From the NCBI RefSeq assembly GCF_963506605.1, contig NC_083284.1:124001-188000 (forward strand): DNA of 64,000 nucleotides, written 5' to 3'. Both the position numbers and the translations under genes were made by a program. The first letter of the stretch is position 1. Each line of letters opens with the position of its first letter. Source of the DNA: Zootoca vivipara (taxonomy: Eukaryota). The notes beneath the pieces are model-generated. The model searched no databases. It saw nothing but the letters and a program-made list of their open reading frames with translations, and had not been told where the DNA came from. Below are positions 1 to 64,000 of this stretch, piece by piece.

Positions 1-33
1 CTGAAGAGGCCCTGTTGAACTTTCCTCCCGCAG

Positions 34-3000
34 GCGGGCCAAGCGAGCTGCCAAGGGCCGGAGGAAGCCAGGCCCCCGGAAGAGGTAATGGAGCCAGGAG
101 GCCCCCTGCTTCTGTGCAGCAGGTGGATCCTGGCCCCTCCTGGCCCCTCCTGGCCCCTGAGTCCTGCCCTACCCCCCACCTGACAGGGCCAGGCTGTCCT
201 GCTCAGTCTTGATTCACTGGCTGTGGATCCAGAAGGGGAGGTGGTGAACCTCCTCCCCAAACCGAGCGCCCCTTTCCGCAATGCTTCCCCTGCGAGTTTG
301 AGGGCAGGAGGTTCACCCGGTGACTCAGAGGCGCTGCTGGAGGGCTGAGCTCTCTGCTTTCTGTGTCCTCTGCCTCTCAGTGGGGCAGCACCTCTCTCTA
401 GGGCGTCCCCCAGGTGCGGGTGACATTTCTTGTCTTGCCAGGGGCCTGAGTGTCCCATGGCCTTAGGCTGCCCTGGAGCTGAGCCATTTCTGCTGTGCAG
501 ACAGGGGTGGGGCGGCACTGAGGAACATGGGGAGTTTGGGGGGAGGCAGCATTTTTATTGATGGGACCTGAGGGTCATTTGACAGGCAGGCAGGCAGGAG
601 AGAACCCCTCTTGCCTTTCGATGGATGGATGCTTGCCTGTCTCCATCACCCTGACTCTGCCTGAGGAGCTGGTGTGTCGATGGCACGGGAAGACGCCAGA
701 ATGTTTCTGAGGAAAGGAGCAGGCAGAGCGGGGGGAGAAGGAAAGTGGGGCAGCACCTGAGCCATGGGAATGGATGTCTGGCTGCGGAGGACTTTGGACA
801 AAGGCGGCAGTGTGTGCTCTGTCTGGTCCAGGGATGTCTGAGCGGTGACTCACTGCTGGGCTGAGGGCACCTCTGTGTGCCTTCAGCTGGGAAGAAAGAG
901 GTGTCTTTACAGGCAGGCAAGCAAAGGTGGGCTGCAGGGGGGGGCGCTGGGAGGGAGCTGAGCACCCAGGTCCCGCTGCAACACGGGCAGCGTGTAACCT
1001 GGGTCATCTGTGTGGCATCATCAGTTTCCTCCCTGAGTCCTCCCTAAAGGGGCAAATTCTGGGAGGCTCTTCAGCTCAGCCTTAGGGCAAAAGGAGGTAT
1101 AGGAGGAAAGTTTATAAAGTCACACAGAAAGTGCTTCTTTTTTGTGGGGTGGGTCCTCTCTCTTTCATAATTCCAGGACTCAGGAAGTGATCCAATGTTG
1201 GGAGAGTTCCAGTGGGCAAAAAGGCAGCGCTTCATTGCAGAACATGGAATCTGCTGCCACAAGTCAGATGGGGGCCACTTTAGAAGAGAATTAGACAAAT
1301 TCCTGGAGGCCAGAGGAAGTGGGTTTGCCCTGCCTCATTCACTGGCCCTGAGCTCTCTGTTATGACTCTCCAAAGGTCTCACCAGGTGGAAAAAAGATCT
1401 TTCCCGGCCTTTGGTGTGTGTGAGAGATTTTTTTTGGGGGGGGAGGGGGAGTATCCTGGGCTCTTCTGCATTCAAAGCACCATGTCCTCTGCTGCTGAGC
1501 TAGGATCCCTCTTGGCTAAATGGAGCCTCCTTTTTCAGAAGGAGTCTACCATCCTACATGTGCCAGCTGCTGGGGACAAAATGGCGATCAGCTTTGAGGT
1601 TTCTCACAGCACTTTGCATGGTGCTGTGTGGGGCACAGTGGGGTGGGCTAGAGGGAGGCTTTGAATGACCAGCGAGGGCGGGAGGGAGGGATTCTCCTGT
1701 TCTTCAGTGTCCCAAGGCAGAAATGACACATTGAGCCATAGAACTGCAGAGCTGAAAGAGACACCCCCCCCCCGCAGTGCATGGCTGCCGGTGTGGCGCT
1801 GCATGGCTTCTCTGCGCTGGGGCTGGGGCTGCTGGCATGAGTCCTGGGGGAATGGATGCCAGGCTTGCTTCTGACAAGCCTGGGCTGGCCTCTGCAGCCT
1901 GATCCATCCCGGAGCAGTGCAAATGAGCGGAAAGTTTGCAAGTATCCGGCCCCAGGGAGGGAGGGAGGGGGCATGGTGGGCTCCGTCACTCACCTTGTCT
2001 GTCTGTCTTCCAGGCCGGTCTCCAGGTCTCGCCCCAAACATAGACGCAGGGAGGACTTTAGGGGCACCAAGAGGTAATGGGGCCTTGTGAGTCCCTGGGA
2101 GTCTGAGGGCAGGACTGGCGCCCGGCTGCTGCCCTCGGAGGGAGCCAGAGGCTCTTTTGCAACCGTCATTCCAGGTCCAGGGGAGCCAGAGGCCCTGCTT
2201 GGTATGGGAGTGCAGGGGACAGTGAAAGGGGGGGGAGAGATGCTACGATGCACGCCTGCCCCACAGGTGCCCCACCTGTGTGCTCCTTCCAGCCCTGCCC
2301 TCTGACCCCCTCTCTTCCCTGCAGGCTTTCCATGGAGCGGCAGCGGCTGAACTACCGGCTGCACTCGGTGGCCTGCCTGGGGACGGAGGTGCACCTCTCC
2401 CTCTGCTCCTTCGAGTTCTACAAGGGCAACGCCACAGGCGTCTGCAGGGCAGGGATGCCGGCCGTGGTCAGCTGCGTCCCTGGGCCGCTGTTTGCCACAG
2501 GGAACGCCCAGAAGAAGAAGAGGCAGCGGCAGCAGACAGGGCAGGTGAGTGGGGAAGGAGGGAGCAGGGGGGGCTTGCCCTGCCTGGCGGCAAGAGAGAG
2601 CACCCTGCCAGCTATTTCACAGAATCATAGAATTGTGGAGTTGGAAGGGACACCCAAGGGTCATCTAGTCCAACCCCCTGGAACGAAGGACACAGCTGTT
2701 TATTATGGCCTAAACATCCCTCCTTTCCTCCAAATGGAGCACAAATTGGCACCTTCCCAGTTTATCCTGCAACAACCCTGCAAGGTAGGCCAGGCTGAGA
2801 GATGGCAGCTGGCTGAAGATCATCCCGTGAGCTCCATTGTGGTGGAGTCTCTCCCAGGTCCCAGCTCTCAAACCACTGTGCTGCACTACCTCTGAGGAAC
2901 ATGGAGAGGGGCAGCCTCAGGGCACCACCTTCTGGGCGTCTCAGCTGCCCTTTGCTCCCCACAGCAACGCGTCCGGCTGAAGGGTGGGGCCAAGCCCGGT

Positions 3001-6000
3001 GAGGGGCGGGTCGAGGTGCTGAAGAATGGCGAGTGGGGCACCGTCTGCGACGACCGGTGGAGCCTGGCTTCGGCCAGCGTCGTGTGCCGGGAGCTGGGCT
3101 TTGGGAGTGCCAAGGAGGCTCTGACGGGCGCACGCATGGGCCAAGGTGAGCCACTAGGGGGACGGGGCCTGGGCTGCTCCTTTGGGGGTGCCCCCCCTGC
3201 CCAACAGTCCCTCCACCCCCCACCCCGGTCTGGACTGCCACAGGTGCCAGAGAGGCCTGGCACACCATGTTCATGTTGGAATGCACTCCTGGGGGGGGGG
3301 GAATGGCAGACCCCCAGTACCTCTGAGGGTCTTCCATGGACCTCTCCGGCTGGCATGTCCCTTCAGTCCAGAGCGCCGGTAATATGTGATCCTTTCCTCT
3401 GGAAAAGAGCACACAGGTCTTGTAGCATCTTGCAGTGAGAAGAAAGACTCACCTGCAGTTCTAAACTACTTTATTTGCAAGTTATAAATACATCTGTGTT
3501 CTCTGAACAACAGTTCAGAACTGTGACGCTGCAAAAGTGAAACTAACATTACAATAACACTTCTGCGGAAGAGATAAGACAGGCTTCCGTTCCCACACTC
3601 TCTCAGACAAGGAGAGCTTCATGGGGGGGGGGGTCCCCAACTCTGCATGCGCCCCCCACCAGGCAGATATGTGCTCACTTTGGAAACAAATATACTTCTA
3701 CAGAAAAGTCTAGCTTGGCAAATGAAATGTGGGTGGCGCCTTGGGATGGAGAAAGGGGGCACGGGGCAGTCTCTGACTTCCCACCACCGCCTTCCCCATA
3801 GACTGCCCCCCGCAAAGGGGCTCTCGGCTGGCCATTCCCAGAGGCCCAGCGTTTCCTCTCCTGCCACAGGGATGGGCCAGATCCACCTGAATGAGGTGCG
3901 CTGCCTAGGCACCGAGAAGTCCCTCTGGAGCTGCCCCCACAAGAACATCACGCAGGAGGACTGCAAGCATACCGAGGATGCGGCCGTCCGCTGCAACGTC
4001 CCGTACATGGGCCATGAAACCACGGTCAGCACTGGGGGCCCCAGGGAAGAGGGGCCTTGTCCTCTCTCCACCCCTAGGCTGCCTGCAGGCTTTCCCCAGC
4101 CCACAACTCCCCCTGTGCAGATTGGGCCTGCCACTCCCCAGTGCACCTGTGGCCAGGGCTGGGGAACCCTTGAGGCCACGATGATGTGCCCCCCACTCAG
4201 CCTGGGCTGAGGGCGGCTGCTGCCTGCCTGCCTTCCTGGCCTTGGCTGGTGGAAAGGGGCAGTGAGCCAGGATGGGGAGGGACAGCCGCCGGCTCATCGC
4301 TGGGCTTCCCCACAGATCCGCATCGCTGGGGGCCGAACCGCGTTTGAGGGGCGCGTGGAGGTGAAGCACGCCGGCCGCTGGGGCACCGTCTGCAGCACAG
4401 GCTGGAGCACCACGGAGGCCATGGTGGCCTGTCGCCAACTTGGCCTGGGCTACGCCATGCATGCCGTGACGGTAGGCGGGGGGCAGCTGTGGGGCTGGGA
4501 AGGAGGCAGTGGGGTGGGAGGGGTTTCCTGGGAGGGCAGCTGGCTGGAGAAGAGGCCCAGTGGAGAAGAAGGGGGACGTGGGGGCTACTAGCCAAGAGAA
4601 CTGTGGACTTGGGAGGGACCCCATGGGCAATCTAGTCTGACCCCCCGCAATGCAGGTATGGCGGCTGAAGCAGCCCTGGCAGATGGCCACCCGCTCTGCT
4701 CCATCAAGGCAGGAGAGTCCATTGGATCTCGTGCTCTGGTCTCTGGTTGGGCACTGCAAGAACAGGATTTGGGATCCAGCACAACAGACTCCCTGAGAAG
4801 GTCTGAAGCAGAGGCTGGGTGGCCCTGTGTCCCAGAGGCTTTAGTTGCGACTCCTGCATTTCAGGGGGCTTGACTAGATGGCCCTTGGAGGTCCCTTCTG
4901 AGATCCTTCTGTTCGGTGCCCCAGGGGTGAAGGTGCCCCATTGCCCTGCCTCTTGTGCTCTGTCCCCAGGAAACGTGGTACTGGGATGCCAGCAACGTGA
5001 CCGAGATGGTGGTGAGCGGGGTGAAGTGTGATGGGCACGAGTTGGCGCTGAGCCATTGCCAGCACCACAGCACCCTCAACTGCCCCAAGACGGGCACCCG
5101 ATTCGCCGCTGGAGTCATCTGCTCAGAAAGTGAGGCGGGGGGAGGGGCTGCTGGGGGGCAGAGAGACCCCTGGGAGCAAAACCACCTGGAAGCCAGTTGG
5201 GGGTCTTTGGAGAGACATGCCCACCCACCTTCCCTGGGGGCTGGCTCTGAAGCCCTGGGTGTGGGGTCCTTGAAAGGCAGAGGGGCCAGCCCCACAGCAG
5301 AGGCTGGCTCTCGGCTAGCTGGCCCCCAGGGGCTCCTTGGGCTAGCCCCACAGCTGCTGGGCCCGGCCCCCTCCCCTTCTCTCTCCACAGCTGCCTCGGA
5401 CTTGCTGCTGCATGCCCCCCTGGTCCAAGAGACGGCGTACATTGAGGACCGCCCTCTGCACATGCTCTACTGTGCTGCGGAGGAGAACTGCCTGTCCAGC
5501 AGCGCACGCAATGCCAACTGGCCCTATGGCCACCGCCGCCTCCTGCGCTTCTCCTCGCAGATCCACAACAACGGCCGGGCCGACTTTCGCCCCAAGGCAG
5601 GGCGCCACTCCTGGGTCTGGCACGAATGTCACGGGTGAGGGCCTTTCCCTCTTTTAGATCCCCTTTCGTCCCCAAGGAACTAAAGGTGGCGAATGCATGG
5701 TTCTCTCCCTGCCCTCTTTATTTAAATACCCCCAACACCCCTGCAAGGTAGGCTAGTTGCCCAGGGAGCTTCATGTCCGATGCTCTAACCACTACACCAC
5801 GCTGCCATATCTCACCCCAGGCACTACCACAGCATGGACGTCTTCACCCACTATGACCTTCTGACTTCCAATGGCACCAAAGTCGCAGAGGGACACAAGG
5901 CCAGTTTCTGCCTGGAGGACACTGAATGCCACGAGGGTGGGTGAGGCTGCCAGGGTGCCTGTGGGGCCGTGGGGTGGGGGTGGGGGGGGAGAAGAGCATG

Positions 6001-7832
6001 AGGAGCCTGGGGGGGGGGGCTGAGTTTGCCTACAGCAGCTCCCCAGGGGTTTAGGGAGGAGTTTGCAGCCCCCTGGCAGGACTTGACCCGCCTCCCCTTC
6101 TTTGGACAGATGTGAGCAAGCGCTATGAATGTGCCAACTTTGGGGAGCAGGGCATCACGGTGGGGTGCTGGGACCTCTATCGCCACGACATTGACTGCCA
6201 GTGGATAGACATCACTGACGTCAAGGCTGGCAACTACATCCTGCAGGTGAGACAAGAAGAGGGAGGGGAGGGGGCAGCAAACTCCTCAGGTGAACTGTAG
6301 GTTGTGTGAATGCAACTGTCAGGGGTGCTATAGTTGTGGTTCCTGCATTGCAGGGTTTGGACTATAAGACCCTAGGAGTCCCTTTGTAGGAGATGAATTG
6401 AGGATTAAATCTGTAGATTAGAGTTTAAAAGTTAAGTGGGCTGTGAAGCCTTTTTAGCAAAGTAAACACACTTGTCATTTTGCAACTTGCTGGCTTTTAG
6501 GAATGAGGCAGTTATACCTTTATTTGCGGTTTGCTAACCTTCCTTTCTCCACCTGCTGCAGAAAAGGTATCACACGTTTGCAGGCAGCAAATACAGGAAA
6601 GTAGAAGCGTAATGACACTTTTAAATTGCAGTAAAATAAAGGTTGGTAGTCTGGAGGGTGGGTTTTTGTCTGGAGCCCCCAGTCTGGAGCTTGAGAGCAC
6701 GGTGGACAGGGAGAGTCTTGGAGGCGGAAGGAAGGACAAGGGATGTCTCCTTTGTTACAGAATTCCCTCCCAGAGGAGACACACACACACACAGGGGCTC
6801 CTTCAAACTCTCCACATCTATTAAGCCTGGTCTTATGAGAGGCAGAAAGCAATTTCCTCTCTCTACCCCCCTCTGCCTAGTTTGTCGTAAATAGGGCCTG
6901 ATCCAGCCCTGTGGCTGCAACTCTATAGACCTGGCAATGAGACCCATAGGATGTAAAGGTAAAGGTAAAGGGACCCCTGACCATTAGGTCCAGTCGCAGA
7001 CGACTCTGGGGTTGCAGCGCTCATCTCGCTCTATAGGCCAAGGGAGCCAGCGTTTGTCCACAGACAGCTTCCAGGTCCTGTGGCCAGCATGACTAAGCCG
7101 CTTCTGGCGAACCAGAGTAGCGCATGGAAACGCCGTTTACCTTCCCACCGGAGTGATACCTATTTATCTACTTGCACTTTGACGTGCTTTCGAACTGCTA
7201 GGTTGGCAGGAGCTGGGGCCGAGCAAGGGGAGCTCACCCCGTTGCGGGGATTTGAACTGCCAACCTTCTGATTGGCAAGCCCTAGGGTCTGTGGTTTAAC
7301 CCACAGCGCCACCCGCGTCCCTTCCCCATAGGATGTACTTCTGAGCAAAAGGCTGTCCAAGACTGGGCACCAAATCAGGCCGTTGAAATCAGTGGGACAG
7401 GCATGGCGGGGGGCGCTGCACCTGTGGAGCTTCCACCTCCCTCCCCTCCTCACCCTCCAGCCCTTCCTCAGGGCTTTAACGCCCAGCTCTCAGGGCACTC
7501 CCCGCCCCCCCCCCCAGGCACAGGGCTCCCTTCAGCCTCCCTCCCTCCCTCCCTCCAGGTGGTGATTAACCCCCGATATGAAGTGGCAGAGAGCGACTTC
7601 ACCAACAACGCCATGAAGTGCAACTGCAAGTATGACGGCCACCGCATCTGGGTGCACAGCTGCCATATAGGTACTTTCCCAGGGGTTTGGGGGGGGCGGG
7701 GAGCTTGCTGGGGGTCCCCTCCTCTTCCTCATCCCCTCCTCTGGTCCTTCTGATGCAGGTGATGCTCTCAGCGAGGAGGCAAACAGGCGCTTTGAACAGT
7801 ACCCAGGACAGCTCAATAACCAGATTTTGTAG
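34..7832 (+). CDS. LOXL3: Lysyl oxidase-like 3, 3' part (SRCR2 C-terminal part, SRCR3, SRCR4, LOX catalytic domain); 5' exons lie upstream of the window
   Basis: Phase-consistent GT-AG exons: 34-84 and 2014-2073 (probable cassette exons), 2325-2544, 2965-3145, 3870-4024, 4316-4471, 4970-5129, 5391-5634, 5821-5936, 6110-6246, 7559-7670, 7759-7832 (TAG). SRCR motifs (EGRVEV..WGTVCDD), copper-binding [16 protein letters not shown] Lys ([10 protein letters not shown]) and Tyr ([11 protein letters not shown]), C-terminus [15 protein letters not shown]. Tail-to-tail with HTRA2 as in mammals. Confidence 0.96.
6956..7324 (-). mobile_element. Sauria SINE, near full length, in a LOXL3 intron
   Basis: GGGACGCGGGTGGCGCTGTGG head on the minus strand, (ACCTTT)n tail, 13-bp TSD CCCATAGGATGTA at 6943-6955 and 7325-7337. 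Confidence 0.85.
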
Positions 7833-9454
7833 GCCAGACCACAAGCGCCACTGGCTGGCCTGGCCTGCCCCACAGGAGGGGGGCTGAACCCTGAAAGCCC
7901 ATGACAGACAGCGGCTCACCTGGCGCGGCGCAGCCCTGGACGGGGCAGAGGCCAGTTGGCAATGGGCAGAAGAAAAGCAGGCTGCTGACCCCATGTGCCC
8001 CCCTCCATAGGGGAGCTGGGACTGAACTGCAGGACCAAACCCCCCAAATGGGAGCATCTGATGTGATGGGGAAATTGCAGGGGTGTGTGTGTGTGTGTCA
8101 GGAGGAAGCTGCTCCTTCTGCCCCCCCCTGCACAGCCACCCCCCCTTTTCTGGTGCTGCAGGCTCTGAGGCCAGGTCTTGTTTCCTATATAAAGTTCATG
8201 TCTTTTGTCCAACCTGCCTCCCTGCTGATGTGTGAGGAAGGGGCAGCTCAGCTCCAAGACAGGAAAAGCTCCAACCCCCCCCCCATTGCATTTGCACCCC
8301 CTGGCAAGAGCCAGCTGCACCTGGGAGGGGGGCAGGTCTGGCAGACCCTCAGCATGGTGGAGGGATGGCTCCGGTAGCCCCCAAAGTGCCAGGATTACGC
8401 AAGATCACAAGAATCCGCAGAATCTGGCCAGTGGCCCAGCGTCCTGTTCTCACAGCGGCCAATCGGATGCCCCAAAGGGATGCCACTCGTCATGGCAAAG
8501 GAGGAGCCATCAATCATCTCCTCCATGTATCGGTCACTTTCTTTAAAGCCATTCCAGTTGGGGGGGCCATCCCTGCCTCCTGCAGGAGGGAGTTCCACAG
8601 TTTCCACCGCGTGAAGTCCTCTTATTCCAACATTCAGCTTCTTGGATGTCCACACAATTTCTAGTTTTGAGAGAGTAGGAGAAAAACTTCTCTAACTGCT
8701 CTATTTCCCTCTCTTAATCTGGGTGGGGCATCTCAGATGGAGACAGCTGCAGCCAAGAAGAAAAAGGGGCATTTAGCACAAACACCCCGACCCACGGGAA
8801 CCCCCCCCTTTGACCACTTCAGAGCTATGCGAGAAATGTCCTAATGGAGCCCTGCGGTCAGTCGGCCAGCCTGGCCTAATTCTCCTGCAAGAACCCACCT
8901 TCTCCCCCCCCCCACTTACTTTCCGTGTCCTGTTTTCCTTCCTGGCTGGGCTGCAGAGAAACAAATTCCACGGCTGGAGGTGAAAGGAGAGGCCTGTCTG
9001 GGCAGCCGGTGGCGGCACAGGGGGACTCGGCACCCCTCCCGGTGAGACCAGGCTGAGCCCCTCAGAAACAAACAGCCCCTCACACCCACCCCCCAAAATT
9101 CCTGGGGCTTAGCAAGACCACTTCCAAGGCAAACCACACACACACTCCCTCCCCTGGCAGAAATCAGCCCACTTGGGGGCAAGGACACTGGCAGAGCAGA
9201 AAGGAAATCTGTGTTGCCATCGCTAAGCGCTGAGGTGGCACGTCTCTTTGGTCAGGGGGGGGGGGTGGCTCTTCTGGGCCCACCTCCAGTAGCCCTCCCT
9301 CCCTCAATGCAGGCCTCATTTGGGGGGGGGGAAGAGCCCCACCCCTGTTCCTCCAGAGCAAAGCAACCGATGTGCCAGTCCTCTGAGCTGCCCAGGCAGC
9401 AGTTGTGCAGCCCCCGCCTCAGATGGATTAATTAAACACCCTCAAGCATCCCAT

Positions 9455-9460
9455 AATAAA
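9455..9460 (+). terminator. Probable LOXL3 polyadenylation signal AATAAA
   Basis: First canonical AATAAA seen downstream of the LOXL3 stop; ATTAAA also at 9431-9436. Confidence 0.6.
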
Positions 9461-9490
9461 GACGAAATTGCTGCCCCCTTGGCAGAACCC

Positions 9491-9496
9491 TTTATT
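9491..9496 (-). terminator. Probable HTRA2 polyadenylation signal (AATAAA on minus strand)
   Basis: TTTATT on plus, about 750 nt beyond the HTRA2 stop. Confidence 0.6.
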
Positions 9497-10249
9497 TGAG
9501 CAGAAAGGAACGAGCCACAAAGCCCGTCCCAGTCCCTGTCTGGCTCTGCGGCAAGTCAGGTCAGGCGGAGCAGCGGCGAGCTCGGTAGGGTTTTAAAACA
9601 ACTTTCTAGTCCTTAAGGACCCTGTGGATGGCACAACCACCAGCCGCCCAGTCTCCATTCATTTACCCCACCCCTTATGTCACCCATGGCAGACAGACCC
9701 CTCAGCCTCCCCCTTAAGGATTCTTGCTTCGCTGCAACACCGTCTCACTGGCTGGGAGCAGAAGGGGCTGCGGATTGGGCCCCGCTGGGCTCGTTCCTCA
9801 TGATTCTGAGTGGGGGGGGGGTAGCAAAAGGGGCCATCTTCCTGCCAATTCCCCCCAGAAGGATGGCCACTTGGCCCCTTTTAAAACAGCTGGGCAAGGG
9901 GCAAACAGTGCCTGTGGAAAAGCCTGGCCTTCAGTGCCCGTTTGCGCAGCACCACGACAAAGGAGAATGACCCCTGATCTCCGCAAAACGTAGGCCTGGA
10001 CAGGTCAATAGCCAACGGGGAAAGGAAAAAAGGAAAGGGCTGCCCCCTCCCTCCAAAAGGAGAGCGCCCAGCTGACATCACACGACCAGGGAAGAGCGAG
10101 ACCCACCAAGCTGGCACCCCGACACCTGCTGGCCCCCCCCTCCTCCTCCCGTGGGGACAGAGGGCAGGATCAGTCCTCTCCACACTCAGGGCAAAGTCCG
10201 TCGTCCTGCCAAGACCCCCAAACGCAGCCGCCACAACCCCCGCCCGCCG

Positions 10250-13200
10250 CTACTCTGTGACTTCGGGGACAATGTTCAGCAGCAGCGCCTCGTAGCCCCG
10301 GCGGACCAGCAGCGTGAGGGTCTTCTGGCTCCGCACCGCCTCGTAGATGTCTTCTGCCCGCCGGGATGCCTGGCCGTTGATCTCCATGACCACGTCCCCT
10401 GCCTTGAGCCCTGCCCTGTGATGAGAGCAAAGTACGGGGGTGAGGGCAGAGAGACAGGTAAGGGGCGGGCAGGCCCTCCTTGCTCTGCCCATTCTAGGGT
10501 TGGGAGGGGTCCCCCGGGGTCATCTAGTCCAACCCCCAGCAAAGCAGGTGGGCGTTGCACTTACTGATGTGCCGGAGAGCCAATGATGACCTTGTGGATG
10601 AGGACCCCGTGAGAGACATCGGGGAAGGCCGGATCCCTTATCTTCAACTCAGACAGGATACTGGGGTGGGAGAGGGAGCCACAAGGTTAGGATTCCAGCA
10701 GGAGGGGGAGAGAAGGCTCTAGGCAGACCCCCAAGGAGGTGGGGACTCTGCCCCAGCAGCTTAGGGGGAGCCAGGGCCCACTCTGGAAGCAACCGCCCCA
10801 CTTGGGCCTGGAAGGATCGGGCGCTGAGCACCTACCTGGGTGTCAAGGTCAGCATCATCACCCCAATGTAGCGCCTCTTGCCATCTGTGCTGCCAAACCA
10901 GGAGTCTTGGGGGGGGGGAGGAGAGGAGAGGCTGTCATTGGCCCCGGGGGGAAGGAGACTCTGGGGCCCCCTCCATGCTGGAAGACCACCCAGACTTAAG
11001 GCTGCTAGGAGGAACATCCCTGGGTTGTGGGGGGCTCAGGTAGCCCCACCATATAGAGGCCAACCCCACCTCTCTCCCCATGGAAGGGGGGCAGATCCTC
11101 ACCCTTGCGCTTCTCCTCCTGCTCCAGGAAGGCTCTCAGTCGGTCGGAGGGGATGGCGAAGGAGATCCCGGGGGTCACCTTCATGGTGTTCACCCCAATC
11201 ACCTCGCCGTCCTAGGAGGCAGGGAGAGGAGCCCCGGGCAGCCACTTCAGGTTGGCTTTCGGGGGGTGGGGAGAAAAGCTCTGCTCCCCCCCCCCTCATA
11301 ACACTCCTAGCCATCCAACAAAGATGAACGTTGGGAGATTCAGGACTGATGCCACAGAAGGAAGTCCTTCTTTACGCAGCCCATAGCTAAACTGTGGAAC
11401 TCCCTCCCACAGGAGGGAGGGGTGGCCGCCAGCCTAAATGACTTTAAAGGAGGATGAGACTGCGTGGAGGAGGGGGCTGTGGAGGGCTCTGCCACCCCCC
11501 CCCCGCCCCTGGTCAGAGACAGCCCTGCTTCTGAATGCCAATTGCTGAATGCCAATTGCTGGGCTCCGATCCTGCTTGCAGACATCCCTTGGTGGCACCT
11601 GGTCTGCCACTGAGAACAGGATGTGGGACCAAATGCCGCCCCGCCAGCCTGAGCCAGCAGCAGGCCCTTCGGAGAGTCTGCCAAGCCCCCTGTGCCGCCT
11701 GGGAAATGAAGGCCCTGTTCCCCAACCAGTCAATGAGCAAAGACCCCCCCCCCTGTGCGGCAGGAGCCCCCATTCCCAAGAAATATGCAGAGGATGAGGG
11801 ACTTACCAAGTTGAGAAGGGGTCCGCCGGAGTTTCCAAACTGTAGAGCAGAAAACCAAAGAGGAAGTCACTTGGAGTGACCCATAGCTGCCCCTGGTCCC
11901 TCTGGGCACCCCCACCCTGGCCACAAGGGACAGGAGGCGGCCCAGGAATCCCCCAGGCCTCTCCCCCATGGCAGGGGAAGCCCCCCCCTGTGTTGCCGCC
12001 CCTCCTTACGTCAATGGCTGCGTCCGTCTGGATGTATTCCATGTCCGAAGCTGCCAAGCCCAGCTCCCGCCCCCCTCGCTGGGCAGCGCTGACGATGCCC
12101 GAGGTGATGGTGTTCTGCAGGGCAAAGGGGCTGCCCATGGCCACCACAAACTCCCCCTGGCGCACATCAGAGGAGCGGCCGAGGGGCAGCGTGGGTAGCG
12201 GGTGCTGCGGGGGGGGGGGAGGAGGAAAGAGACATGTGTCAGTACCAGAACACAGCAGGGGAGAGGCCCCCCCCCGCCTCATGGCCCCACAAATAACCCA
12301 GAGATGCATTTTAAATAAAAGGACACATTCTAGTCATGTAAAAACACGCTGATTCCCAGACCCTCCATGGGCCGGATTGAGGAGGCGGTGGGCCTGATCC
12401 GGCCCCCGGGCCTTCGTTTGCCTACCTATGGTCTAAGTCCAAGGGGCACTGTTGCAAATCCCCTGCTGCCTCAGGGCACCCATCAGCCCCCACCCCCCGG
12501 CCTCCCCGTGGAGGGACTCACCTTGGCGTTGATCTTGATGGTGGCAATGTCTGCCACCTGGTCCACCTGCCTCACCACAGCGTCATAGAGCTCCCCGCTG
12601 GCCAGGCGCACTCGCACCCGCTTCCGGTTGGCCACCACGTGGGCGTTGGTGACAATCAGCCCATCCGCAGACACCACGAAGCCGGAGCCGTTGGAGATGG
12701 GCACCTCCCTGCCGGAAAACGGGTGCCTGTGGGAGGGAGGGAGGGGGGAATGAGGGACACGGGGACCAGGCCCAGGCGTGGGGGAAGCCCCAACCCAGGA
12801 GGGCCCATGTCAAGGACTCCAGCAGAGCCAGGATCAGGCCAATGGGCAACCTAGAGGTTGTACAATGACAATAAAGTTATTATTATATCACTAGTATCTT
12901 GAAGCCCGTTAAAATAACGGATGCTAGAACATATGTGGTGTAAACTTTGTAAAAGAATCAGTGCATCACAGACGATAAAGGAAAAAGGGAACTGAACAAC
13001 TGTGGCACATCCAAGAGAACCAATGCCATTTCTAATAGAACAGGGAAGTTTTAGGCCAGTATTTTAGGCCAATCCTATTCATTTTCAGTTTTATTTTCTA
13101 ATGTTTACTGCTCTTCCTCTGAAAAGCTATGGTCATGCAATGCCATGTGTATGTTTTCCAAAGGGGAAAATTTCCTCTCAGAAATATTTCTAAACTGCTT

Positions 13201-15462
13201 CTCTCCCACCCCACCCCACCCTACCCCCATTTAAAGGCTAGCCTAATATTGGGGTGGAGATTGGAGGAAGAGGTGGAGGCTGGAGGTAGCTCCAGTTCAG
13301 AGTCAGTGGAGAGTCCGTGTCAGGACTTCGCAATCTCCAAACACTGGACGAAAGGGAGCTGGCAATACAATTCACTGGGATTTCCCTTTTTTTCTTTTAA
13401 GGGCAATTTCACTCGCTCCCCCCCTCCTTTCCCCCTGTCTCTCTTCCTTTCTCTCCCCATTGCTTTCAGCACGACCAGCTTTGCTCTTGTTCACGGAGGA
13501 GCAGCAGCGTCGAGGAGATAAGAAAAGCAAGGGGTGGTGGAGAAGAGGAGAAGAATATATATGTCCCCGTCCCCCCCCAAGCTGCAGCACCGTTCACTTT
13601 TTCTCCCGGGCTCTCTGTGCCTCTGCATTCCAAGTCCGTCAGGTGGGCCGCCTGGAGCGCTCTTACCAGGAAGTAGACCCCACATAACACAGGGACTTAC
13701 TCCTGAGTAAACGTGCACAGGCTTAAGCCGGGCTCAGTCCCCAGAGCAGACCGTCCAGTCCTGCTCCGCCAACGAACAACACACGACTCTCAAGCTCTGA
13801 CGGACTGATTGGCTGAACTGAAGGAGGGAGGGAGCCAAATGCCTCGTGTCTCTGCGCTCCAAGTCCCAACAGCTGCCCGTGGGGCACATGCGCAGTAGCG
13901 CGGACACAGGGACTGGACGCAGAGACACAGGGACTTTATTATATAGGATTATTCTTAGAGGAATCTCCTGTTCTCACAGTGGCCAACCCGGTGCCCCCAT
14001 GGGAAAACCGTAAGCAGGACAGGGCTTTCTAGGTGGTGGCTCTCCTTCCCTAGGGAAGCCCGACGGGCTGCCTGCTTGCTGTCCCTCTGCTCTGTCCCAC
14101 CAGCTTTTAGAAATGCACTGTTTTGAATGGCAAAGCTGGCACAGGGAGCTTTCTCTCTCTCTTTTTTAAAAAAATATTTTTATTAATTTTTCAGAATACA
14201 GAAAAAGCAAAAAAGCACAAAAAAGCTTTACAGAAAAAACAAGAATAAAAAAGCAAGCAGCTAAAAAAAGAAAAATACAGAATAAAAAGGAGACATATAA
14301 CAGATTAGACTATATGAGGTGATTAAAATGAGTTAGAATTTGCTAAAGTAGATATGTGAGTAAGAACCACAGAGGAAGGGATCCCCGGGGGGGCGGGGGG
14401 GGTCCCACAACGGCAATGTAATTTTCACAGGGAGCTTTCTCTTGCTGGGACTCCCTGCTCTGCTCCTTCTTGCACCTTCATTCTACCCGTTTCCCCGCTT
14501 CTCATTGAATCATAGAGTTGGAAGAGACCACAAGGGCCATCCAGTCCAACCCCCTGTGAAGCAAGAAACACCACCAAAGCATTCTTGACATATGCCTGTC
14601 AAGCCTCTGCTTAAAGACCTCCAAAGAAGGAGACTCCACCACACTCCTTGGCAGCAAATTCCACTGCCGAACAGCTCTTACTGTCAGGAAGTTCTTCCTA
14701 ATGTTGAGGTAGAATCTTCTTTCTTGAAGTTTGAATCCATTGCTCCGTGTCCGCTTCTCTGGAGCAGCAGAAAACAATCTTTCTCCCTCCTCCATATGAC
14801 ATCCTTTGATATATTTGAACATGGCTATCATATCACCCCATAACCTTCTCTTCTCCAGGCTAAACATACCCAGCTCCCTAGGCCGTTCCTCATCTGAAGG
14901 CAGCCCTGTTCAGATAAGTTTTTAATGTGTGACATTTTAATGTATTTTAAATTTTTGTTGGAAGCCGCCCAGAGTGCGCTGGGAAAACCCAGCCAGATGG
15001 GCGGGGTACAGATAATAAATTATCACCATCATCATCCTCACTCCACGCAGCCGAGGCGCCCGAATGCCGGGGGGGGGGGGGCGGGAGGGAGTCCCGCCTG
15101 GCCCCCGGCGCCGCCCCTTCCCCGCCGGGCGCCGCCTACCTGCCCAGGATCTCGATGTAGACCAGCGCCGGCGCCGTCCGCTCCACCACGTCGGCGATGA
15201 AGTTGTAGGTGGCGCGCGGGGAGCCCGGCGAGGGCGAGGGGGGCGGCGAGGGCACGGCGGCGTGGAGCGGAGGGAGGCCCGGCCCCCGTAGCAGGAACCA
15301 GCCGCCCGCCAGCGCCCCCGCCGCCGCCGCCCATCGCCACCCGCTCCCGCGCCCAGGAGGACGCCTCTGCCCGCCGCCGCCGCCGCCGCCGCCCACCCCT
15401 CTCCGCAGCGCCAGCGCCGCCGCCGCCATCCAGCGCCGCGCCACCCCAGACGCCGCCGCCAT
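10250..15462 (-). CDS. HTRA2: Mitochondrial serine protease HTRA2/Omi, 8 exons, about 398 aa
   Basis: Exons (minus): 15140-15462, 12522-12726, 12010-12204, 11807-11839, 11103-11211, 10836-10905, 10565-10660, 10250-10415; total 1197 nt in frame. IAP-binding [12 protein letters not shown] trimer motif, catalytic TNAHVV, DIA and GNSGGP, C-terminal PDZ domain. Confidence 0.97.
12891..13948 (-). mobile_element. Non-autonomous Helitron in HTRA2 intron 1
   Basis: Minus strand starts TCCTATATAATAAAG and ends CTAG. Subterminal hairpin CCGTTA-AAA-TAACGG (12906-12920) lies 11 nt from the CTAG. Inserted between A and T with no TSD. Confidence 0.75.
14500..14893 (-). mobile_element. CR1 LINE 3' fragment
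   Basis: ORF2 C-terminus ([13 protein letters not shown]...[14 protein letters not shown]) plus CR1-type 3' tail. Confidence 0.9.
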
Positions 15463-15659
15463 GCTGCTCGGGGCCGCCCGCCCGCCTGCCTCGCGGGGCA
15501 CGCCGGGAAACGTAGTCCTGGGACGCGGCGGAAGGGGCGGGGCGGACGGTGACGCGCTTCCCTTCGGAGCGGGCGCGACCAAGATGGCAGCGGAGGCCCG
15601 TCCGGCCCAGGCCCGTCGCGCTTCCCGCTGAACGGCGCCTCTCGGAGCCCGCGGGCAGC
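15463..15659. promoter_or_regulatory. CpG-island bidirectional promoter shared by HTRA2 and AUP1
   Basis: Only 197 nt between the two ATGs. GGGAAACGTAGTC (ACTACnnTCCC ZNF143/THAP11-type, 15505-15517), GC box, GCGGAAG ETS-like site, AAGATGGC YY1-type site (15581-15588). Confidence 0.85.
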
Positions 15660-18600
15660 ATGGACGCCGCCGCCGCCGCCGCCGCCCCCGTGGCGCCCGA
15701 CCGGCTCTTCGACGCGCACCGGTGAGGAGGGGGGCTTCCCGGAGGGGGTCGGGGCCGGGTCTCTCCTCCCTCCCTCCCCGCTGACGGGCGCTGCTCCTTC
15801 CTTCCTTCCTTCCTTCCCGCAGGCTCCCCGGCGAGGGTCCGCGGGTGCTGCTGGCGCTGCTCCTCTACGCGCCGGTGGGGCTGGCGCTGCTGCTGCTGCG
15901 CCTCTTCATCGGCCTGCACGTCTTCCTGGTCAGCTGCGCGCTCCCGGACAGCGCCCCCCGCCGCTTCATCGTGCGCGTGATGTGCTCGGTGCTGGGCGTC
16001 CTGGTGCGCCAGGAGGAGCCCCGGCCGCGCAGCCTCCGCGCGCGCGTCTTCATCGCCAACCACGTCACCCACTTCGACCACAACGTCCTCAACCTGCTCA
16101 CGTCCTGCAACGCGGTGAGCGGGGAGGCAGGGGTTAAAGAAAGGGGGCGCGGGGAGGCAGAGCCAAGGCTCCCCCCTTGGCACGCTTCTCCCGGGATGGG
16201 CATAGGCATAGCTCTTGCAATTTCTCCTCTTGCTTCGAAGAGATGCAGGTCTTGTTAGTGCAGCTTTTGGCAAGGTAAGAAGCACCCGCTGGATCGAGCC
16301 CATGGCCCACCTAGTCCAGCATGCTGTTCTCCCGGGGACCCACCAGATGCCCCTTATAGGAAACCCACAAGCAGGATTTCAGCACAGGGGCCCTGGCCCT
16401 CCTCCGGTTTCTGGCAGCTGGCATCCAGAAGTACCGGTATTATTGCATCAGACCGTGAAAGCAGAGCAGAGTCATTGTGGTTAGCACATCGCAGTTGTCT
16501 CGTTCTCTTTAAAAACCATCAAGGTGGGTAGCCATCACTGGCTCCTGCAGGAGGGAGTTCCATAGTTTAACGATGGGCTGTATGAAGAACAACTTTATTA
16601 TTTGTCCTAAATTTTCCAGCTCTCAGCCTTGGATGTCCACCTTTGGGAGTTCACCTTAATGTAATAATCGTTGCCATTTCATAGAATCATAGAATCATAG
16701 AGTTGGAAGAGACCACAAGGGCCATCCAGTCCATCCCCCTGCCAAGCAGGAAACACCATCAAAGCATTCTTGACATATGGCTGTCAAGCCTCTGCTTAAA
16801 GACCTCCAAAGAAGGAGACTCCACCACACTCCTTGGTAGCAAATTCCACTGCCAAACAGCTCTTACTGTCAGGAAGTTCTTCCTAATGTTGAGGTGGAAT
16901 CTTCTTTCTTGAAGTTTGAATCCATTGCTCCGTGTCCACTTCTCTGGAGCAGCAGAAAACAATCTTTCTCCCTCCTCCATATGACATCCTTTCATATATT
17001 TGAACATGGTTATCATAACAAGCCATGTCCAGTCGCGAACGACTCTGGGGTTGCAGCGCTCATCTCGCTTTACTAGCCGAGGGAGCCAACATTTGTCCAC
17101 AGACAGTTTTTCTGGGTCTTGTGGCCGCTTCTAGCGAAACCAGAGCAGCGCATGGAAATGCTGTTTACCTTCCCTGTTTATCTACTTGCACTTTGACATG
17201 CTTTCGAACCGCTAGGTTGGCAGGAGCAAGGGACCGAGCAACGAGAGCTCACCCCGTCATGGGGATTCAAACTGCCGACCTTCCAATCAGCAAGCCCAAG
17301 GTTCAGTGGTTTACACCACAGCGCCACACGCGTCGTCGTCCCCCCAGGCCCTGTAGCTAATCCTAAACAGGTATAACTGAAACCCTGTGCCTCTCCTTCC
17401 TGCTTTCTCCCCTCTGTCAAGTTTTAAATGATAAGTGCCTTGGGACAGGGACCTGTACACTGCCAAGTGTCATTCATACTGATGGCACCATATAAACAAA
17501 CAATCAGAGAGTTTTAGAGTTGGAAGAGACCCCAAGGATATATAATTGTGAAATGCTCTCTCTAGGGATGTTCGGCTGGCACCTTCATTATACACCTTTC
17601 GGCGCCGGGTGAAAATGTTCCTCTTCAACCTTGGGCTGATTGACCTTTAAAATAGGTTGTGGAATTGGGGGGGGCAGAAGGCAATTTTAAGAAATAAGAA
17701 TAAATAATAATGGGTACAGTTTCATGCAGCACATAATTTAAACATTGGATTTAGCTCCCACAAGAGTTTGTGATGGCCACCAACTTGGATGGCTTTAAAA
17801 GTGGATGAGACAGATTCACAGCAGAGGAGGGGGCCCTAGCCCTGATGGCTTCCCCCTGCCTGTGGGGCAGAAGGTAGCTTATGCCCTTGTGTCCTGTTTA
17901 TGATCCCTGGGGGCTGGCTTCCCCAGGGCTGCAGGTGCCCCACCCCACCAGGGGAGAGCCAGGGGCTGCCGCCTGTCTCCTGCAGGCCCTGACGGATTCT
18001 CCTCCCAACCAACAGCCTGTGCTGAACGGCACCTCCGGGTTCATCTGCTGGTCCCGGGGCTTCCTGGAGGTTGGGGGTGCAGAGAGCCGAGCCGAGCTGC
18101 TGGAGTCCCTGAAGGCCTACTCCTCCCAGGGGGGCAACCCGCCCCTGCTGCTCTTCCCCGAGGAGACGACCACCAACGGCCGCGTGGGTCTCCTGCGCTT
18201 CAGGTGGGCAGAGCCTCCGGCCTGGTGCCAGGCACCCGAGAAGATTCCCCCGGGGTCAGGCCAAGGCCACGGGGGGAAGCCAGCCAACAGCGGGGTGGGG
18301 GGAGTCTCCTGCTGAGCGTTGCCCCACTGACTGCACCCTTCCCTCTCCAGCTCATGGCCCTTCTCCATCTTGGACAGTGTCCAGCCAGTGGCTCTGCAAG
18401 TCCAGAGGCCTTTTGTTGCTGTGGTGAGTGGGGGGGGCAGGGGGCTGTCTGTTTGCGGCCAGAAAGCGGGATCCTCGGGCACATCCCCCCCCCCAGCAAT
18501 GGGTGTTTGTGAGGGATTCTTCCTCCCCCATCCCAAGGGTCAGGGCCTGCACTTGCAGCAGCCCCCCCCCCAGCTTTTTACTGTTTTCTTTCTCTCCCCG

Positions 18601-21600
18601 CCCCCCAGAGTGTGGCTGACGCCTCCTGGGTGACGGAGCTGCTCTGGACGTTCTTTGTGCCCTTCACTGTTTATCAAGTAAGGTACTAAAAGTCTCTGCT
18701 ACTTCTTTGCATGGGGGAGGAGGGGGGGGACCTGGACAGAAGGAGAGGAGAGAGGCTTTCAGAGAGGAAGGGAAGGAAGCCTCTCTGCCCCTGAGCCCCC
18801 TCTCTCTGCCTCGTTTTGGGGAAGGGGGAGGCAGGTCACCTGGGTAGCCTGAGGCTCGTCCTCCCCTCTTCCCTTCCTTCCTCCCCAGGTGGCTCCCACC
18901 CATTGGCAGACTGGTTGAAGAAACCCGCGAGGAGTTTGCGCTGCGGGTTCAGGGGGTAGGTGCGGGGCCTCGGGGGCTTGGGGTGTGGTCTTGCACGCCT
19001 CTCGGCGGTGGGGTGGGAGGGGCTGCCTCTGTCCGCTCAGGCTGTGTCAGAGCCTGGATTGGGGGCTTCCCAGCCTGAGCCCTGGCCTGCGTCTCTCCTC
19101 CCTGTAGCTCCTGGCCCTGGAGCTGGGTGTGGTGTCGACTCGACTCACTGCTGCTGACAAAGCCGAGCACCTGAAGCGATTGCGCCACAGCCCCTCAGCC
19201 CCCTACAGCCCCCCAGGTGAGTGGGGTGGAAGCTGTTCGTCTCCTGCCTGGGCTCTGCCTGCTCCCAGCTCTCCCCTGGTGGGTGGCGAGGGTCTTGCCC
19301 ACTGTGCTTAGTAGTGGCTGGCAGGGAGGGAGGGAGGGAGGATCCAGGCCACCCCGGAGGCTGTGTCCCTCCCCCCAGGCCTCTGTGCCTCAGCCTCCCC
19401 CTTTCCCCTTGCTTGCCTTCCTTCCTTCCTCTCAGCTCCAAGCCAGCCTTTGGGGGCCCAGGACCGAGCTTTTCCCAGTGTCGCCTCCGCAGAGGATGTC
19501 CGCTGGAGTGGCATGGCCCAGCGTGTCAAAGAAGTCCTGCCCCACGTGCCCCTGGCAGTCATCCGCAAGGATCTAGGTGCGTGGGGGGGGGAAGAGGCTC
19601 CGGGCGGGGGGGGGGGGCAAAAGCATTTGAGTAAGAGCTTGAGGGTGGATTCTCATACCCAGAAGGGTTGGGGAGGGCAGCTTCCCCCCAGGGGCATAAG
19701 AAGGGGGGCAGATGGCCCCTGCCTCCCCCCAGCTGTAGAGCGGCCGAGGGCTTGCCGCTCACATTGCGTCCGTATGGGCTGCCTCTTGCACATTGACTGT
19801 AATAATAATAATAATATTTTATTTATACCCCGCCCATCTGGCTGGGTTTCCACAGCCACTCTGGGCGACTTCCAACAGAAATATTAAAATACAATAATTT
19901 ATTAAACATTAAAAGCTTCCCTAAACAGGGCTGCCTTAAGATGTCCTCTAAAGGTCTGGTACAGTAGTTGTTTTTCTCTTTGACATCTGATGGGAGGGCG
20001 TTCCACAGGGCGGGTGCCACTACTGAGAAGGCCCTCTGCCTGGTTCCCTGTAACTTGGCTTCTCGTAGCGAGGGAACCGCCAGAAGGCCCTCGGAGCTGG
20101 ACCTCAGCATCCGGGCAGAATGATGGAGGTGGAGACGCTCCTTTAGGTATACTGGACTGAGGCCGTTTAGGGCTTTAAAGGTCAGCACCAACACTTTGAA
20201 TTGTGCTCGGAAACGTACTGGGAGGCAACGTAGATCTTTCAAGATGGTGTTATGTGGTCTCGGTGGGCGCTCCCAGTCACCAGTCTAGCTGCCGCATTCT
20301 GGATTAGTTGTAGTTTCTGGGTCACCTTCAAAGGTAGCCCCAAGTAGAGCGCATTGCAGTAGTCTAATCGAGAGATAACTAGAGCATGCACCACTCTGGC
20401 CAGACAGCTGCCCTGGATACAGAATTAACCTGCACCTCCATGGACAGCTGTGAGTCCAAAATGACTCCCAGGCTGCGCACCTAGTCTTTCAGGGGCACAG
20501 TTACCCCATTCAGGACCAGGGAGCCCTCCACACCTGCCCGCCTCCTGTACCCCACAAACAGTGCTTCTGTCTTGTCAGGATTCAACCTCAATCTGTTAGC
20601 CACCATCCAACCTCCAGACACTCACACAGGACCTTCACCGCCTTCACTGGTTCTGATTTGAAAGAGAGGTAGAGCTGGGTATCATCCGCATACTGATGAA
20701 CACCCAGCCCAAACTCCTTTATGATCTCTCCCAGCGGCTGCATGTAGATGTTAAAAAGCATGGGGGAGAGGACAGAACCCTGAGGTACCCCACAAGTGAG
20801 AGCCCAGGGGTCTGAACACTCATCCCCCACCACCACTTTCTGAACACGGCCCAGGAGGAAGGAGCGGAACCACTGTATGACAGTGCCCCCAGCTCCCAAC
20901 CCCTCTAGACGGTCCAGAAGGATGTTATGGTCGATGGTGTCAAAAGCCGCTGAGAGATCCAGCAGAACAAGGAAACAGCCCTCACCTTTGTCCCTAGCCC
21001 GCCGGAGATCATCGACCAGTGCGACCAAGGCAGTTTCAGCCCCATGATGAGGCCTGAATCCCGACTGGAAGGGATCCAAATGGTCTGCTCCTTCCAGGCG
21101 TGCTTGGAGCTGTTCAACAACCACTCGCTCAAGCACCTTGCCCAAGAATGGAAGATTTGAGACTGGGCGATAGTTGGCCATATTGACCGCATCTAAAGAT
21201 GGTTTTTTAAGAAGCGGTTTAATAACTGCCTCTTTCTGTGGGTCTGGGAAGGCTCCCTCACCAAGAGAAGCATTTACCAACCTGTGAAGCCCATCGCCCA
21301 GCCCTTCCCGGCTCGCTTTTATTAGCCAGGATGGGCAAGGATCAAGGAGACAGGTGGTTGGTTTCACTCGTGCAAGCAGCCTGTCCACATCCTCGGAGGT
21401 AACAGATTGGAACTAATCCCACACAACTTGACTAGACAGGACTCTAGCACTCCCTCGCCCCGGCCCTGCTCCCACGGTGGAGTCTACCTCTTCCCAAATC
21501 TGAGTAACTTTATCTGCAAAAAAACTTTGCAAAATCATTGCAGGAGATCATGTGGCCCGTGCTGGGCCTCGATGGAGCAGGTGCTTCCGCTAAATTGCGA

Positions 21601-22562
21601 ACCACCTGAAAGAGTCTCCTGCTGCTGTTTTCTGCAGATGCAATAGAGGCGGTGAAGAAAATCTTCTTCGCCGCCACTACCGCCACTTGGTAGGCTCGAC
21701 ACTGAGCTCTAACCCGTGTCCGGTCAGCTTCAGAATGAGTTATCCGCCATAACTGTATGGGCTGCCACGCGTGCGCAGTCCGTACAGAGTGCACACTCGC
21801 AGGATGTCACACATGCGCAGGCTGCACCCAGGTGCTGGAGCGGGTTCCTCCGCCACTGCTTCCCCCCACTAGAAACACAAGAATTGTAGGGCTGGAAGGG
21901 TCCTAGTCCACTCCCTCCAATGCAGGCATCCCAACTGAGAGGACCACCCAGCCTGTGGTCCGTTCTAAGTCTGGCCTCTTTCTCTCTCTCTTCCAGCTCA
22001 GACGAATTGTGTGGATGCAACCATTGCCAATCTCCTGGAGGGGCGGGTTCCCTTCATCCCCAGCGAGGCGGAGGCGGAGGATTCCTCGGCTGCCCCGTCC
22101 GTCTCTGGCGCTCACTACCTCGCCTCTGCTCCCCTGACCACGGTATCCAACACCCCCCACCCCAAGGAGGAGGGAGGGAGCAGGCGCTGGGTGGGCCCAT
22201 GGGGGGGGGCTGAAGAGGGCCGGGGCTTCTCAAGGCTGAGCTGCCCCCTCCTCCCTCTCTCTGCAGGCCCCCATGAAGCTCTTTGCCCGGTCCCCAGAGG
22301 CAAGGCACGTCTCCCTCCAGGAGCGGAAGCGGCTGCTGTACGACTACGCCAGGAGGTGAGGCCAGGACCCTTTCCCTGCCGCAGAGGGAGCAAGGGGTGG
22401 ACCCTCCCCAGCAGCAGTCTTTCTCACACACCCCACAGCCCGTCCGGGCTTGCTGTGGCTGAGCTGCTCTGCGCCTCCATGTGCTGATGAGAGGCTCCCT
22501 CTTGCCTTCACAGGAGATTCATGGAGAAGCATGGGATGGCGCAGAAGGAGGGGAGCCACTGA
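15660..22562 (+). CDS. AUP1: Ancient ubiquitous protein 1 (lipid droplet/ERAD factor; acyltransferase-like, CUE and G2BR domains), 11 coding exons, about 429 aa
   Basis: Exons: 15660-15721, 15823-16114, 18016-18203, 18351-18423, 18609-18682, 18889-18955, 19108-19216, 19436-19576, 21997-22142, 22267-22355, 22514-22562; total 1290 nt in frame. Motifs [15 protein letters not shown] hairpin, NHVTHFD, LLLFPE, CUE (VKEVLPHVP...TIANLLE), G2BR (RHVSLQERK...YARRRF). AATAAA at 22857-22862. Confidence 0.96.
16680..17015 (-). mobile_element. CR1 LINE 3' fragment
   Basis: Same CR1 ORF2 C-terminus and (ATTCTATG)n tail as the other copies. Confidence 0.9.
17020..17333 (-). mobile_element. Sauria SINE (partial, internally deleted)
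   Basis: High similarity to the copies at 6956-7324 and 43375-43682. Confidence 0.8.
19797..21760 (-). mobile_element. L2-clade LINE, 5'-truncated and degenerate, in AUP1 intron 8
   Basis: RT ORF 20588-21388 ([40 protein letters not shown]); 3' end GGGCGGGGTATAAAT followed by an A/T-rich microsatellite tail. Confidence 0.88.
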
Positions 22563-23308
22563 GCAGCTGGGGTTTTTCTTGAGGACTGCTGGCTTGATCA
22601 ACTCTGGATCTTGGTGGAGGGTTGCTGCGGGCACTGCCGCCCTGCTGGACCCATGTGGGGTTGGCGGTGTGTCGGTGGCTGCCCTTGAGCGGTGTGCACT
22701 CACCCTGCCTGACGTCTCCGCAGGGCAAGAGGGAGGCTCCCGGCCCCCACCCCGCCCGCTGCAAGGCCCGGACTCCACATCGCCCTGCCGCACAGCCGGG
22801 GCCACCGACGGCCTCCCTCAGAGTGCGGGTGGGAGGGGGCAAGCTTTCACTATCAAAATAAACGTTACTCTAATTCTCATCCTCTCGGACGCGCCTTCCT
22901 TCGCTGCTGTTGACTCCTGCTTGAGAGGCAGCAGAAGCCCCACCAAGGGAGACACGATGGGTCCTTGTTCCGCCACCGCCAGGTGTGGCCAGGCTGCCTT
23001 GCCTCTTGGGAGTGTGCTGCCTGGGTGCCCTCTGGCTCTGCCCTCTGTGCCCTGGCTCCGGAGGGGGTGGGCCCCTGAGCCAGTCAGCTGGCAAGCTGAG
23101 CTGTTCTTGCATTTGGGGACAGCTGTCACCTGCCTTGAGCCAGGCTCCTCCTGTCCTGACCCAGCCTGAGCCACACCAAGCTCCATTCCAAGTGCTTTTC
23201 GGTGGCTGGTTTTTGTGTCCTCGCCGTCTTGAGTCTCTGGTTTCTGTTTCTGTGTGGTGAGAGTCTGCTTTAGCTTTGCGTACTTCACAGTGAAGCAGGT
23301 GCTGAAGA

Positions 23309-23496
23309 CAGTGGTACCGCGGTTTATGAACACAATTGGTTCCGGAAGTCTGTTCATAAACTGAAGCATTCATAAACTGAAGCGAATTTTCCCATTGAAA
23401 GTAATGGAAAGTGAATTAATCCGTTCCAGATGGGTCGGCGGGGTTTGTAAACCGAAAATTCGTAAACCGAGGTGTTCATTAACCGAGGTTCCACTG
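23309..23496. mobile_element. Tc1/mariner (Tigger-like) MITE
   Basis: Imperfect TIRs CAGTGGTACCGCGGTT and AACCGAGGTTCCACTG; TA follows the right end. Related sequence at 32270-32563. Confidence 0.7.
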
Positions 23497-24697
23497 TAGT
23501 GGGGTTGGGGTGATAGTAGTGTGTGTGGGGGGGGGGTGATTCTTGCATTGTGAGGGGTGGACTAGATGACCCATGGGCTCCCTTCCAATGCCTGGCGGCC
23601 TTTTCTAGCCCCCAGCGGTGTGGTGTTCCTTTAGCGGAATGGCTGCTTCTTTCCTTTGGTCTCCTTGCTGTGGCAGCCTTGCATAGCTCTGCCCTGAGCA
23701 GGTGCCCCAAAGCTCCTTGGAAACAAAAGCAGTGGGGGCGCCTTTGGATCCTTGAGTGAGGGCTGCGGGGGGCCAGCCCTTCTGCTCCCCCAAGAAAAGA
23801 AAGCCCGGCCACCTGCATGCTATTTTCCCTGAGAGGGGGGTCCAATAGACTCCACCTGAGCCTTGAAAATCACCTAGGAGTTGAAAGGGGAGGGGTTGTC
23901 ACTGTCCAATTGGCTGCCTGTACTTTGGACAAAGGGAACCTTCCTGACCACCTGGAGAGGGCAGCGGTTCCTGGGGGGAACCGGGTTCCAGGGGGAGGTC
24001 TTAGGCGACCCTGAGGGGGAATGGGGGGGGGTACTCTCCACACCTTCCAGAATCCAGTGGCTGCGAGTGTGGCAGGAGGAACTCTGGATCCTTGGTGCCT
24101 CTATTCTGGGCATCCTTTGATGAGCGCTTCCTGCGTTGGGGGGGGGTCCCCCTTCCAGTTCTCTGAATCAGTGGGGCAGCCTAAATTTGTTCAGGTTCCC
24201 CCCCCCCCCCGCCCCGCAGTCCTGGGCAAATGAAGCTGCGAGGAGGAGAGGGGCGAGGAAGGCTGCCCGGGAGGCGGGGGCGCGCGGCGCGCTCCGGAGG
24301 ATACTGCTCCCCGTCCTCGGATCCCTTCTCCGCTCGCGGGGTCGGCCCAGGTCAGCCTCCTCCTCCCGGGCGGGAGATGCGTGCAGCTCGGCATGTCTGG
24401 CTGCGCCCCTCCCGGCCGCGCGTTCATTCATGGAGCACGTAGCCGGCTACTCTTAAAGGGGCAACGGGGGGTGGGGGGGCGAGTTGCCTTCCTCCAGCTC
24501 CCTCCTTCCGTGGCTTCGGCGGCGCCCCGCTCTTTGAAAGAAATAGAGCAGGACTAGGACTTCTCTTAGAAGAGCATTAGCCTTTTTTGCTGCTGCATCA
24601 CACTGGACTCACGTTAAGCTTGTGGTCCACCAAGACCCCGAGATCCCTTTCACAGGTACTTGCTAGTAAGTAAGCCAGGGGTCCCCCCCCCCGTCCT

Positions 24698-24895
24698 CAG
24701 GGCCGGATTTAGGTTGGATGAGGCCCTCAGCTACTGGAGGTAATGGGGTCCTTTATATGTCCAGCTGTATTTTGTCAACAACAAATGGTCGCTGTTTTTT
24801 GTGTTGAATACAGTATGTTATGTAGTAATTTTGGCGCCCCAAGAGAGTGGGGCCCTAAGCTATAGCTTGTTAGCTTATACGTCAATCCGGCACTG
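24698..24895. mobile_element. hAT-type MITE inserted into a CR1 fragment
   Basis: TIRs CAGGGCCGGATT and AATCCGGCACTG; 8-bp TSD CCCGTCCT/GCCGTCCT (7 of 8 match). CR1 ORF2 sequence continues on both sides. Confidence 0.7.
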
Positions 24896-25401
24896 GCCGT
24901 CCTAAATTTGTGCATCTGGTTCTTCCTGCCTCAGTGCAGAACCTAGCATTTGTCCCTATTGGAATTCATTTTCTGAGCTTGTGCCCAGTTCTCCAATCTG
25001 TTACGGTCATTTTGCATTCTGATTGTAACTCCACGGTGTGATGTTCAGAAAGCCTTCCCCTTAGAATCCCAGAATTGTAGAGATGGAAGGCACCCCAAGG
25101 GCCATCTAGTCCAACCCCTGGCAATGCAGGCACCACTGCAAAAGCTCTTCCTGTCGAAAGATAGAATTTCCTTCCTGATCCTTTGAATCCAATGGTTCGG
25201 GACGGGTTCTCCCTTCCGGAGCAGCTGGGAAAGGAGCCGGCTCCGTCCTCCATAGGGCAGCCCTTGCACATGGGACGGTGCCCCTTCCCCTGTCTCTTGC
25301 CGATTGGGGTCCCCACCCCTCCCAGGAGCAGGCTGGCGTCGCCCTTTTAAGGCGCGAGGGTGCCCGGCGCTTCTGTTTACAGAAGGCAGCCGGCTGGGCG
25401 T

Positions 25402-25407
25402 CACGTG
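25402..25407 (+). promoter_or_regulatory. CACGTG E-box / hypoxia-response-element core in the BNIP3-like promoter
   Basis: GTCACGTGG about 75 nt upstream of the ATG at 25482, in a CpG-rich region. Confidence 0.5.
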
Positions 25408-25481
25408 GCCTCCAGCTGGCCGGCTGGCTAATGGGACGGGCACCTGCCTGGCACCGGGAGGGAGCCCCAGGCAGCGGAGCG

Positions 25482-28157
25482 ATGGAGGCGCCCCGGGAAG
25501 ACGTCCTGCAGAGTGAGTGGCCCTGGGCGGGCGGAGGGGAGGAGAAGCGCGCTCCCGCGCCGGGTCCCTTGCGGGACCAGATTGCGGTAGGGGGGGATCC
25601 AGTTCGGTCCCTCTAACTGCCCCTCCCTCCCTGCCTGCCCACTTCCTAGGCTCCTGGGTGGAGGTGACCCCACTTGGCCAGGAGGAGCCCCCCACGCCGG
25701 CCTGTGCGCCCCACCGCGACATGGAACAGATTCTGCTGGAAGCGCAGCTGGAGGTGGAGTCGCCGCGGGCCGAGGGGTAGGTGGCTGGGGGCGGATGACT
25801 CTTTCGTGGGCAGCGGGGTCGGCGGAACTCCTTGCAACTGGCTGTGAGCGCAGCCGGGAAGCGACGGCACCGGGGTGGGGGGGGGCGGGCGGGCTGGAGA
25901 CCAAGCTTGGACTGCCGGGTCTCTCTGGTGAGGGGATGGCAGATCAGCCCCTCAGAGCCAGACAGGCGCTACTGGGCATCCCCGGCTCTTCGCCCTTTCC
26001 TTAACCCCTGCTCAGGGCTGCGTACCCAGGGGGCGGCCCACTGCCTGGCCTGGGGGGAGGCCAGCTCTTCCTTCCAAGTGCTCCCAAAGTCCTCCCGTGA
26101 ACCTGACTCTACTCCCCCCCACACACACTATGGGGCTGTACTGTGGCTTTTACTGGAGTTGGCATAACTGCGCTCCTAAGCAAATTCCAGTCAGCTCCTT
26201 TTAATGCTAATTGCCCAGATGTTCCCTCAGTACTTGCGGTTCTGTTCCGTTCCCTTGTTGGGATGCTCTGAAACGTCAGAGTTTGAACCAAATCGCTTCT
26301 CTTGAGATTTGTCTTTCTGAACTTTTCCCTGTGAAATTGGAAAGTTTGGCTGGTTTTCTTTGGGCTCCCCCTTGCCACATGAACCTGAGGAGGTGAACCC
26401 CACATCCTGCCATTATAAATGTACCAGAGCTGAAAGAATCGTGGAATCACAGAATTGTAGAGTTAGAAGGGACCTTCAAGGCCCATCTAGTCCAGCCCCC
26501 TGAAATGCAGGGATCTCAACAACATGACTGATAGCCATCCAACGTCTCCTTTAAAATCTCCAAGGAAGGAGACTCCACCACCTCCCTAGAGAGTCTCTTC
26601 CGCTGTCAAACAGCTCAGAAACTTCTTCCTGGTGTTTAGTCAGAAGGAGCCTTTGCTGTGTGGGGTCTGGTTTCTACAGCTGCTTCCCCAGAAACACCGG
26701 CCTGGGAGTGGCCACCAGACATCTTCCAGGGACACAAACCCCCCTGCAAGGATGACCTGGGCTTCTTCTGTGTGGTGACAACCTAGTGTCTTTCTCCTGC
26801 CTGAGGCTCCATTGGCCAACCACTTCACCTGCCCAGGAGGACAGGAGGCACCTGAGCATCTTCACAGGGTGTGGACAGGTCTTGCCTGGTAGAGATTTAG
26901 GTCCAGTGAGGGCATCAGCCTCTAAAGGGCTTCACAGCAGCTTCTGAGCATGCTCACAAACAGTATGGCAGTGAAATCTCTCTTGTGTTTCCAGCTCCTT
27001 CCTTGCACTGAAGGCACCTGGTGTGGAGGAGCTGAGCCCAGGGCAGGTGAGTGTCAATGCTGAGGTGTGCAAAGGACCCACCTGGGCCATGGGCTTGTGG
27101 GCTTGTAGCCTCACATTCAGAAGGCGCCAACCAAACTGGGGTCCTGAAAGGTTTAATCTCAGGGGTCTTTGTGGTGACCGGCCCACAAAGCACCTCGAGA
27201 TCCATAAACAGGTGTGTTCACACCCACCCACAAGACATTCCCAGATGGTTGCCCAGGTGATGTCCCCCTCCACCCTTAAAAATATTATGGGATGCTGGAC
27301 TTTCTCTTTGCAGAGGGAAGACGCTGAAGGGTCTGTCCAGCTGGGGACCCTGCCCTGGTCGTGGCCCAGCCCCCCTGAGCACCAAAAGTAAGGATGGCTC
27401 TTCACTGCCTTTCCATGGGGGTCCTTGCCCCCCCTGGGCAAGACTCTCACCCCACTGCTGCTCCACTTTGGACTCTGTCTCTCTGTCTCTCTGCAGGGAG
27501 CTGGCCTGTCTATCCCCTGCGTGTGCCCCCCTGCTCAGCCCAGTTCTACACAGGAGGAGGGGGTTGCGGGACCCCCAGCTGCTGCTTCTGGTCATCCCCT
27601 CTCTGCTGCTCAGCCACGTCTTGGCCTTGGGCCTTGGGTGAGTCGGGGGGGGGGAGAGAGAGAGGCAACGAACCAGGCAGAGTTAGCACCTCCAAACCTC
27701 TTCTCTCACACACAGCAGTGGCCCATCAGTTGAGGAGAAATGGGATCATGCCAAAAAAACATGGGGACGGGGGTTGATTTTTCTCTCCCTTTACAGAAAC
27801 ACCCTTAATTCTGCCCAATACTGCCTGTCTCCTACCCCCCTCCCCTCCAAAACACATTGAGACCTGCTGTGACGTCTCTGAGCTTAGGTTCCCCCCAGGC
27901 ACCTGGCTGGCCACTGCAAGAAGAGGATGCTGGATTCGATGGGTCTCCTCTGGCCTGATCCAGCAGCCTCTTTTCGTGTTCTTCTGCTGCTCAGAGCCTT
28001 CTGTTGTGGGTACCCTTGCCTCTCCCACTTTCCTGGAGGAGGGGAGCAAGAGAGGGGGCTGCTGGCCTTGCCTCTCCTGACCAAGCCCTTTCCCTCTCCT
28101 TTCTCCAGCATTTGTATCGGGAAGCGTCTGGCTGCCTCCCCAGCAAGCAGCCTGTGA
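25482..28157 (+). CDS. BNIP3/BNIP3L(NIX)-family mitophagy receptor paralogue, 6 exons, 157 aa
   Basis: Exons 25482-25512, 25650-25776, 26995-27046, 27314-27387, 27497-27637, 28109-28157 (474 nt, all GT-AG, intron phases 1,2,0,2,2). Product: MEAPREDVLQSSWVEVTPLGQEEPPTPACAPHRDMEQILLEAQLEVESPRAEGSFLALKAPGVEELSPGQREDAEGSVQLGTLPWSWPSPPEHQKELACLSPACAPLLSPVLHRRRGLRDPQLLLLVIPSLLLSHVLALGLGICIGKRLAASPASSL. An alternative in-frame ATG lies at 25431. AATAAA at 28610-28615. Confidence 0.9.
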
Positions 28158-30335
28158 GAAGCCGAGAGGGGCCTCCTGGGACATCCAACCCCACCCCAGC
28201 TCCCCACCGAACTGTTGCACGGCCCCATCTTGCCCAAGTGGTGCAGAGCCCAGCATCAAAGCTGATACCCCACCCCCACCCATTGTACACAACCTCCCTT
28301 GCCGAGCCCTCACAAAGAGTGTCTGCGGATTTAGCCCCCAAGCCCCCTCTCCACTTTCCCTCTTGTGGGGTGGCTGCTGCAGTGGGGCAGAGGGGATTGG
28401 GTAGCCAGGCTCCAGCAGCAGCCGCTCCCTTCCTCCCCCTCCTCTCCTGTGGGCCCTGCTAGCAGCTGGGAGTTAGAGCCTGGACACATCTGGAAGGCCA
28501 CATCTGGAGGCTGCGCTACCCCCACATGCCAATCCAAGGAGCTTCGGAAAGACAATCGGCATCAAAGTATGGCAGCTGATCTACTCAAAAATGCCATTGC
28601 TTCATTCGAAATAAATCCTGTTTTTCAAAATCCTAAAAAAGTCTACCAGGCATTCCTTTTTAATGTACAGGGGGAGAGTAGCTGTGCTTTAGGTGTGGAG
28701 TGAGGGGCACCATGTTCTGGCAATGCCATGGGGAAGAAGCCCCCTCAAATATGTTATTGGGGGAGCCAAAGGGACCTCAGACCCTAGGAGTTGGCTCCTA
28801 TGTAGCCGTAGAAGCGTGGGCTGCCTTGGATTGAGGCCTCCTCCGTCACTGGGGGGAGAAGGTGGCCTGTATGTCGCGGGGGCGGGGGGAGCTGCTGCTC
28901 TCAGCCTGGCTGGGGGAGCCTCTCTTTTCTCCAGCCCCTGGCCGGACCCAACGCTGCTCTTATTTTTGTCTCTCACATTTCTCCTTGCCACCAGCAGAGG
29001 GTCTGCAGACCAGCATTTGTCCTTCTCCTGGCGCCTCCATGCTGGTCTGCAAGCCAACGTTTCCTAGTCCTGACCTTGTTGCACATGGCAAAACCGAGGG
29101 AAGGTTCCACTTGCCTCAGTGAGCCCAGTACAGCCCACTCTGACTGGCAGCTCCTCCCATCCAGGGTCTTGCTACTAGAGCGGCTTATCTGGACATGCAT
29201 CCATGGAAGCTGAAATCATAGCCAGAGATTCGGAACAGGCATGAGAACGGACTTCACACAGCCCCTCGATAGACCTGTGGAACTCACTGCCACTAGAGGG
29301 TAAAGCCCGCTTGGATGGCTTTAAATGAGGGTTGTGGAAAAGAAGGCTAGTAATGGGCACTAGCTACTATGGTGGTTTCCTGCTTCCAGAATCAGAGGCA
29401 GCTGGTCTCTCAATACCAGTTGCTGAGAATCACAAGGAATCAGGAATCTTGAGCTTTGGTCCTGCTCATGGTCTTTCTCCCATTGGCTGGCCAATGGCCT
29501 CATCCAGCAGCCTCTTCCTGTGCTCTGATTACTGGGTGCCCCCCCCCAGCATCTCCCATAGATGGGACCGGATCTATGCCCATTTTACCTCTGGGACCGC
29601 AGGGGCTGACAGCCTCCCTGCCAAGCAGCTCAGTCTCTTCCTCAGTGGATCCCTCCATGGGCGACAAAGGAGGCAGGCAGGACACAAGGACTGGGAAAGG
29701 GACATGCATTTGGGGTGCCCATCCGGGATTCAAAGCCAGAGGCGAGGAGCCCACGCGGGCCTGGTTCTCTGCCAAGTCCGGGTCAAGCCAAGAGCCCCAG
29801 CAGCCTCACTCTGTTGTGCAAGGAAGAAGTTGGAGGTTCGTGGTCACCCTGAGAGCCTTGCGGGCGCAGAAAGGGACCCTCCCCCATCAAGACTGGCAAG
29901 GGGGTTGCCCCCTCCCCTTTAGTTCCTCGGGGTCACTAGAAAGTGTCTCCTCACCCTGTCACTTGCCTCTGGCCCACAGAAGGACTTGATCAACTTCAGT
30001 GGACAATGTGAACCCGTATTTTTCTAGCAGATGAGACAGAAGCGGAGGAATCTCCCCACTCCAGCTATGATTTTTAAAAATTTCTGGTTAAGATTCCCAT
30101 GTTGGTCTTTGTTTTTACACATTTTGCATGTTGCGGCCAAAATATTTCAGTGCTTGAAACAATAAACCCAAATGCAGGGGTGACTTCCCCAACAGTATCT
30201 TAAAAAAGATCATTGGTTGAGCTTTACCGGCGCCCCAATTCGGGTCCTGCAGTGGCCCCTCCCTCTGCCAGGTGACTAGGAACCGTGGTGTAGCTAGCCG
30301 CTCAGGTGCCTGGGGCGGCGTGTGTGCCTTGCAGC

Positions 30336-30505
30336 CAGGGCTGGCTCTAGGTAGAGCCCCGGTGGCGCGGTGCACCAGGATGCCGGGCCGGTAGGTGGGG
30401 CGCTGCGCGGCAAAGCCACGCGGAAACCATGCTGTGCCCGGCGGGTCGCCGGAGCGATCTCCGCCCCTCAGCGCCATGGCGCCCGACCTGCTCGAGACTG
30501 CCCTG
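30336..30505. mobile_element. GC-rich hAT-type MITE, copy 1
   Basis: CAGGGC...GCCCTG termini; perfect 8-bp TSD CTTGCAGC at 30328-30335 and 30506-30513. Confidence 0.8.
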
Positions 30506-30899
30506 CTTGCAGCCGGAGATGGGGCGAGCCAAGGCAGGGCCTCACCCAGCTACGCCTCTGGATTAGGCAGATTGCTGGAGGAGAGGGCTGTCGAAGGCTA
30601 CTAGCCATAAAGGCTGTGCTCTGCCTACAAAGTTTCTGGAAATCACTCAAGGGGAGGGTGCTCCTGCAGTGGCGCAGGAAGGGGCATGCCGTGCGTGCAG
30701 GAGTTATTTTTTGTCACCCCCCTCGGGGATGACATGCGGGGCGGCCCACACCCCCTGCACCCCCCTTCCTACACCACAGACTAGGAAGTTACCTTGCTGC
30801 CGGGGGTGGGGGTGGGCTTGTCCTGATTCTGGGATAAGGCAGCCTCCCTCCCCCTCCCCAAAGAAAGACTCTGAAGGAGAAGCAGTTTGAAAACAAGAG

Positions 30900-30905
30900 T
30901 TTATT
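30900..30905 (-). terminator. Probable polyadenylation signal of the INSYN2-like gene
   Basis: TTTATT on plus, about 240 nt beyond the stop codon at 31147. Confidence 0.55.
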
Positions 30906-31146
30906 GAGACCTCCTCGAATACAGTGTGTGTGTCTTCCCTCCCCTCCTCCCATCCTTTCATTGGGGGTGGGGTGGGGGCTCTGCAAGTTAAACTGGACAG
31001 ATTCGAACAATAAAAAGGCTGGTGCAATCTCTCCACGCTGCAGCTCTGTAGCAGGTTGACTGGTGGGGGGAAGGCAGCCCCCCCCCATGGCTCCTTTTCC
31101 TCTCCTTGGGGAGGGAAACCCCCGGACTCTTCTGGACACGGCACCA

Positions 31147-32740
31147 TCACAGGAACCAGAAACACTTTCGCCGGGACTTCTTGGGCTCCGCTTTCACCAC
31201 GGCCAGATTCAGCGCTGGCGACGGCTCCTGGTGGTTCGGCGTGGCAGCTGGCCTAGCCCCCGGGGGGCTGTGGCTCGGCTCAGGCTCAATGGTGCTCAGC
31301 ACCTGCTGCAAACGCCCCTCCTGCTTCCGGAAATCATGTTCCACACTGTGGGGAGGCGGGGAGCAAGTCAGAGGGTGGCGTCTCCCAAGGAACCCCACTC
31401 AGCCAACGCTAGGAATTGGGGGCAGAGACGGAGGTCTGGCTGGACTGGGCTGCCCCCATCCCTCCTGGGGGGCCATGGGAGCTGGTGCAGAGGAAGCAGC
31501 TCAGCCGGCAGGAGCCTGGGGGGGGGCACCAATGGGAGCCTGCCTGCCTCTGCCGACCCTGGCATGTCTCACCCGTCGCTGCAGCGGTAGAGACAGACCC
31601 GTCAATCCCAATTAGCGCTGAGGCTTTGTGTGAGCCACACAGGCAGGAGGCCAGAAGGAGCCGGCGGGCAGGCAGGCAGGGTGGCGGGAAGAGGAAGAGG
31701 GCCCAGTCCTGCCAGGGAGGCTCTGCACAGCCAGCACCCCCCCCCCAACAGCCTCCAAAGGTCAATGGAAACGTAGGGCAGGAACCGAGAAAAAAGCCTC
31801 CAAGGAGCAGAGGCTGCCGGTCTCTCCTTCCTTGGAGGTTTTTAAGCAGAGGTTGGGAGGCCGTCTGCCAGGATGCTTGCGGGGGGGGGGGGGGCTGGTC
31901 TAGAGGACCCTCGGGGTCCCTTCCAACTCTACAAGTCTAGGATTCTATGGTCTGCGGAAGATGTCTTCCTTGTGCCAAACAGCCAGGGCTGAGAGCAAGA
32001 GCCCTCTAGGACTCGGATTCTAGGGAACCCAGAGCAGAGATACCCGCCTCTCCCTGGACCCCCTTTCACCATCCTGGCTCACAGCCCCCCATGGGGTATT
32101 GACTTCCTCTAACCCCTCCTTAACAAATTGTCCAGTAGCACCTTAGAGACCAACTAAGTTTGTTCTGGGTAGAAGCTTTCGTGTGCATGCACACTTCTTC
32201 AGACTTAGTTGGTCTCTAAGGTGCTACTGGACACTTTTTATTATCTATTTATTTATTCTGACTGCGTCTGTACTTAACCTGAAGCGAACGTTCCCATTGA
32301 AAGGAATGGAAAGTGGACTCATCCATTCCAGATGGTCTCCGGAGGACTCGACCTGAAGTGTACTTAACCTGAAGTATGAGTGTAATTGGTTCTGGAAGTC
32401 CGTACTTAACCTGAAGCGTACTTAACCTGAAGCGTACTTAACCTGAAGCGAACTTTCCCATTGAAAGTAATGGAAAGTGGATTAATCCATTCCAGACGGG
32501 TCCACAGAGTACTTAAACTGAAAGTACACAAACCGAAGTGTACTTAAACCGAGGTATGACTGTGGAATGCCCTCCCATCAGATGTCAAAGAGAATAACAA
32601 CTACCAGTCTTTCTAGAAGACATCTGAAGGCAGCCCTGTTTAGGGAAGCTTTTAATGTTTAATAAATTATTGTATTTTAATACTTCTGTTGGAAGCTGCC
32701 CAGAGTGGCTGGGGAAACCCAGCCAGATGTGGGCGGGGTA

Positions 32741-32777
<37 letters not shown>

Positions 32778-35700
32778 AATATCTAAGAAGGACTCAGAGG
32801 CAGCCTCTGGTATTTAGAAGCAGAATGTAGCGAAAGGGGCTGGTAGCCATTTGCAACTGTCAGCTCCATGGGTCTGGGCCCTGTGGGGCTGCCCCAGCCT
32901 GGCAGGCATTTCCCTGGGATATGGTACAAGCTCACCACAGGCCCTGCAGAGTCTGCTCCTGCCCCATCGCACCCCCATCAAAATCCACTGCCCCTACAGT
33001 GCCAGGGAGCCCAAGGGATCAGGCCAAGAGCTCACCTCGTCCAGCCTCCTGTTCTCACAGTGACCAACCAGATGCCTGTGGGAAGCCTGCAAGCAGGATC
33101 CGAACACAAGAGCAGCCCTCCCCCCTCCTGCGGTTTCCAGCAAGTGACCTTCCGAAGCCTTGCCCCCTCCAACTCTTGAGCCATTCCTGGCTAGGCCAAA
33201 ACAGAGGCCCAAGCAGGGAAGGGGCTCTGTTGCAGAAGAGGGTGACCTGGGCGAGAGAAAAATCGGCTGGGCAGGGAGAAAAGTGGGCCTGCCAGAGATC
33301 CAGCAGGACTGGAAAGGACTGGAAAGCAGCCAAAAGACAACGGAGTTGGGTGGGCTTAGCCTGAAAGTGGGTTGGGGGGGGGAGATGCTGGCCCTTTAGG
33401 GAGGGCAGGGCCGGCTCTAGGTAGAGTCCCGGTGGCGCGGTGCGCCAGGGCGCCGGGCCGGTAGGTGGGGCGCTGCGTGGCAAAGCCGCGCGGAAACCAT
33501 GCTGCGCCCTGCGAGGGCGGGGGTGCCGGAGCGATCTCCGCCGCTCAGCGCCAGGGCGCCCGACCTGCTCGAGAATGCCCTGAGGGAGGGGATCCTCTTC
33601 ACCCCAGACCACATTCTGAACCGGGCCAACGATACAGACCTCCTCTCTCTCCTGAGCCCCCTCTGCCCTCGCTCAGCAGAAAGCGCAGGATCATCACCTC
33701 CATAATACTGAACAGGCTTACATTTTATGTTGATGTGAAATGTGAATGTCAGCAGCCTAGGTCTGGGCTGCAGGTGGATGCCGTGGCCGGCAGCCGAGAG
33801 CAGAGGAGGTGGGGAAGCCAGGGGGGCCTGGTGGGACTGGGCACCCCCAAACCCCACCCCACCCCTGCTCCGAGGCCCCTCCTACCTGTAGATGATGCAA
33901 GCGCTGTTCCGGCAGGTCCCGCAGTTGGTGGTGTCCTGCCCTGTCCGGTAGGACTGCCGCCTGAAACAGAGCAGGATGAGCCCATGAGCCGAAGGTCCCG
34001 GAGGGCACAAGCAGGCAGCCATGCCCCAAGGGCCGGGGGGAGCTGGCTTTGGGGGCCAGGAGAACCCCAGGAGGTCTTAGGAAGGGAAGCCAAGGCAGGC
34101 AGGCAGAAAAGGAGCCCCTCCAGCCTCCCAGCACAGAGGCTGCCCCAAGGCAAGGGGGCTGGCCCCACAGTGGCACTGCTTTGGCTTCCAAAGTGGGCAG
34201 GCACAGTGCTCCATCATTTCAAGCACAGTCAAACCAAAATGTCGTCTTTTGCTGGACAGGCAGCCGAGAGCAGCTGACGCTCACAGCATTTTCCTTTGTG
34301 TTTGCTGGAGAGAACTCTGCGAGAGCCAGTCCCATGGTGCCCTGATGGGCAGAGGGCACAGCCATAGATCTTTTCTCCTTGCCTGCCTGGGCACATGCTC
34401 TCATTTTTGTCTCTTCACCCCCAAGCCAGAAATAGGAGAACATCTGCGAAGTGTCTGAGCTCCAATGTTCAGACACCCTTTTAAGCTCAACTTAAGTACG
34501 CCTCTCAAATTAGCTCATTTGGTTGGAGCCTGGTGCGGAAAACAAAGGTCACAGGTTCGATCCCCGTATGGGATGGCTGCATATTCCTCCATTGCAGAGG
34601 GCTGGGCTAGATGACCCTCAGGGTCCCTAGAGGCCCTGCAAATTTTGTCTCTGTAACTGAATTACCATTTTAAGCCCCCTGAATAAAGCTGTTATTCTGC
34701 CGCAGAAACCCTGAGTGAATAGATGTTGTTTTTAATCTCTTACAAGACTGTTTGTATGATTATTGTTTTCAAAGGGGGAGAAAAGGGGGAAATATCAGGA
34801 GAATCCAATCTGCCTTAAAACATCCTAGATTACTTAAACAGAAAGGCTAAAACTAGCCCATCGAAGGTCCTTTTTAAGCCACAAAAGGGATATCACTCTG
34901 CAGAAGTAAGGAGAATATCTAATAAATATAGGCTCTCCTAGCATCTCTTCGACATCCCTGGCTTCCAAGGGTCAAGGTGGCTCAAGGCCTGGCCGGTGGG
35001 CTCCTTGGGGAACCCAGAACCCACCCAGCCCAAGACCCGCCTCACCCATCGCGCTGGGCCTCCTTCTTCTCCAGATCCTGAATGACATCGAGTAGCACCT
35101 TGATGGTTTGTTGGCTGGTCTCCAGCACCCCCTCGAGGGACTGCAGCTGGGAGTGGATCTCACCCACCCGCCTGGGGAGGTCCTGAGATGCTGGCGGGGG
35201 CTCCCTCTCTGCAGCAGCGGGACACGGTGGCCCTTCAGCCACAGACACCAGCTGCAGGTGGTGGTCCTGGACGCAGGGAAACGTCCCCCCAGGTTGGGCA
35301 GAGAGGCAGGCCTCAGGGGGGCAGCTGCTCCTAGAGGAGGGCAGAAGGGGGTCCGGGGGCTTCTGGGAAGGCGTGGGGGCTGTGGGGTGGGCCTGAGTGG
35401 TGCTGAGGCTCTCCGGGGAGGCCCCGGGCGCTGCTGGTTTTGCTGACTTGGGGGGCCCTGCTGCAGGAAGCAGGCAGGCAGGGGTGGGGTCTTGGGTGGG
35501 GGGGCCCTGAGAAAGGGGGTTGGGGGAAGGGGTGCTCCTCTGGGGGGCACAGGGAGGGGCTCTAGAGGCCTGCTCAGAGGGAGTTTGACAGAGAGGGAGT
35601 TGGCACAGCCAGGGGGCGCCAGAGCTGCCGAGGGGTTGCATGGAGGAGGGGGCACAGTGCTTGCGCTGGGAAGAGCAGCTGGCCAAGAGGCACGGCTCCC

Positions 35701-36238
35701 CCCACCCCGGGTATGGGGGGCATGATCCTCGGGGAGGTGGCAGCCCGGGGCACAGGGTGGCAGGAAGCCTGGGGCGCTGCTGGGTGTGGGGTGAGGCAAG
35801 GGAGCAACCAAGGGCAGGAAGGCTGGCGGTGCCCCCCGGGGGTGGATCCTGGTTGCGGCCCACTGCAGAGGGTGCCCCCTCCTGGGCGAGGTCGCAGGAG
35901 CTCTTGCTGCGGAGGGGCCGCTGCAGGCTGGGCGACGTCTGGCTGGCGGTGCTGATGCCAGTCGCCCCATGGGGATCCGGCAGGGCAAGCAGCAGGCGGG
36001 GCCCGGATTGGGGCCAGCTCCGCCTGGCGCAGTTGGCGGCAGAGGCCCGCGGGGTGGGGCTGCCCAGGGGCTTCTCTCCGCCCTCCTCCAGGTCCTTGAA
36101 GCGCACCTGCCGGGCACGGTGGCGGCGCTGCAGGCGATCCTCAGCACCCGGCGAGTCACGCTTGAGCAGCACGGAGCGGACCCCGGCGGCGGCAGCCTTC
36201 TCTTGGCCGGCCTCCAGGGCTGCCCCCTGGCTGGCCAT
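31147..36238 (-). CDS. INSYN2/FAM196-family (inhibitory synaptic factor 2-like) protein, 3 coding exons, about 488 aa
   Basis: Exons (minus): 35046-36238 (acceptor upstream at 36667-36668), 33886-33960, 31147-31345; total 1467 nt in frame. Family motifs: VRSVLLKRDS, RQVRFKD, STASQT, coiled coil [52 protein letters not shown], C-terminal KKSRRKCFWFL. Confidence 0.9.
32129..32233. mobile_element. Penelope-like-element terminal fragment forming an inverted repeat
   Basis: 31-bp arms 32129-32159 and 32203-32233 around a spacer containing AGCTTTCGTGTGCATGCACACTTCTTCAG; same family as 59004-59235. Confidence 0.7.
32270..32563. mobile_element. Tigger-like MITE remnant with internal 16-bp tandem repeats
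   Basis: CGTACTTAACCTGAAG x3 at 32401-32448; TIR-like end AAACCGAGGTATGACTG; similar to 23309-23496. Confidence 0.65.
33406..33582. mobile_element. GC-rich hAT-type MITE, copy 2 (intron of the INSYN2-like gene)
   Basis: Highly similar to 30336-30505; perfect 8-bp TSD AGGGAGGG at 33398-33405 and 33583-33590. Confidence 0.8.
34511..34630 (+). mobile_element. tRNA-derived SINE with CR1-type tail
   Basis: A-box-like TAGCTCATTTGG and B-box GGTTCGATCCC, followed by a TTGCAGAGGGCTGGGCTAGATGACC CR1-like 3' tail. Confidence 0.6.
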
Positions 36239-37867
36239 GGCAGCCACTTTGCCCCGCCGGGGGGGGGGCGTCACGGCCTCCTGCCCCGCATAACCTCAAG
36301 CCCTTCCGCAGAAAGCGTTCGATTTGGCTGCCCCCTCCGCCGTGGCGCAAAGCATCTCTCCTGAGGGTGCTGCTGCCTGGGGCTCAGCCTCAGCCACTCC
36401 CCAGAGGGCAGCCGGCGCCTCATGGCTGGTGGAGGCCTGGCCTTTGCCCCCCAGCTGGCAGGTGCCCCATGGCCTGCTCTCCTCCTCCCCTCCCCCCTCT
36501 CTAGGGTCCGTCCCTGGCCACCGAGGGCCTCTCTCTCGGCCGGGAGAAGGGAGAGGGGGGAAGGGGGGCCATCCTGCTCACGGCTGCTGCTTCAGCTTCC
36601 TGAGGGTCGGTCACTTGTGGGGCTGGAAGGCACAGCGCCAGCCCATAGCCTCCCTGGGTGGCGGACCTGCAGGGAGAAGAGAAGAGAGGAGATGAGTGGG
36701 TGGAAACCCATTCCAGTTATATGCCACACTACAACCCTGGCTAAGAAAACAGTGCAAAAGTAAGACAGGGATAATGAAAATAAGAGAGGTGTAGAGCTGC
36801 AAGGGACCCCCAAGGGACATCCAGTCCAACCCCCTGCAATGCAACGCAGGAATCCCTGACTTGTTCTATTAACTGGCCTTAACGCTATGCAGAGCAGATG
36901 GCGAGTCATAAGAAGCAGCCTTGCTCAGATCAAGTGACCCAGGAGCCCAGAAGAGAAGGAGAGCCTGCAACTGGATGAGGCCACCAAAGTGGGGGCCCCT
37001 AATCCAGCACCCGGTTCTCCCCCTGGCCAACCAGAGGCCCTCAAAGGGACGCCCACAAGCAGGACCTGAGCGCAGCAACCTTCTCCCACTCTTGTTCTCC
37101 ACCTTTCTAAGGTAGACTGACGCTATCCATGGAGGCTCCACTTAGGAATCACAAGAACCTAAAGGGAGCTCTGTAGCAGCTGGATCAGGCCACCAAAGGG
37201 GCTGACTATTAAAGGGCAGCTGTGGGGGGGGGGGAATTTGCATCAGAGTAGGGCTGCGGGGGATTAACCCTTTCCTTGCCATTCACTTTTCTTCTGAAAT
37301 AACTCCCCAATCCTGTCACCCACCAATCCCATTCAAGGTCTGGTGAAACAGACATTTGCGGAGGACGAGAGGGCGGTCGAGGGCTACTAGCCAGGACGCC
37401 CCTGCTCTGGCTCCACAGCCAGAATCTGCAACGCTTCTGAATCCCAGTTGCAGGAGGGGAGCGTTGCCTTGTGCTTAGCTCCTGCTGGGGGGGGGTTCCC
37501 ACAGGTCGGCCCCTGTGAGGACAGGATGCTGGACTTGACGGGCCCCTGGCCTGATCCAGCAGGCTCTTCTGATGTTCTTAAAGCCCCTCCCAAATGTGCC
37601 CAGTTTCCTTTCGGAGGCTCCCACAATTCCCTCTGCCACGTGGCTAACCCCTAAAAAACACCCTCTCCTGTCCCTCTGCCACCTCCAGTCTCAGGCAGGA
37701 TCACAAAACACAAAGCGACAAGCTCTGGTCTTTGGTGGGTCTGCTGCTGCCTCTGTTGGAAAGGGGGGGGAGGGGGGAGGGGCCCTTCAGCGTCAACAGG
37801 CCAGGAACGCCAGCCAGGCAGAAGCCACAGCTAAGAATAGCAGCATGGCCTTCATGGGGAGCAGGAA

Positions 37868-37911
37868 GAGGAGGAGGAGGAGGAGGAGGAGGAGGAGGAG
37901 GAGGAGGAGGA
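37868..37911. repeat. (GAG/GGA)n microsatellite
   Basis: Pure trinucleotide run; a second run lies at about 39322-39363. Confidence 0.9.
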
Positions 37912-39315
37912 GAAACCCTCACCACCCGGCCAGGAGGACCCTCCTTCCTTCCCTCCCAGCCATCCCACCGCCTGTGTCGGCCTCCAAGAGGCACATCAGG
38001 GAAGGGACACCCCCAAAGAGCCTCTGCTGTGCCTCCTTAAACCGACCAGGGGCTCCATCTCCCAGCCTAGAGGCGGGAGGAGGCCACAGCCCGCTGCCGG
38101 AGGACCCTCCAGCCTCTCTTTGCCACAGAGAGCGTTTCCTGGCTGGCGCCCCTTTCGCCCCGCAACTCAGTTTCCCAGCTCACCCCCAAGTGGCTGTGCC
38201 AGGGGGAGGCACCTTGGGGAATTGGGGGGGGGGGAGAAAGCAAAAGGTAGGTAGCAAGCCTGTGGACATTTCACCTTGTTGTCATTATTATGAATGGCTC
38301 TTGATTTTCTTGCCCGCCCACCACCGTAGGGTCCCAGGATATAGAATGACAGAAGGGTCATCCAGACTAGGTCCCCCCCCCCCAAATGCAGGAATCACAA
38401 CTGATTCCATGATTCTGACACATGGCCATCCGACCTCTGCTTAAAAACTGACAACAAAGGAAAGGAAGGTTACAGCCATTTAAAAACGTAGTATTAAAGG
38501 CAGTTTAATAGGAATGACTGTGGGATCTATCGATCTTCAACAGAAAGCCAGGGGTTAGTGCTGGACTAGGACCTGGGAGAGACTAGGGTTCAAATCCCTC
38601 CTCGGCCAGGAAGGTCAGTCAATGCTCCCCTCAACCCAGCCTACCTCACAGGGTTGTTGTGGAGATTAAATGAGGAGGAAGGGAGAACCATACACCGGCC
38701 CTCCTGAGCTCCTTGTAGAGAAAGGTGGGATGGAAATTCAATAAAGAAATAAAACCCCAGGTGTCATCGAGGGCATACAATGGCAACTCTCCCCCAGGAC
38801 TGTTAGGTGCCATGAGAACAGAATGGTGGACTCGATGGGTCACTGGCCTCATCCAGCAGAGCTCTAAGAAGGCCTAAAGAAGGTGCCAGAAGCCCCCTCT
38901 GTAAGGTGGGAACTCCCAGACAACCAAGGGAGAGCCCTTTAGTTGGGGGGAGCCCCCTGTGCCGCAACACTCTTCCCTCCTGCAGCTGACTTGGCAGGGG
39001 GGGTCAGGGACCCACCAGAAAGGAGCGAGAATGAAGGGCAGAGGCCTCAGGGTTGCACAGGAGGGGCGTCCCAGGCAGGCTCTGCAGCCCCCCCCCCCCG
39101 CCAATGCCTCCTGGCAAGAGGGCCAGGCCAGAAGAGACCCCTTTCTGCCCAGCTGCAGTGCCTCCCCCCCCCACTGTGCCATCATAGCTTCTCCCCAGCA
39201 GGAAGGGAGTTGCCAGCTCAGCACAGCCGCCCAGACTTTCTCCCGCACTGCTAACAAGCAAAGTTTCCAACTGCTGAGCGAGCGAATCACTGGCCTTCCT
39301 CAGAGCACCCCAGGA

Positions 39316-39346
<31 letters not shown>

Positions 39347-40589
39347 GAGGAGGAGGAGGAGGAAGCCTGCTTGCCTGCCTGCCCCCCCCCCCATTTTGCT
39401 GCAGCAGAATTGAGGATTCTGGACCACTTGCTACCCAGGCAGACACCTGGGCAATTTCCTTCCTGTTCCTGGAGCTGTGCCCAGACCCAGACCTGACTGG
39501 AAGGGTGTCTCATTAGTATTGGCAACGCCGGGTGAGGAGAGTGGCAGTGGTGGGGGGGGCGGCAAACACCTATGGGTGGTTTACTTCACACCCAATGCCC
39601 TGCCGGCTGCCCATGATCACAAGCAGGACCCTTCCCTGAGAGCAGATGTGGGGGGGGGGAACTGTTGGATGACCATCTGCCATGGATGCCTTCGTGAAGA
39701 TTCCTGCATTGCAGGGGGTTGGGCTGGATGACCCTCAGGGTCCCTTCCAAGACGACCAGGCTATGATTCTATGAATGTTCTGCAGAATGAGACAACCAGC
39801 CTGGAGCAGGTAGCTGGGGGCTGCAGGCCAAGAGGCAATAGGCAGAATACAGAGATCCAACAGACACAGTGAACAGGCTCTCCCACCACTGCAAAGGCCG
39901 GACGCCTCTGAATGTCAGTTGCAGGAGATCATCCCAAGTGTGGAGAGGGTATCGGCAGCTGCTACACTGACTGTGAGCATCTGGCTGGCCAATGTGGGAG
40001 CAGGAAGCTGGCTGGAATGGGCCACCTCTTGCCTGATCCAGCTAAAGAGCTCTCAGAATATTAGAACTGCAGAGCTGGAAGGAATCAACCCCAAAGGTCA
40101 TCTAGTCCAACCCCCTGCAATGCAGGAATCTCAACTAAAGTATCCAAGACAGGCTTAAGAACCTCCAAGGAAGGAGCTGAGAACCCTTCCACTGGGTCTT
40201 ACCCTCTGGAGGAGCACAAAGCAAGCTTGCTCCTTCTTCCAGGTAACAGCCTTTCAGGTATTTGAAGGTGGCTGCCTTATCTCCTCTTTTGCAGGCGAAA
40301 CATCCCCAGCGCCTTCAACCATTCCTCATCCGGCTTTGTTTCCCGAGGCTTCACCTTCTTGGTCACCCTCCTCTGAAGGGCAAGAGGCAAAAAGCACCCC
40401 CCCTCCCCCCTTCTATATAGCCCACAAGCCTGGAAACGGAGATCCCAGAAATAATGGGTGCCCAGTGGGGCAGGTGGGAGCCGGGCTTCTACCTATGAGC
40501 CCAGCGAAGGCAGGGAGGGGGCTCTGCCACTCCCCCACAGGGAGCAAAGGCACTCAGGGAAAGTGAGACAGGGGCCACAAAGGGAGACT

Positions 40590-40711
40590 CCAGGGGGCCA
40601 TGGAGGCCAGAAGAACAGGAGAGGGGCAGGTTGAAGCTGTGGGACGCTATCCAGGGGGCCATGGAGGCCAGAAGAACAGGAGAGGGGCAGGTTGAAGCTG
40701 TGGGACGCTAT
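40590..40711. repeat. Perfect 61-bp tandem duplication
   Basis: 40590-40650 is identical to 40651-40711. Confidence 0.9.
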
Positions 40712-41549
40712 CCAAGGAGAGCTTCCAAGGAGACGAAGCAGTGGGCTTCCAGTAAAGGCCAGCCGGATGGGCTGGGTGCTCCATTGTGAGGGTGCCCATC
40801 CTTGGGGAGAAAGAAGCCCCTCTTGCAGGAAAAGAGATTCCAACGAAACCTTGGGAAGAACTTTCTGCCAGTACAAACGGAAAATACTCTTTCAGAAGGT
40901 GGGGGGGGGCTCTCCTTCCTTGGAGGCTTCTAAGCAGGCGTTTGGGGGTCACATCAAGGGGGTTGGACTAGATGACCCTTGCGGCCCCCTCCAACTCTAC
41001 GATTCTAAGTCAAGCCAGTGCCAAGAGAGAGCACCAGCCCGGCCATGCCTCAGGCTCTCACCTGGCCCTCAGGATCACACACAGAAGCAGAGATGCGGCT
41101 CAGAGTCCAGAGGGCGGGGGGGGGGGGAGAGAGCCAGGGTCCCAGCTGCAAAGAAGAAAGGAGTGGCAAGCCCAGAAGAAGGGGTCCCTGGCTTCCCCAC
41201 ATCCAATATCCCCTGAAGGGCAACGAAATAGCAGCACTTTCGTGGCAGGTGCCTTTCTCAGGGCAGCATGAAGCCTGGGGGGCTGGAGCCTGCGCCCCCA
41301 AAGCACCCCCCACAATGAAGGTGGTCTTTAAGCCCCTGCATTGTTCCCTGCTCCCTTGGCCCGCTGGCAAGGGACGGGGGGGGAGGCGGGGGTCAGACAT
41401 GTATTACGGTAGGGCCTCCCTCCAATAATCCCCAGAACCCCCCTTAAAACCCAGGCGGAGCCAGCCCCCGGACCTCAGGACTTTTGCCCGCAGCCTAAAC
41501 TTTAAGACACCGGATAAAACCATCCTCACCGCCAGCCCCCCCCCCCTCC

Positions 41550-42700
41550 CGCCAAGGGAGTTGCGGACGTGAAAGCGGCGCGTCTCAGAAGTTCCCCGGA
41601 ACACCGCAGGCGCCTCGGAGAAAACTTTTCACCCCACGACAGATCACCCTTTGCGCCTTACTGTCTCTTTCAGATGGTTTTTTTGGGGGGTTGGGGCAAA
41701 ATAACCCTCCCACAGGCGCCACAGACTAGCCCCCACCCGCTTACAAGGGCTCCCCAAAGGCTTCCACCGCCCCCCGTTCCGCTTGCGCGCCCAGCCGCGC
41801 CGCGATCCAGAAAGGCGTTCGTTCGCAGCATCCGCCCGGCCGAGGTAGCAGCCCCTGCTTCGTAGCGGGGTGTGTGTGTGTGAGGGTGTGGAGTAACCAA
41901 GCCAAGCCGAGGCTTGGTCCACCTAGCTCAGCCTTCTCGACACGGGCTGGCAGCAGCGGCTCTCTTCCGGGGAAGCCAGGCCGGCGAAGCCATTCGCGGG
42001 CGAGCCTTCTGCATGCCAAGCAGCTGCTCTGGCGCGGAAGAGGGGCTGCCGACCTTCCCGCAGAGCTGCCTCCCCCCCCCACCCATGGCAGCCATAAAAA
42101 AGACCTCTGCCAATCTGCGCGCCCTGCCATCCCGAGCCGAAGGCGACGGCTGCTCAGGATGCCCTCCGTCCCCGCTGCGCGCTCCTTGCCTGCCTGCTCG
42201 CTCGCTCGCTCGCCCACCAGCCCGGCGCCGGCGAGAGGGTCCTACGCCGCCGAAGCGCTCGGCCGAGAGAGGCGGAGCCGGGGCGGGCGGGCGGGCGGCG
42301 TCGCGCCTTCCCGGGAGAGCGACCGGCGCTCCGCCGCCGCCGCCGCCTCCCTGGGCGGGGCTTCGCCTCGGCGGGCGGCCCGGCCACGTGCGCGACCCCG
42401 AGCGGAGCCCCAGCAGCTGCACGTCGCGCGCGGGGATCCTCCTCTCTCTGCCTCCCGGCTTGGCCCTGGCTTGGGAGCCGCGCGAAGAAGACGCCTCCGA
42501 GCATGTGCAGAGGGCGTGGCGGCCCCTCTCCTCTGGGCTTAGCCGGTGGGGCTTCCTGGCAGGATTGGCCCTCTTAGGGGGGGCTGGGATTTGCTGCAGC
42601 TCCTGGGCCCTGAGGCTCACGGGCCTGAGCCGACTAAGCCCCGCTGCCCCTCGGGGCTGCCCCGATCCTAAGGTCCGGGGGCTTTTTTGTAAGGCCCTTT
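41550..42700. promoter_or_regulatory. CpG island, probable promoter / non-coding first exon of the INSYN2-like gene
   Basis: Dense CpG with no recognisable protein, about 5 kb upstream (minus-strand sense) of the acceptor at 36667. Candidate minus-strand donor ACAG|GTAAGG at about 41661. Confidence 0.55.
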
Positions 42701-43374
42701 TCCAGTCGAGGTCACTGTGTGGCCTGGGCGATCTCTAAACTGCTTAGATGATTCAGGGGCATAGAAATTTGGTTCAAATAAAACAGACTCCTTTGTGAGC
42801 CAGAAGTAGAAATGTATCCAGGGAAAGCCCCCTTCCCCCCTCCCCTAGCCAAGACATGGGTGGCCACTTGTCAGGGATCCCTGCATTGCAGGGGGTGGGA
42901 CTAGATGATCCTTGGAGTTCTCTTCCAACTCTACAATTCTAAGATTCTGTGAAACTGAGACACTCATCATTCTGAAGGTCAACGGAGCTGCTGGAAACGG
43001 CCACAGGGACGTTGGAGCAAAGGACATTGGGGTTGTTCGAGGCACAATTTGTGTAAATGAAAACAACAGTTCTGCTCTGATGGGAATAGAAATTTAACAT
43101 TCATCAGCCGCTTGGGCCGAGAGCACTGCTTTTGGACCCAAACTGTGCAGACTCCGACCTGCAGGGCAAACCGCCACCCTCCAAGGTGTGGCTGGTGGCC
43201 CTTCAGGGGCTCCTGATTTCAGGTGGCAAGGAAGGCAAAGTGGCTCCTTAAGTCAGGCCTGTGGACAAGGACTCTTTCCTCCTTAGGTGCAAAGAGGGAA
43301 GGGTGCAAAAACTGCCCAGCAAGATATTCAGTGTTCTGGGAAGGACTCTGGGCAGAAACAGGCCTGTTCTTTTA

Positions 43375-43682
43375 GGGACGCGGGTGGCGCTGTGGGTTAA
43401 ACCACAGAGCCTAGGAGGGCTTGCCGATCAGAAGGTCGGCGGTACGAATCCCCGCAACAGGGTGGGCTCCCATTGCTCGGTCCCAGCTCCTGCCAACCTA
43501 GCATTTTGAAAGCACGAAGTGCAAGTAGATAAATAGGTACCAGAAGCGGCTTAGTCATGCTGGCCACATGACCCAGAAGTTCTACGCCGGCTCCCTCTGC
43601 CAGTAAAGAGAGATGAGCGCCGCAACCCCAGAGTTGTCCGCGACTGGACCTAATGGTCAGGGGTCCCTTTACTTTTACCTTT
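43375..43682 (+). mobile_element. Sauria SINE
   Basis: GGGACGCGGGTGGCGCTGTGGG head and ACCTTT-type tail. Confidence 0.85.
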
Positions 43683-43744
43683 TATACCATTTATATGCCC
43701 AAATGGCTTCTAAGCAAATTTACAAATGTGAAATCAGTCCGTAA

Positions 43745-44100
43745 TTGAATTCTGGTGCTGGAGGAGACTCTTGAGAGTCCCATGGACTGCAAGAAGATCA
43801 AACCTATCCATTCTGAAGGAAATCAGCCCTGAGTGCTCACTGAAGCTGAGGCTCCAATACTTTGGCCACCTCATGAGAAGAGAAAACTCCCTGGAAAAGA
43901 CCCTGATGTTGGGAAAGATGGAGGGCACAAGGAGAAGGGGACGACAGAGGACGAGATGGTTGGACAGTGTTCTCGAAGCTACCGTACCAACATGAGTCTG
44001 ACCAAACTGCGGGAGGCAGTGGAAGACAGGATTGCCTGGCGTGCTCTGGTTCATAGGGTCACGAAGAGTCGGACACGACTAAAAGACTAAACAACATCAA
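43745..44100 (+). mobile_element. RTE-BovB LINE 3' fragment
   Basis: LRVPWTARRSNLSIL...LQYFGHLMRR...LEKTLMLGK...RGRQRTRWLD and AAGAGTCGGACACGACT 3' end. Another 3' end lies on the minus strand at about 55150-55250. Confidence 0.85.
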
Positions 44101-44630
44101 AACATTCTTAATTAAAATATACAATAAAACAAGCCGTTAAGAAGCAAAACCATTTAAACAGGTAAAAACAACAATGCCTCTCCTATCTCAACGGGAGGGC
44201 ATTCCGCAACACTGGGGCCACCCATGAAAAAGGCCACCTCTGTGGTACCACAAGCAGATAATCATCAGGCCATGTCCAGACTAACTGGGTACCATTATTT
44301 TATTTTTATTTATTATATTTATATGCTGTCCTTCATCCTAGAACCATGATGATTTACAATATAAAAACACAAAAATGCAGAACATAGTAACAAACAAAAA
44401 CAATACCCCCTATGGATAGTTTAGTTAGCCCAAGCCCTGGGAGGAGAGGAATGTGTTTGCCTGGTGCCGAAAGAGATGTAATGAGGGCGCCAAATGAGTC
44501 TCCCAGCGGAGAGCATCCCACCAATGGGAAGCCGCCACAGAAAAGGCCTGTCCTTGTGTTCCAGACCTCTTGTGGAGGAGACCCACGAAGAAGGGCCTCT
44601 GATGATGATCTCAGGGTTTGGGCCAGTTCA

Positions 44631-44691
<61 letters not shown>

Positions 44692-45814
44692 TTATTATTT
44701 ATACCCCGCCCATCTGGCCGGGTTCCCCCAGCCACTCTGGGCGGCTTCCAACAAAACAGAAATTCTAAAATACAGAAATCCATCACACATTAAAAGCTTC
44801 CCTAAACAGGGCTGCCTTGAGATGCCTTCTAAAGGTCTGGTAATTGTTGTTCTCTTTGACCTCTAGTGGGAGGGCATTCCACAGGGTGGGTGCCACTACC
44901 GAGAAGGCCCTCTGCCTTCTCGGTAGTGATGGTGTTGCCCTTGCCAGGCAGAAGAGTCCTGGTGAAGGATCCATCCCTGGCCAAACTGGCTGACTGACAC
45001 AAGTACAGGTCTGGCATGCCACGGAAGTTCTGGCCAGAACAAATGTTTACCAAAACTCCTGGGGTCTGACAGAGTGAAATGTCACAGACCAGCCCTCCTC
45101 TTCCTGAGTTGCTTGGCCAGACAAGCCCAGGTGCCTCGTGAGCTGATTTTGGGGTGTCTGTCTGTGCCACTTCCATCCCAGTTCCCCGTCAAGCAATGTG
45201 TGCACAGAGTGTCACCTCTCATTCTGAGAACAGGGACATGATGCTGGTGTACAGCTTGGAGGGGAACGTTTTGTTCACAAAGCAAAGGCGCTGACAGAGG
45301 CTATTAAGAAAGCGAAGCTACCAACATTTCCTTGCACTGGGAAGTAAAGAGCAAACTCTGTGCTCTGCGGTGGAAATGAAGAAGCCTTTCCTCCTGCTTC
45401 ACAAAGACTCTTGCACAGAGCAAAAGATGGACAGCGGGGACACCAAGAGCCCAGCTTGCCCACCCCATTCCTCCTTTTCATCCATGGGTCACATAATTTG
45501 ATGCAGGTAGCTGCATGACTGCTGCCAGCCAAATCACCCCAGGAACTGGAGAAAGATCCACTGGTCCCTGAAAACAGCACCAGAGCACTGACTGGTCCTT
45601 TTGGGCTTGGTCTCCCAATCATGTAAGCTCCAATACAGAAATGTGTACCCAGTTTTCTTCTAGAGGCGTGGTGTGTTCTCTGTCATTCAACCTGCACAAT
45701 CAAATGAGTAAAAAGGTTCCATTCCCATCCCGTTGCACATTGTTTTCCTCCTAAACTGCTGACATCAGCCATGAGAGTCACTTCTGTCGTTTTAAAATAC
45801 TATGTCAGCAAACC

Positions 45815-48222
45815 TAGAATCATAGAGTTGGAAGAGACCCCAAGGGCCATCCAGTCCAACCCCCTGCCAAGCAGGAAACACCATCAAAGCATTCCTGACA
45901 GATGGCAGCAAGTTTCACTGTCGAACAGCTCTTACTGTCAGGAAGTTCTTCGTAATGTTTAGGTGGACTCTTCTTTCTTGTAGCTTGAATCCATTGTTCC
46001 GTGTCCACTTCTCTGGAGCAGCAGAAAACAACCTTTCACCCTCTTCTATACAACATCCTTTTATATATTTGAACATGGCTATCATATCACCCCTTAACCT
46101 TCTCTTCTCCAGGCTAAACATACCCAGCTCCCTAAGCCGTTCCTCATAAGGCATTGTTTCCAGGCCTTTGACCATTTTGGTTGCCCTCTTCTGGACACGT
46201 TCCAGCTTGTCAATAGCCTTCTTGAACTGTGGTGCCCAGAACTGGACACAGTACTCCAGGTGAGGTCTGACCAGAGCAGAATACAGTGGTACTATTACTT
46301 CCCTAGATCTAGATGCTATTGATGCAGCCCAGAATTGCATTGGCTTTTTTAGCTGCTGCATCACACTGTTGACTCATGTCAAGTTTGTGGTCTACCAAGA
46401 CTCCGAGATCCTTTTCACATGTACTGCTCTCAAGCCAGGTGTCTCCCATCCTGTATTTGTGCCTTTCATTTTTTTTGTCCAAGTGTAGTACTTTACATTT
46501 CTCCCTGTTAAAATTCATCTTGTTTGCTTTGGCCCAGTTGTCTAATCTGTTAAGGTCATTTTGAAGTGTGATCCTTTCCTCTGGGGTATTAGCCACCCCT
46601 CCCAATTTGGTGTCATCTGCAAACTTGCTCAGGATGCCCTCAAGCCCATCATCCAAGTTCTTGATAAAGATGTTGAATAAGACTGGGCCCAAGACAGAAC
46701 CCTGTGGCACCCCATTAATCACTTCTCTCCATGATGAAGAGGAGCCATTGATGAGCACCCTTTGGGGTCGGTCAGTCAGCCAGTTACAAATCCACTGAAT
46801 GGTAGCATTGTCTAGCCCACATTTTACTAGCTTCTTTACAAGAATATCATGGGGCACCTTGTCAAAGGCCTTGCTGAAATCAAGATATGCTACATCCACA
46901 GCGTTCCCTTCATCTACCAGGCTTGTAATTCTGTCAAAAAATGAGATCAGATTAGTCTGACATGACTTATTTTTCAGAAACCCATGCTGACTTTTAGTGA
47001 TCACAGAGTTTCTTTCTAGGTGCTCACAGACCGTTTGCTTAATGATCTGCTCTAGAATCTTTCCTGGTATTGATGTCAGGCTGACTGGGCGGTAATTGTT
47101 TGGGTCCTCTCTTTCCCCCTTTTTGAAAATAGGGACAACATTTGCCCTCCTCCAGTATGCTGGGACTTCGCCTGTTCTCCAGGAATTTTCAAAGATTATT
47201 GCCAGTGGTTCTGAAATCACCTCTGCCAGTTCTTTTAATACCCTTTGATGTAGTTCATCTGGCCCTGGAGACTTGAATACATCTAAACTAGCCAAGTATT
47301 CTTGTACTACCTCCTTACTTATTCTGGGCTGTGTTTCCCCTGCTGAATCATCTGCTCCATATTCTTCAGGTCGGGCATTGTTTTCTTTTTTGGAGAAGAC
47401 TGAGGCAAAGAAGGCATTGAGGAGTTCTGCCCTTTCTCTGTCCCCTGTTTGCATTTCACCATCTTCTCCTCTAAGTGACCCCACTGTTTCCTTGTTCTTC
47501 CTTTTGCTTCGGACATACCCATAAAAGCCCTTTTTGTTGCTTTTAACCTCTCTGGCAAGCCTGAGTTCATTCTGTGCTTTAGCTTTTCTGACTTTGACTC
47601 TACACGTGCTGGCTATATGTTTGAATTCCTCTCTGGTGATTTCCCCCCTTTTCCATTTTTTGTACATATCCCTTTTAAATCTTAACTCAGTTAAAAGTTA
47701 TTTAGATAGCCACGCTGGCTTCTTTAGGCACCTTCCATGTTTCCGTCTCATTGGTATTGCCTGAAGTTGTGCTTTTAATATCTCCCTTTTAACAAACTCC
47801 CAACCATCATGAACTCCCTTCCCTTTTAGTATTACTGTCCATGGGATCTCACCCAGCGTTTCCCTAAGTTTTCTGAAGTCAGCTTTCTTAAAGTCTAGAA
47901 TTTGAGTCTTAGTATGCTTGGTTGCTCCTTTCCGCTGAATAATAAACTCCAGAAGAGCATGGTCACTCCCACCTAATGATCCTGCCACTTCTACCCCACT
48001 AACCAGGTCATCACTATTGGTTAGGACCAGATCTAAAATGGCTGATCCTCTTGTTGCTTCTCCCACTTTCTGGGCAATGAAATTGTCTGCAAGGCCAGTG
48101 AGGAATCTGTTCAACCTTATGCTCTTGGCTGAGTTTGACATCCAACAAATATCAGGATAGTTGAAACCCCCTATTACTACCATCTCACCTCCTTTTGAAT
48201 GCCTGTTCATCTGTTCCAGGAA
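45815..48222 (-). mobile_element. CR1 LINE, about 2.4 kb, 5'-truncated, ORF2 disrupted
   Basis: Endonuclease C-terminal part (FNYPDICW, ILDLVLT, SDH), RT ORF 46309-47667 (NYRPVSLTS, QHGF, YLDFSKAFD, GVPQGS, FADD), stop at 47698, frameshift near 46310, CR1 tail. Confidence 0.93.
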
Positions 48223-48703
48223 GTATGCATTTAAAAACTATGGATCCTAAAGGCACCACAGTCTCTGCTGTTCCTCATTCCAAGGAAACCAAACCCCCTA
48301 GGTAAGCGCCTGGAACCCCTCGAATCTCTCACCACTCGGAGATTGGGGTGGCGTGCAACAATCTTCACTGGTGACGGTTCAGGTGGTTACCTAAATCAGC
48401 TTTGACTTTGCTGTGGGCTCTGCAGGTGGAGGCAGAGAGAAGGATGAGGAACTCAGGGGCGACTTGATGGAAGTTGACGGATCTCCTGATAGCTAATCCA
48501 GTCCCACGCCTTCCAAGAAGGTTGCCTTGCCTTGCCTCACCCTAGAAGGTCAGTCACCCTGCCTGCCTGCCTGCCCTCTTCGTCTTCAGCAGGCAGGCAG
48601 CTGGGCTCACCCTGCCCATCCCTGGGTCCACCCGCCCTGGCCTGCTGAATCATCTGCTCCATATTCTTCAGGTCGGGCATTGTTTTCTTTTTTGGAGAAG
48701 ACT

Positions 48704-49675
48704 CCAAAAAAAGCTATTACAAAGCGATTGTTCTACCAACCTTACTATATGCTTGTGAAACATGGACCACTTATAAACGCCATCTCCAACTCCTCGAAAG
48801 ATTCCATCAACGGTGTCTCCAAATATTTTTACACATCACTTGGGAAGAGAGGTGAACTAATATCAGTGTACTGGAAGAAGCAAAGATCACCAGTGGAGGA
48901 GGGAGAAAGGTTGTTTTCTGCTGCTCCAGAGAAGCGGACACGGAGCAATGGATTCAAACTTCAAGAAAGAAGATTCCACCTAAACATTAGGAAGAACTTC
49001 CTGACAGTAAGAGCTGTTCGGCAGTGGGATTTGCTACCAAGGAGTGTGGTGGAGTCTCCTTCTTTGGAGGTCTTTAAGCAGAGGCTTGACAGGCATATGT
49101 CAAGAATGCTTTGATGGTGTTTCCTGCTTGGCAGGGGGCTGGACTGGATGGCCCTTGGGGTCTCTTCCAACTCTAGGATTCTATGATTCAGTGTGGAAGC
49201 AATGATTCTTCAACATCAACTTCATTGGACTGGTCATGTTGTGCAGATGCCTGATTATTGTCTTCCAAATCAACTACTCTACTCCGAACTTAAAAATGGA
49301 AAGCATAATGCTGGCGGTCAACAAAAGAGAGTTAAAGACTGTCTCAAGGCAAATCTTTTTTAAAATGTAGAATAAACACTGACAACTGGGGAACACCTGC
49401 AGGCGTTCCATTTGGAGAACAGCCTTTACCAAAGGTGTCATGGCTTTGAAGACACTCGAACTCAGGACGCAAGAGAGAAATGTGCTAAGAGGAAGGCACA
49501 CATGGCAAATCCACACCGTGATCAACTCCCGCCCGGAAACCAAGGTCCCCACTGTGGAAGGACGTGTGGATCCAGAATTGGCCTCCACAGTCCCTTACGG
49601 ACTCTTTTTTAAAAACTGTGTTTATGGAAGACAATCTTGCTCGGCCACGAATGATCACCAAAGAAGAAGATTATT
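48704..49675 (+). mobile_element. RTE-clade LINE 3' relic interrupted by a CR1 3' fragment (about 48896-49188)
   Basis: Reading LPTLLYACETWTTYKRHLQLLERFHQRCL...EEAKITS|VEAMILQHQLHWTGHV is split by the CR1 insert, which is flanked by CAGTG. C-terminal CGSRIGLHS zinc-finger-like end. Confidence 0.75.
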
Positions 49676-49778
49676 GATAGAGTTGCGAACTTGGTAGATG
49701 CTGTGCAAGTGGTGTCTCTTGATTTCAGTAAGGCTTTTGACTAAGTCCCCCATGATATTCTTGCAGAGAAGCTGATAA

Positions 49779-49827
<49 letters not shown>

Positions 49828-52227
49828 TTTTATTTATACCCCGCCCTCCCCAGTCAAAAACTGGGCTCAGGGCGGCTGACACCAACAGAATTACAATAAA
49901 ACATAAGAACAATTAATTAAAATACAGTATTAAAATTTAAAGTGCAGCCTCATTTCAAGTAGTCCATAAATCCAAGCCATGAGGGAGGAAAACACAGGGG
50001 TCAGGATGAGTCTAACCCAAAGGCCAGGCGGAACAGCTCTGTCTTGCAGGCCCTGCGGAAAGATGACAAATCCCTCAGGGCCCTGGTCTCCTGGGAAAGA
50101 GCGTTCCACCAGGTTGGGGCCAGTACTGAAAAGGCCCTGGCTCTAGTAGAGGCCAATCTAGCCATCTTATGACTCGGGATCTCCAGAATATTGTTGTTTG
50201 TGGACCTTAAGGTCCTCTGCGGGGCATACCAGGAGAGGCGGTCCTGTAGCTACGAGGGTCCCAAGTCGCATAGCAACTGGGAACTCCTCCTTGGAGCTGC
50301 CAGCCCTCAGTTGCCCTTTTCTTTGCAATGCCCTGGCAGTGCCGAGCGCCCATGATGCCCAGCCCCTGTGCTGCATCTGGCCATGGCCTCACAGAAGTGA
50401 TAGGAATGGCAGCGGCTTCCACAGGCACAAGAATTCCCGGTGTGGAAAGAGTGGGCAGAGGAAAGGCTTTTCTCCCTTTCTCGTAACACCAGAATTTGGG
50501 GGCGTCCCAAATTCTAGTGCTGAACGTTGGGAGATTTGAGACAAACAAACGGAAGAACTTCTTCACGCAGCGCGTAGCTGAACTGCGGAACTCCCTCCCA
50601 CAGGAGGCAGTGACAGCCCCCAACCCCAATGACCTGAAAAGAGGATTAAGGCAAATCCATGGGGGCTACTATCCACAACAGCTACGCTCTGCTTCCAGTT
50701 TCTGGGGGTCTTGGGGGGGCTCAGGTCCCCCTTGTGCACTTCCCTCTGGCTGGCCACTGTGAGGAGGACCAGAACCCTTTGACCTGATCCTGCTGCTGTT
50801 AGGCTCCTCCTGTGTCCTTGATTTGCACGTAAATCCTGTTTGGCTCTCTGCTTCCGTTCCTGGGGCTGCAGCAAGTTCACCTGAATCGGAGTCCTGCGCC
50901 TGCCAGAACGGATGTTTCCAGCTGGCTGAGCTCGCCACATCAGTCCCCAGAAAATACTCCTGCGCTTCTGGCTGGCTGAACCTCACGGCTGGTCTGGTGA
51001 GGAGGTGGGCCTGTGTCCTCCTGGCCTGGAGGGCTCTGCAGGCTGCTTTTGCCCTGCTGGGGTGGGAGACAGGAGCAGAGCCCATGGGCCCATGGCTTCC
51101 TTCTAGGCCCCCTGGGGGCTCCCTCTCCCTCTCCAGGAGGTGGTTGTGAGCTCAGCTCCCCTCTTGGACTTGGGCATGCCAATCCTGGCTGGCTGGCGAA
51201 TTGAAAGAGTGCAACCTGGAGCAGGCAGGGACCCCAGCACACATAATACCAGGGAAGGCGGCAGGGGGCACTGACCCCGGTGCCCTCTGGCTGCATGCCA
51301 GCCATCGGCAAGGGCTGGGCTATTGCCTCTGCAGCCGCACTCCTGCCATGCTCATGGGGATTGATTTCTATTCCTTCCTTGTTCAGCAGGATGGGGGTGG
51401 GTGGCACTGGCTGGGTCCTTGGCCCACTTTCCTCGCCCGCGGGTGTCCTTGGCTGGCATCCAGACTGGCCTCCCCTTCGCAGAGCTGCAGCTGCAGGAGG
51501 TGGGGCAGCCAAGCCCACCAGCCCAGGCTCCTCCCTGCAGAAGCAGAATGTGTGGGCCTGCAAGGAACTGGACCTGCAAGAGGCCTGATCCTGCATCTCT
51601 GGCTCCCCTTTTCTTTCCCCTGCACAGTCCCTGAACCTTTTCTGTTGGGGGGCAGCCAGGCAGCCTCTCTTCAAGCCTCTCTTGCCTGCTACCTGACCCC
51701 CTTCCCAGCCCCAACAGCCCCCTCCCATTCATCTTCTTCATTGCCTCCTGATGGAGCCCCACCTTGGGCAAAATATTCCTGCATTTTGGGGGGGGTTGGA
51801 CTAGATGACCCTTGAGGCCCCTTCCAGCTCCATGATTCTGTGACCATCTAACTGGAAGCCTAGCCTTCTCCAGGAGGAGGGCTGGCTGCAGGCCTGCAGG
51901 AAAGGCTTTGGGGGTCTCTGGGAAGGTCCATCCTTTAGCTCTTGCCTTGTCAGCTCTCCCACCCAAACGCCACCCCATCCTCTCTGTCCCCTAAGAGATC
52001 TCTCTCCCTCTCAGCCCAAACTATTTGTTCAGAGAGCGAGATGGGGAAGGACTCTGAATATGGCACTGAATATTCCCGCCTCTTCCCGCTCCCTCTGGGC
52101 CTTTACTCTGCTTGCCTCACTCATCACTGACTCAGCCTTGCCCTCCAGCCTTATTGGGGGGCAGGAGAAAATCTCTCTGCCATGAATATCTCAAGTCTCC
52201 TGCACCACCACCATGCTTTCCTCAGGG

Positions 52228-52757
52228 TCATAGAATCCTAGAGTTGGAAGAGACCCCAAGGGCCATCCAGTCCAACCCCCTGCCAAGCAGGAAACACCAT
52301 CAAAGCATTCTTGACATATGCCTGTCAAGCCTCTGCTTAAAGACCTCCAAAGAAGGAGACTCCACCACACTCCTTGGCAGCAAATTCCACTGCCGAACAG
52401 CTCTTACTGTCAGGAAGTTCTTCCTCATGTTTAGGTGGAATCTTCTTTCTTGTAGCTTGAATCCATTGCTCCGTGTCCGCTTCTCTGGAGCAGCAGAAAA
52501 CAACCTTTCTCCCTCCTCTATATGACATCCTTTTATATATTTGAACATGGCTATCATATCACCCCTTAACCTTCTCTTCTCCAGGCTAAACATACCCAGC
52601 TCCCTAAGCCGTTCCTCATAAGGCATCGTTTCCAGGCCTTTGACCATTTTGGTTGCCCTCTTCTGGACACGTTCCAGCTTGTCAGTATCCTTCTTGAACT
52701 GTGGTGCCCAGAACTGGACACAGTACTCCAGGTGAGGTCTGACCAGAGCAGAATACA
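52228..52757 (-). mobile_element. CR1 LINE 3' fragment
   Basis: [16 protein letters not shown]...RMLstop plus CR1 tail. Confidence 0.92.
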
Positions 52758-54686
52758 TCGAGCATCTACATGCCAGGATCTGGCTCTCACACCAGGCAGC
52801 ACAGGAATTGCCCTCCTTTTCTCCCCCTTTTCTCTGCTCACATGCTGCATTTTGTTCCCCCTCCTGACATGAGGGGCTGCTATTAGAATAAAAAACATAT
52901 TAAATTTCGTATGATAACAGATTTTTTGTTTTGGCCGCTTCCTGCATGAGCAGAGTCTAGCGCAGAGTCTGTTTTGCAAAGAGGCAGCGTGCGCATTCTA
53001 CTAACGCTCACCTCCCCAAGATGCTTTGCAAGCGTCGGCTTCATTTGTGCGCTACTGCGCAGGTACCCTGTCTTCTCCATTCCCCTCCCTCCTCCCTGGC
53101 GCAAGCTGCCTCTTTGCAAAACAGTAGTGTTTGTAAACAAAGCAAGCATTTTCTTCCATGTGTTTCATGAAAAACAAATATAGGAATCGGCTCGACATGC
53201 GGTCGGATTTCAGAGTGAAAGTTTCAAGTTTGGAACCTAATATTTCAGAAATAATGGACTCAAAGGACAGATTTAACTCATCTCATTAAGAACTGAAAAT
53301 TAAACTGAAAATTAAAACTAACTGTATACTGATGGAGTACTCTGTTGTAACTGTAAAAAACGTATAAATATAAAATATAAAAAGACTTAATTTGGCTCTC
53401 ACTTTTTAATTTTAGGATTAGGAATTAATGGGGGTCCTTGTCACAATAGCGGCTCGATGAGGGGTCCTCGAGAAAATTTTGTTGAGAACCCCTGCTCTAG
53501 GGAGAGAGTCCCAAAGTTGTCTGGGAGCTGAGAAGACCCTCTCCCACAATCCCCACCCAGTGGGCCTGTGTGGGTGGCAGGACCAAGAGAAGGCTTCCCT
53601 CGAAGATCTCCAAACGCAGGCAGTTTGGCATGAGGAGAATACGGTCCTTCAGATAGTTTGGAGCTCAGCCATGTAGGGCTTTATAGGTAATAACCAGGCC
53701 TTTGAATTGTGCCTGGATACAGACCAATAGCCAGTGGAGCTGCTGAAACAAGGGAGTCATCCCTATAACAAGCCCTGGTCAGCACTCTGGCTGCAGCTTT
53801 TTGAGCCAGTGGAAGTTTCTGAGCCCTTTTCCAAGGCAGCCCCATGTAGAGGACATTACAGTAGTCCAGACGGGATGGAACTAAAGTGTGCGTCACTGCA
53901 GCTTCAACTCAGACATCTCCAGGAAGGGGCACAGTTGGCACACTAGGCTGAGCTGTGCAAATGCGCTCCTGGCTACTGCGGAGACCTGGTCCGAGTCCTG
54001 GAGCCTGCCCCAAATGCAAAGGTGTCTTTAACAGGCTGCATCCCTCCGAAATAGCAGAGCCGGCTGCCCTCAGCATCACTCACCCACGATCCTCTCCCTG
54101 AAGTTTCATGCAGAGGTGATATAGCATGGAAGGCTGACTGGGTCTGCACAGCACTCCAGAAATGCCCTTGGGGCAGAGCCACTCCCTGCAACGTCTAAAG
54201 GAACATGCTTTGCCTGCCTTCATGTTTGCTTGCTCACCTTCATGCTAATGTTTTGCTTCTCCTCCTCTTCCTTATGTCCAGAAAACCACTTTTCAGGGTC
54301 AGCCTTGACTCTGCTCATTAGGCTTGCTGGCATCTCCTTGGATTTCCTTGGGCCTTTTGTCATCTGTCACGCACATTTCTTTGCCAGTCTATTCTGCTGA
54401 TCTCCGATCTTCCACAGAGGGGTTTGGCCTCTGCATCTCCCCTTCACCTTCAGCCAACAGCCTCCCTTTGGAGAGAAGTCCCTCTTCCGAAATTCAAAGT
54501 GACAGCGGGTGGAGATCCCTCTCACTTTCTCCTCCCATCCAGGCTGAATCGGATGGTGTCGTAATCACACCTTTGAATGCTTTGACGAAAACAAGGGACA
54601 GTAGTCAACTAAGTTGACCCACTGGAATTAATGGAATTAATGGGTGAAACATGGCCATGCACATTCATTCCAACGGATCTGCTCTG

Positions 54687-54734
<48 letters not shown>

Positions 54735-55101
54735 TTATTACTTATACCCTGCCCATCTGGCTCGGCTTCCCCAGCCACTCTGGGATGCTTCCAACAGGAT
54801 ATTAAAAACAAAATAAAACACCAAACATTGAAAACTGAGTTACTAGTCCAACCCCCCGCAGTGCAAGAATCACGGCTACCTGACGTCACAGCTGTCTTTG
54901 GCTCACTCCTCTCTGGTCAGGCACTCGATCCCTGAAGCCATGTAGCATAAAAGGGATCTGGCCTTATTTGGCTTCCAATTAGGGGAATCTGGTGGGTTAA
55001 TATTTCATCAAGTGAGAAGGCAAATGACTCCCTTTTGCTGCCCTCTGGTGACGGTTTTCTTTCACCCACAGTTGCTCTCCTAAGCGGCTCCCAGCAGCAT
55101 C

Positions 55102-55151
<50 letters not shown>

Positions 55152-55249
55152 TTGTTGTTTAGTCGTTTAGTCGTGTCCGACTCTTCATGACCCCATGGAC
55201 CATAGCACGCCAGGCACTCCTGTCTTCCACTGCCTCCCACAGTTTGGTC

Positions 55250-55287
<38 letters not shown>

Positions 55288-55790
55288 TATTATTTGTACC
55301 CCGCCCATCAGGCCACTCTGGGCGGCTTCCAACAAATATTAAAATACATTAAAATTTCACATATTAAAAACTTCCCTAAACAGGGCTGCCTTCAGATGTT
55401 TTCTAAATGTCAAGTAGTTGTTTATCTCTGACATCTGATGGGAGGGCATTCCACAGGGCGGGTGCCACTACTGAGAAGGCCCTCTGCCTGGTTCCCTGTA
55501 GCTTTGCTTCTTGCAGTGAGGGAACCGCCAGAAGGCCCTCGGTGCTGGACCTCAGTGTCCGAGCAGAACAATGGGGGTGGAGACGCCCCTTTGGGTATAG
55601 AGGACCAAGGCCGTTTAGGGCTTTAAGGGTCAGCACCATCGGAAATGTTATGGGAGCCAATGTAGGTCTTTCAGGACCAGTGATATAATGTCTCAGCAGC
55701 CGCTCCCAGTCACCAGTCTGGCTGCCACATTCTGGATTAGTTGTAGTTTCCGGGTCACCTTCAAAGGGAGCCCCACATAGAGCGCATCTG
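55250..55790 (-). mobile_element. L2-clade LINE 3' fragment with (AAT)n tail
   Basis: Same family as 19797-21760. Further 3' fragments at about 14890-15020, 32565-32775, 44630-44920, 54690-54830, 61255-61450, 61478-61730 and 63458-63885. Confidence 0.85.
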
Positions 55791-57054
55791 AAGACCCCAA
55801 AGAGGGAGGGAGGGACCAGGCAAGATACCTTCAGGGATGCCTCCAAAGGGGTTTTGAGTGGCTTTTTACTGCCTACTTAGAGGGAGCGATGGTGCCCCTA
55901 CCTTTCAAAGCATTTTCACATTTGCTTATTTAATGGACAAACAACTCAATTATAAGCTTTCGTGTTCAATATTGCTGAAATGTGTTTTCATGATTCATAA
56001 CTGTGCCCTTGAATTAAAAAAGCAGGAAATCTGACAACTACCCATTGATCAGAATAAAAAATTACAGAACATCAATCAGCCTTTGATAGCATCATCGGTC
56101 TTTTCTGCCCAATCCACCACTGGCTCAATTTGTTGGGGAGCTTTTCCCCACTTCCATGGGTTCCTTCCCCTGATTTTGATCCTTTGCTTTTTGATCTGTG
56201 ATAAACACAAAAGTAAAAAAATGAAGTAACAGAGTGATGGGAACTGGGCAGCCCAAGGGGACCCCCCTCTCTTTTCCCTCATGCCCCCACCCTGGCAAGA
56301 CCCGAGGAGCTGTAAGAACCTAGTCTAAGCTGGCAGAGTGCCCTGTTTTAAATGCCACCCCAGAGGCAAACCCTGGTCCCAAATGGAGGGGGCAATTGCT
56401 CTTGTTGCTCCTTGAGAAAATCCGACTTTGCTGATCAAAACCTGGGAGGGAGGGCAAGTGATGACGTCTCCAGCCTGTCCCAGACTCTCTTTCTTGGGGC
56501 TCTCAGAATCAATTAAACATTGATGTGTTGAACATCAAGGACCTGCAGGTAAGGTGACAGGATTTTACAAAGGGACCATTGGCAGCCAGCCCCCCTCTTT
56601 CCTCCTTGCAAAGGCCATTCAGCTCTGCGTCCTTTGTGCATCAGAGGGCAGGTCTGAATTTGAGCACAGGAGGGAGGCTGCCCTTGGCCAAGGTGAAATC
56701 AAAGGCCCCTCGCCAGACAGGAGACTCATTGCTCCCCATGGGAGGGAATTAATTGGATCCTTCCAGAGCAGGCCACCATCCCAAGCCCCTGTGCAAACTT
56801 TCACTTTTAGCTGAACTGGGTGGATCAGAAGAGAATGTTCCAGCAAAAGGAAAGTCCGATTTCTGTGGCCTGGCTGTGCAAATGCACACAGCTCAGATTC
56901 CCTCAAAGATGGGAGGAACTTCATTCATTCTAAGCTACAGGAAGACTTTGGAGGCAGGGCAGAGCGATTGTGGCTAGAAGCCATCAATAGCCCTCTCCTC
57001 TGTGAATTTGTCCAATCCTCTTTTAAGCCATCCAAGTTGGGAGCCATCACTGTC

Positions 57055-57505
57055 TCATAGAATCATAGAATTGGAAGAGACCACGAGGGCCATCTAGTCC
57101 AACCCCCTGCCAAGCAGGAAACACCATCAAAGCATTCCTGACATATACGGTACCTGTCAAGCCTCTGCTTAAAGACCTCCAAAGAAGGAGACTCCACCAC
57201 ACTCCTTGGGAGCAAATTCCACTGCCGAACAGCTCTTACTTACAGAAGTGGACTGGTGGGGGAAGGGAGGTTGGTTGGAGGGACAGAAAATAGATATATT
57301 GTTGTATTTTATGTTTTGTCTGTTTATATATAAAAAACTAATAAAAATATTATAAAAAAGGAAGTTCTTCCTAATGTTTAGGTAGAATCTTCTTTCTTGT
57401 AGTTTGAATCCATTCCTCCGTGTCCGCTTCTCTGGAGCAGCAGAAAACAACCTTTCTCCCTCCTCTATATGACATCCTTTGATATATTTGAACATGGCTA
57501 TCATC
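57055..57505 (-). mobile_element. CR1 LINE 3' fragment with a small internal insertion
   Basis: CR1 tail and ORF2 C-terminus, interrupted at about 57240-57360. Confidence 0.8.
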
Positions 57506-58875
57506 TTCTGGAGGCTAAGGTTAGCAGTGTCATTGGTTCCCACATGGACCAAAAGGAAGGGGTATTTGTCAGTGGGTTTTATACCGGTAATTCGTTGCAG
57601 CCGTTCTGTTACATCTTGGATCTTGGCCCTGGGGAGACAGAGCACACCTCTCGAGACATCTTATCAGGCCCACAGATCACTGCTTCTGTACCCCTCAGTA
57701 GGGAAACCTCTATCACCACTACACGCCTCCTCATAGGCTTGGTCATGATTCTTCCATGTGCCGTCCCTTCCAAAGTCACCTGCATATTCCCAGAGGACTG
57801 ACTCCCGCAGGCATGAATTCCATAGTTTAACTCTGCCTTTGTTCCTTTAAAACGTTTATATTATCAATGACTTTAAGTCAGTTTATTAGCCATCTGCAGC
57901 TGTACAAGGTTAAATGTGTGTCTGTCTATATTTAAACTCGAGTTATCTGAGTGTAATTTTTGCATCTCGTCATCATTCAGTGCACACCTTTCGGTCTTCT
58001 CCGTCACGGGCCTGGTAAGGAAGACTCCAAGTGTTTTGTGATATCCATGAAATCTCCCGCCATGATTAATTGGCAAAGTCTCTTTGTTTTTCATTCAAAG
58101 CTGAAGGCAGCAAAGCCCAGGAGGCCTTTCCGCAGGTGGGGCTCCCTTCTGACGCACCAGCGGGTGTGTTTGTGTGTGTGTGAGGGTGCTGAGAAGGGAG
58201 TGTCCAGACTCAGTGAGAGCTTCGGGGTCAAGGAAGAAGCAGCGCTGTGAACTGGGCCTGGAAGCAACAAGGGTGCCAGTCAGGTCTGATGGCTGGCAAG
58301 ATGTGATCTGGGTAAGCAGTGGCACTCAAAGCCTCCCCCCCTCTTTTCCCTGCTATTTTAAATCGGCATGAAGCCACTGAGCTGAGATTAGCCTCGGTGG
58401 CCCAAAGACTCAGTCCGGGAGATGCCAGCCCTTCAGTGTGCTCCTGACTGCGCAGCTCAAGGAAGTGAGCCAAGGAGCAGCCGGCACCACAACGATGCCG
58501 CATTCTATCTCCCTGCCTGCCTGCCTGTCTGCCTAGGTCGCTCCCCGCACCTGGCCAGAGTCACCGGGCGGCCCTCGCCTCCTGCCCATCTTGCCCAACG
58601 TGACCCGGGCATCAACGCCTCCTGCCCCTCCGCCCCAAGACAGCCAGGGCAGCGCATGGTGCGCCTCGGGCTCCTGGCTTGGTGAAGCTTGTCTGGGAGG
58701 ACCTGTCAAAGGGAAGGGGCAGCAACAGCATTCCAGGGGGCAGGGGGGGGCAAGTGGCCTCCTCCACTTTCCCTCCCGGTGGGCTCCTCCTTCCCCCCCC
58801 CCCAAAAAATGTTTTATTGCTTTTATGAAAGCAAATTAACCACAGATACACAACAACAACAACAACAACAACAAA

Positions 58876-59560
58876 ACATAAAACACATGTGGTAAAAAGT
58901 TCCTTCAACACCTTTGCATTTCCAACATTTGTTATCATGTGTATGGTAAATTTTTGCAAGTTTAACTTGTGTTAAATGCCACCTATACATCATTTTCATC
59001 AAAAAAATTCCTTCAGTAGCACCTTAAAGACCAACTAAGTTTTTATTTTGGTATAAGCTTTCGTGTGCATGCACACTTCTTCAGATACACTGAATACACT
59101 CCCGTGTGTATCTGAAGAAGTGTGCATGCACACGAAAGCTTATACCAAAATAAAAACTTAGTTGGTCTTTAAGGTGCTACTGAAGGATTTTTTTTATTTT
59201 ACTTCGACTCAGACCAACACGGCTACCTACCTGTAATCATTTTCATCAAAGTTTCTTTCAAAACATTACATGCGGTAAACCTAATAGACTTTCCCCACAA
59301 CCTTTCCCATTCCTCCACCATAATATTATGCCCCCCATCTTTTGCCCATTCAATCATTACCGATTTCGTTTGTTCATCTTTCGTATGCCATTCCAGCAAT
59401 AAATTATACATCTTAGAAAGATTCTTCGATTTTGTGTCCAGCGGTATCATTTCCAAGTTTGGATTTTTCCATTTGGAAACCTATTTTTTTATCCTTTTTA
59501 ACCACCTCTTTAATTTGGCAATATTGAAACCAATCATCGACATCATCTTTCATCTGTTCA
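58876..59560 (-). mobile_element. L1-clade ORF2 C-terminal relic
   Basis: EEWERLW...LKETLMKM|[15 protein letters not shown]...[15 protein letters not shown] (cysteine-rich C-terminus), split by the Penelope insertion. Confidence 0.7.
59004..59235. mobile_element. Penelope-like-element-derived insertion with an 82-bp perfect inverted repeat and hammerhead-like motifs
   Basis: Arms 59009-59090 and 59106-59187 with a 15-nt spacer; 15-bp TSD ATCATTTTCATCAAA at 58989-59003 and 59236-59250. Confidence 0.8.
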
Positions 59561-59599
59561 TTGTGTTTTTATCTTAAAAAGGGCTTAGAGGGCTCCTCC

Positions 59600-60300
59600 T
59601 TGCGCGCCCCGGGAAAGGCTGCAGCGAAGGGGCGCAGAGTCCGGCCTTGCGCGCCCCAAGGTCTCCAGCAGCAGGAAAGGGGCGCCAAGACCCACCTCCG
59701 GGGAGGGGGCGGGAGAAGAGCGCCAGGCGGAGCGGGGGAGTCGGCCCCGCCCCGCCAGGTGTGCATGACGTCACAGGAGGCGGGGAGGAGACCGGAAGTG
59801 CCGCTCGGCTCCGCCCCCCCCAGCTGGAGAGCCAGCCGTCTAGTCCGGCGGCCATTGGCCGCTCGCGGTCACGCGGCTGCGCCCCCTCCCCCTCCCCTCC
59901 TCCCTCCTCCCACTCCGTCGCCTGCGCGGCGCAGGTGAGACAGGTGAGGCCCGGCGGGGGGGGGAGGGGGGTCCGGGAGGCGCCCCTCTCCGTCCCCGAT
60001 CCGGGCCGGGCGTCGGGGGCGCAGCAGCGGCTTGGCCGTGGCTCTGCCCGTCGGCGGGAGGGCGGGAGGCGCCGCCGGGATCGGGGCCCCCGCCGGGATC
60101 GGGGCCCCCACCCTCCCGCCTGGGGCAACAGCGGCCAGGCGCTCTCGGCGCCGCCCCGGGGCTCCCTGCGGCCGGGGTGGGTGGGGGTAGGGTCTCCCCG
60201 GTTGCCGGTCTCTGCGGAGCCACCGCCCCCCCCCCCGGCCAGCCAGCCTGCCTGACGTGTCTGGGCGAGGATGCCGCCCTGCTGCTGCTGCGTTGCCCCG
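59600..60300 (+). promoter_or_regulatory. DQX1 CpG-island promoter and probable non-coding exon 1
   Basis: TGACGTCA CRE (59766-59773), ACCGGAAGTG ETS/GABP site (59791-59800), inverted CCAAT; tandem donors GCAG|GTGAGA (59934) and ACAG|GTGAGG (59943). Confidence 0.7.
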
Positions 60301-60812
60301 TGAGCTGGCTGCTTGGCACCGGGCAGCGGCAGCCTCGGCTCCGCCCGGCCCTCCCCAGGCTCCCTGGGCTTGGACATGGGGGGGGCGATTGCTTCCTTGC
60401 AGCAGGTTGGGCTAGATGACCCTTGGGGGTCCCTCCCAACTCCACCATTCTATGAGAGAAGGTTGTGGGCACAGAGCACAGGGGACCCGCTTGCCTAATG
60501 CCCCTAGCTTCTCTCTCTCTCTGACCCACATCCAGCGCCGGCGGGGGAGCTGAGCCGTTTCAGCTGCTCTCCCTTGGGGTCTGGAGGAGGGCAGGGAGCA
60601 TCTTGGCCCACCTGGAGCCATGGATCCCCCTTTGCACCTGGTCTGACATTTGGGCAGATCCAGGAGATCAGAGCCCAAAGCCCTTTGTCCCTGAGGCAGA
60701 AACCCTGCGGCATCCCGTGATCTGGCATTCAGAGTCCCTTGGGTGGGCTTCCCCCCCTTCCTTCCCTCTCCCCTCTGCAGGTTTCCTGGGAGACCCCGAG
60801 GGCTGGACTGCC

Positions 60813-61130
60813 ATGGCAGCGGCTGCAGCAGCAGAGGACCCCCCTGGCCCCTTGGATCAGTCGGATGGGCTGAGCTCCCTCCTGGATGAGGAAGAGGACG
60901 AAGATGAAGACGGCGACAGCCACACGGAAGGCCTGTCTGGGAGCTGTGAGGGCGACCTGGAGGTGAATCCGTACGACGGGCTGCCCTTCTCCTCCCGCTA
61001 CTATGAGCTGCTGCGCCAGCGCCGCCACCTCCCCATCTGGGGCTCCAAGTTCCCCTTCCTGGAGCACCTGGAGGGCGGAAGCAGCATCGTCGTGGTGTCT
61101 GGGGAGCCGGGGGCCGGCAAGAGCACCCAG
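60813..61130 (+). CDS. DQX1: DEAQ-box RNA-dependent ATPase 1, first coding exon; gene continues beyond the window
   Basis: Acceptor at 60780, GCCATGG Kozak, [25 protein letters not shown] and Walker [11 protein letters not shown], donor GTGAGT at 61131. Synteny with AUP1/HTRA2/LOXL3 favours DQX1 over DHX32. Confidence 0.9.
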
Positions 61131-62187
61131 GTGAGTGGGCACCCAGCTGGCCTGGCAGCAGCTGCCACCCGAGGGGAGGAGAGAGGGGGCTGTGCTGCGG
61201 AAATAGCGTAAAATATTGAAAGAAAAATAAGATGTTTAAATAATATGGGGCGCCCGCCCTGTGGGACGCCCTCCTGTCAGATGTCAAAGAGAAAAACAGC
61301 TACCAGATTTTTAGAAGGCAACCCTGTTTAGGGAGGCTTTTAATCTTTAATCGATTATTTTATTCTTCTGTTGGAAGCCGCCCAGAGTGGCTGGGGAAAC
61401 CCAGTCAGATGGGCGGGGTATAAACAATAAATAATAATAATAATAATAAATATGTTTAAAGGAAAAAATATGTGAAGTTACAGGGAACCAGGCAGAGGGC
61501 CTTCTCGGTGGTGACACCTGCCCTGTGGAACGCCCTCCTATCAGATGTCAAAGAAATAAACAACTACCTGATTTTAAAAGACATCTGAAGGCAGCCCTGC
61601 TTAGGGAAGTTTTTAATGTTTGATGTTCTACCATGTTTTGAACATTCTGTTGGAAGCAGCCCAGAGTGGCTGGGGAGGCCTGGCCAGATGGATGGGGTAT
61701 AAGTTATTATTTATTATTATTATTATTATTATTCCCGGGGTGTGTGTGAGAGGCTTTCCCCTTCCTCAGTCCCAAGAGGCTGGGTGCTGTGTTGTTGTCT
61801 GAACTTGCTGGCTTAGCTGCCAAGGTGTGCCCTGCCTTGGTCTCCAGGCAGTGTGAGGTTTGTCTCAGTTCTGGTGCCAATTAGCCTCTCATTGACTTGG
61901 GATTTCTGCTAGAGAACGCACAAACTCTCTGTTAGCATAGATGGGGATACATCATCATGGTGGGGGGGGGAGCTTTGTGGCCTCACCCCTTTTCTTTCTT
62001 TCTTTCTTTATATATACTGTATATATATAATTTTTAAATTAGATTTTTTTTTTACAATTTTAAATTCTCATTTTACATCCTTAAGATATCAATGACTTTG
62101 CTTCTTCTCTTTCCATGGTTCATTTTTAGATCTCATAAATCTCTGTCTATTGTACAAAAAGCTACACCATTCAGTATTCCATTATTG

Positions 62188-62436
62188 CAGGGGTCCCCAA
62201 GCTAAGGCCCAGGGGCTGGATGCGGCCCAATTGCCTTCTCAATCCGGCCCGCGGATGGTCCAAGAATCAGCATGTTTTGACATGAGTAGAATGTGTCCTT
62301 TTATTTAAAATGCATCTCTGGGTTATTTGTGGGGCATAGGAATTCGTTCATTTTTTCCCCAAAATATAGTCCGGCCCCCCACAAAGTCTGAGGGACAGTG
62401 GACCGGCCCCCTGCTGAAAAAGTTTGCTGACCGCTG
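62188..62436. mobile_element. hAT (Charlie-like) MITE
   Basis: CAGGGGTCCCCAA...TTTGCTGACCGCTG termini; TSD CATTATTG/CATTCTTG (7 of 8 match). Related partial copy at about 12305-12430. Confidence 0.7.
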
Positions 62437-63840
62437 CATTCTTGCATCCATCAACACTTGTTAACACTATTGAATTTATCTGAATGCTGCCAGCATTTTC
62501 AGCTGTATTTCACTCCTTTTCCTCTTGGCGGGGGCCGGCTTCTCCTTCCTTGCCTACAACCAGCTTTTGCCCCCCTTGGTCCAGGCAGGAGGGGCTCGGC
62601 ATGAGAGGGGCGTGCAAGGGGAGTGCTTGGGACCCAGACGGGCAGATTCCAGGCAGAGCCTCTCCTGACATGGAAGGAGAAGCCGCAGGGAGGTGGACCT
62701 TGGCCTGGGTGGGGCACATTGGAAGCAGCCTTCCTCGCTGGCTCCCTCTCAACACGGAAGGACACCTGTTTGCCCAAGGAGAATCTTGAGTACCGTAGCC
62801 CTGGGGGCACCTGCTCACCTGGCTATCTGGTAGCACAGCGGTGGGCATGGAGGAGTTTGAGTGGGGCTTGCCCTTTCTCCTTCGGTTTCATTGAAATTCC
62901 TGCTGATCAATAGCAAGCAAGAAACCCACCTTTGTAAATTAAGGAGAGCCTGCTGGATCAGGCCAAAGGGGCCCATCTAGTCCAGCACCCTGCTCTCCCA
63001 GATGCCCCAGTGGCGGACAGGATGCCCTCCTGTGGGTTCCAGCAACAGACCCCTCACGCCCCAATCCACAGAGTAGAGCTGGCTGGTGGCTCCCAGCAAG
63101 CGGAAGGGAAGCTCTGATGGTCTCCCTGGGTTGGGGCAATCCTGGCTCACGGATACCAAGGCGTAAGGCAAGCTCTTCTTCTGTGGGGTGTTGTGTCCAA
63201 GGCACTAGTGTGGAATCCTTGGGGTTTCACATTCCCTGCCTATGGCTTTGGGGAGGGGGGTGTCCTTGCTTGCTGGCAGTTGGCAACCCCTCCACCCAAG
63301 GATGATGGGCCTGCCTGTCGTTTTGGGGGCTGGATCCTGCTCGCGTTTGGGTGCTTTCCCTGGAGAAGGGAAGGCCCAGCGGGGACATGACGCCGCTCCT
63401 CAGATGCTGAAGAAAAAGGCCGGAGGGAGAGGGGGAAACATTTGGAGAAGCTTTTGTGCACAATTCAAAGTGTTGGTGCTGACATTTAAAGCCTTAAATG
63501 GCCTTGGCCCAGGATCCCTGAAGGAGCGTCTCCACCCCCATCATTCAGCCTGGACACTGAGGTCCAGCTCCGAGGGCCTTCTGGCAGTTCCCTCACTGTG
63601 AGAAGGGAGGTTACAGGGAACCAGGCAGAGGGCCTGCTTGGTGGTAGCTCCCTTGGTGGAACGCCCTCCCATCAGATGTCAAAGAAATAAACAACTATCT
63701 GATGTTTAGAAGACATCTGAAGGCTGCCCTGTTTAGGGAAGTTTTTAATATTTGATGTTTTATCGTGTTTTTAATAGTCTGTTGGGAGCCGTCCAGAGTG
63801 GCTGGGGAAACCCAGCCAGATAGGCGGGGTATAAATAATA

Positions 63841-63883
<43 letters not shown>

Positions 63884-64000
63884 TATTGTGCAGTGTTAGA
63901 AACAGGGATAGGGAAGCTAAGAGCCATGGGGCTCCTGGAAGCTGGGTGCTGAGCACCAAAACAAAATGTCTAGACCAGGCATCCCCAAACTGCAGCCCTC

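What the first reader, a model, noticed from the sequence alone, without database searches (positions are those of the whole stretch)
22562..60813. AUP1-DQX1 interval preserves a two-gene paralogon block absent from the human locus
Seen: the order LOXL3(+) HTRA2(-) AUP1(+) [BNIP3-like(+) INSYN2-like(-)] DQX1(+). Established: human has the same outer order with AUP1 and DQX1 adjacent. Human 10q carries BNIP3, INSYN2A, DHX32 (the DQX1 paralogue) and LOXL4; 8p21 carries BNIP3L and LOXL2; 5q35 carries INSYN2B. Inference: both extra genes fit the 2p13/8p/10q/5q paralogon, so they are more likely retained 2R ohnologues than recent duplicates, perhaps removed together in the mammalian lineage.
Basis: partly seen in the sequence, partly recalled or inferred. 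Interest (0 to 1): 0.72.

Follow-up and report, generated by a model that had tools for sequence, protein, structure and literature searches.

The report
Lizard keeps ohnologues that mammals lost
Between AUP1 and DQX1 this lizard carries two intact genes missing from the human locus, a third BNIP3/NIX-type gene and a third INSYN2 gene, likely leftovers of the early vertebrate genome duplications; the INSYN2 gene probably once sat inside a DOCK gene that this lizard has lost.

Summary
Observation confirmed. A six-exon BNIP3-family gene (157 aa, + strand, spliced in an RNA contig) and a three-exon INSYN2/FAM196 gene (488 aa, - strand) lie between AUP1 and DQX1. The genome has its own BNIP3, BNIP3L, INSYN2A and INSYN2B elsewhere, so these are third paralogues. 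The INSYN2 gene falls in a shark-to-bird clade, sister to INSYN2B; none of 103 named hits is a mammal. The BNIP gene is most likely BNIP3L2 (fish bnip4), published as fish/coelacanth-only; this rests on motifs and synteny, not on a tree. INSYN2A and INSYN2B are nested in the same intron of DOCK1 and DOCK2, and no DOCK trace remains here. So the nested gene likely outlived its host, and loss looks piecemeal (birds keep DOCK2L, lizards BNIP3L2); joint loss in mammals is untested. All six squamate BNIP3L2 proteins lack the SRPE arginine that NIX needs for PPTC7/FBXL4 turnover. A new member of a known kind, with one testable twist.

The parts
2107..7830 (+). LOXL3, 3' part (approximate bounds; context gene)
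   Evidence: SRCR and lysyl-oxidase exon hits; end read
10170..15462 (-). HTRA2 (approximate 3' bound; context gene)
15661..22562 (+). AUP1 coding span; left boundary of the interval
25388..25423 (+). Promoter stretch of the BNIP gene with an E-box (GTCACGTGG, 25400-25408); likely conserved with an agamid lizard
   Evidence: function untested
25482..25512 (+). BNIP3L2-like coding exon 1 (ATG)
25650..25776 (+). BNIP3L2-like exon 2: LIR-like WVEV (aa 13-16) and the essential NIX-type motif DMEQILLEAQLE (aa 34-45)
26995..27046 (+). BNIP3L2-like exon 3
   Evidence: a 49-base unlisted piece of the spliced contig fits it
27314..27387 (+). BNIP3L2-like exon 4: WPSPPE (aa 87-92) in place of WSSRPE
27497..27637 (+). 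BNIP3L2-like exon 5: transmembrane anchor with SHxxAxxxG
28109..28157 (+). BNIP3L2-like exon 6 (coding part, stop); 3' UTR follows, AATAAA-type signal at 28610
31147..31345 (-). Third INSYN2 gene ('INSYN2C'), last coding exon, ends KCFWFL
33886..33960 (-). INSYN2C middle coding exon (cysteine motif)
35046..36238 (-). INSYN2C large first coding exon (ATG 36238)
41500..42500 (.). CpG island, probably the INSYN2C promoter (untested)
45918..48237 (-). LINE fragment (endonuclease and reverse transcriptase); filler where no DOCK exon is found
60813..64000 (+). DQX1 from its ATG; continues past the window; CpG island at 59.5-60.5 kb

Best explanation
Two intact genes lie between AUP1 and DQX1, and they are likely the surviving parts of a three-gene stretch left by the two early vertebrate genome duplications: BNIP3L2, a fourth DOCK-A gene (DOCK2L), and a third INSYN2 gene probably born nested antisense in a DOCK2L intron. 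Shown here: both genes are intact third paralogues; the INSYN2 gene belongs to a clade that spans jawed vertebrates; INSYN2A and INSYN2B sit antisense in the same intron of DOCK1 and DOCK2; no DOCK sequence is detectable at this locus. Inferred: this lizard lineage lost the DOCK2L host around its passenger (about 0.85); the BNIP gene is the orthologue of fish BNIP3L2/bnip4 (about 0.85); birds kept DOCK2L and INSYN2C but seem to lack BNIP3L2; therian mammals lost all three. Predicted function: the BNIP protein is a tail-anchored, dimerising outer-mitochondrial mitophagy receptor like BNIP3/NIX (about 0.75), possibly freed from PPTC7/FBXL4 turnover (about 0.4); INSYN2C is probably a largely disordered inhibitory-synapse protein like its paralogues (about 0.5).
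For: Own BNIP3 (C5) and BNIP3L (C15), INSYN2A (C5) and INSYN2B (C2) lie elsewhere. All 5 intron phases match BNIP3 and BNIP3L (1,2,0,2,2), so no retrocopy. 37-38% identity to both, which are 62% alike; at sites where they differ it matches BNIP3 8 times and BNIP3L 9 times. A 708-base contig is spliced over exons 2, 4, 5, 6. Orthologues in 5 iguanians, 49-74% identical; the pair has consecutive locus tags in Phrynocephalus and adjacent or near accession numbers in two Anolis, Sceloporus and Pogona. Shared by eye with fish BNIP3L2: LLEAQ[LV]E, no lysine at the FLKV site, GKRLA, final Leu. INSYN2 trees: three clades each with cartilaginous fish, window gene in the third (97; 98/97), sister to INSYN2B (91/89), as the published ((A,B),(C,D)) pattern predicts; grouping with the lizard's own INSYN2B is rejected (p-AU 2e-72). 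PMC8040251 Table S1: DOCK2L and BNIP3L2 in the same quadrant as LOXL3/TLX2/DOK1; DOCK2L at zebra finch chr4 2.409 Mb between TLX2 2.391 and LOXL3 2.459, chicken 90.840 next to LOXL3 90.808, gar LG2 0.241 beside BNIP3L2 0.351; both blank in opossum and human. Nesting in DOCK1/DOCK2. Five DOCK-A/B loci, none on C9; DOCK exon queries give 54 hits in 214 kb against 57 in the reversed control, best E 0.04.
Against: Its anchor reads HVLAL exactly as NIX, where fish and coelacanth BNIP3L2 have a Thr; in 6 of 6 squamates NIX-only matches exceed BNIP3-only matches, by 1 to 5. EAQ and KRLA also occur in an unlabelled divergent sequence of the same file, so they may be ancestral. In gar, BNIP3L2 and DOCK2L are on LG2 but LOXL3, TLX2 and DOK1 on LG4, so the AUP1-DQX1 setting is not shown for fish. 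The table gives no AUP1 or DQX1 position, so DOCK2L may lie on the other side of DQX1 in birds, and nesting of INSYN2C in DOCK2L was not seen in any species. The AU test did not reject grouping with INSYN2A (p 0.088, though 266 log units worse), and that tree carries a long-branch warning at the root. INSYN2C's large exon had zero depth in 4 of 4 runs laid, and BNIP exon bins mostly under 0.5 in the three raw RNA runs (6% of each read).
Confidence: 0.8

Rival explanations
1. The INSYN2 gene is an old ohnologue, but the BNIP gene is a squamate-specific, fast-evolving duplicate of BNIP3L (NIX) that landed beside it.
For: Only squamate orthologues retrieved; NIX-identical HVLAL segment and a small excess of NIX-only matches; BNIP3L2 listed for no tetrapod in two surveys.
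Against: All introns kept, so it needs a DNA-level jump between chromosomes that happens to land next to the DOCK2L site, which in gar neighbours BNIP3L2; near-equal distance to BNIP3 and BNIP3L; BNIP3L2-type motif and C-terminus. Anolis is not in the BNIP3 sheet of one survey and no squamate is among the seven species of the other.
Confidence: 0.12
2. One reading: a two-gene block kept whole in reptiles and cut out in one deletion in the mammalian ancestor.
For: Both genes (and DOCK2L) are unlisted or not found for opossum and human; the therian interval is very short.
Against: Birds have DOCK2L and INSYN2C but no listed BNIP3L2, this lizard the reverse for DOCK2L and BNIP3L2, so the stretch decays gene by gene. 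A single mammalian deletion stays possible but would have removed up to three genes.
Confidence: 0.3
3. One or both genes are decaying relics with no current function.
For: Low or no RNA depth in the runs laid; divergent, proline-rich middles.
Against: Open frames, canonical splice sites, a spliced contig, motif-centred conservation across lacertids and iguanians, and across jawed vertebrates for INSYN2C.
Confidence: 0.05

Closest known systems
BNIP3L2 / zebrafish bnip4 (PMC5526904; PMC8040251 Table S1)
   Same: Third BNIP3-family lineage, same paralogon quadrant as LOXL3, short N-terminus, LLEAQ-type motif, GKRLA tail ending in Leu
   Different: Published for ray-finned fish and coelacanth only; fish copies keep SRPE, squamate copies do not; shorter (157 against 181-187 aa); anchor has Ala where fish have Thr
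BNIP3 and BNIP3L/NIX mitophagy receptors
   Same: Six coding exons with the same five intron phases, LIR-like motif with upstream Ser, essential central motif, SHxxAxxxG anchor matching PDB 2J5D/2KA1
   Different: 37-38% identity; Ser-rich linker and much of the BH3-like stretch are missing; WVEV for WVEL; SRPE arginine lost; Tyr to Cys in the anchor
INSYN2A and INSYN2B (FAM196A/B)
   Same: FAM196 domain, three coding exons with phase-2 introns, QVRFKD, coiled segment, cysteine motif and FW-rich C-terminus
   Different: A separate clade; no DOCK host in this lizard; not found in mammals; RefSeq calls it 'INSYN2B' or '-like'
Nested ohnologues that lost their host gene: TIMP2 (no synapsin host) and LRRTM4 (no alpha-catenin host); both recalled, from no call
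   Same: A passenger gene kept after the host copy disappeared
   Different: Here the host survives in birds and gar, so the loss is recent enough to be dated

Membership tests
BNIP3 family (PF06553) | Pfam BNIP3 domain over the cut-off | tested here: met
   Orthologues P0253 (50 bits) and P0259 (37 bits) pass 26 bits; the window's single exons score 15-16 bits; the joined window protein was not scanned
BNIP3 family (PF06553) | Six coding exons, intron phases 1,2,0,2,2 | tested here: met
BNIP3 family (PF06553) | LIR (WVEL) and the MEKILLDAQHE-type motif with its central Leu | tested here: met
   WVEV and DMEQILLEAQLE; motif definitions from PMC5526904 section 14
BNIP3 family (PF06553) | C-terminal anchor with SHxxAxxxG | tested here: met
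   hydropathy 2.4 over aa 123-141; match to 2J5D, E 5e-7, by the Pogona orthologue
BNIP3 family (PF06553) | SRPE motif for PPTC7 binding | tested here: not met
   Arg absent in 6 of 6 squamate proteins, Trp two places before kept
BNIP3 family (PF06553) | Mitochondrial targeting and mitophagy activity | not testable with these tools
   needs cells
BNIP3L2/bnip4 orthologue group | Groups with fish and coelacanth BNIP3L2 in a tree | not tested
   those proteins were seen only as text in a supplement; compared by eye
BNIP3L2/bnip4 orthologue group | Lies in paralogon 14 quadrant A, linked to DOCK2L | tested here: inconclusive
   Same quadrant as LOXL3; link to DOCK2L is indirect because DOCK2L is absent here
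FAM196/INSYN2 (PF15265) | Pfam FAM196 over the cut-off | tested here: met
   60, 45 and 40 bits for the three exons
INSYN2B orthologue (RefSeq label) | Groups with INSYN2B and is nested in DOCK2 | tested here: not met
   true INSYN2B is on C2 inside DOCK2; p-AU 2e-72 against grouping
2R ohnologue | Duplication older than the shark/bony-fish split and paralogous chromosomal setting | tested here: met
   Met for INSYN2C (one stingray has both B and C); setting met, age not shown for the BNIP gene

The most novel reading that the evidence does not exclude
Squamates keep a third amniote mitophagy receptor, the 'fish-only' BNIP3L2, which has shed the SRPE arginine and so escapes the PPTC7-FBXL4 brake that holds BNIP3 and NIX down; beside it a third INSYN2 gene has outlived the DOCK gene in whose intron it was born.
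Probability: 0.35. Interest if true: 0.72.

Novelty: new member of a known kind. Interest (0 to 1): 0.5.

Why it matters
It would extend BNIP3L2 from fish to amniotes against a published range, add a third INSYN2 subfamily that databases mislabel as INSYN2B or INSYN2A, and warn that 'BNIP3' and 'INSYN2B' in several lizard annotations are not the human orthologues. It offers a natural variant of the PPTC7-binding motif, which bears on how mitophagy receptors are kept low, and a datable case of a nested gene surviving its host.

Tried and rejected
Retrocopy or moved BNIP3/BNIP3L: rejected. INSYN2B or INSYN2A orthologue: rejected by position and trees. DOCK relic in C9 74-288 kb: none above the reversed control (an old decayed relic could be missed; 200 N in one flank). 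More genes in 39-58 kb: none by Pfam. The profile search for distant BNIP relatives was swamped by low-complexity words and returned 5 iguanian proteins. The Atlas named only BNIP3-family clusters and gave no useful fold. PF06920 was too weak for DOCK-A genes. No RNA holder on record was listed; reads could be laid only on 22.4-38.5 kb, so the 5' end of INSYN2C and the 41.5 kb island stay open. Five look-ups of earlier scan findings returned nothing. PMC2656488, PMC8805411, PMC6135963 and 10.64898/2026.06.25.734517 (passages) added nothing on these genes. No structure or complex was predicted: the proteins are mostly disordered and no lizard PPTC7 was held.
Full report
Source. The window is C9:124,001-188,000 of a 1.44-Gb genome. 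Its INSYN2-like exon is 99% identical to a protein named for Zootoca vivipara, and C9 has the same length, 78,328,957 bases, as the contig of that species' record, so it is a lacertid lizard.

Observation. The BNIP3-like gene has six coding exons (25482-28157), five GT-AG introns and a 157-aa open frame; the INSYN2-like gene has three (36238-31147, minus strand) and 488 aa. In one of four runs laid, a 708-base contig lies in pieces on exons 2, 4, 5 and 6 of the BNIP gene, with an unlisted 49 bases that fit exon 3, so it is transcribed and spliced as modelled; depth in the three raw RNA runs is low, and the large INSYN2 exon had no depth in any of the four. Pfam on 150 of the 327 longer open frames of the interval, those of 39.4-58.2 kb, found only LINE domains and noise.

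Third paralogues. Family searches of the genome found BNIP3 on C5 (61.07 Mb) and BNIP3L on C15 (41.45 Mb), INSYN2A on C5 (58.0 Mb) and INSYN2B on C2 (77.6 Mb) (names assigned by sequence). LOXL genes lie on C5, C15 and C9, JAKMIP genes on C5, C2 and C9, and the closest DQX1 relative on C5 at 57.4 Mb (58%; called DHX32 from recalled human synteny). The order BNIP - INSYN2 - DEAH helicase is the same on C5, over 3.6 Mb, and here, over 36 kb, though INSYN2 is inverted relative to its neighbours.

INSYN2. The homologue search gave 114 proteins, 103 with names: lizards, birds, turtles, a salamander, ray-finned and cartilaginous fish, no mammal (7,995 candidates scored). A profile search listed 150 of 224 hits; of 20 sent for names, axolotl, caecilian and lungfish belong to the same group, lampreys fall outside it, and marsupial and rodent INSYN2A/B appear, so mammals are reachable by this search. 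Fifty unnamed proteins were nearest to bird, turtle, fish, shark, ray or INSYN2B sequences; one, 50% like turtles, is unplaced. A 42-row quick tree and a 21-row careful tree (rows chosen by me to span the taxa) give three clades, each with a cartilaginous fish; the window gene is in the third (97; 98/97), which follows species order and is sister to INSYN2B (91/89, with a long-branch warning at the root). Holding it with the lizard's INSYN2B is rejected (p-AU 2e-72); holding it with INSYN2A costs 266 log units but gave p 0.088. The duplication predates the shark/bony-fish split.

BNIP. Two searches found orthologues in five iguanian species only (the second was capped). They are 49-74% identical to the window protein, which is 37% and 38% identical to BNIP3 and BNIP3L; those two are 62% alike, and all three share intron phases 1,2,0,2,2. 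The two extra genes have consecutive locus tags in Phrynocephalus and adjacent or near accession numbers in Anolis carolinensis, A. sagrei, Sceloporus and Pogona, so the pair likely predates the lacertid-iguanian split. PMC5526904 (passages, section 14, parts of two supplements; its DOC supplement with gene positions was unreadable) describes a third lineage, BNIP3L2, 'only present' in ray-finned fish and coelacanth; Anolis is not in its BNIP3 sheet. By eye, the gar, zebrafish, medaka and fugu proteins share with the lizard LLEAQ[LV]E (BNIP3/NIX: LLDAQHE), no lysine at the FLKV site, GKRLA and a final Leu. Against: the lizard's HVLAL equals NIX, NIX-only matches exceed BNIP3-only matches by 1 to 5 in all six squamates, and no tree with the fish proteins was built.

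The missing third gene. PMC8040251 (passages, section 8, supplement rows; the file is cut) places [BNIP3L2] and a fourth DOCK-A gene, [DOCK2L], in paralogon 14 quadrant A with LOXL3, TLX2 and DOK1. DOCK2L is at zebra finch chr4 2.409 Mb (TLX2 2.391, LOXL3 2.459), chicken chr4 90.840 (LOXL3 90.808) and gar LG2 0.241, 110 kb from gar BNIP3L2; BNIP3L2 is listed for gar alone of seven species; both are blank for opossum and human. Gar LOXL3, TLX2 and DOK1 are on LG4, so the wider setting differs there. In this lizard INSYN2A lies antisense between DOCK1 exons at 57.968 and 58.064 Mb, and INSYN2B antisense between the matching DOCK2 exons at 77.646 and 77.560 Mb. Since DOCK1 and DOCK2 parted at the first duplication in the published ((A,B),(C,D)) pattern, nesting is older, and the quadrant-A INSYN2 would have been born inside DOCK2L as sister of INSYN2B, which the tree shows. 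Two DOCK family searches found five loci and none on C9, and 39 exon pairs from DOCK2/DOCK5 plus 21 DOCK1 pieces gave no hit above a reversed control in 214 kb around the window. The host is gone; the passenger stays. TIMP2 and LRRTM4 are recalled as older cases of this kind.

How it likely works. The BNIP protein keeps an LIR-like WVEV with the Ser before it, the central motif needed for NIX activity and the dimerising anchor of solved BNIP3 structures, so it is predicted to be an outer-mitochondrial mitophagy receptor. In NIX, Trp144 and RPE147-149 are needed to bind PPTC7, and their loss stabilises NIX and raises mitophagy (10.1101/2024.02.23.581814, passages). Lizard BNIP3 and BNIP3L and the five fish and coelacanth BNIP3L2 proteins seen keep SRPE; 6 of 6 squamate third copies have lost the Arg (SPPE, SAPE, SVP, GPPE). 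Escape from PPTC7/FBXL4 is a prediction, not a result. For INSYN2C the only guide is that InSyn2 is enriched at inhibitory synapses, with little functional work (PMC10913824, passages).

What is known. The paralogon, FAM196A/B with DOCK1/2/5 as its markers, BNIP3L2 and DOCK2L are in print. Ten literature searches showed no paper on a tetrapod BNIP3L2, a third INSYN2 or this interval; the library lacks most subscription journals, and supplements I could not see (PMC2446394 file S1, PMC5526904 DOC, bioRxiv files) may bear on this. RefSeq already models these genes under misleading names.

Verdict. Real, intact, most likely 2R ohnologues lost in therian mammals; better described as two survivors of a three-gene stretch than as a two-gene block. 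New member of a known kind; interest 0.5.

Noticed in passing
window 25388-25423: The promoter stretch around an E-box (GTCACGTGG) reads SRLGVTWPPAGR in a frame other than the gene's; the same 12 letters stand in the predicted N-terminal extension of the Phrynocephalus protein P0115, which suggests a conserved DNA element (E-box/CLEAR/HRE-like; labels recalled) rather than protein.
   Followed up: partly
P0267, P0024, P0259, P0116: RefSeq names the third paralogues 'INSYN2B protein' (Zootoca, Anolis) and 'BNIP3' (Anolis, Pogona); these labels are likely wrong orthology calls.
   Followed up: yes
window 41500-42500: CpG island with no coding frame of a known family, 5-6 kb upstream of the INSYN2C ATG; probably its promoter.
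   Followed up: partly
window 50700-51800: GC-rich stretch with several long open frames and no Pfam match; no reads were laid there.
   Followed up: partly
L021-L030 (C9 188-288 kb): A PCGF1-like RING exon appears near C9 275.9 kb, but no TLX2 or LBX2 homeobox motif was seen in the 100 kb past DQX1; there is a 200-base N gap in L026.
   Followed up: no
window 20591-21412 and 45918-48237: LINE reverse-transcriptase fragments, one inside an AUP1 intron.
   Followed up: no
G000 C6:7.97 Mb, C11:17.6 Mb, C14:9.9 Mb: Three LOX/LOXL1-type loci besides LOXL2/3/4; humans have two (recalled), so one may be another ohnologue lost in mammals.
   Followed up: no
P0134, P0136, P0165, P0195: A divergent second INSYN2C-type copy in some teleosts, probably from the teleost duplication.
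   Followed up: no

What the first reader, a model, noticed from the sequence alone, without database searches (positions are those of the whole stretch)
31147..36666. Free-standing INSYN2/FAM196-family gene with no DOCK host gene
Seen: an intact 488-aa CDS with the family layout (large first coding exon, 75-nt Cys-rich exon, terminal exon). Established: mammalian INSYN2A and INSYN2B are nested in introns of DOCK1 and DOCK2. No DOCK-like exons were recognisable here, and the flanking genes are the BNIP3-like gene and DQX1. Inference: a third INSYN2 ohnologue that outlived its host gene (or left it) and was later lost in mammals.
Basis: partly seen in the sequence, partly recalled or inferred. 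Interest (0 to 1): 0.78.

Follow-up and report, generated by a model that had tools for sequence, protein, structure and literature searches.

The report
Third INSYN2-family gene outside any DOCK
This lizard has an intact, spliced third gene of the INSYN2/FAM196 inhibitory-synapse family that lies between ordinary neighbour genes and not inside a DOCK gene; sharks, fishes, amphibians, turtles and birds have it too, but no mammal protein of this type was found.

Summary
On the minus strand there is an intact three-coding-exon gene of 488 codons: 36238-35046, 33960-33886 (75 nt) and 31345-31147. It matches Pfam FAM196. A spliced contig from a public run joins all three exons at these GT-AG borders. 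A public 488-aa Zootoca vivipara model named 'INSYN2B protein-like' matches exon 1 at 395/397, so the gene is already annotated.

It is orthologous to neither INSYN2A nor INSYN2B. Trees give three clades, and this gene's clade runs from chimaera and sharks to birds and lizards (support 97/98). Nesting inside tetrapod INSYN2B is rejected (AU p 8e-73). True INSYN2B exists in squamates and lies on another contig in Pogona and ten bird or turtle species. No named mammal protein falls in this clade.

The window reads LOXL3, HTRA2, (AUP1), BNIP3-like, this gene, a 24-kb repeat-rich spacer, then DQX1. This is the published Lbx2/Tlx2 paralogon, sister to the regions that carry DOCK1, DOCK5 and DOCK2. 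No DOCK Pfam domain was found in 925 open segments, but that scan is insensitive.

Loss of a DOCK host is an inference. I found no paper on a third member. First-stage notes on this same window already flagged the BNIP3-like neighbour and the two-gene block. Interest is moderate.

The parts
35046..36238 (-). Coding part of the large first coding exon (398 codons; the last Gly codon is split by the intron). ATG at 36238, donor GG|gtgagg after 35046.
   Evidence: Pfam FAM196 E 5e-17; 395/397 identical to P0001; the exon end is joined to exon 2 in an X2 contig.
36239..36666 (-). Possible 5' untranslated part of the first coding exon, up to an acceptor-like ctgcag|G at 36666. Unverified.
   Evidence: Sequence only. 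No read depth at 35300-36699 in any of the 4 runs.
33961..35045 (-). Intron 1 (gt...ag).
33886..33960 (-). 75-nt exon that encodes the invariant C-x2-C-x4-C motif ([24 protein letters not shown]).
   Evidence: spliced contig; C411, C414 and C419 are invariant in 66 family members.
31346..33885 (-). Intron 2 (gt...ag). It holds SINE-like and tandem repeats at about 31.7-33.1 kb that attract heavy repeat-derived RNA read depth.
31147..31345 (-). Terminal coding exon (65 codons plus TGA at 31149-31147), ending in the polybasic-Cys-FWFL tail.
   Evidence: (Pfam E 1.5e-11).
31041..31146 (-). 3' UTR, at least this far.
   Evidence: X2 contig piece 31345-31041.
41500..42499 (.). CpG island (GC 0.64-0.76, CpG observed/expected 0.84-0.98) about 5 kb upstream of the coding exon. 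Candidate promoter or non-coding first exon; unverified.
   Evidence: No Pfam family in its ORFs.
25482..28157 (+). Left neighbour, a BNIP3-family third paralogue lying tail-to-tail with this gene. Coordinates come from note s1-850905.
   Evidence: note; WPSPPE found at 27362 on the plus strand. The Pfam segment scan did not detect it.
60814..61131 (+). Right neighbour, the first coding exon of a DEAH/DEAQ-type helicase (DQX1-like). It is head-to-head with this gene across a 24-kb spacer rich in LINEs and SINEs.
   Evidence: Walker A motif; DHX15/Prp43 N-terminus E 5e-8; sequence.
1..19400 (.). LOXL3-like exons (Lysyl_oxidase and SRCR, within 1-10.2 kb) and HTRA2-like exons (Trypsin_2 and PDZ, within 9.9-19.4 kb).

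Best explanation
This is a functional third member of the vertebrate INSYN2/FAM196 family. It dates at least to the common ancestor of jawed vertebrates. It is kept in cartilaginous fishes, ray-finned fishes, lungfish, salamanders, caecilians, turtles, birds and lizards, and is missing from all named mammal proteins that I saw. In Zootoca it is a free-standing gene of about 5.6 kb with three coding exons, in the LOXL3-HTRA2-(AUP1)-BNIP3-like-[this gene]-DQX1 block. That block is the fourth (Lbx2/Tlx2) paralogon of the regions that carry DOCK1+INSYN2A, DOCK2+INSYN2B and DOCK5. Shown here: the gene structure, the splicing, family membership, a separate clade, co-existence with INSYN2B in the same genomes, and the neighbours. 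Inferred: the gene descends from the 2R duplications, its DOCK-A host copy was lost early, and the guest and the adjacent BNIP3-family gene survived. Also inferred: it works like INSYN2A, a neuronal adaptor of the inhibitory postsynaptic density. The conserved parts would serve this role: an N-terminal basic motif, a 40-45-residue helical or coiled-coil stretch, the invariant C-x2-C-x4-C stretch, and a polybasic-Cys-FWFL tail that may attach it to membrane.
For: Structure and splicing. Clade: a careful IQ-TREE of 51 rows by 473 columns gives the third clade at 97/98, 2B at 100/99 and 2A at 100/100. Conserved blocks only, 66 rows by 243 columns, give 98/98, 100/99 and 100/99. FastTree of 103 C-terminal domains gives 97. 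The inner topology of the third clade follows the species tree: chondrichthyans, then ray-fins and lungfish, amphibians, sauropsids. The Zootoca C-terminal domain is 60-65% identical to 7 of 7 chondrichthyan clade members, against 44-45% to 4 of 4 squamate INSYN2B and 51-52% to 5 of 5 INSYN2A. For the N-terminal block the figures are 40-56%, 36-37% and 25-29%. AU rejects sauropsid genes plus tetrapod 2B as one clade (lnL difference 326.6, p 8e-73). Twelve species have true INSYN2B on one contig and the third-clade gene on another, for example Pogona vitticeps 313,455,771 against 196,997,442 bp. The same holds for Hemitrygon and Pleurodeles; Callorhinchus and Protopterus also have both genes. 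Struthio has 2A and the third gene. Score step: 100 rows at 303-145 bits, none of the 98 named ones a mammal, then teleost 'protein INSYN2B' at 124 bits or less. Locus. Passages of PMC2446394 give the human order TLX2-DQX1-AUP1-HTRA-LOXL3-DOK1, four Lbx/Tlx paralogons, and chicken Aup1/Htra2/Loxl3 on chromosome 4. Bird third-clade genes lie on contigs of 57-166 Mb in most chromosome-level assemblies; several others are much smaller (Phasianus 29.4, Phaethornis 23.0, Heliangelus 22.8, Melanerpes 16.6 Mb).
Against: The AU test does not reject trees in which the sauropsid genes share one side of a branch with all of 2B (lnL difference 14.5, p 0.083; 13.7, p 0.09 on conserved blocks) or with all of 2A (9.9, p 0.26). 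These constraints can be met by sliding the long 2B or 2A stem onto the sauropsid branch. That placement does not fit the presence of 2A and 2B in fishes and sharks, but monophyly of the third clade is not proven by this test. No lacertid INSYN2A or INSYN2B was seen (0 lacertids among the 120 rows listed). The tree has no outgroup, and cyclostome genes join 2A by long branches. I obtained no gene context for any homologue. Absence from mammals rests on annotated proteins only. Expression evidence is thin: one contig at depth 3.67 and about 2 raw reads in X12, tissue unknown. The DOCK scan is insensitive. Function is by homology alone.
Confidence: 0.8

Rival explanations
1. The gene is the lizard orthologue of INSYN2B (as NCBI names suggest) or of INSYN2A, has moved out of its DOCK host, and the nested copy is absent.
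For: Sources name it 'INSYN2B protein-like', and the Anolis carolinensis member is named plain 'INSYN2B'. No lacertid 2A or 2B appeared in the listed rows.
Against: The 2B clade (100/99) and the 2A clade (100/100) both exclude it. AU p is 8e-73 against grouping with tetrapod 2B. 'Protein INSYN2B' exists in 5 squamates (Rhineura, Salvator, Eublepharis, Euleptes, Pogona), and in Pogona it lies on a different contig from the third-clade gene. Ostrich has both FAM196A and the third gene.
Confidence: 0.02
2. It is an ancient paralogue, but it was never left behind by a lost host. Either it left a DOCK intron by local rearrangement, or the ancestral gene was not nested and nesting arose separately in DOCK1 and DOCK2.
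For: No trace of a DOCK gene is present. PMC6135963 (passage) reports SLC4A5 and MTHFD2 beside GnRH1/DOCK5 in chicken, gar and elephant shark; I recall these as human 2p13 genes. So parts of this neighbourhood have been linked to the DOCK5 region in other vertebrates.
Against: The gene is adjacent to a third BNIP3-family gene. From my recall of the human map, BNIP3 lies near DOCK1 and BNIP3L near DOCK5. The whole block is a published separate paralogon with its own LOXL, DOK and TLX members. Both points favour retention of the block as a unit. Nesting of both 2A and 2B (recalled; the passages only show them at the DOCK1 and DOCK2 loci) is explained most simply by a nested ancestor.
Confidence: 0.15
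3. It is a decaying or non-functional copy, or an annotation artefact.
For: Read depth on the exons is near zero in three raw RNA runs, each sampled at about 6 in 100. The middle of the protein is Pro-rich and evolves fast: only 36-48% identity to the full-length Elgaria, Sceloporus, Hemicordylus and Anolis carolinensis proteins, and local matches over under half of exon 1 for Pogona and Anolis sagrei.
Against: The 488-codon frame is open and both introns are canonical. A spliced contig joins the three exons. All family-invariant residues are present. The C-terminal domain is 60-65% identical between lizard and sharks.
Confidence: 0.03

Closest known systems
INSYN2A (FAM196A, InSyn2)
   Same: Same Pfam family. 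It shares the N-terminal motif, the coiled-coil stretch, C-x2-C-x4-C...IIY and the ...KCFWFL tail. In the trees it lies on the same side of the 100/99 split as this gene. Its function is cited as an inhibitory postsynaptic density protein (PMC11840842 passage citing Uezu 2016).
   Different: It forms a separate clade on a long stem (100/100). It is 51-52% identical in the C-terminal domain and 25-29% in the N-terminal block. In humans it shares a ~500-kb interval with DOCK1 as the only other coding gene, whereas this gene has LOXL3, HTRA2, BNIP3-like and DQX1 as neighbours. Mammals have it.
INSYN2B (FAM196B)
   Same: Same family and the same motifs. The source names call this gene 'INSYN2B protein-like'.
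   Different: It forms a separate clade (100/99), and AU rejects grouping with tetrapod 2B. Squamate 2B is 44-45% identical in the C-terminal domain. In Pogona and 11 other species it is a distinct gene on another contig. It lies at the DOCK2 locus in humans (legend passage of PMC9492544).
RefSeq and UniProt models of the same orthologue group in other species (named 'INSYN2B protein-like', 'inhibitory synaptic factor 2A-like', 'basic proline-rich protein-like', 'formin-like protein 20', 'mucin-2' and others)
   Same: Same clade, same length class, and conserved N- and C-terminal blocks.
   Different: None in kind. The names are inconsistent and none marks the group as a third family member.
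The third BNIP3-family gene next door (note s1-850905)
   Same: It is also an extra family member absent from mammals, and it lies 3 kb away in the same block. It may be a second survivor of the same paralogon.
   Different: It belongs to an unrelated protein family. I checked only one motif and its strand.

Membership tests
FAM196 / INSYN2 family (Pfam PF15265) | Match to the family profile above the curated cut-off | tested here: met
   Exon 1 scores 62.9 bits and exon 3 scores 44.9 bits against a cut-off of 27. Three segments hit again in the segment scan.
FAM196 / INSYN2 family (Pfam PF15265) | Family-invariant residues: the helical stretch, Y402, G405-Q406-D407, C411, C414, C419, I421-Y422 and the C-terminal CFW(F)L | tested here: met
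   All are present in P0001 and in the window exons. They are invariant or at least 90% conserved in 66 sequences that include lampreys.
FAM196 / INSYN2 family (Pfam PF15265) | Exon layout: a large first coding exon ending ...(E/D)G, a 75-nt Cys exon ending ...IIY, and a terminal exon | tested here: met
   Shown directly for this gene. For other members it is only indirect: truncated models or isoforms end at the same two points, for example ...RDG...SEG and ...ACIIYR.
FAM196 / INSYN2 family (Pfam PF15265) | Localisation at inhibitory postsynapses | not testable with these tools
   Known for InSyn2 only, as cited in PMC11840842.
INSYN2B orthologue group | Falls inside the tetrapod INSYN2B clade | tested here: not met
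   (the 2B clade at 100/99 excludes it); AU p 8e-73.
INSYN2B orthologue group | Is the only INSYN2B-like gene of the genome and lies at the DOCK2 locus | tested here: not met
   Five squamates have a separate 'protein INSYN2B'. The window shows LOXL3, HTRA2 and DQX1 and no DOCK domain. Zootoca's own INSYN2B was not seen.
INSYN2A orthologue group | Falls inside the INSYN2A clade | tested here: not met
   The 2A clade (koala, wombat, ostrich, 3 teleosts) has 100/100 support and excludes it. A position on the stem of 2A is not rejected (p 0.26).
2R ohnologue of INSYN2A/2B | The clade spans cartilaginous and bony vertebrates and co-exists with the other paralogues | tested here: met
2R ohnologue of INSYN2A/2B | Lies in a chromosomal region paralogous to those of INSYN2A and INSYN2B | tested here: inconclusive
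   The window neighbours match the Lbx2/Tlx2 paralogon of PMC2446394. PMC3265131 lists DOCK1/2/5 and FAM196A/B in 2R paralogons. The link between the two schemes, with DOCK1 at 10q26, DOCK5 at 8p21 and DOCK2 at 5q35, rests on my recall of the human map. Synteny in other species was not obtainable.
2R ohnologue of INSYN2A/2B | Duplication dated to the early vertebrate genome duplications (rooted tree) | tested here: inconclusive
   There is no outgroup. Lamprey and hagfish genes join 2A by long branches (95/89).

The most novel reading that the evidence does not exclude
The gene and its BNIP3-family neighbour are the last two survivors of the fourth, DOCK-less copy of an ancestral DOCK-A/INSYN2/BNIP3 neighbourhood. 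A nested 'guest' gene would then have outlived its host for over 400 million years. It is also the slowest-evolving, most ancestor-like member of the family, yet it is the one mammals lost. If so, non-mammalian vertebrates have an inhibitory-synapse scaffold component with no mammalian counterpart, and the family is a clean natural experiment on whether nested genes depend on their hosts.
Probability: 0.45. Interest if true: 0.55.

Novelty: new member of a known kind. Interest (0 to 1): 0.42.

Why it matters
INSYN2A and INSYN2B are studied as the only two members of a family linked to inhibitory synapses and to the 10q26 deletion phenotype. Published paralogon tables list just FAM196A/B (PMC3265131). 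A third, gnathostome-wide member shows that mammals have a reduced set. It explains the confusing database names, including an Anolis gene labelled INSYN2B. It fills the empty FAM196 slot of the fourth paralogon. It also offers a rare case in which the fates of a nested gene and its host after genome duplication can be compared across all four copies: host plus guest twice, host only once, guest only once. In practice, knock-outs of insyn2a or insyn2b in zebrafish, chicken or lizard models should allow for this third gene.

Tried and rejected
I used only the contig lengths printed by the protein searches. These show different contigs, not gene neighbourhoods.

DOCK relics. I had no DOCK protein from any tool, and sequence from memory is barred, so no tBLASTn was possible. 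Instead I scanned all 925 stop-free segments of at least 45 aa against Pfam at E <= 0.01. No DOCK family was hit. The same scan missed BNIP3-like, AUP1 and DQX1, so it is a weak negative. A relic of a host lost before the jawed-vertebrate radiation would not be recognisable in any case.

AUP1. I found only a sub-threshold CUE hit (E 0.042, about 21996-22046, plus strand), so I did not verify AUP1 myself.

The family profile finds no solved structure (0 hits at E <= 1). An idea that C411/C414/C419/H426 form a zinc knuckle was dropped as stated: H426 is not among the columns conserved at 90% or more in 66 sequences. A four-Cys site with C484 stays open.

Expression. Three raw RNA runs give almost nothing on the exons. 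The heavy depth at 31.7-33.1 kb and 36.7-36.9 kb comes from repeats and is not evidence for this gene.

Literature. 169 papers mention FAM196A/B or INSYN2A/B, and none of the 25 listed concerns family evolution. 'INSYN2C', 'insyn2' plus 'ohnolog', insyn2aa/ab/ba/bb and 'fam196c' gave 0 papers. A search for bnip4 gave 11 papers, with nothing on synteny in the listing. Supplements were closed. Additional file 1 of PMC2446394 (gene lists around Lbx2 loci) and the figures of Kim et al. 2011 (not held) might already show a FAM196-like gene at this locus.

Notebook searches for INSYN2, FAM196, DOCK1/2/5, dedicator and TLX2 found nothing.

The AU results that do not reject stem placements are reported as evidence against, not discarded.


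Full report
WHAT IS THERE. The minus strand of window 31147-36666 carries an intact gene of the FAM196/INSYN2 family. The long ORF 35042..36274 contains the first in-frame ATG at 36238. Read from the sequence, the first coding exon ends at 35046 (GG|gtgagg). A 75-nt exon follows at 33960-33886 (cag|G...CAG|gtagg), and the last exon starts at 31345 (cacag|T) and stops at TGA 31149-31147. Exons 2 and 3 translate to [24 protein letters not shown] and [11 protein letters not shown]...KKSRRKCFWFL*. Pfam FAM196 (PF15265) matches exon 1 (62.9 bits) and exon 3 (44.9 bits), with a cut-off of 27.

The word search with exon 1 alone returned P0001, a public 488-aa model named 'INSYN2B protein-like [Zootoca vivipara]'. 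It is 395/397 identical over exon 1. The window is therefore Zootoca vivipara or a very close relative, and the gene is already in public annotation. P0001 stood in for the spliced product in all later comparisons.

TRANSCRIPTION. The look-up of sequencing runs gave four DNA holders and three raw RNA runs of the same species label, plus small contig sets guessed to be RNA. Read laying on 30900-36899 showed one 443-nt contig of run X2 (depth 3.67, minus strand). Its three pieces lie on 35108-35045, 33959-33886 and 31345-31041. It skips both introns at the modelled GT-AG borders (the single G at the first junction can be assigned to either side) and runs 106 nt past the stop. The three raw RNA runs, each sampled at about 6 in 100, have almost no depth on the exons; X12 has 1.36x at 31100-31299. 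The large depths at 31.7-33.1 kb and 36.7-36.9 kb come from repeats. So the gene is spliced as modelled, expression in these samples is low, and the tissue is unknown.

WHICH FAMILY MEMBER. One search gave 113 hits, 103 of them named and none a mammal. These were lacertids, other lizards, many birds, turtles, sharks, rays and fishes. One search covered the C-terminal 139 residues of P0001 and gave 259 hits with 120 listed. It shows a score step. The first 100 rows run from 303 to 145 bits and include lizards, birds, turtles, a caecilian, newts, axolotl, lungfish, sharks, rays, chimaera, gar, paddlefish and teleosts. None of the 98 named rows is a mammal, crocodilian, frog or snake. After the step come teleost 'protein INSYN2B' rows at 124 bits or less.

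The claim needs INSYN2A and INSYN2B sequences and rests partly on absence, so I ran the full-library profile search. It gave 240 representatives at E <= 0.001, with 150 listed. I named 30 of them through the listing of cluster members. One group holds koala and wombat INSYN2A, ostrich FAM196A, and Alosa, Centroberyx and Misgurnus INSYN2A. Another holds marsupial, rodent, frog, salamander, coelacanth, lungfish, chimaera and ray INSYN2B, plus teleost INSYN2B and a teleost-only set of long proteins with 'mucin' names. Lamprey and hagfish proteins form their own long branch. The unnamed representatives inside our clade turned out to be a crane and teleosts. The last word search, with coelacanth INSYN2B (567 hits, 120 listed), showed 'protein INSYN2B' in turtles, gharial, tuatara, many birds, monotreme, marsupials, placentals and five squamates: Rhineura, Salvator, Eublepharis, Euleptes and Pogona. 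No lacertid was among the 120 listed.

TREES. FastTree on 103 C-terminal domains, a 75-column tree that includes truncated models, a careful IQ-TREE on 51 full-length rows (473 columns, LG+C20+F+G4) and a careful tree on conserved blocks only (66 rows, 243 columns) all recover the same three clades. In the careful trees the clade holding the Zootoca gene has 97/98 and 98/98 support, INSYN2B has 100/99, and INSYN2A has 100/100 and 100/99. Inside our clade the order is chondrichthyans first, then ray-fins and lungfish, amphibians, and sauropsids. This is what an old orthologue group should show.

Identities say the same. The Zootoca C-terminal domain is 60-65% identical to 7 of 7 chondrichthyan members of the clade, 44-45% to 4 of 4 squamate INSYN2B and 51-52% to 5 of 5 INSYN2A. 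For the N-terminal block the ranges are 40-56%, 36-37% and 25-29%.

AU TESTS. Holding the 11 sauropsid genes together with the 14 tetrapod INSYN2B rows costs 326.6 lnL (p 8e-73). A tetrapod-level duplicate or orthologue of INSYN2B is therefore excluded.

Holding the sauropsid genes with all 2B rows costs only 14.5 lnL (p 0.083; 13.7, p 0.09 on conserved blocks). Holding them with all 2A rows costs 9.9 lnL (p 0.26). These are not rejected. Such constraints can be satisfied by moving the attachment point of the long 2B or 2A stem onto the sauropsid branch of our short-branched clade. That arrangement is hard to reconcile with 2A and 2B being present in fishes and sharks. Even so, monophyly of the third clade is strongly favoured rather than proven. 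The tree is unrooted. In unrooted form it reads (2A + cyclostomes | third + 2B), so I make no claim about which paralogue is the closest.

SAME GENOMES, DIFFERENT PLACES. Printed contig lengths put INSYN2B and the third-clade gene on different contigs in 12 species:
- Pogona vitticeps: 313.5 against 197.0 Mb
- Gavia: 22.2 against 65.3 Mb
- Apteryx: 27.4 against 88.5 Mb
- Grus americana: 22.3 against 82.9 Mb
- Patagioenas: 20.8 against 81.5 Mb
- Pelecanus: 49.2 against 87.9 Mb
- Phalacrocorax: 46.8 against 84.8 Mb
- Phaenicophaeus: 21.2 against 79.0 Mb
- Lathamus: 21.3 against 166.0 Mb
- Podargus: 20.7 against 81.4 Mb
- Emydura and Pelodiscus, whose assemblies are fragmentary, so the evidence there is weaker

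The same holds for Hemitrygon and Pleurodeles. Callorhinchus and Protopterus also have both genes. Ostrich has FAM196A and the third gene. I did not see Zootoca's own INSYN2A or INSYN2B.

THE LOCUS. Pfam on stop-free segments maps Lysyl_oxidase and SRCR to 1-10.2 kb (LOXL3) and Trypsin_2 and PDZ to 9.9-19.4 kb (HTRA2). It finds only LINE reverse transcriptase in 19.2-30.2 kb, FAM196 alone in 30.1-40.9 kb, LINE RT/EN in 40.5-52 kb, and nothing credible from 51.4 kb to the end.

AUP1 shows only a sub-threshold CUE hit near 22.0 kb. The BNIP3-like gene at 25482-28157 comes from note s1-850905; I confirmed only its WPSPPE motif on the plus strand at 27362. It therefore lies tail-to-tail with our gene, about 3 kb away. 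A Walker-A search led to a first coding exon at 60814-61131 (+), whose best solved relatives are DHX15/Prp43 N-termini (E 5e-8). This fits DQX1, which is head-to-head with our gene across 24 kb of LINE- and SINE-rich DNA. A CpG island at 41.5-42.5 kb could be our gene's promoter.

No DOCK family was hit in 925 of 925 segments. Because the same scan missed three real neighbours, I rate it a weak negative. The stronger argument is spatial. A DOCK-A gene has over 50 exons (recalled). None of the well-conserved ones appears in the 3-kb and 24-kb gaps, and the left flank is packed with unrelated genes.

PARALOGY FROM PRINT. Passages of Wotton et al. 2008 (PMC2446394) give the human order LBX2-PCGF1-TLX2-DQX1-AUP1-HTRA-LOXL3-DOK1. 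They describe four Lbx/Tlx paralogons: chromosome 10 with LOXL4; chromosome 8 with LOXL2, DOK2 and NKX2.6; chromosome 5 with TLX3 and DOK3 (teleost Tlx3 is linked to Dock2); and the Lbx2/Tlx2 locus with LOXL3, DOK1 and AUP1. They place chicken Aup1, Htra2 and Loxl3 on chromosome 4. A passage of PMC3265131 lists DOCK1/2/5 and FAM196A/B among the families that define four 2R paralogons, so only two FAM196 genes were known to those authors. That DOCK1/INSYN2A/BNIP3 map to 10q26, DOCK5/BNIP3L to 8p21 and DOCK2/INSYN2B to 5q35 is my recall. The passages show only that INSYN2A shares a ~500-kb interval with DOCK1 and that FAM196B lies at the DOCK2 locus.

On this basis the third INSYN2 gene and the third BNIP3-family gene fit only the fourth region, which has no DOCK. 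One complication: PMC6135963 reports SLC4A5 and MTHFD2 (human 2p13 genes, by recall) beside GnRH1/DOCK5 in chicken, gar and elephant shark. A past link between parts of this neighbourhood and the DOCK5 region therefore cannot be excluded.

HOW IT PROBABLY WORKS. The conserved parts are:
- an N-terminal VRSVLL-RDSP...QVRFKD block and an STA(I/S)QTSPSLQ block;
- a fast-evolving Pro/Ser-rich middle;
- a helical stretch at residues 357-397 (weak Prefoldin-like hit);
- the invariant C-x2-C-x4-C...IIYSVE-DFR stretch, which spans the 75-nt exon and the start of the last exon;
- a polybasic-Cys-FWFL end.

By homology with InSyn2, the most likely role is a neuronal adaptor of inhibitory postsynapses, with the tail and cysteines helping membrane or scaffold attachment. 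This is inference.

VERDICT. The reading as a third, ancient, free-standing family member that is absent from mammals is supported. The 'host was lost' story is the best-fitting inference but was not tested. The gene is annotated under misleading names, and I found no paper that describes it. I class it as a new member of a known kind, of moderate interest.

Noticed in passing
window 41500-42499: A strong CpG island (GC up to 0.76, CpG observed/expected up to 0.98) lies in the spacer, 5 kb upstream of the INSYN2-like coding exon. Its ORFs match no Pfam family. It may be the gene's promoter or a non-coding first exon, or it may belong to an unrecognised transcript.
   Followed up: partly
window 46312-48237 (-) and 20591-21412 (-): These are LINE elements. 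The first has a 452-aa reverse-transcriptase ORF and an adjacent 170-aa endonuclease ORF; the second is a 266-aa RT fragment.
   Followed up: partly
window 32300-32560 and 32720-32790 (intron 2): Tandem copies of a ~14-nt unit (ttcaggttaagtac-like) and an (ATTT)n tract sit next to a SINE-like element. RNA reads pile up here with many back-joints and strand-switch joints, as expected for a dispersed repeat family rather than this locus.
   Followed up: no
P0021 (Anolis carolinensis), P0019 (Anolis sagrei): The Anolis carolinensis protein that NCBI names plain 'INSYN2B' falls in the third clade, not with INSYN2B. This looks like a naming error. The Anolis branch is also very long.
   Followed up: partly
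P0200, P0202, P0224 and about 20 more representatives: A teleost-only group of 670-1300-aa proteins with a FAM196 C-terminus attaches to the INSYN2B clade by a long branch. Sources name them mucin-2, mucin-12 or SRRM1. It is probably a fast-evolving teleost duplicate of insyn2b.
   Followed up: partly
P0192, P0278 (lampreys), P0218 (hagfish): Cyclostomes have FAM196 genes that group together and join INSYN2A by long branches (95/89). Their genomic context, nested in a DOCK or not, would bear directly on the host-loss question.
   Followed up: no
window 35702-35704 and 35108-35110 (codons 179 and 377 of exon 1): The window differs from the public Zootoca model at two residues (W against R at 179, Q against R at 377). 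The X2 contig and X12 reads carry further single-base differences in exon 3 and the 3' UTR (31243, 31259, 31078). These are probably differences between individuals or populations.
   Followed up: no
window 37572-38444 (+): This 290-aa ORF has a run of 16 Arg (poly-Pro on the other strand). It is a low-complexity purine/pyrimidine tract, has no family match, and is most likely not a gene.
   Followed up: partly
taxon lists: Among the listed third-clade hits there are no snakes, geckos, crocodilians or frogs, while salamanders, a caecilian, turtles, birds and several lizard families are present. There may be further lineage-specific losses, or these proteins may simply be unannotated or unlisted.
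   Followed up: no
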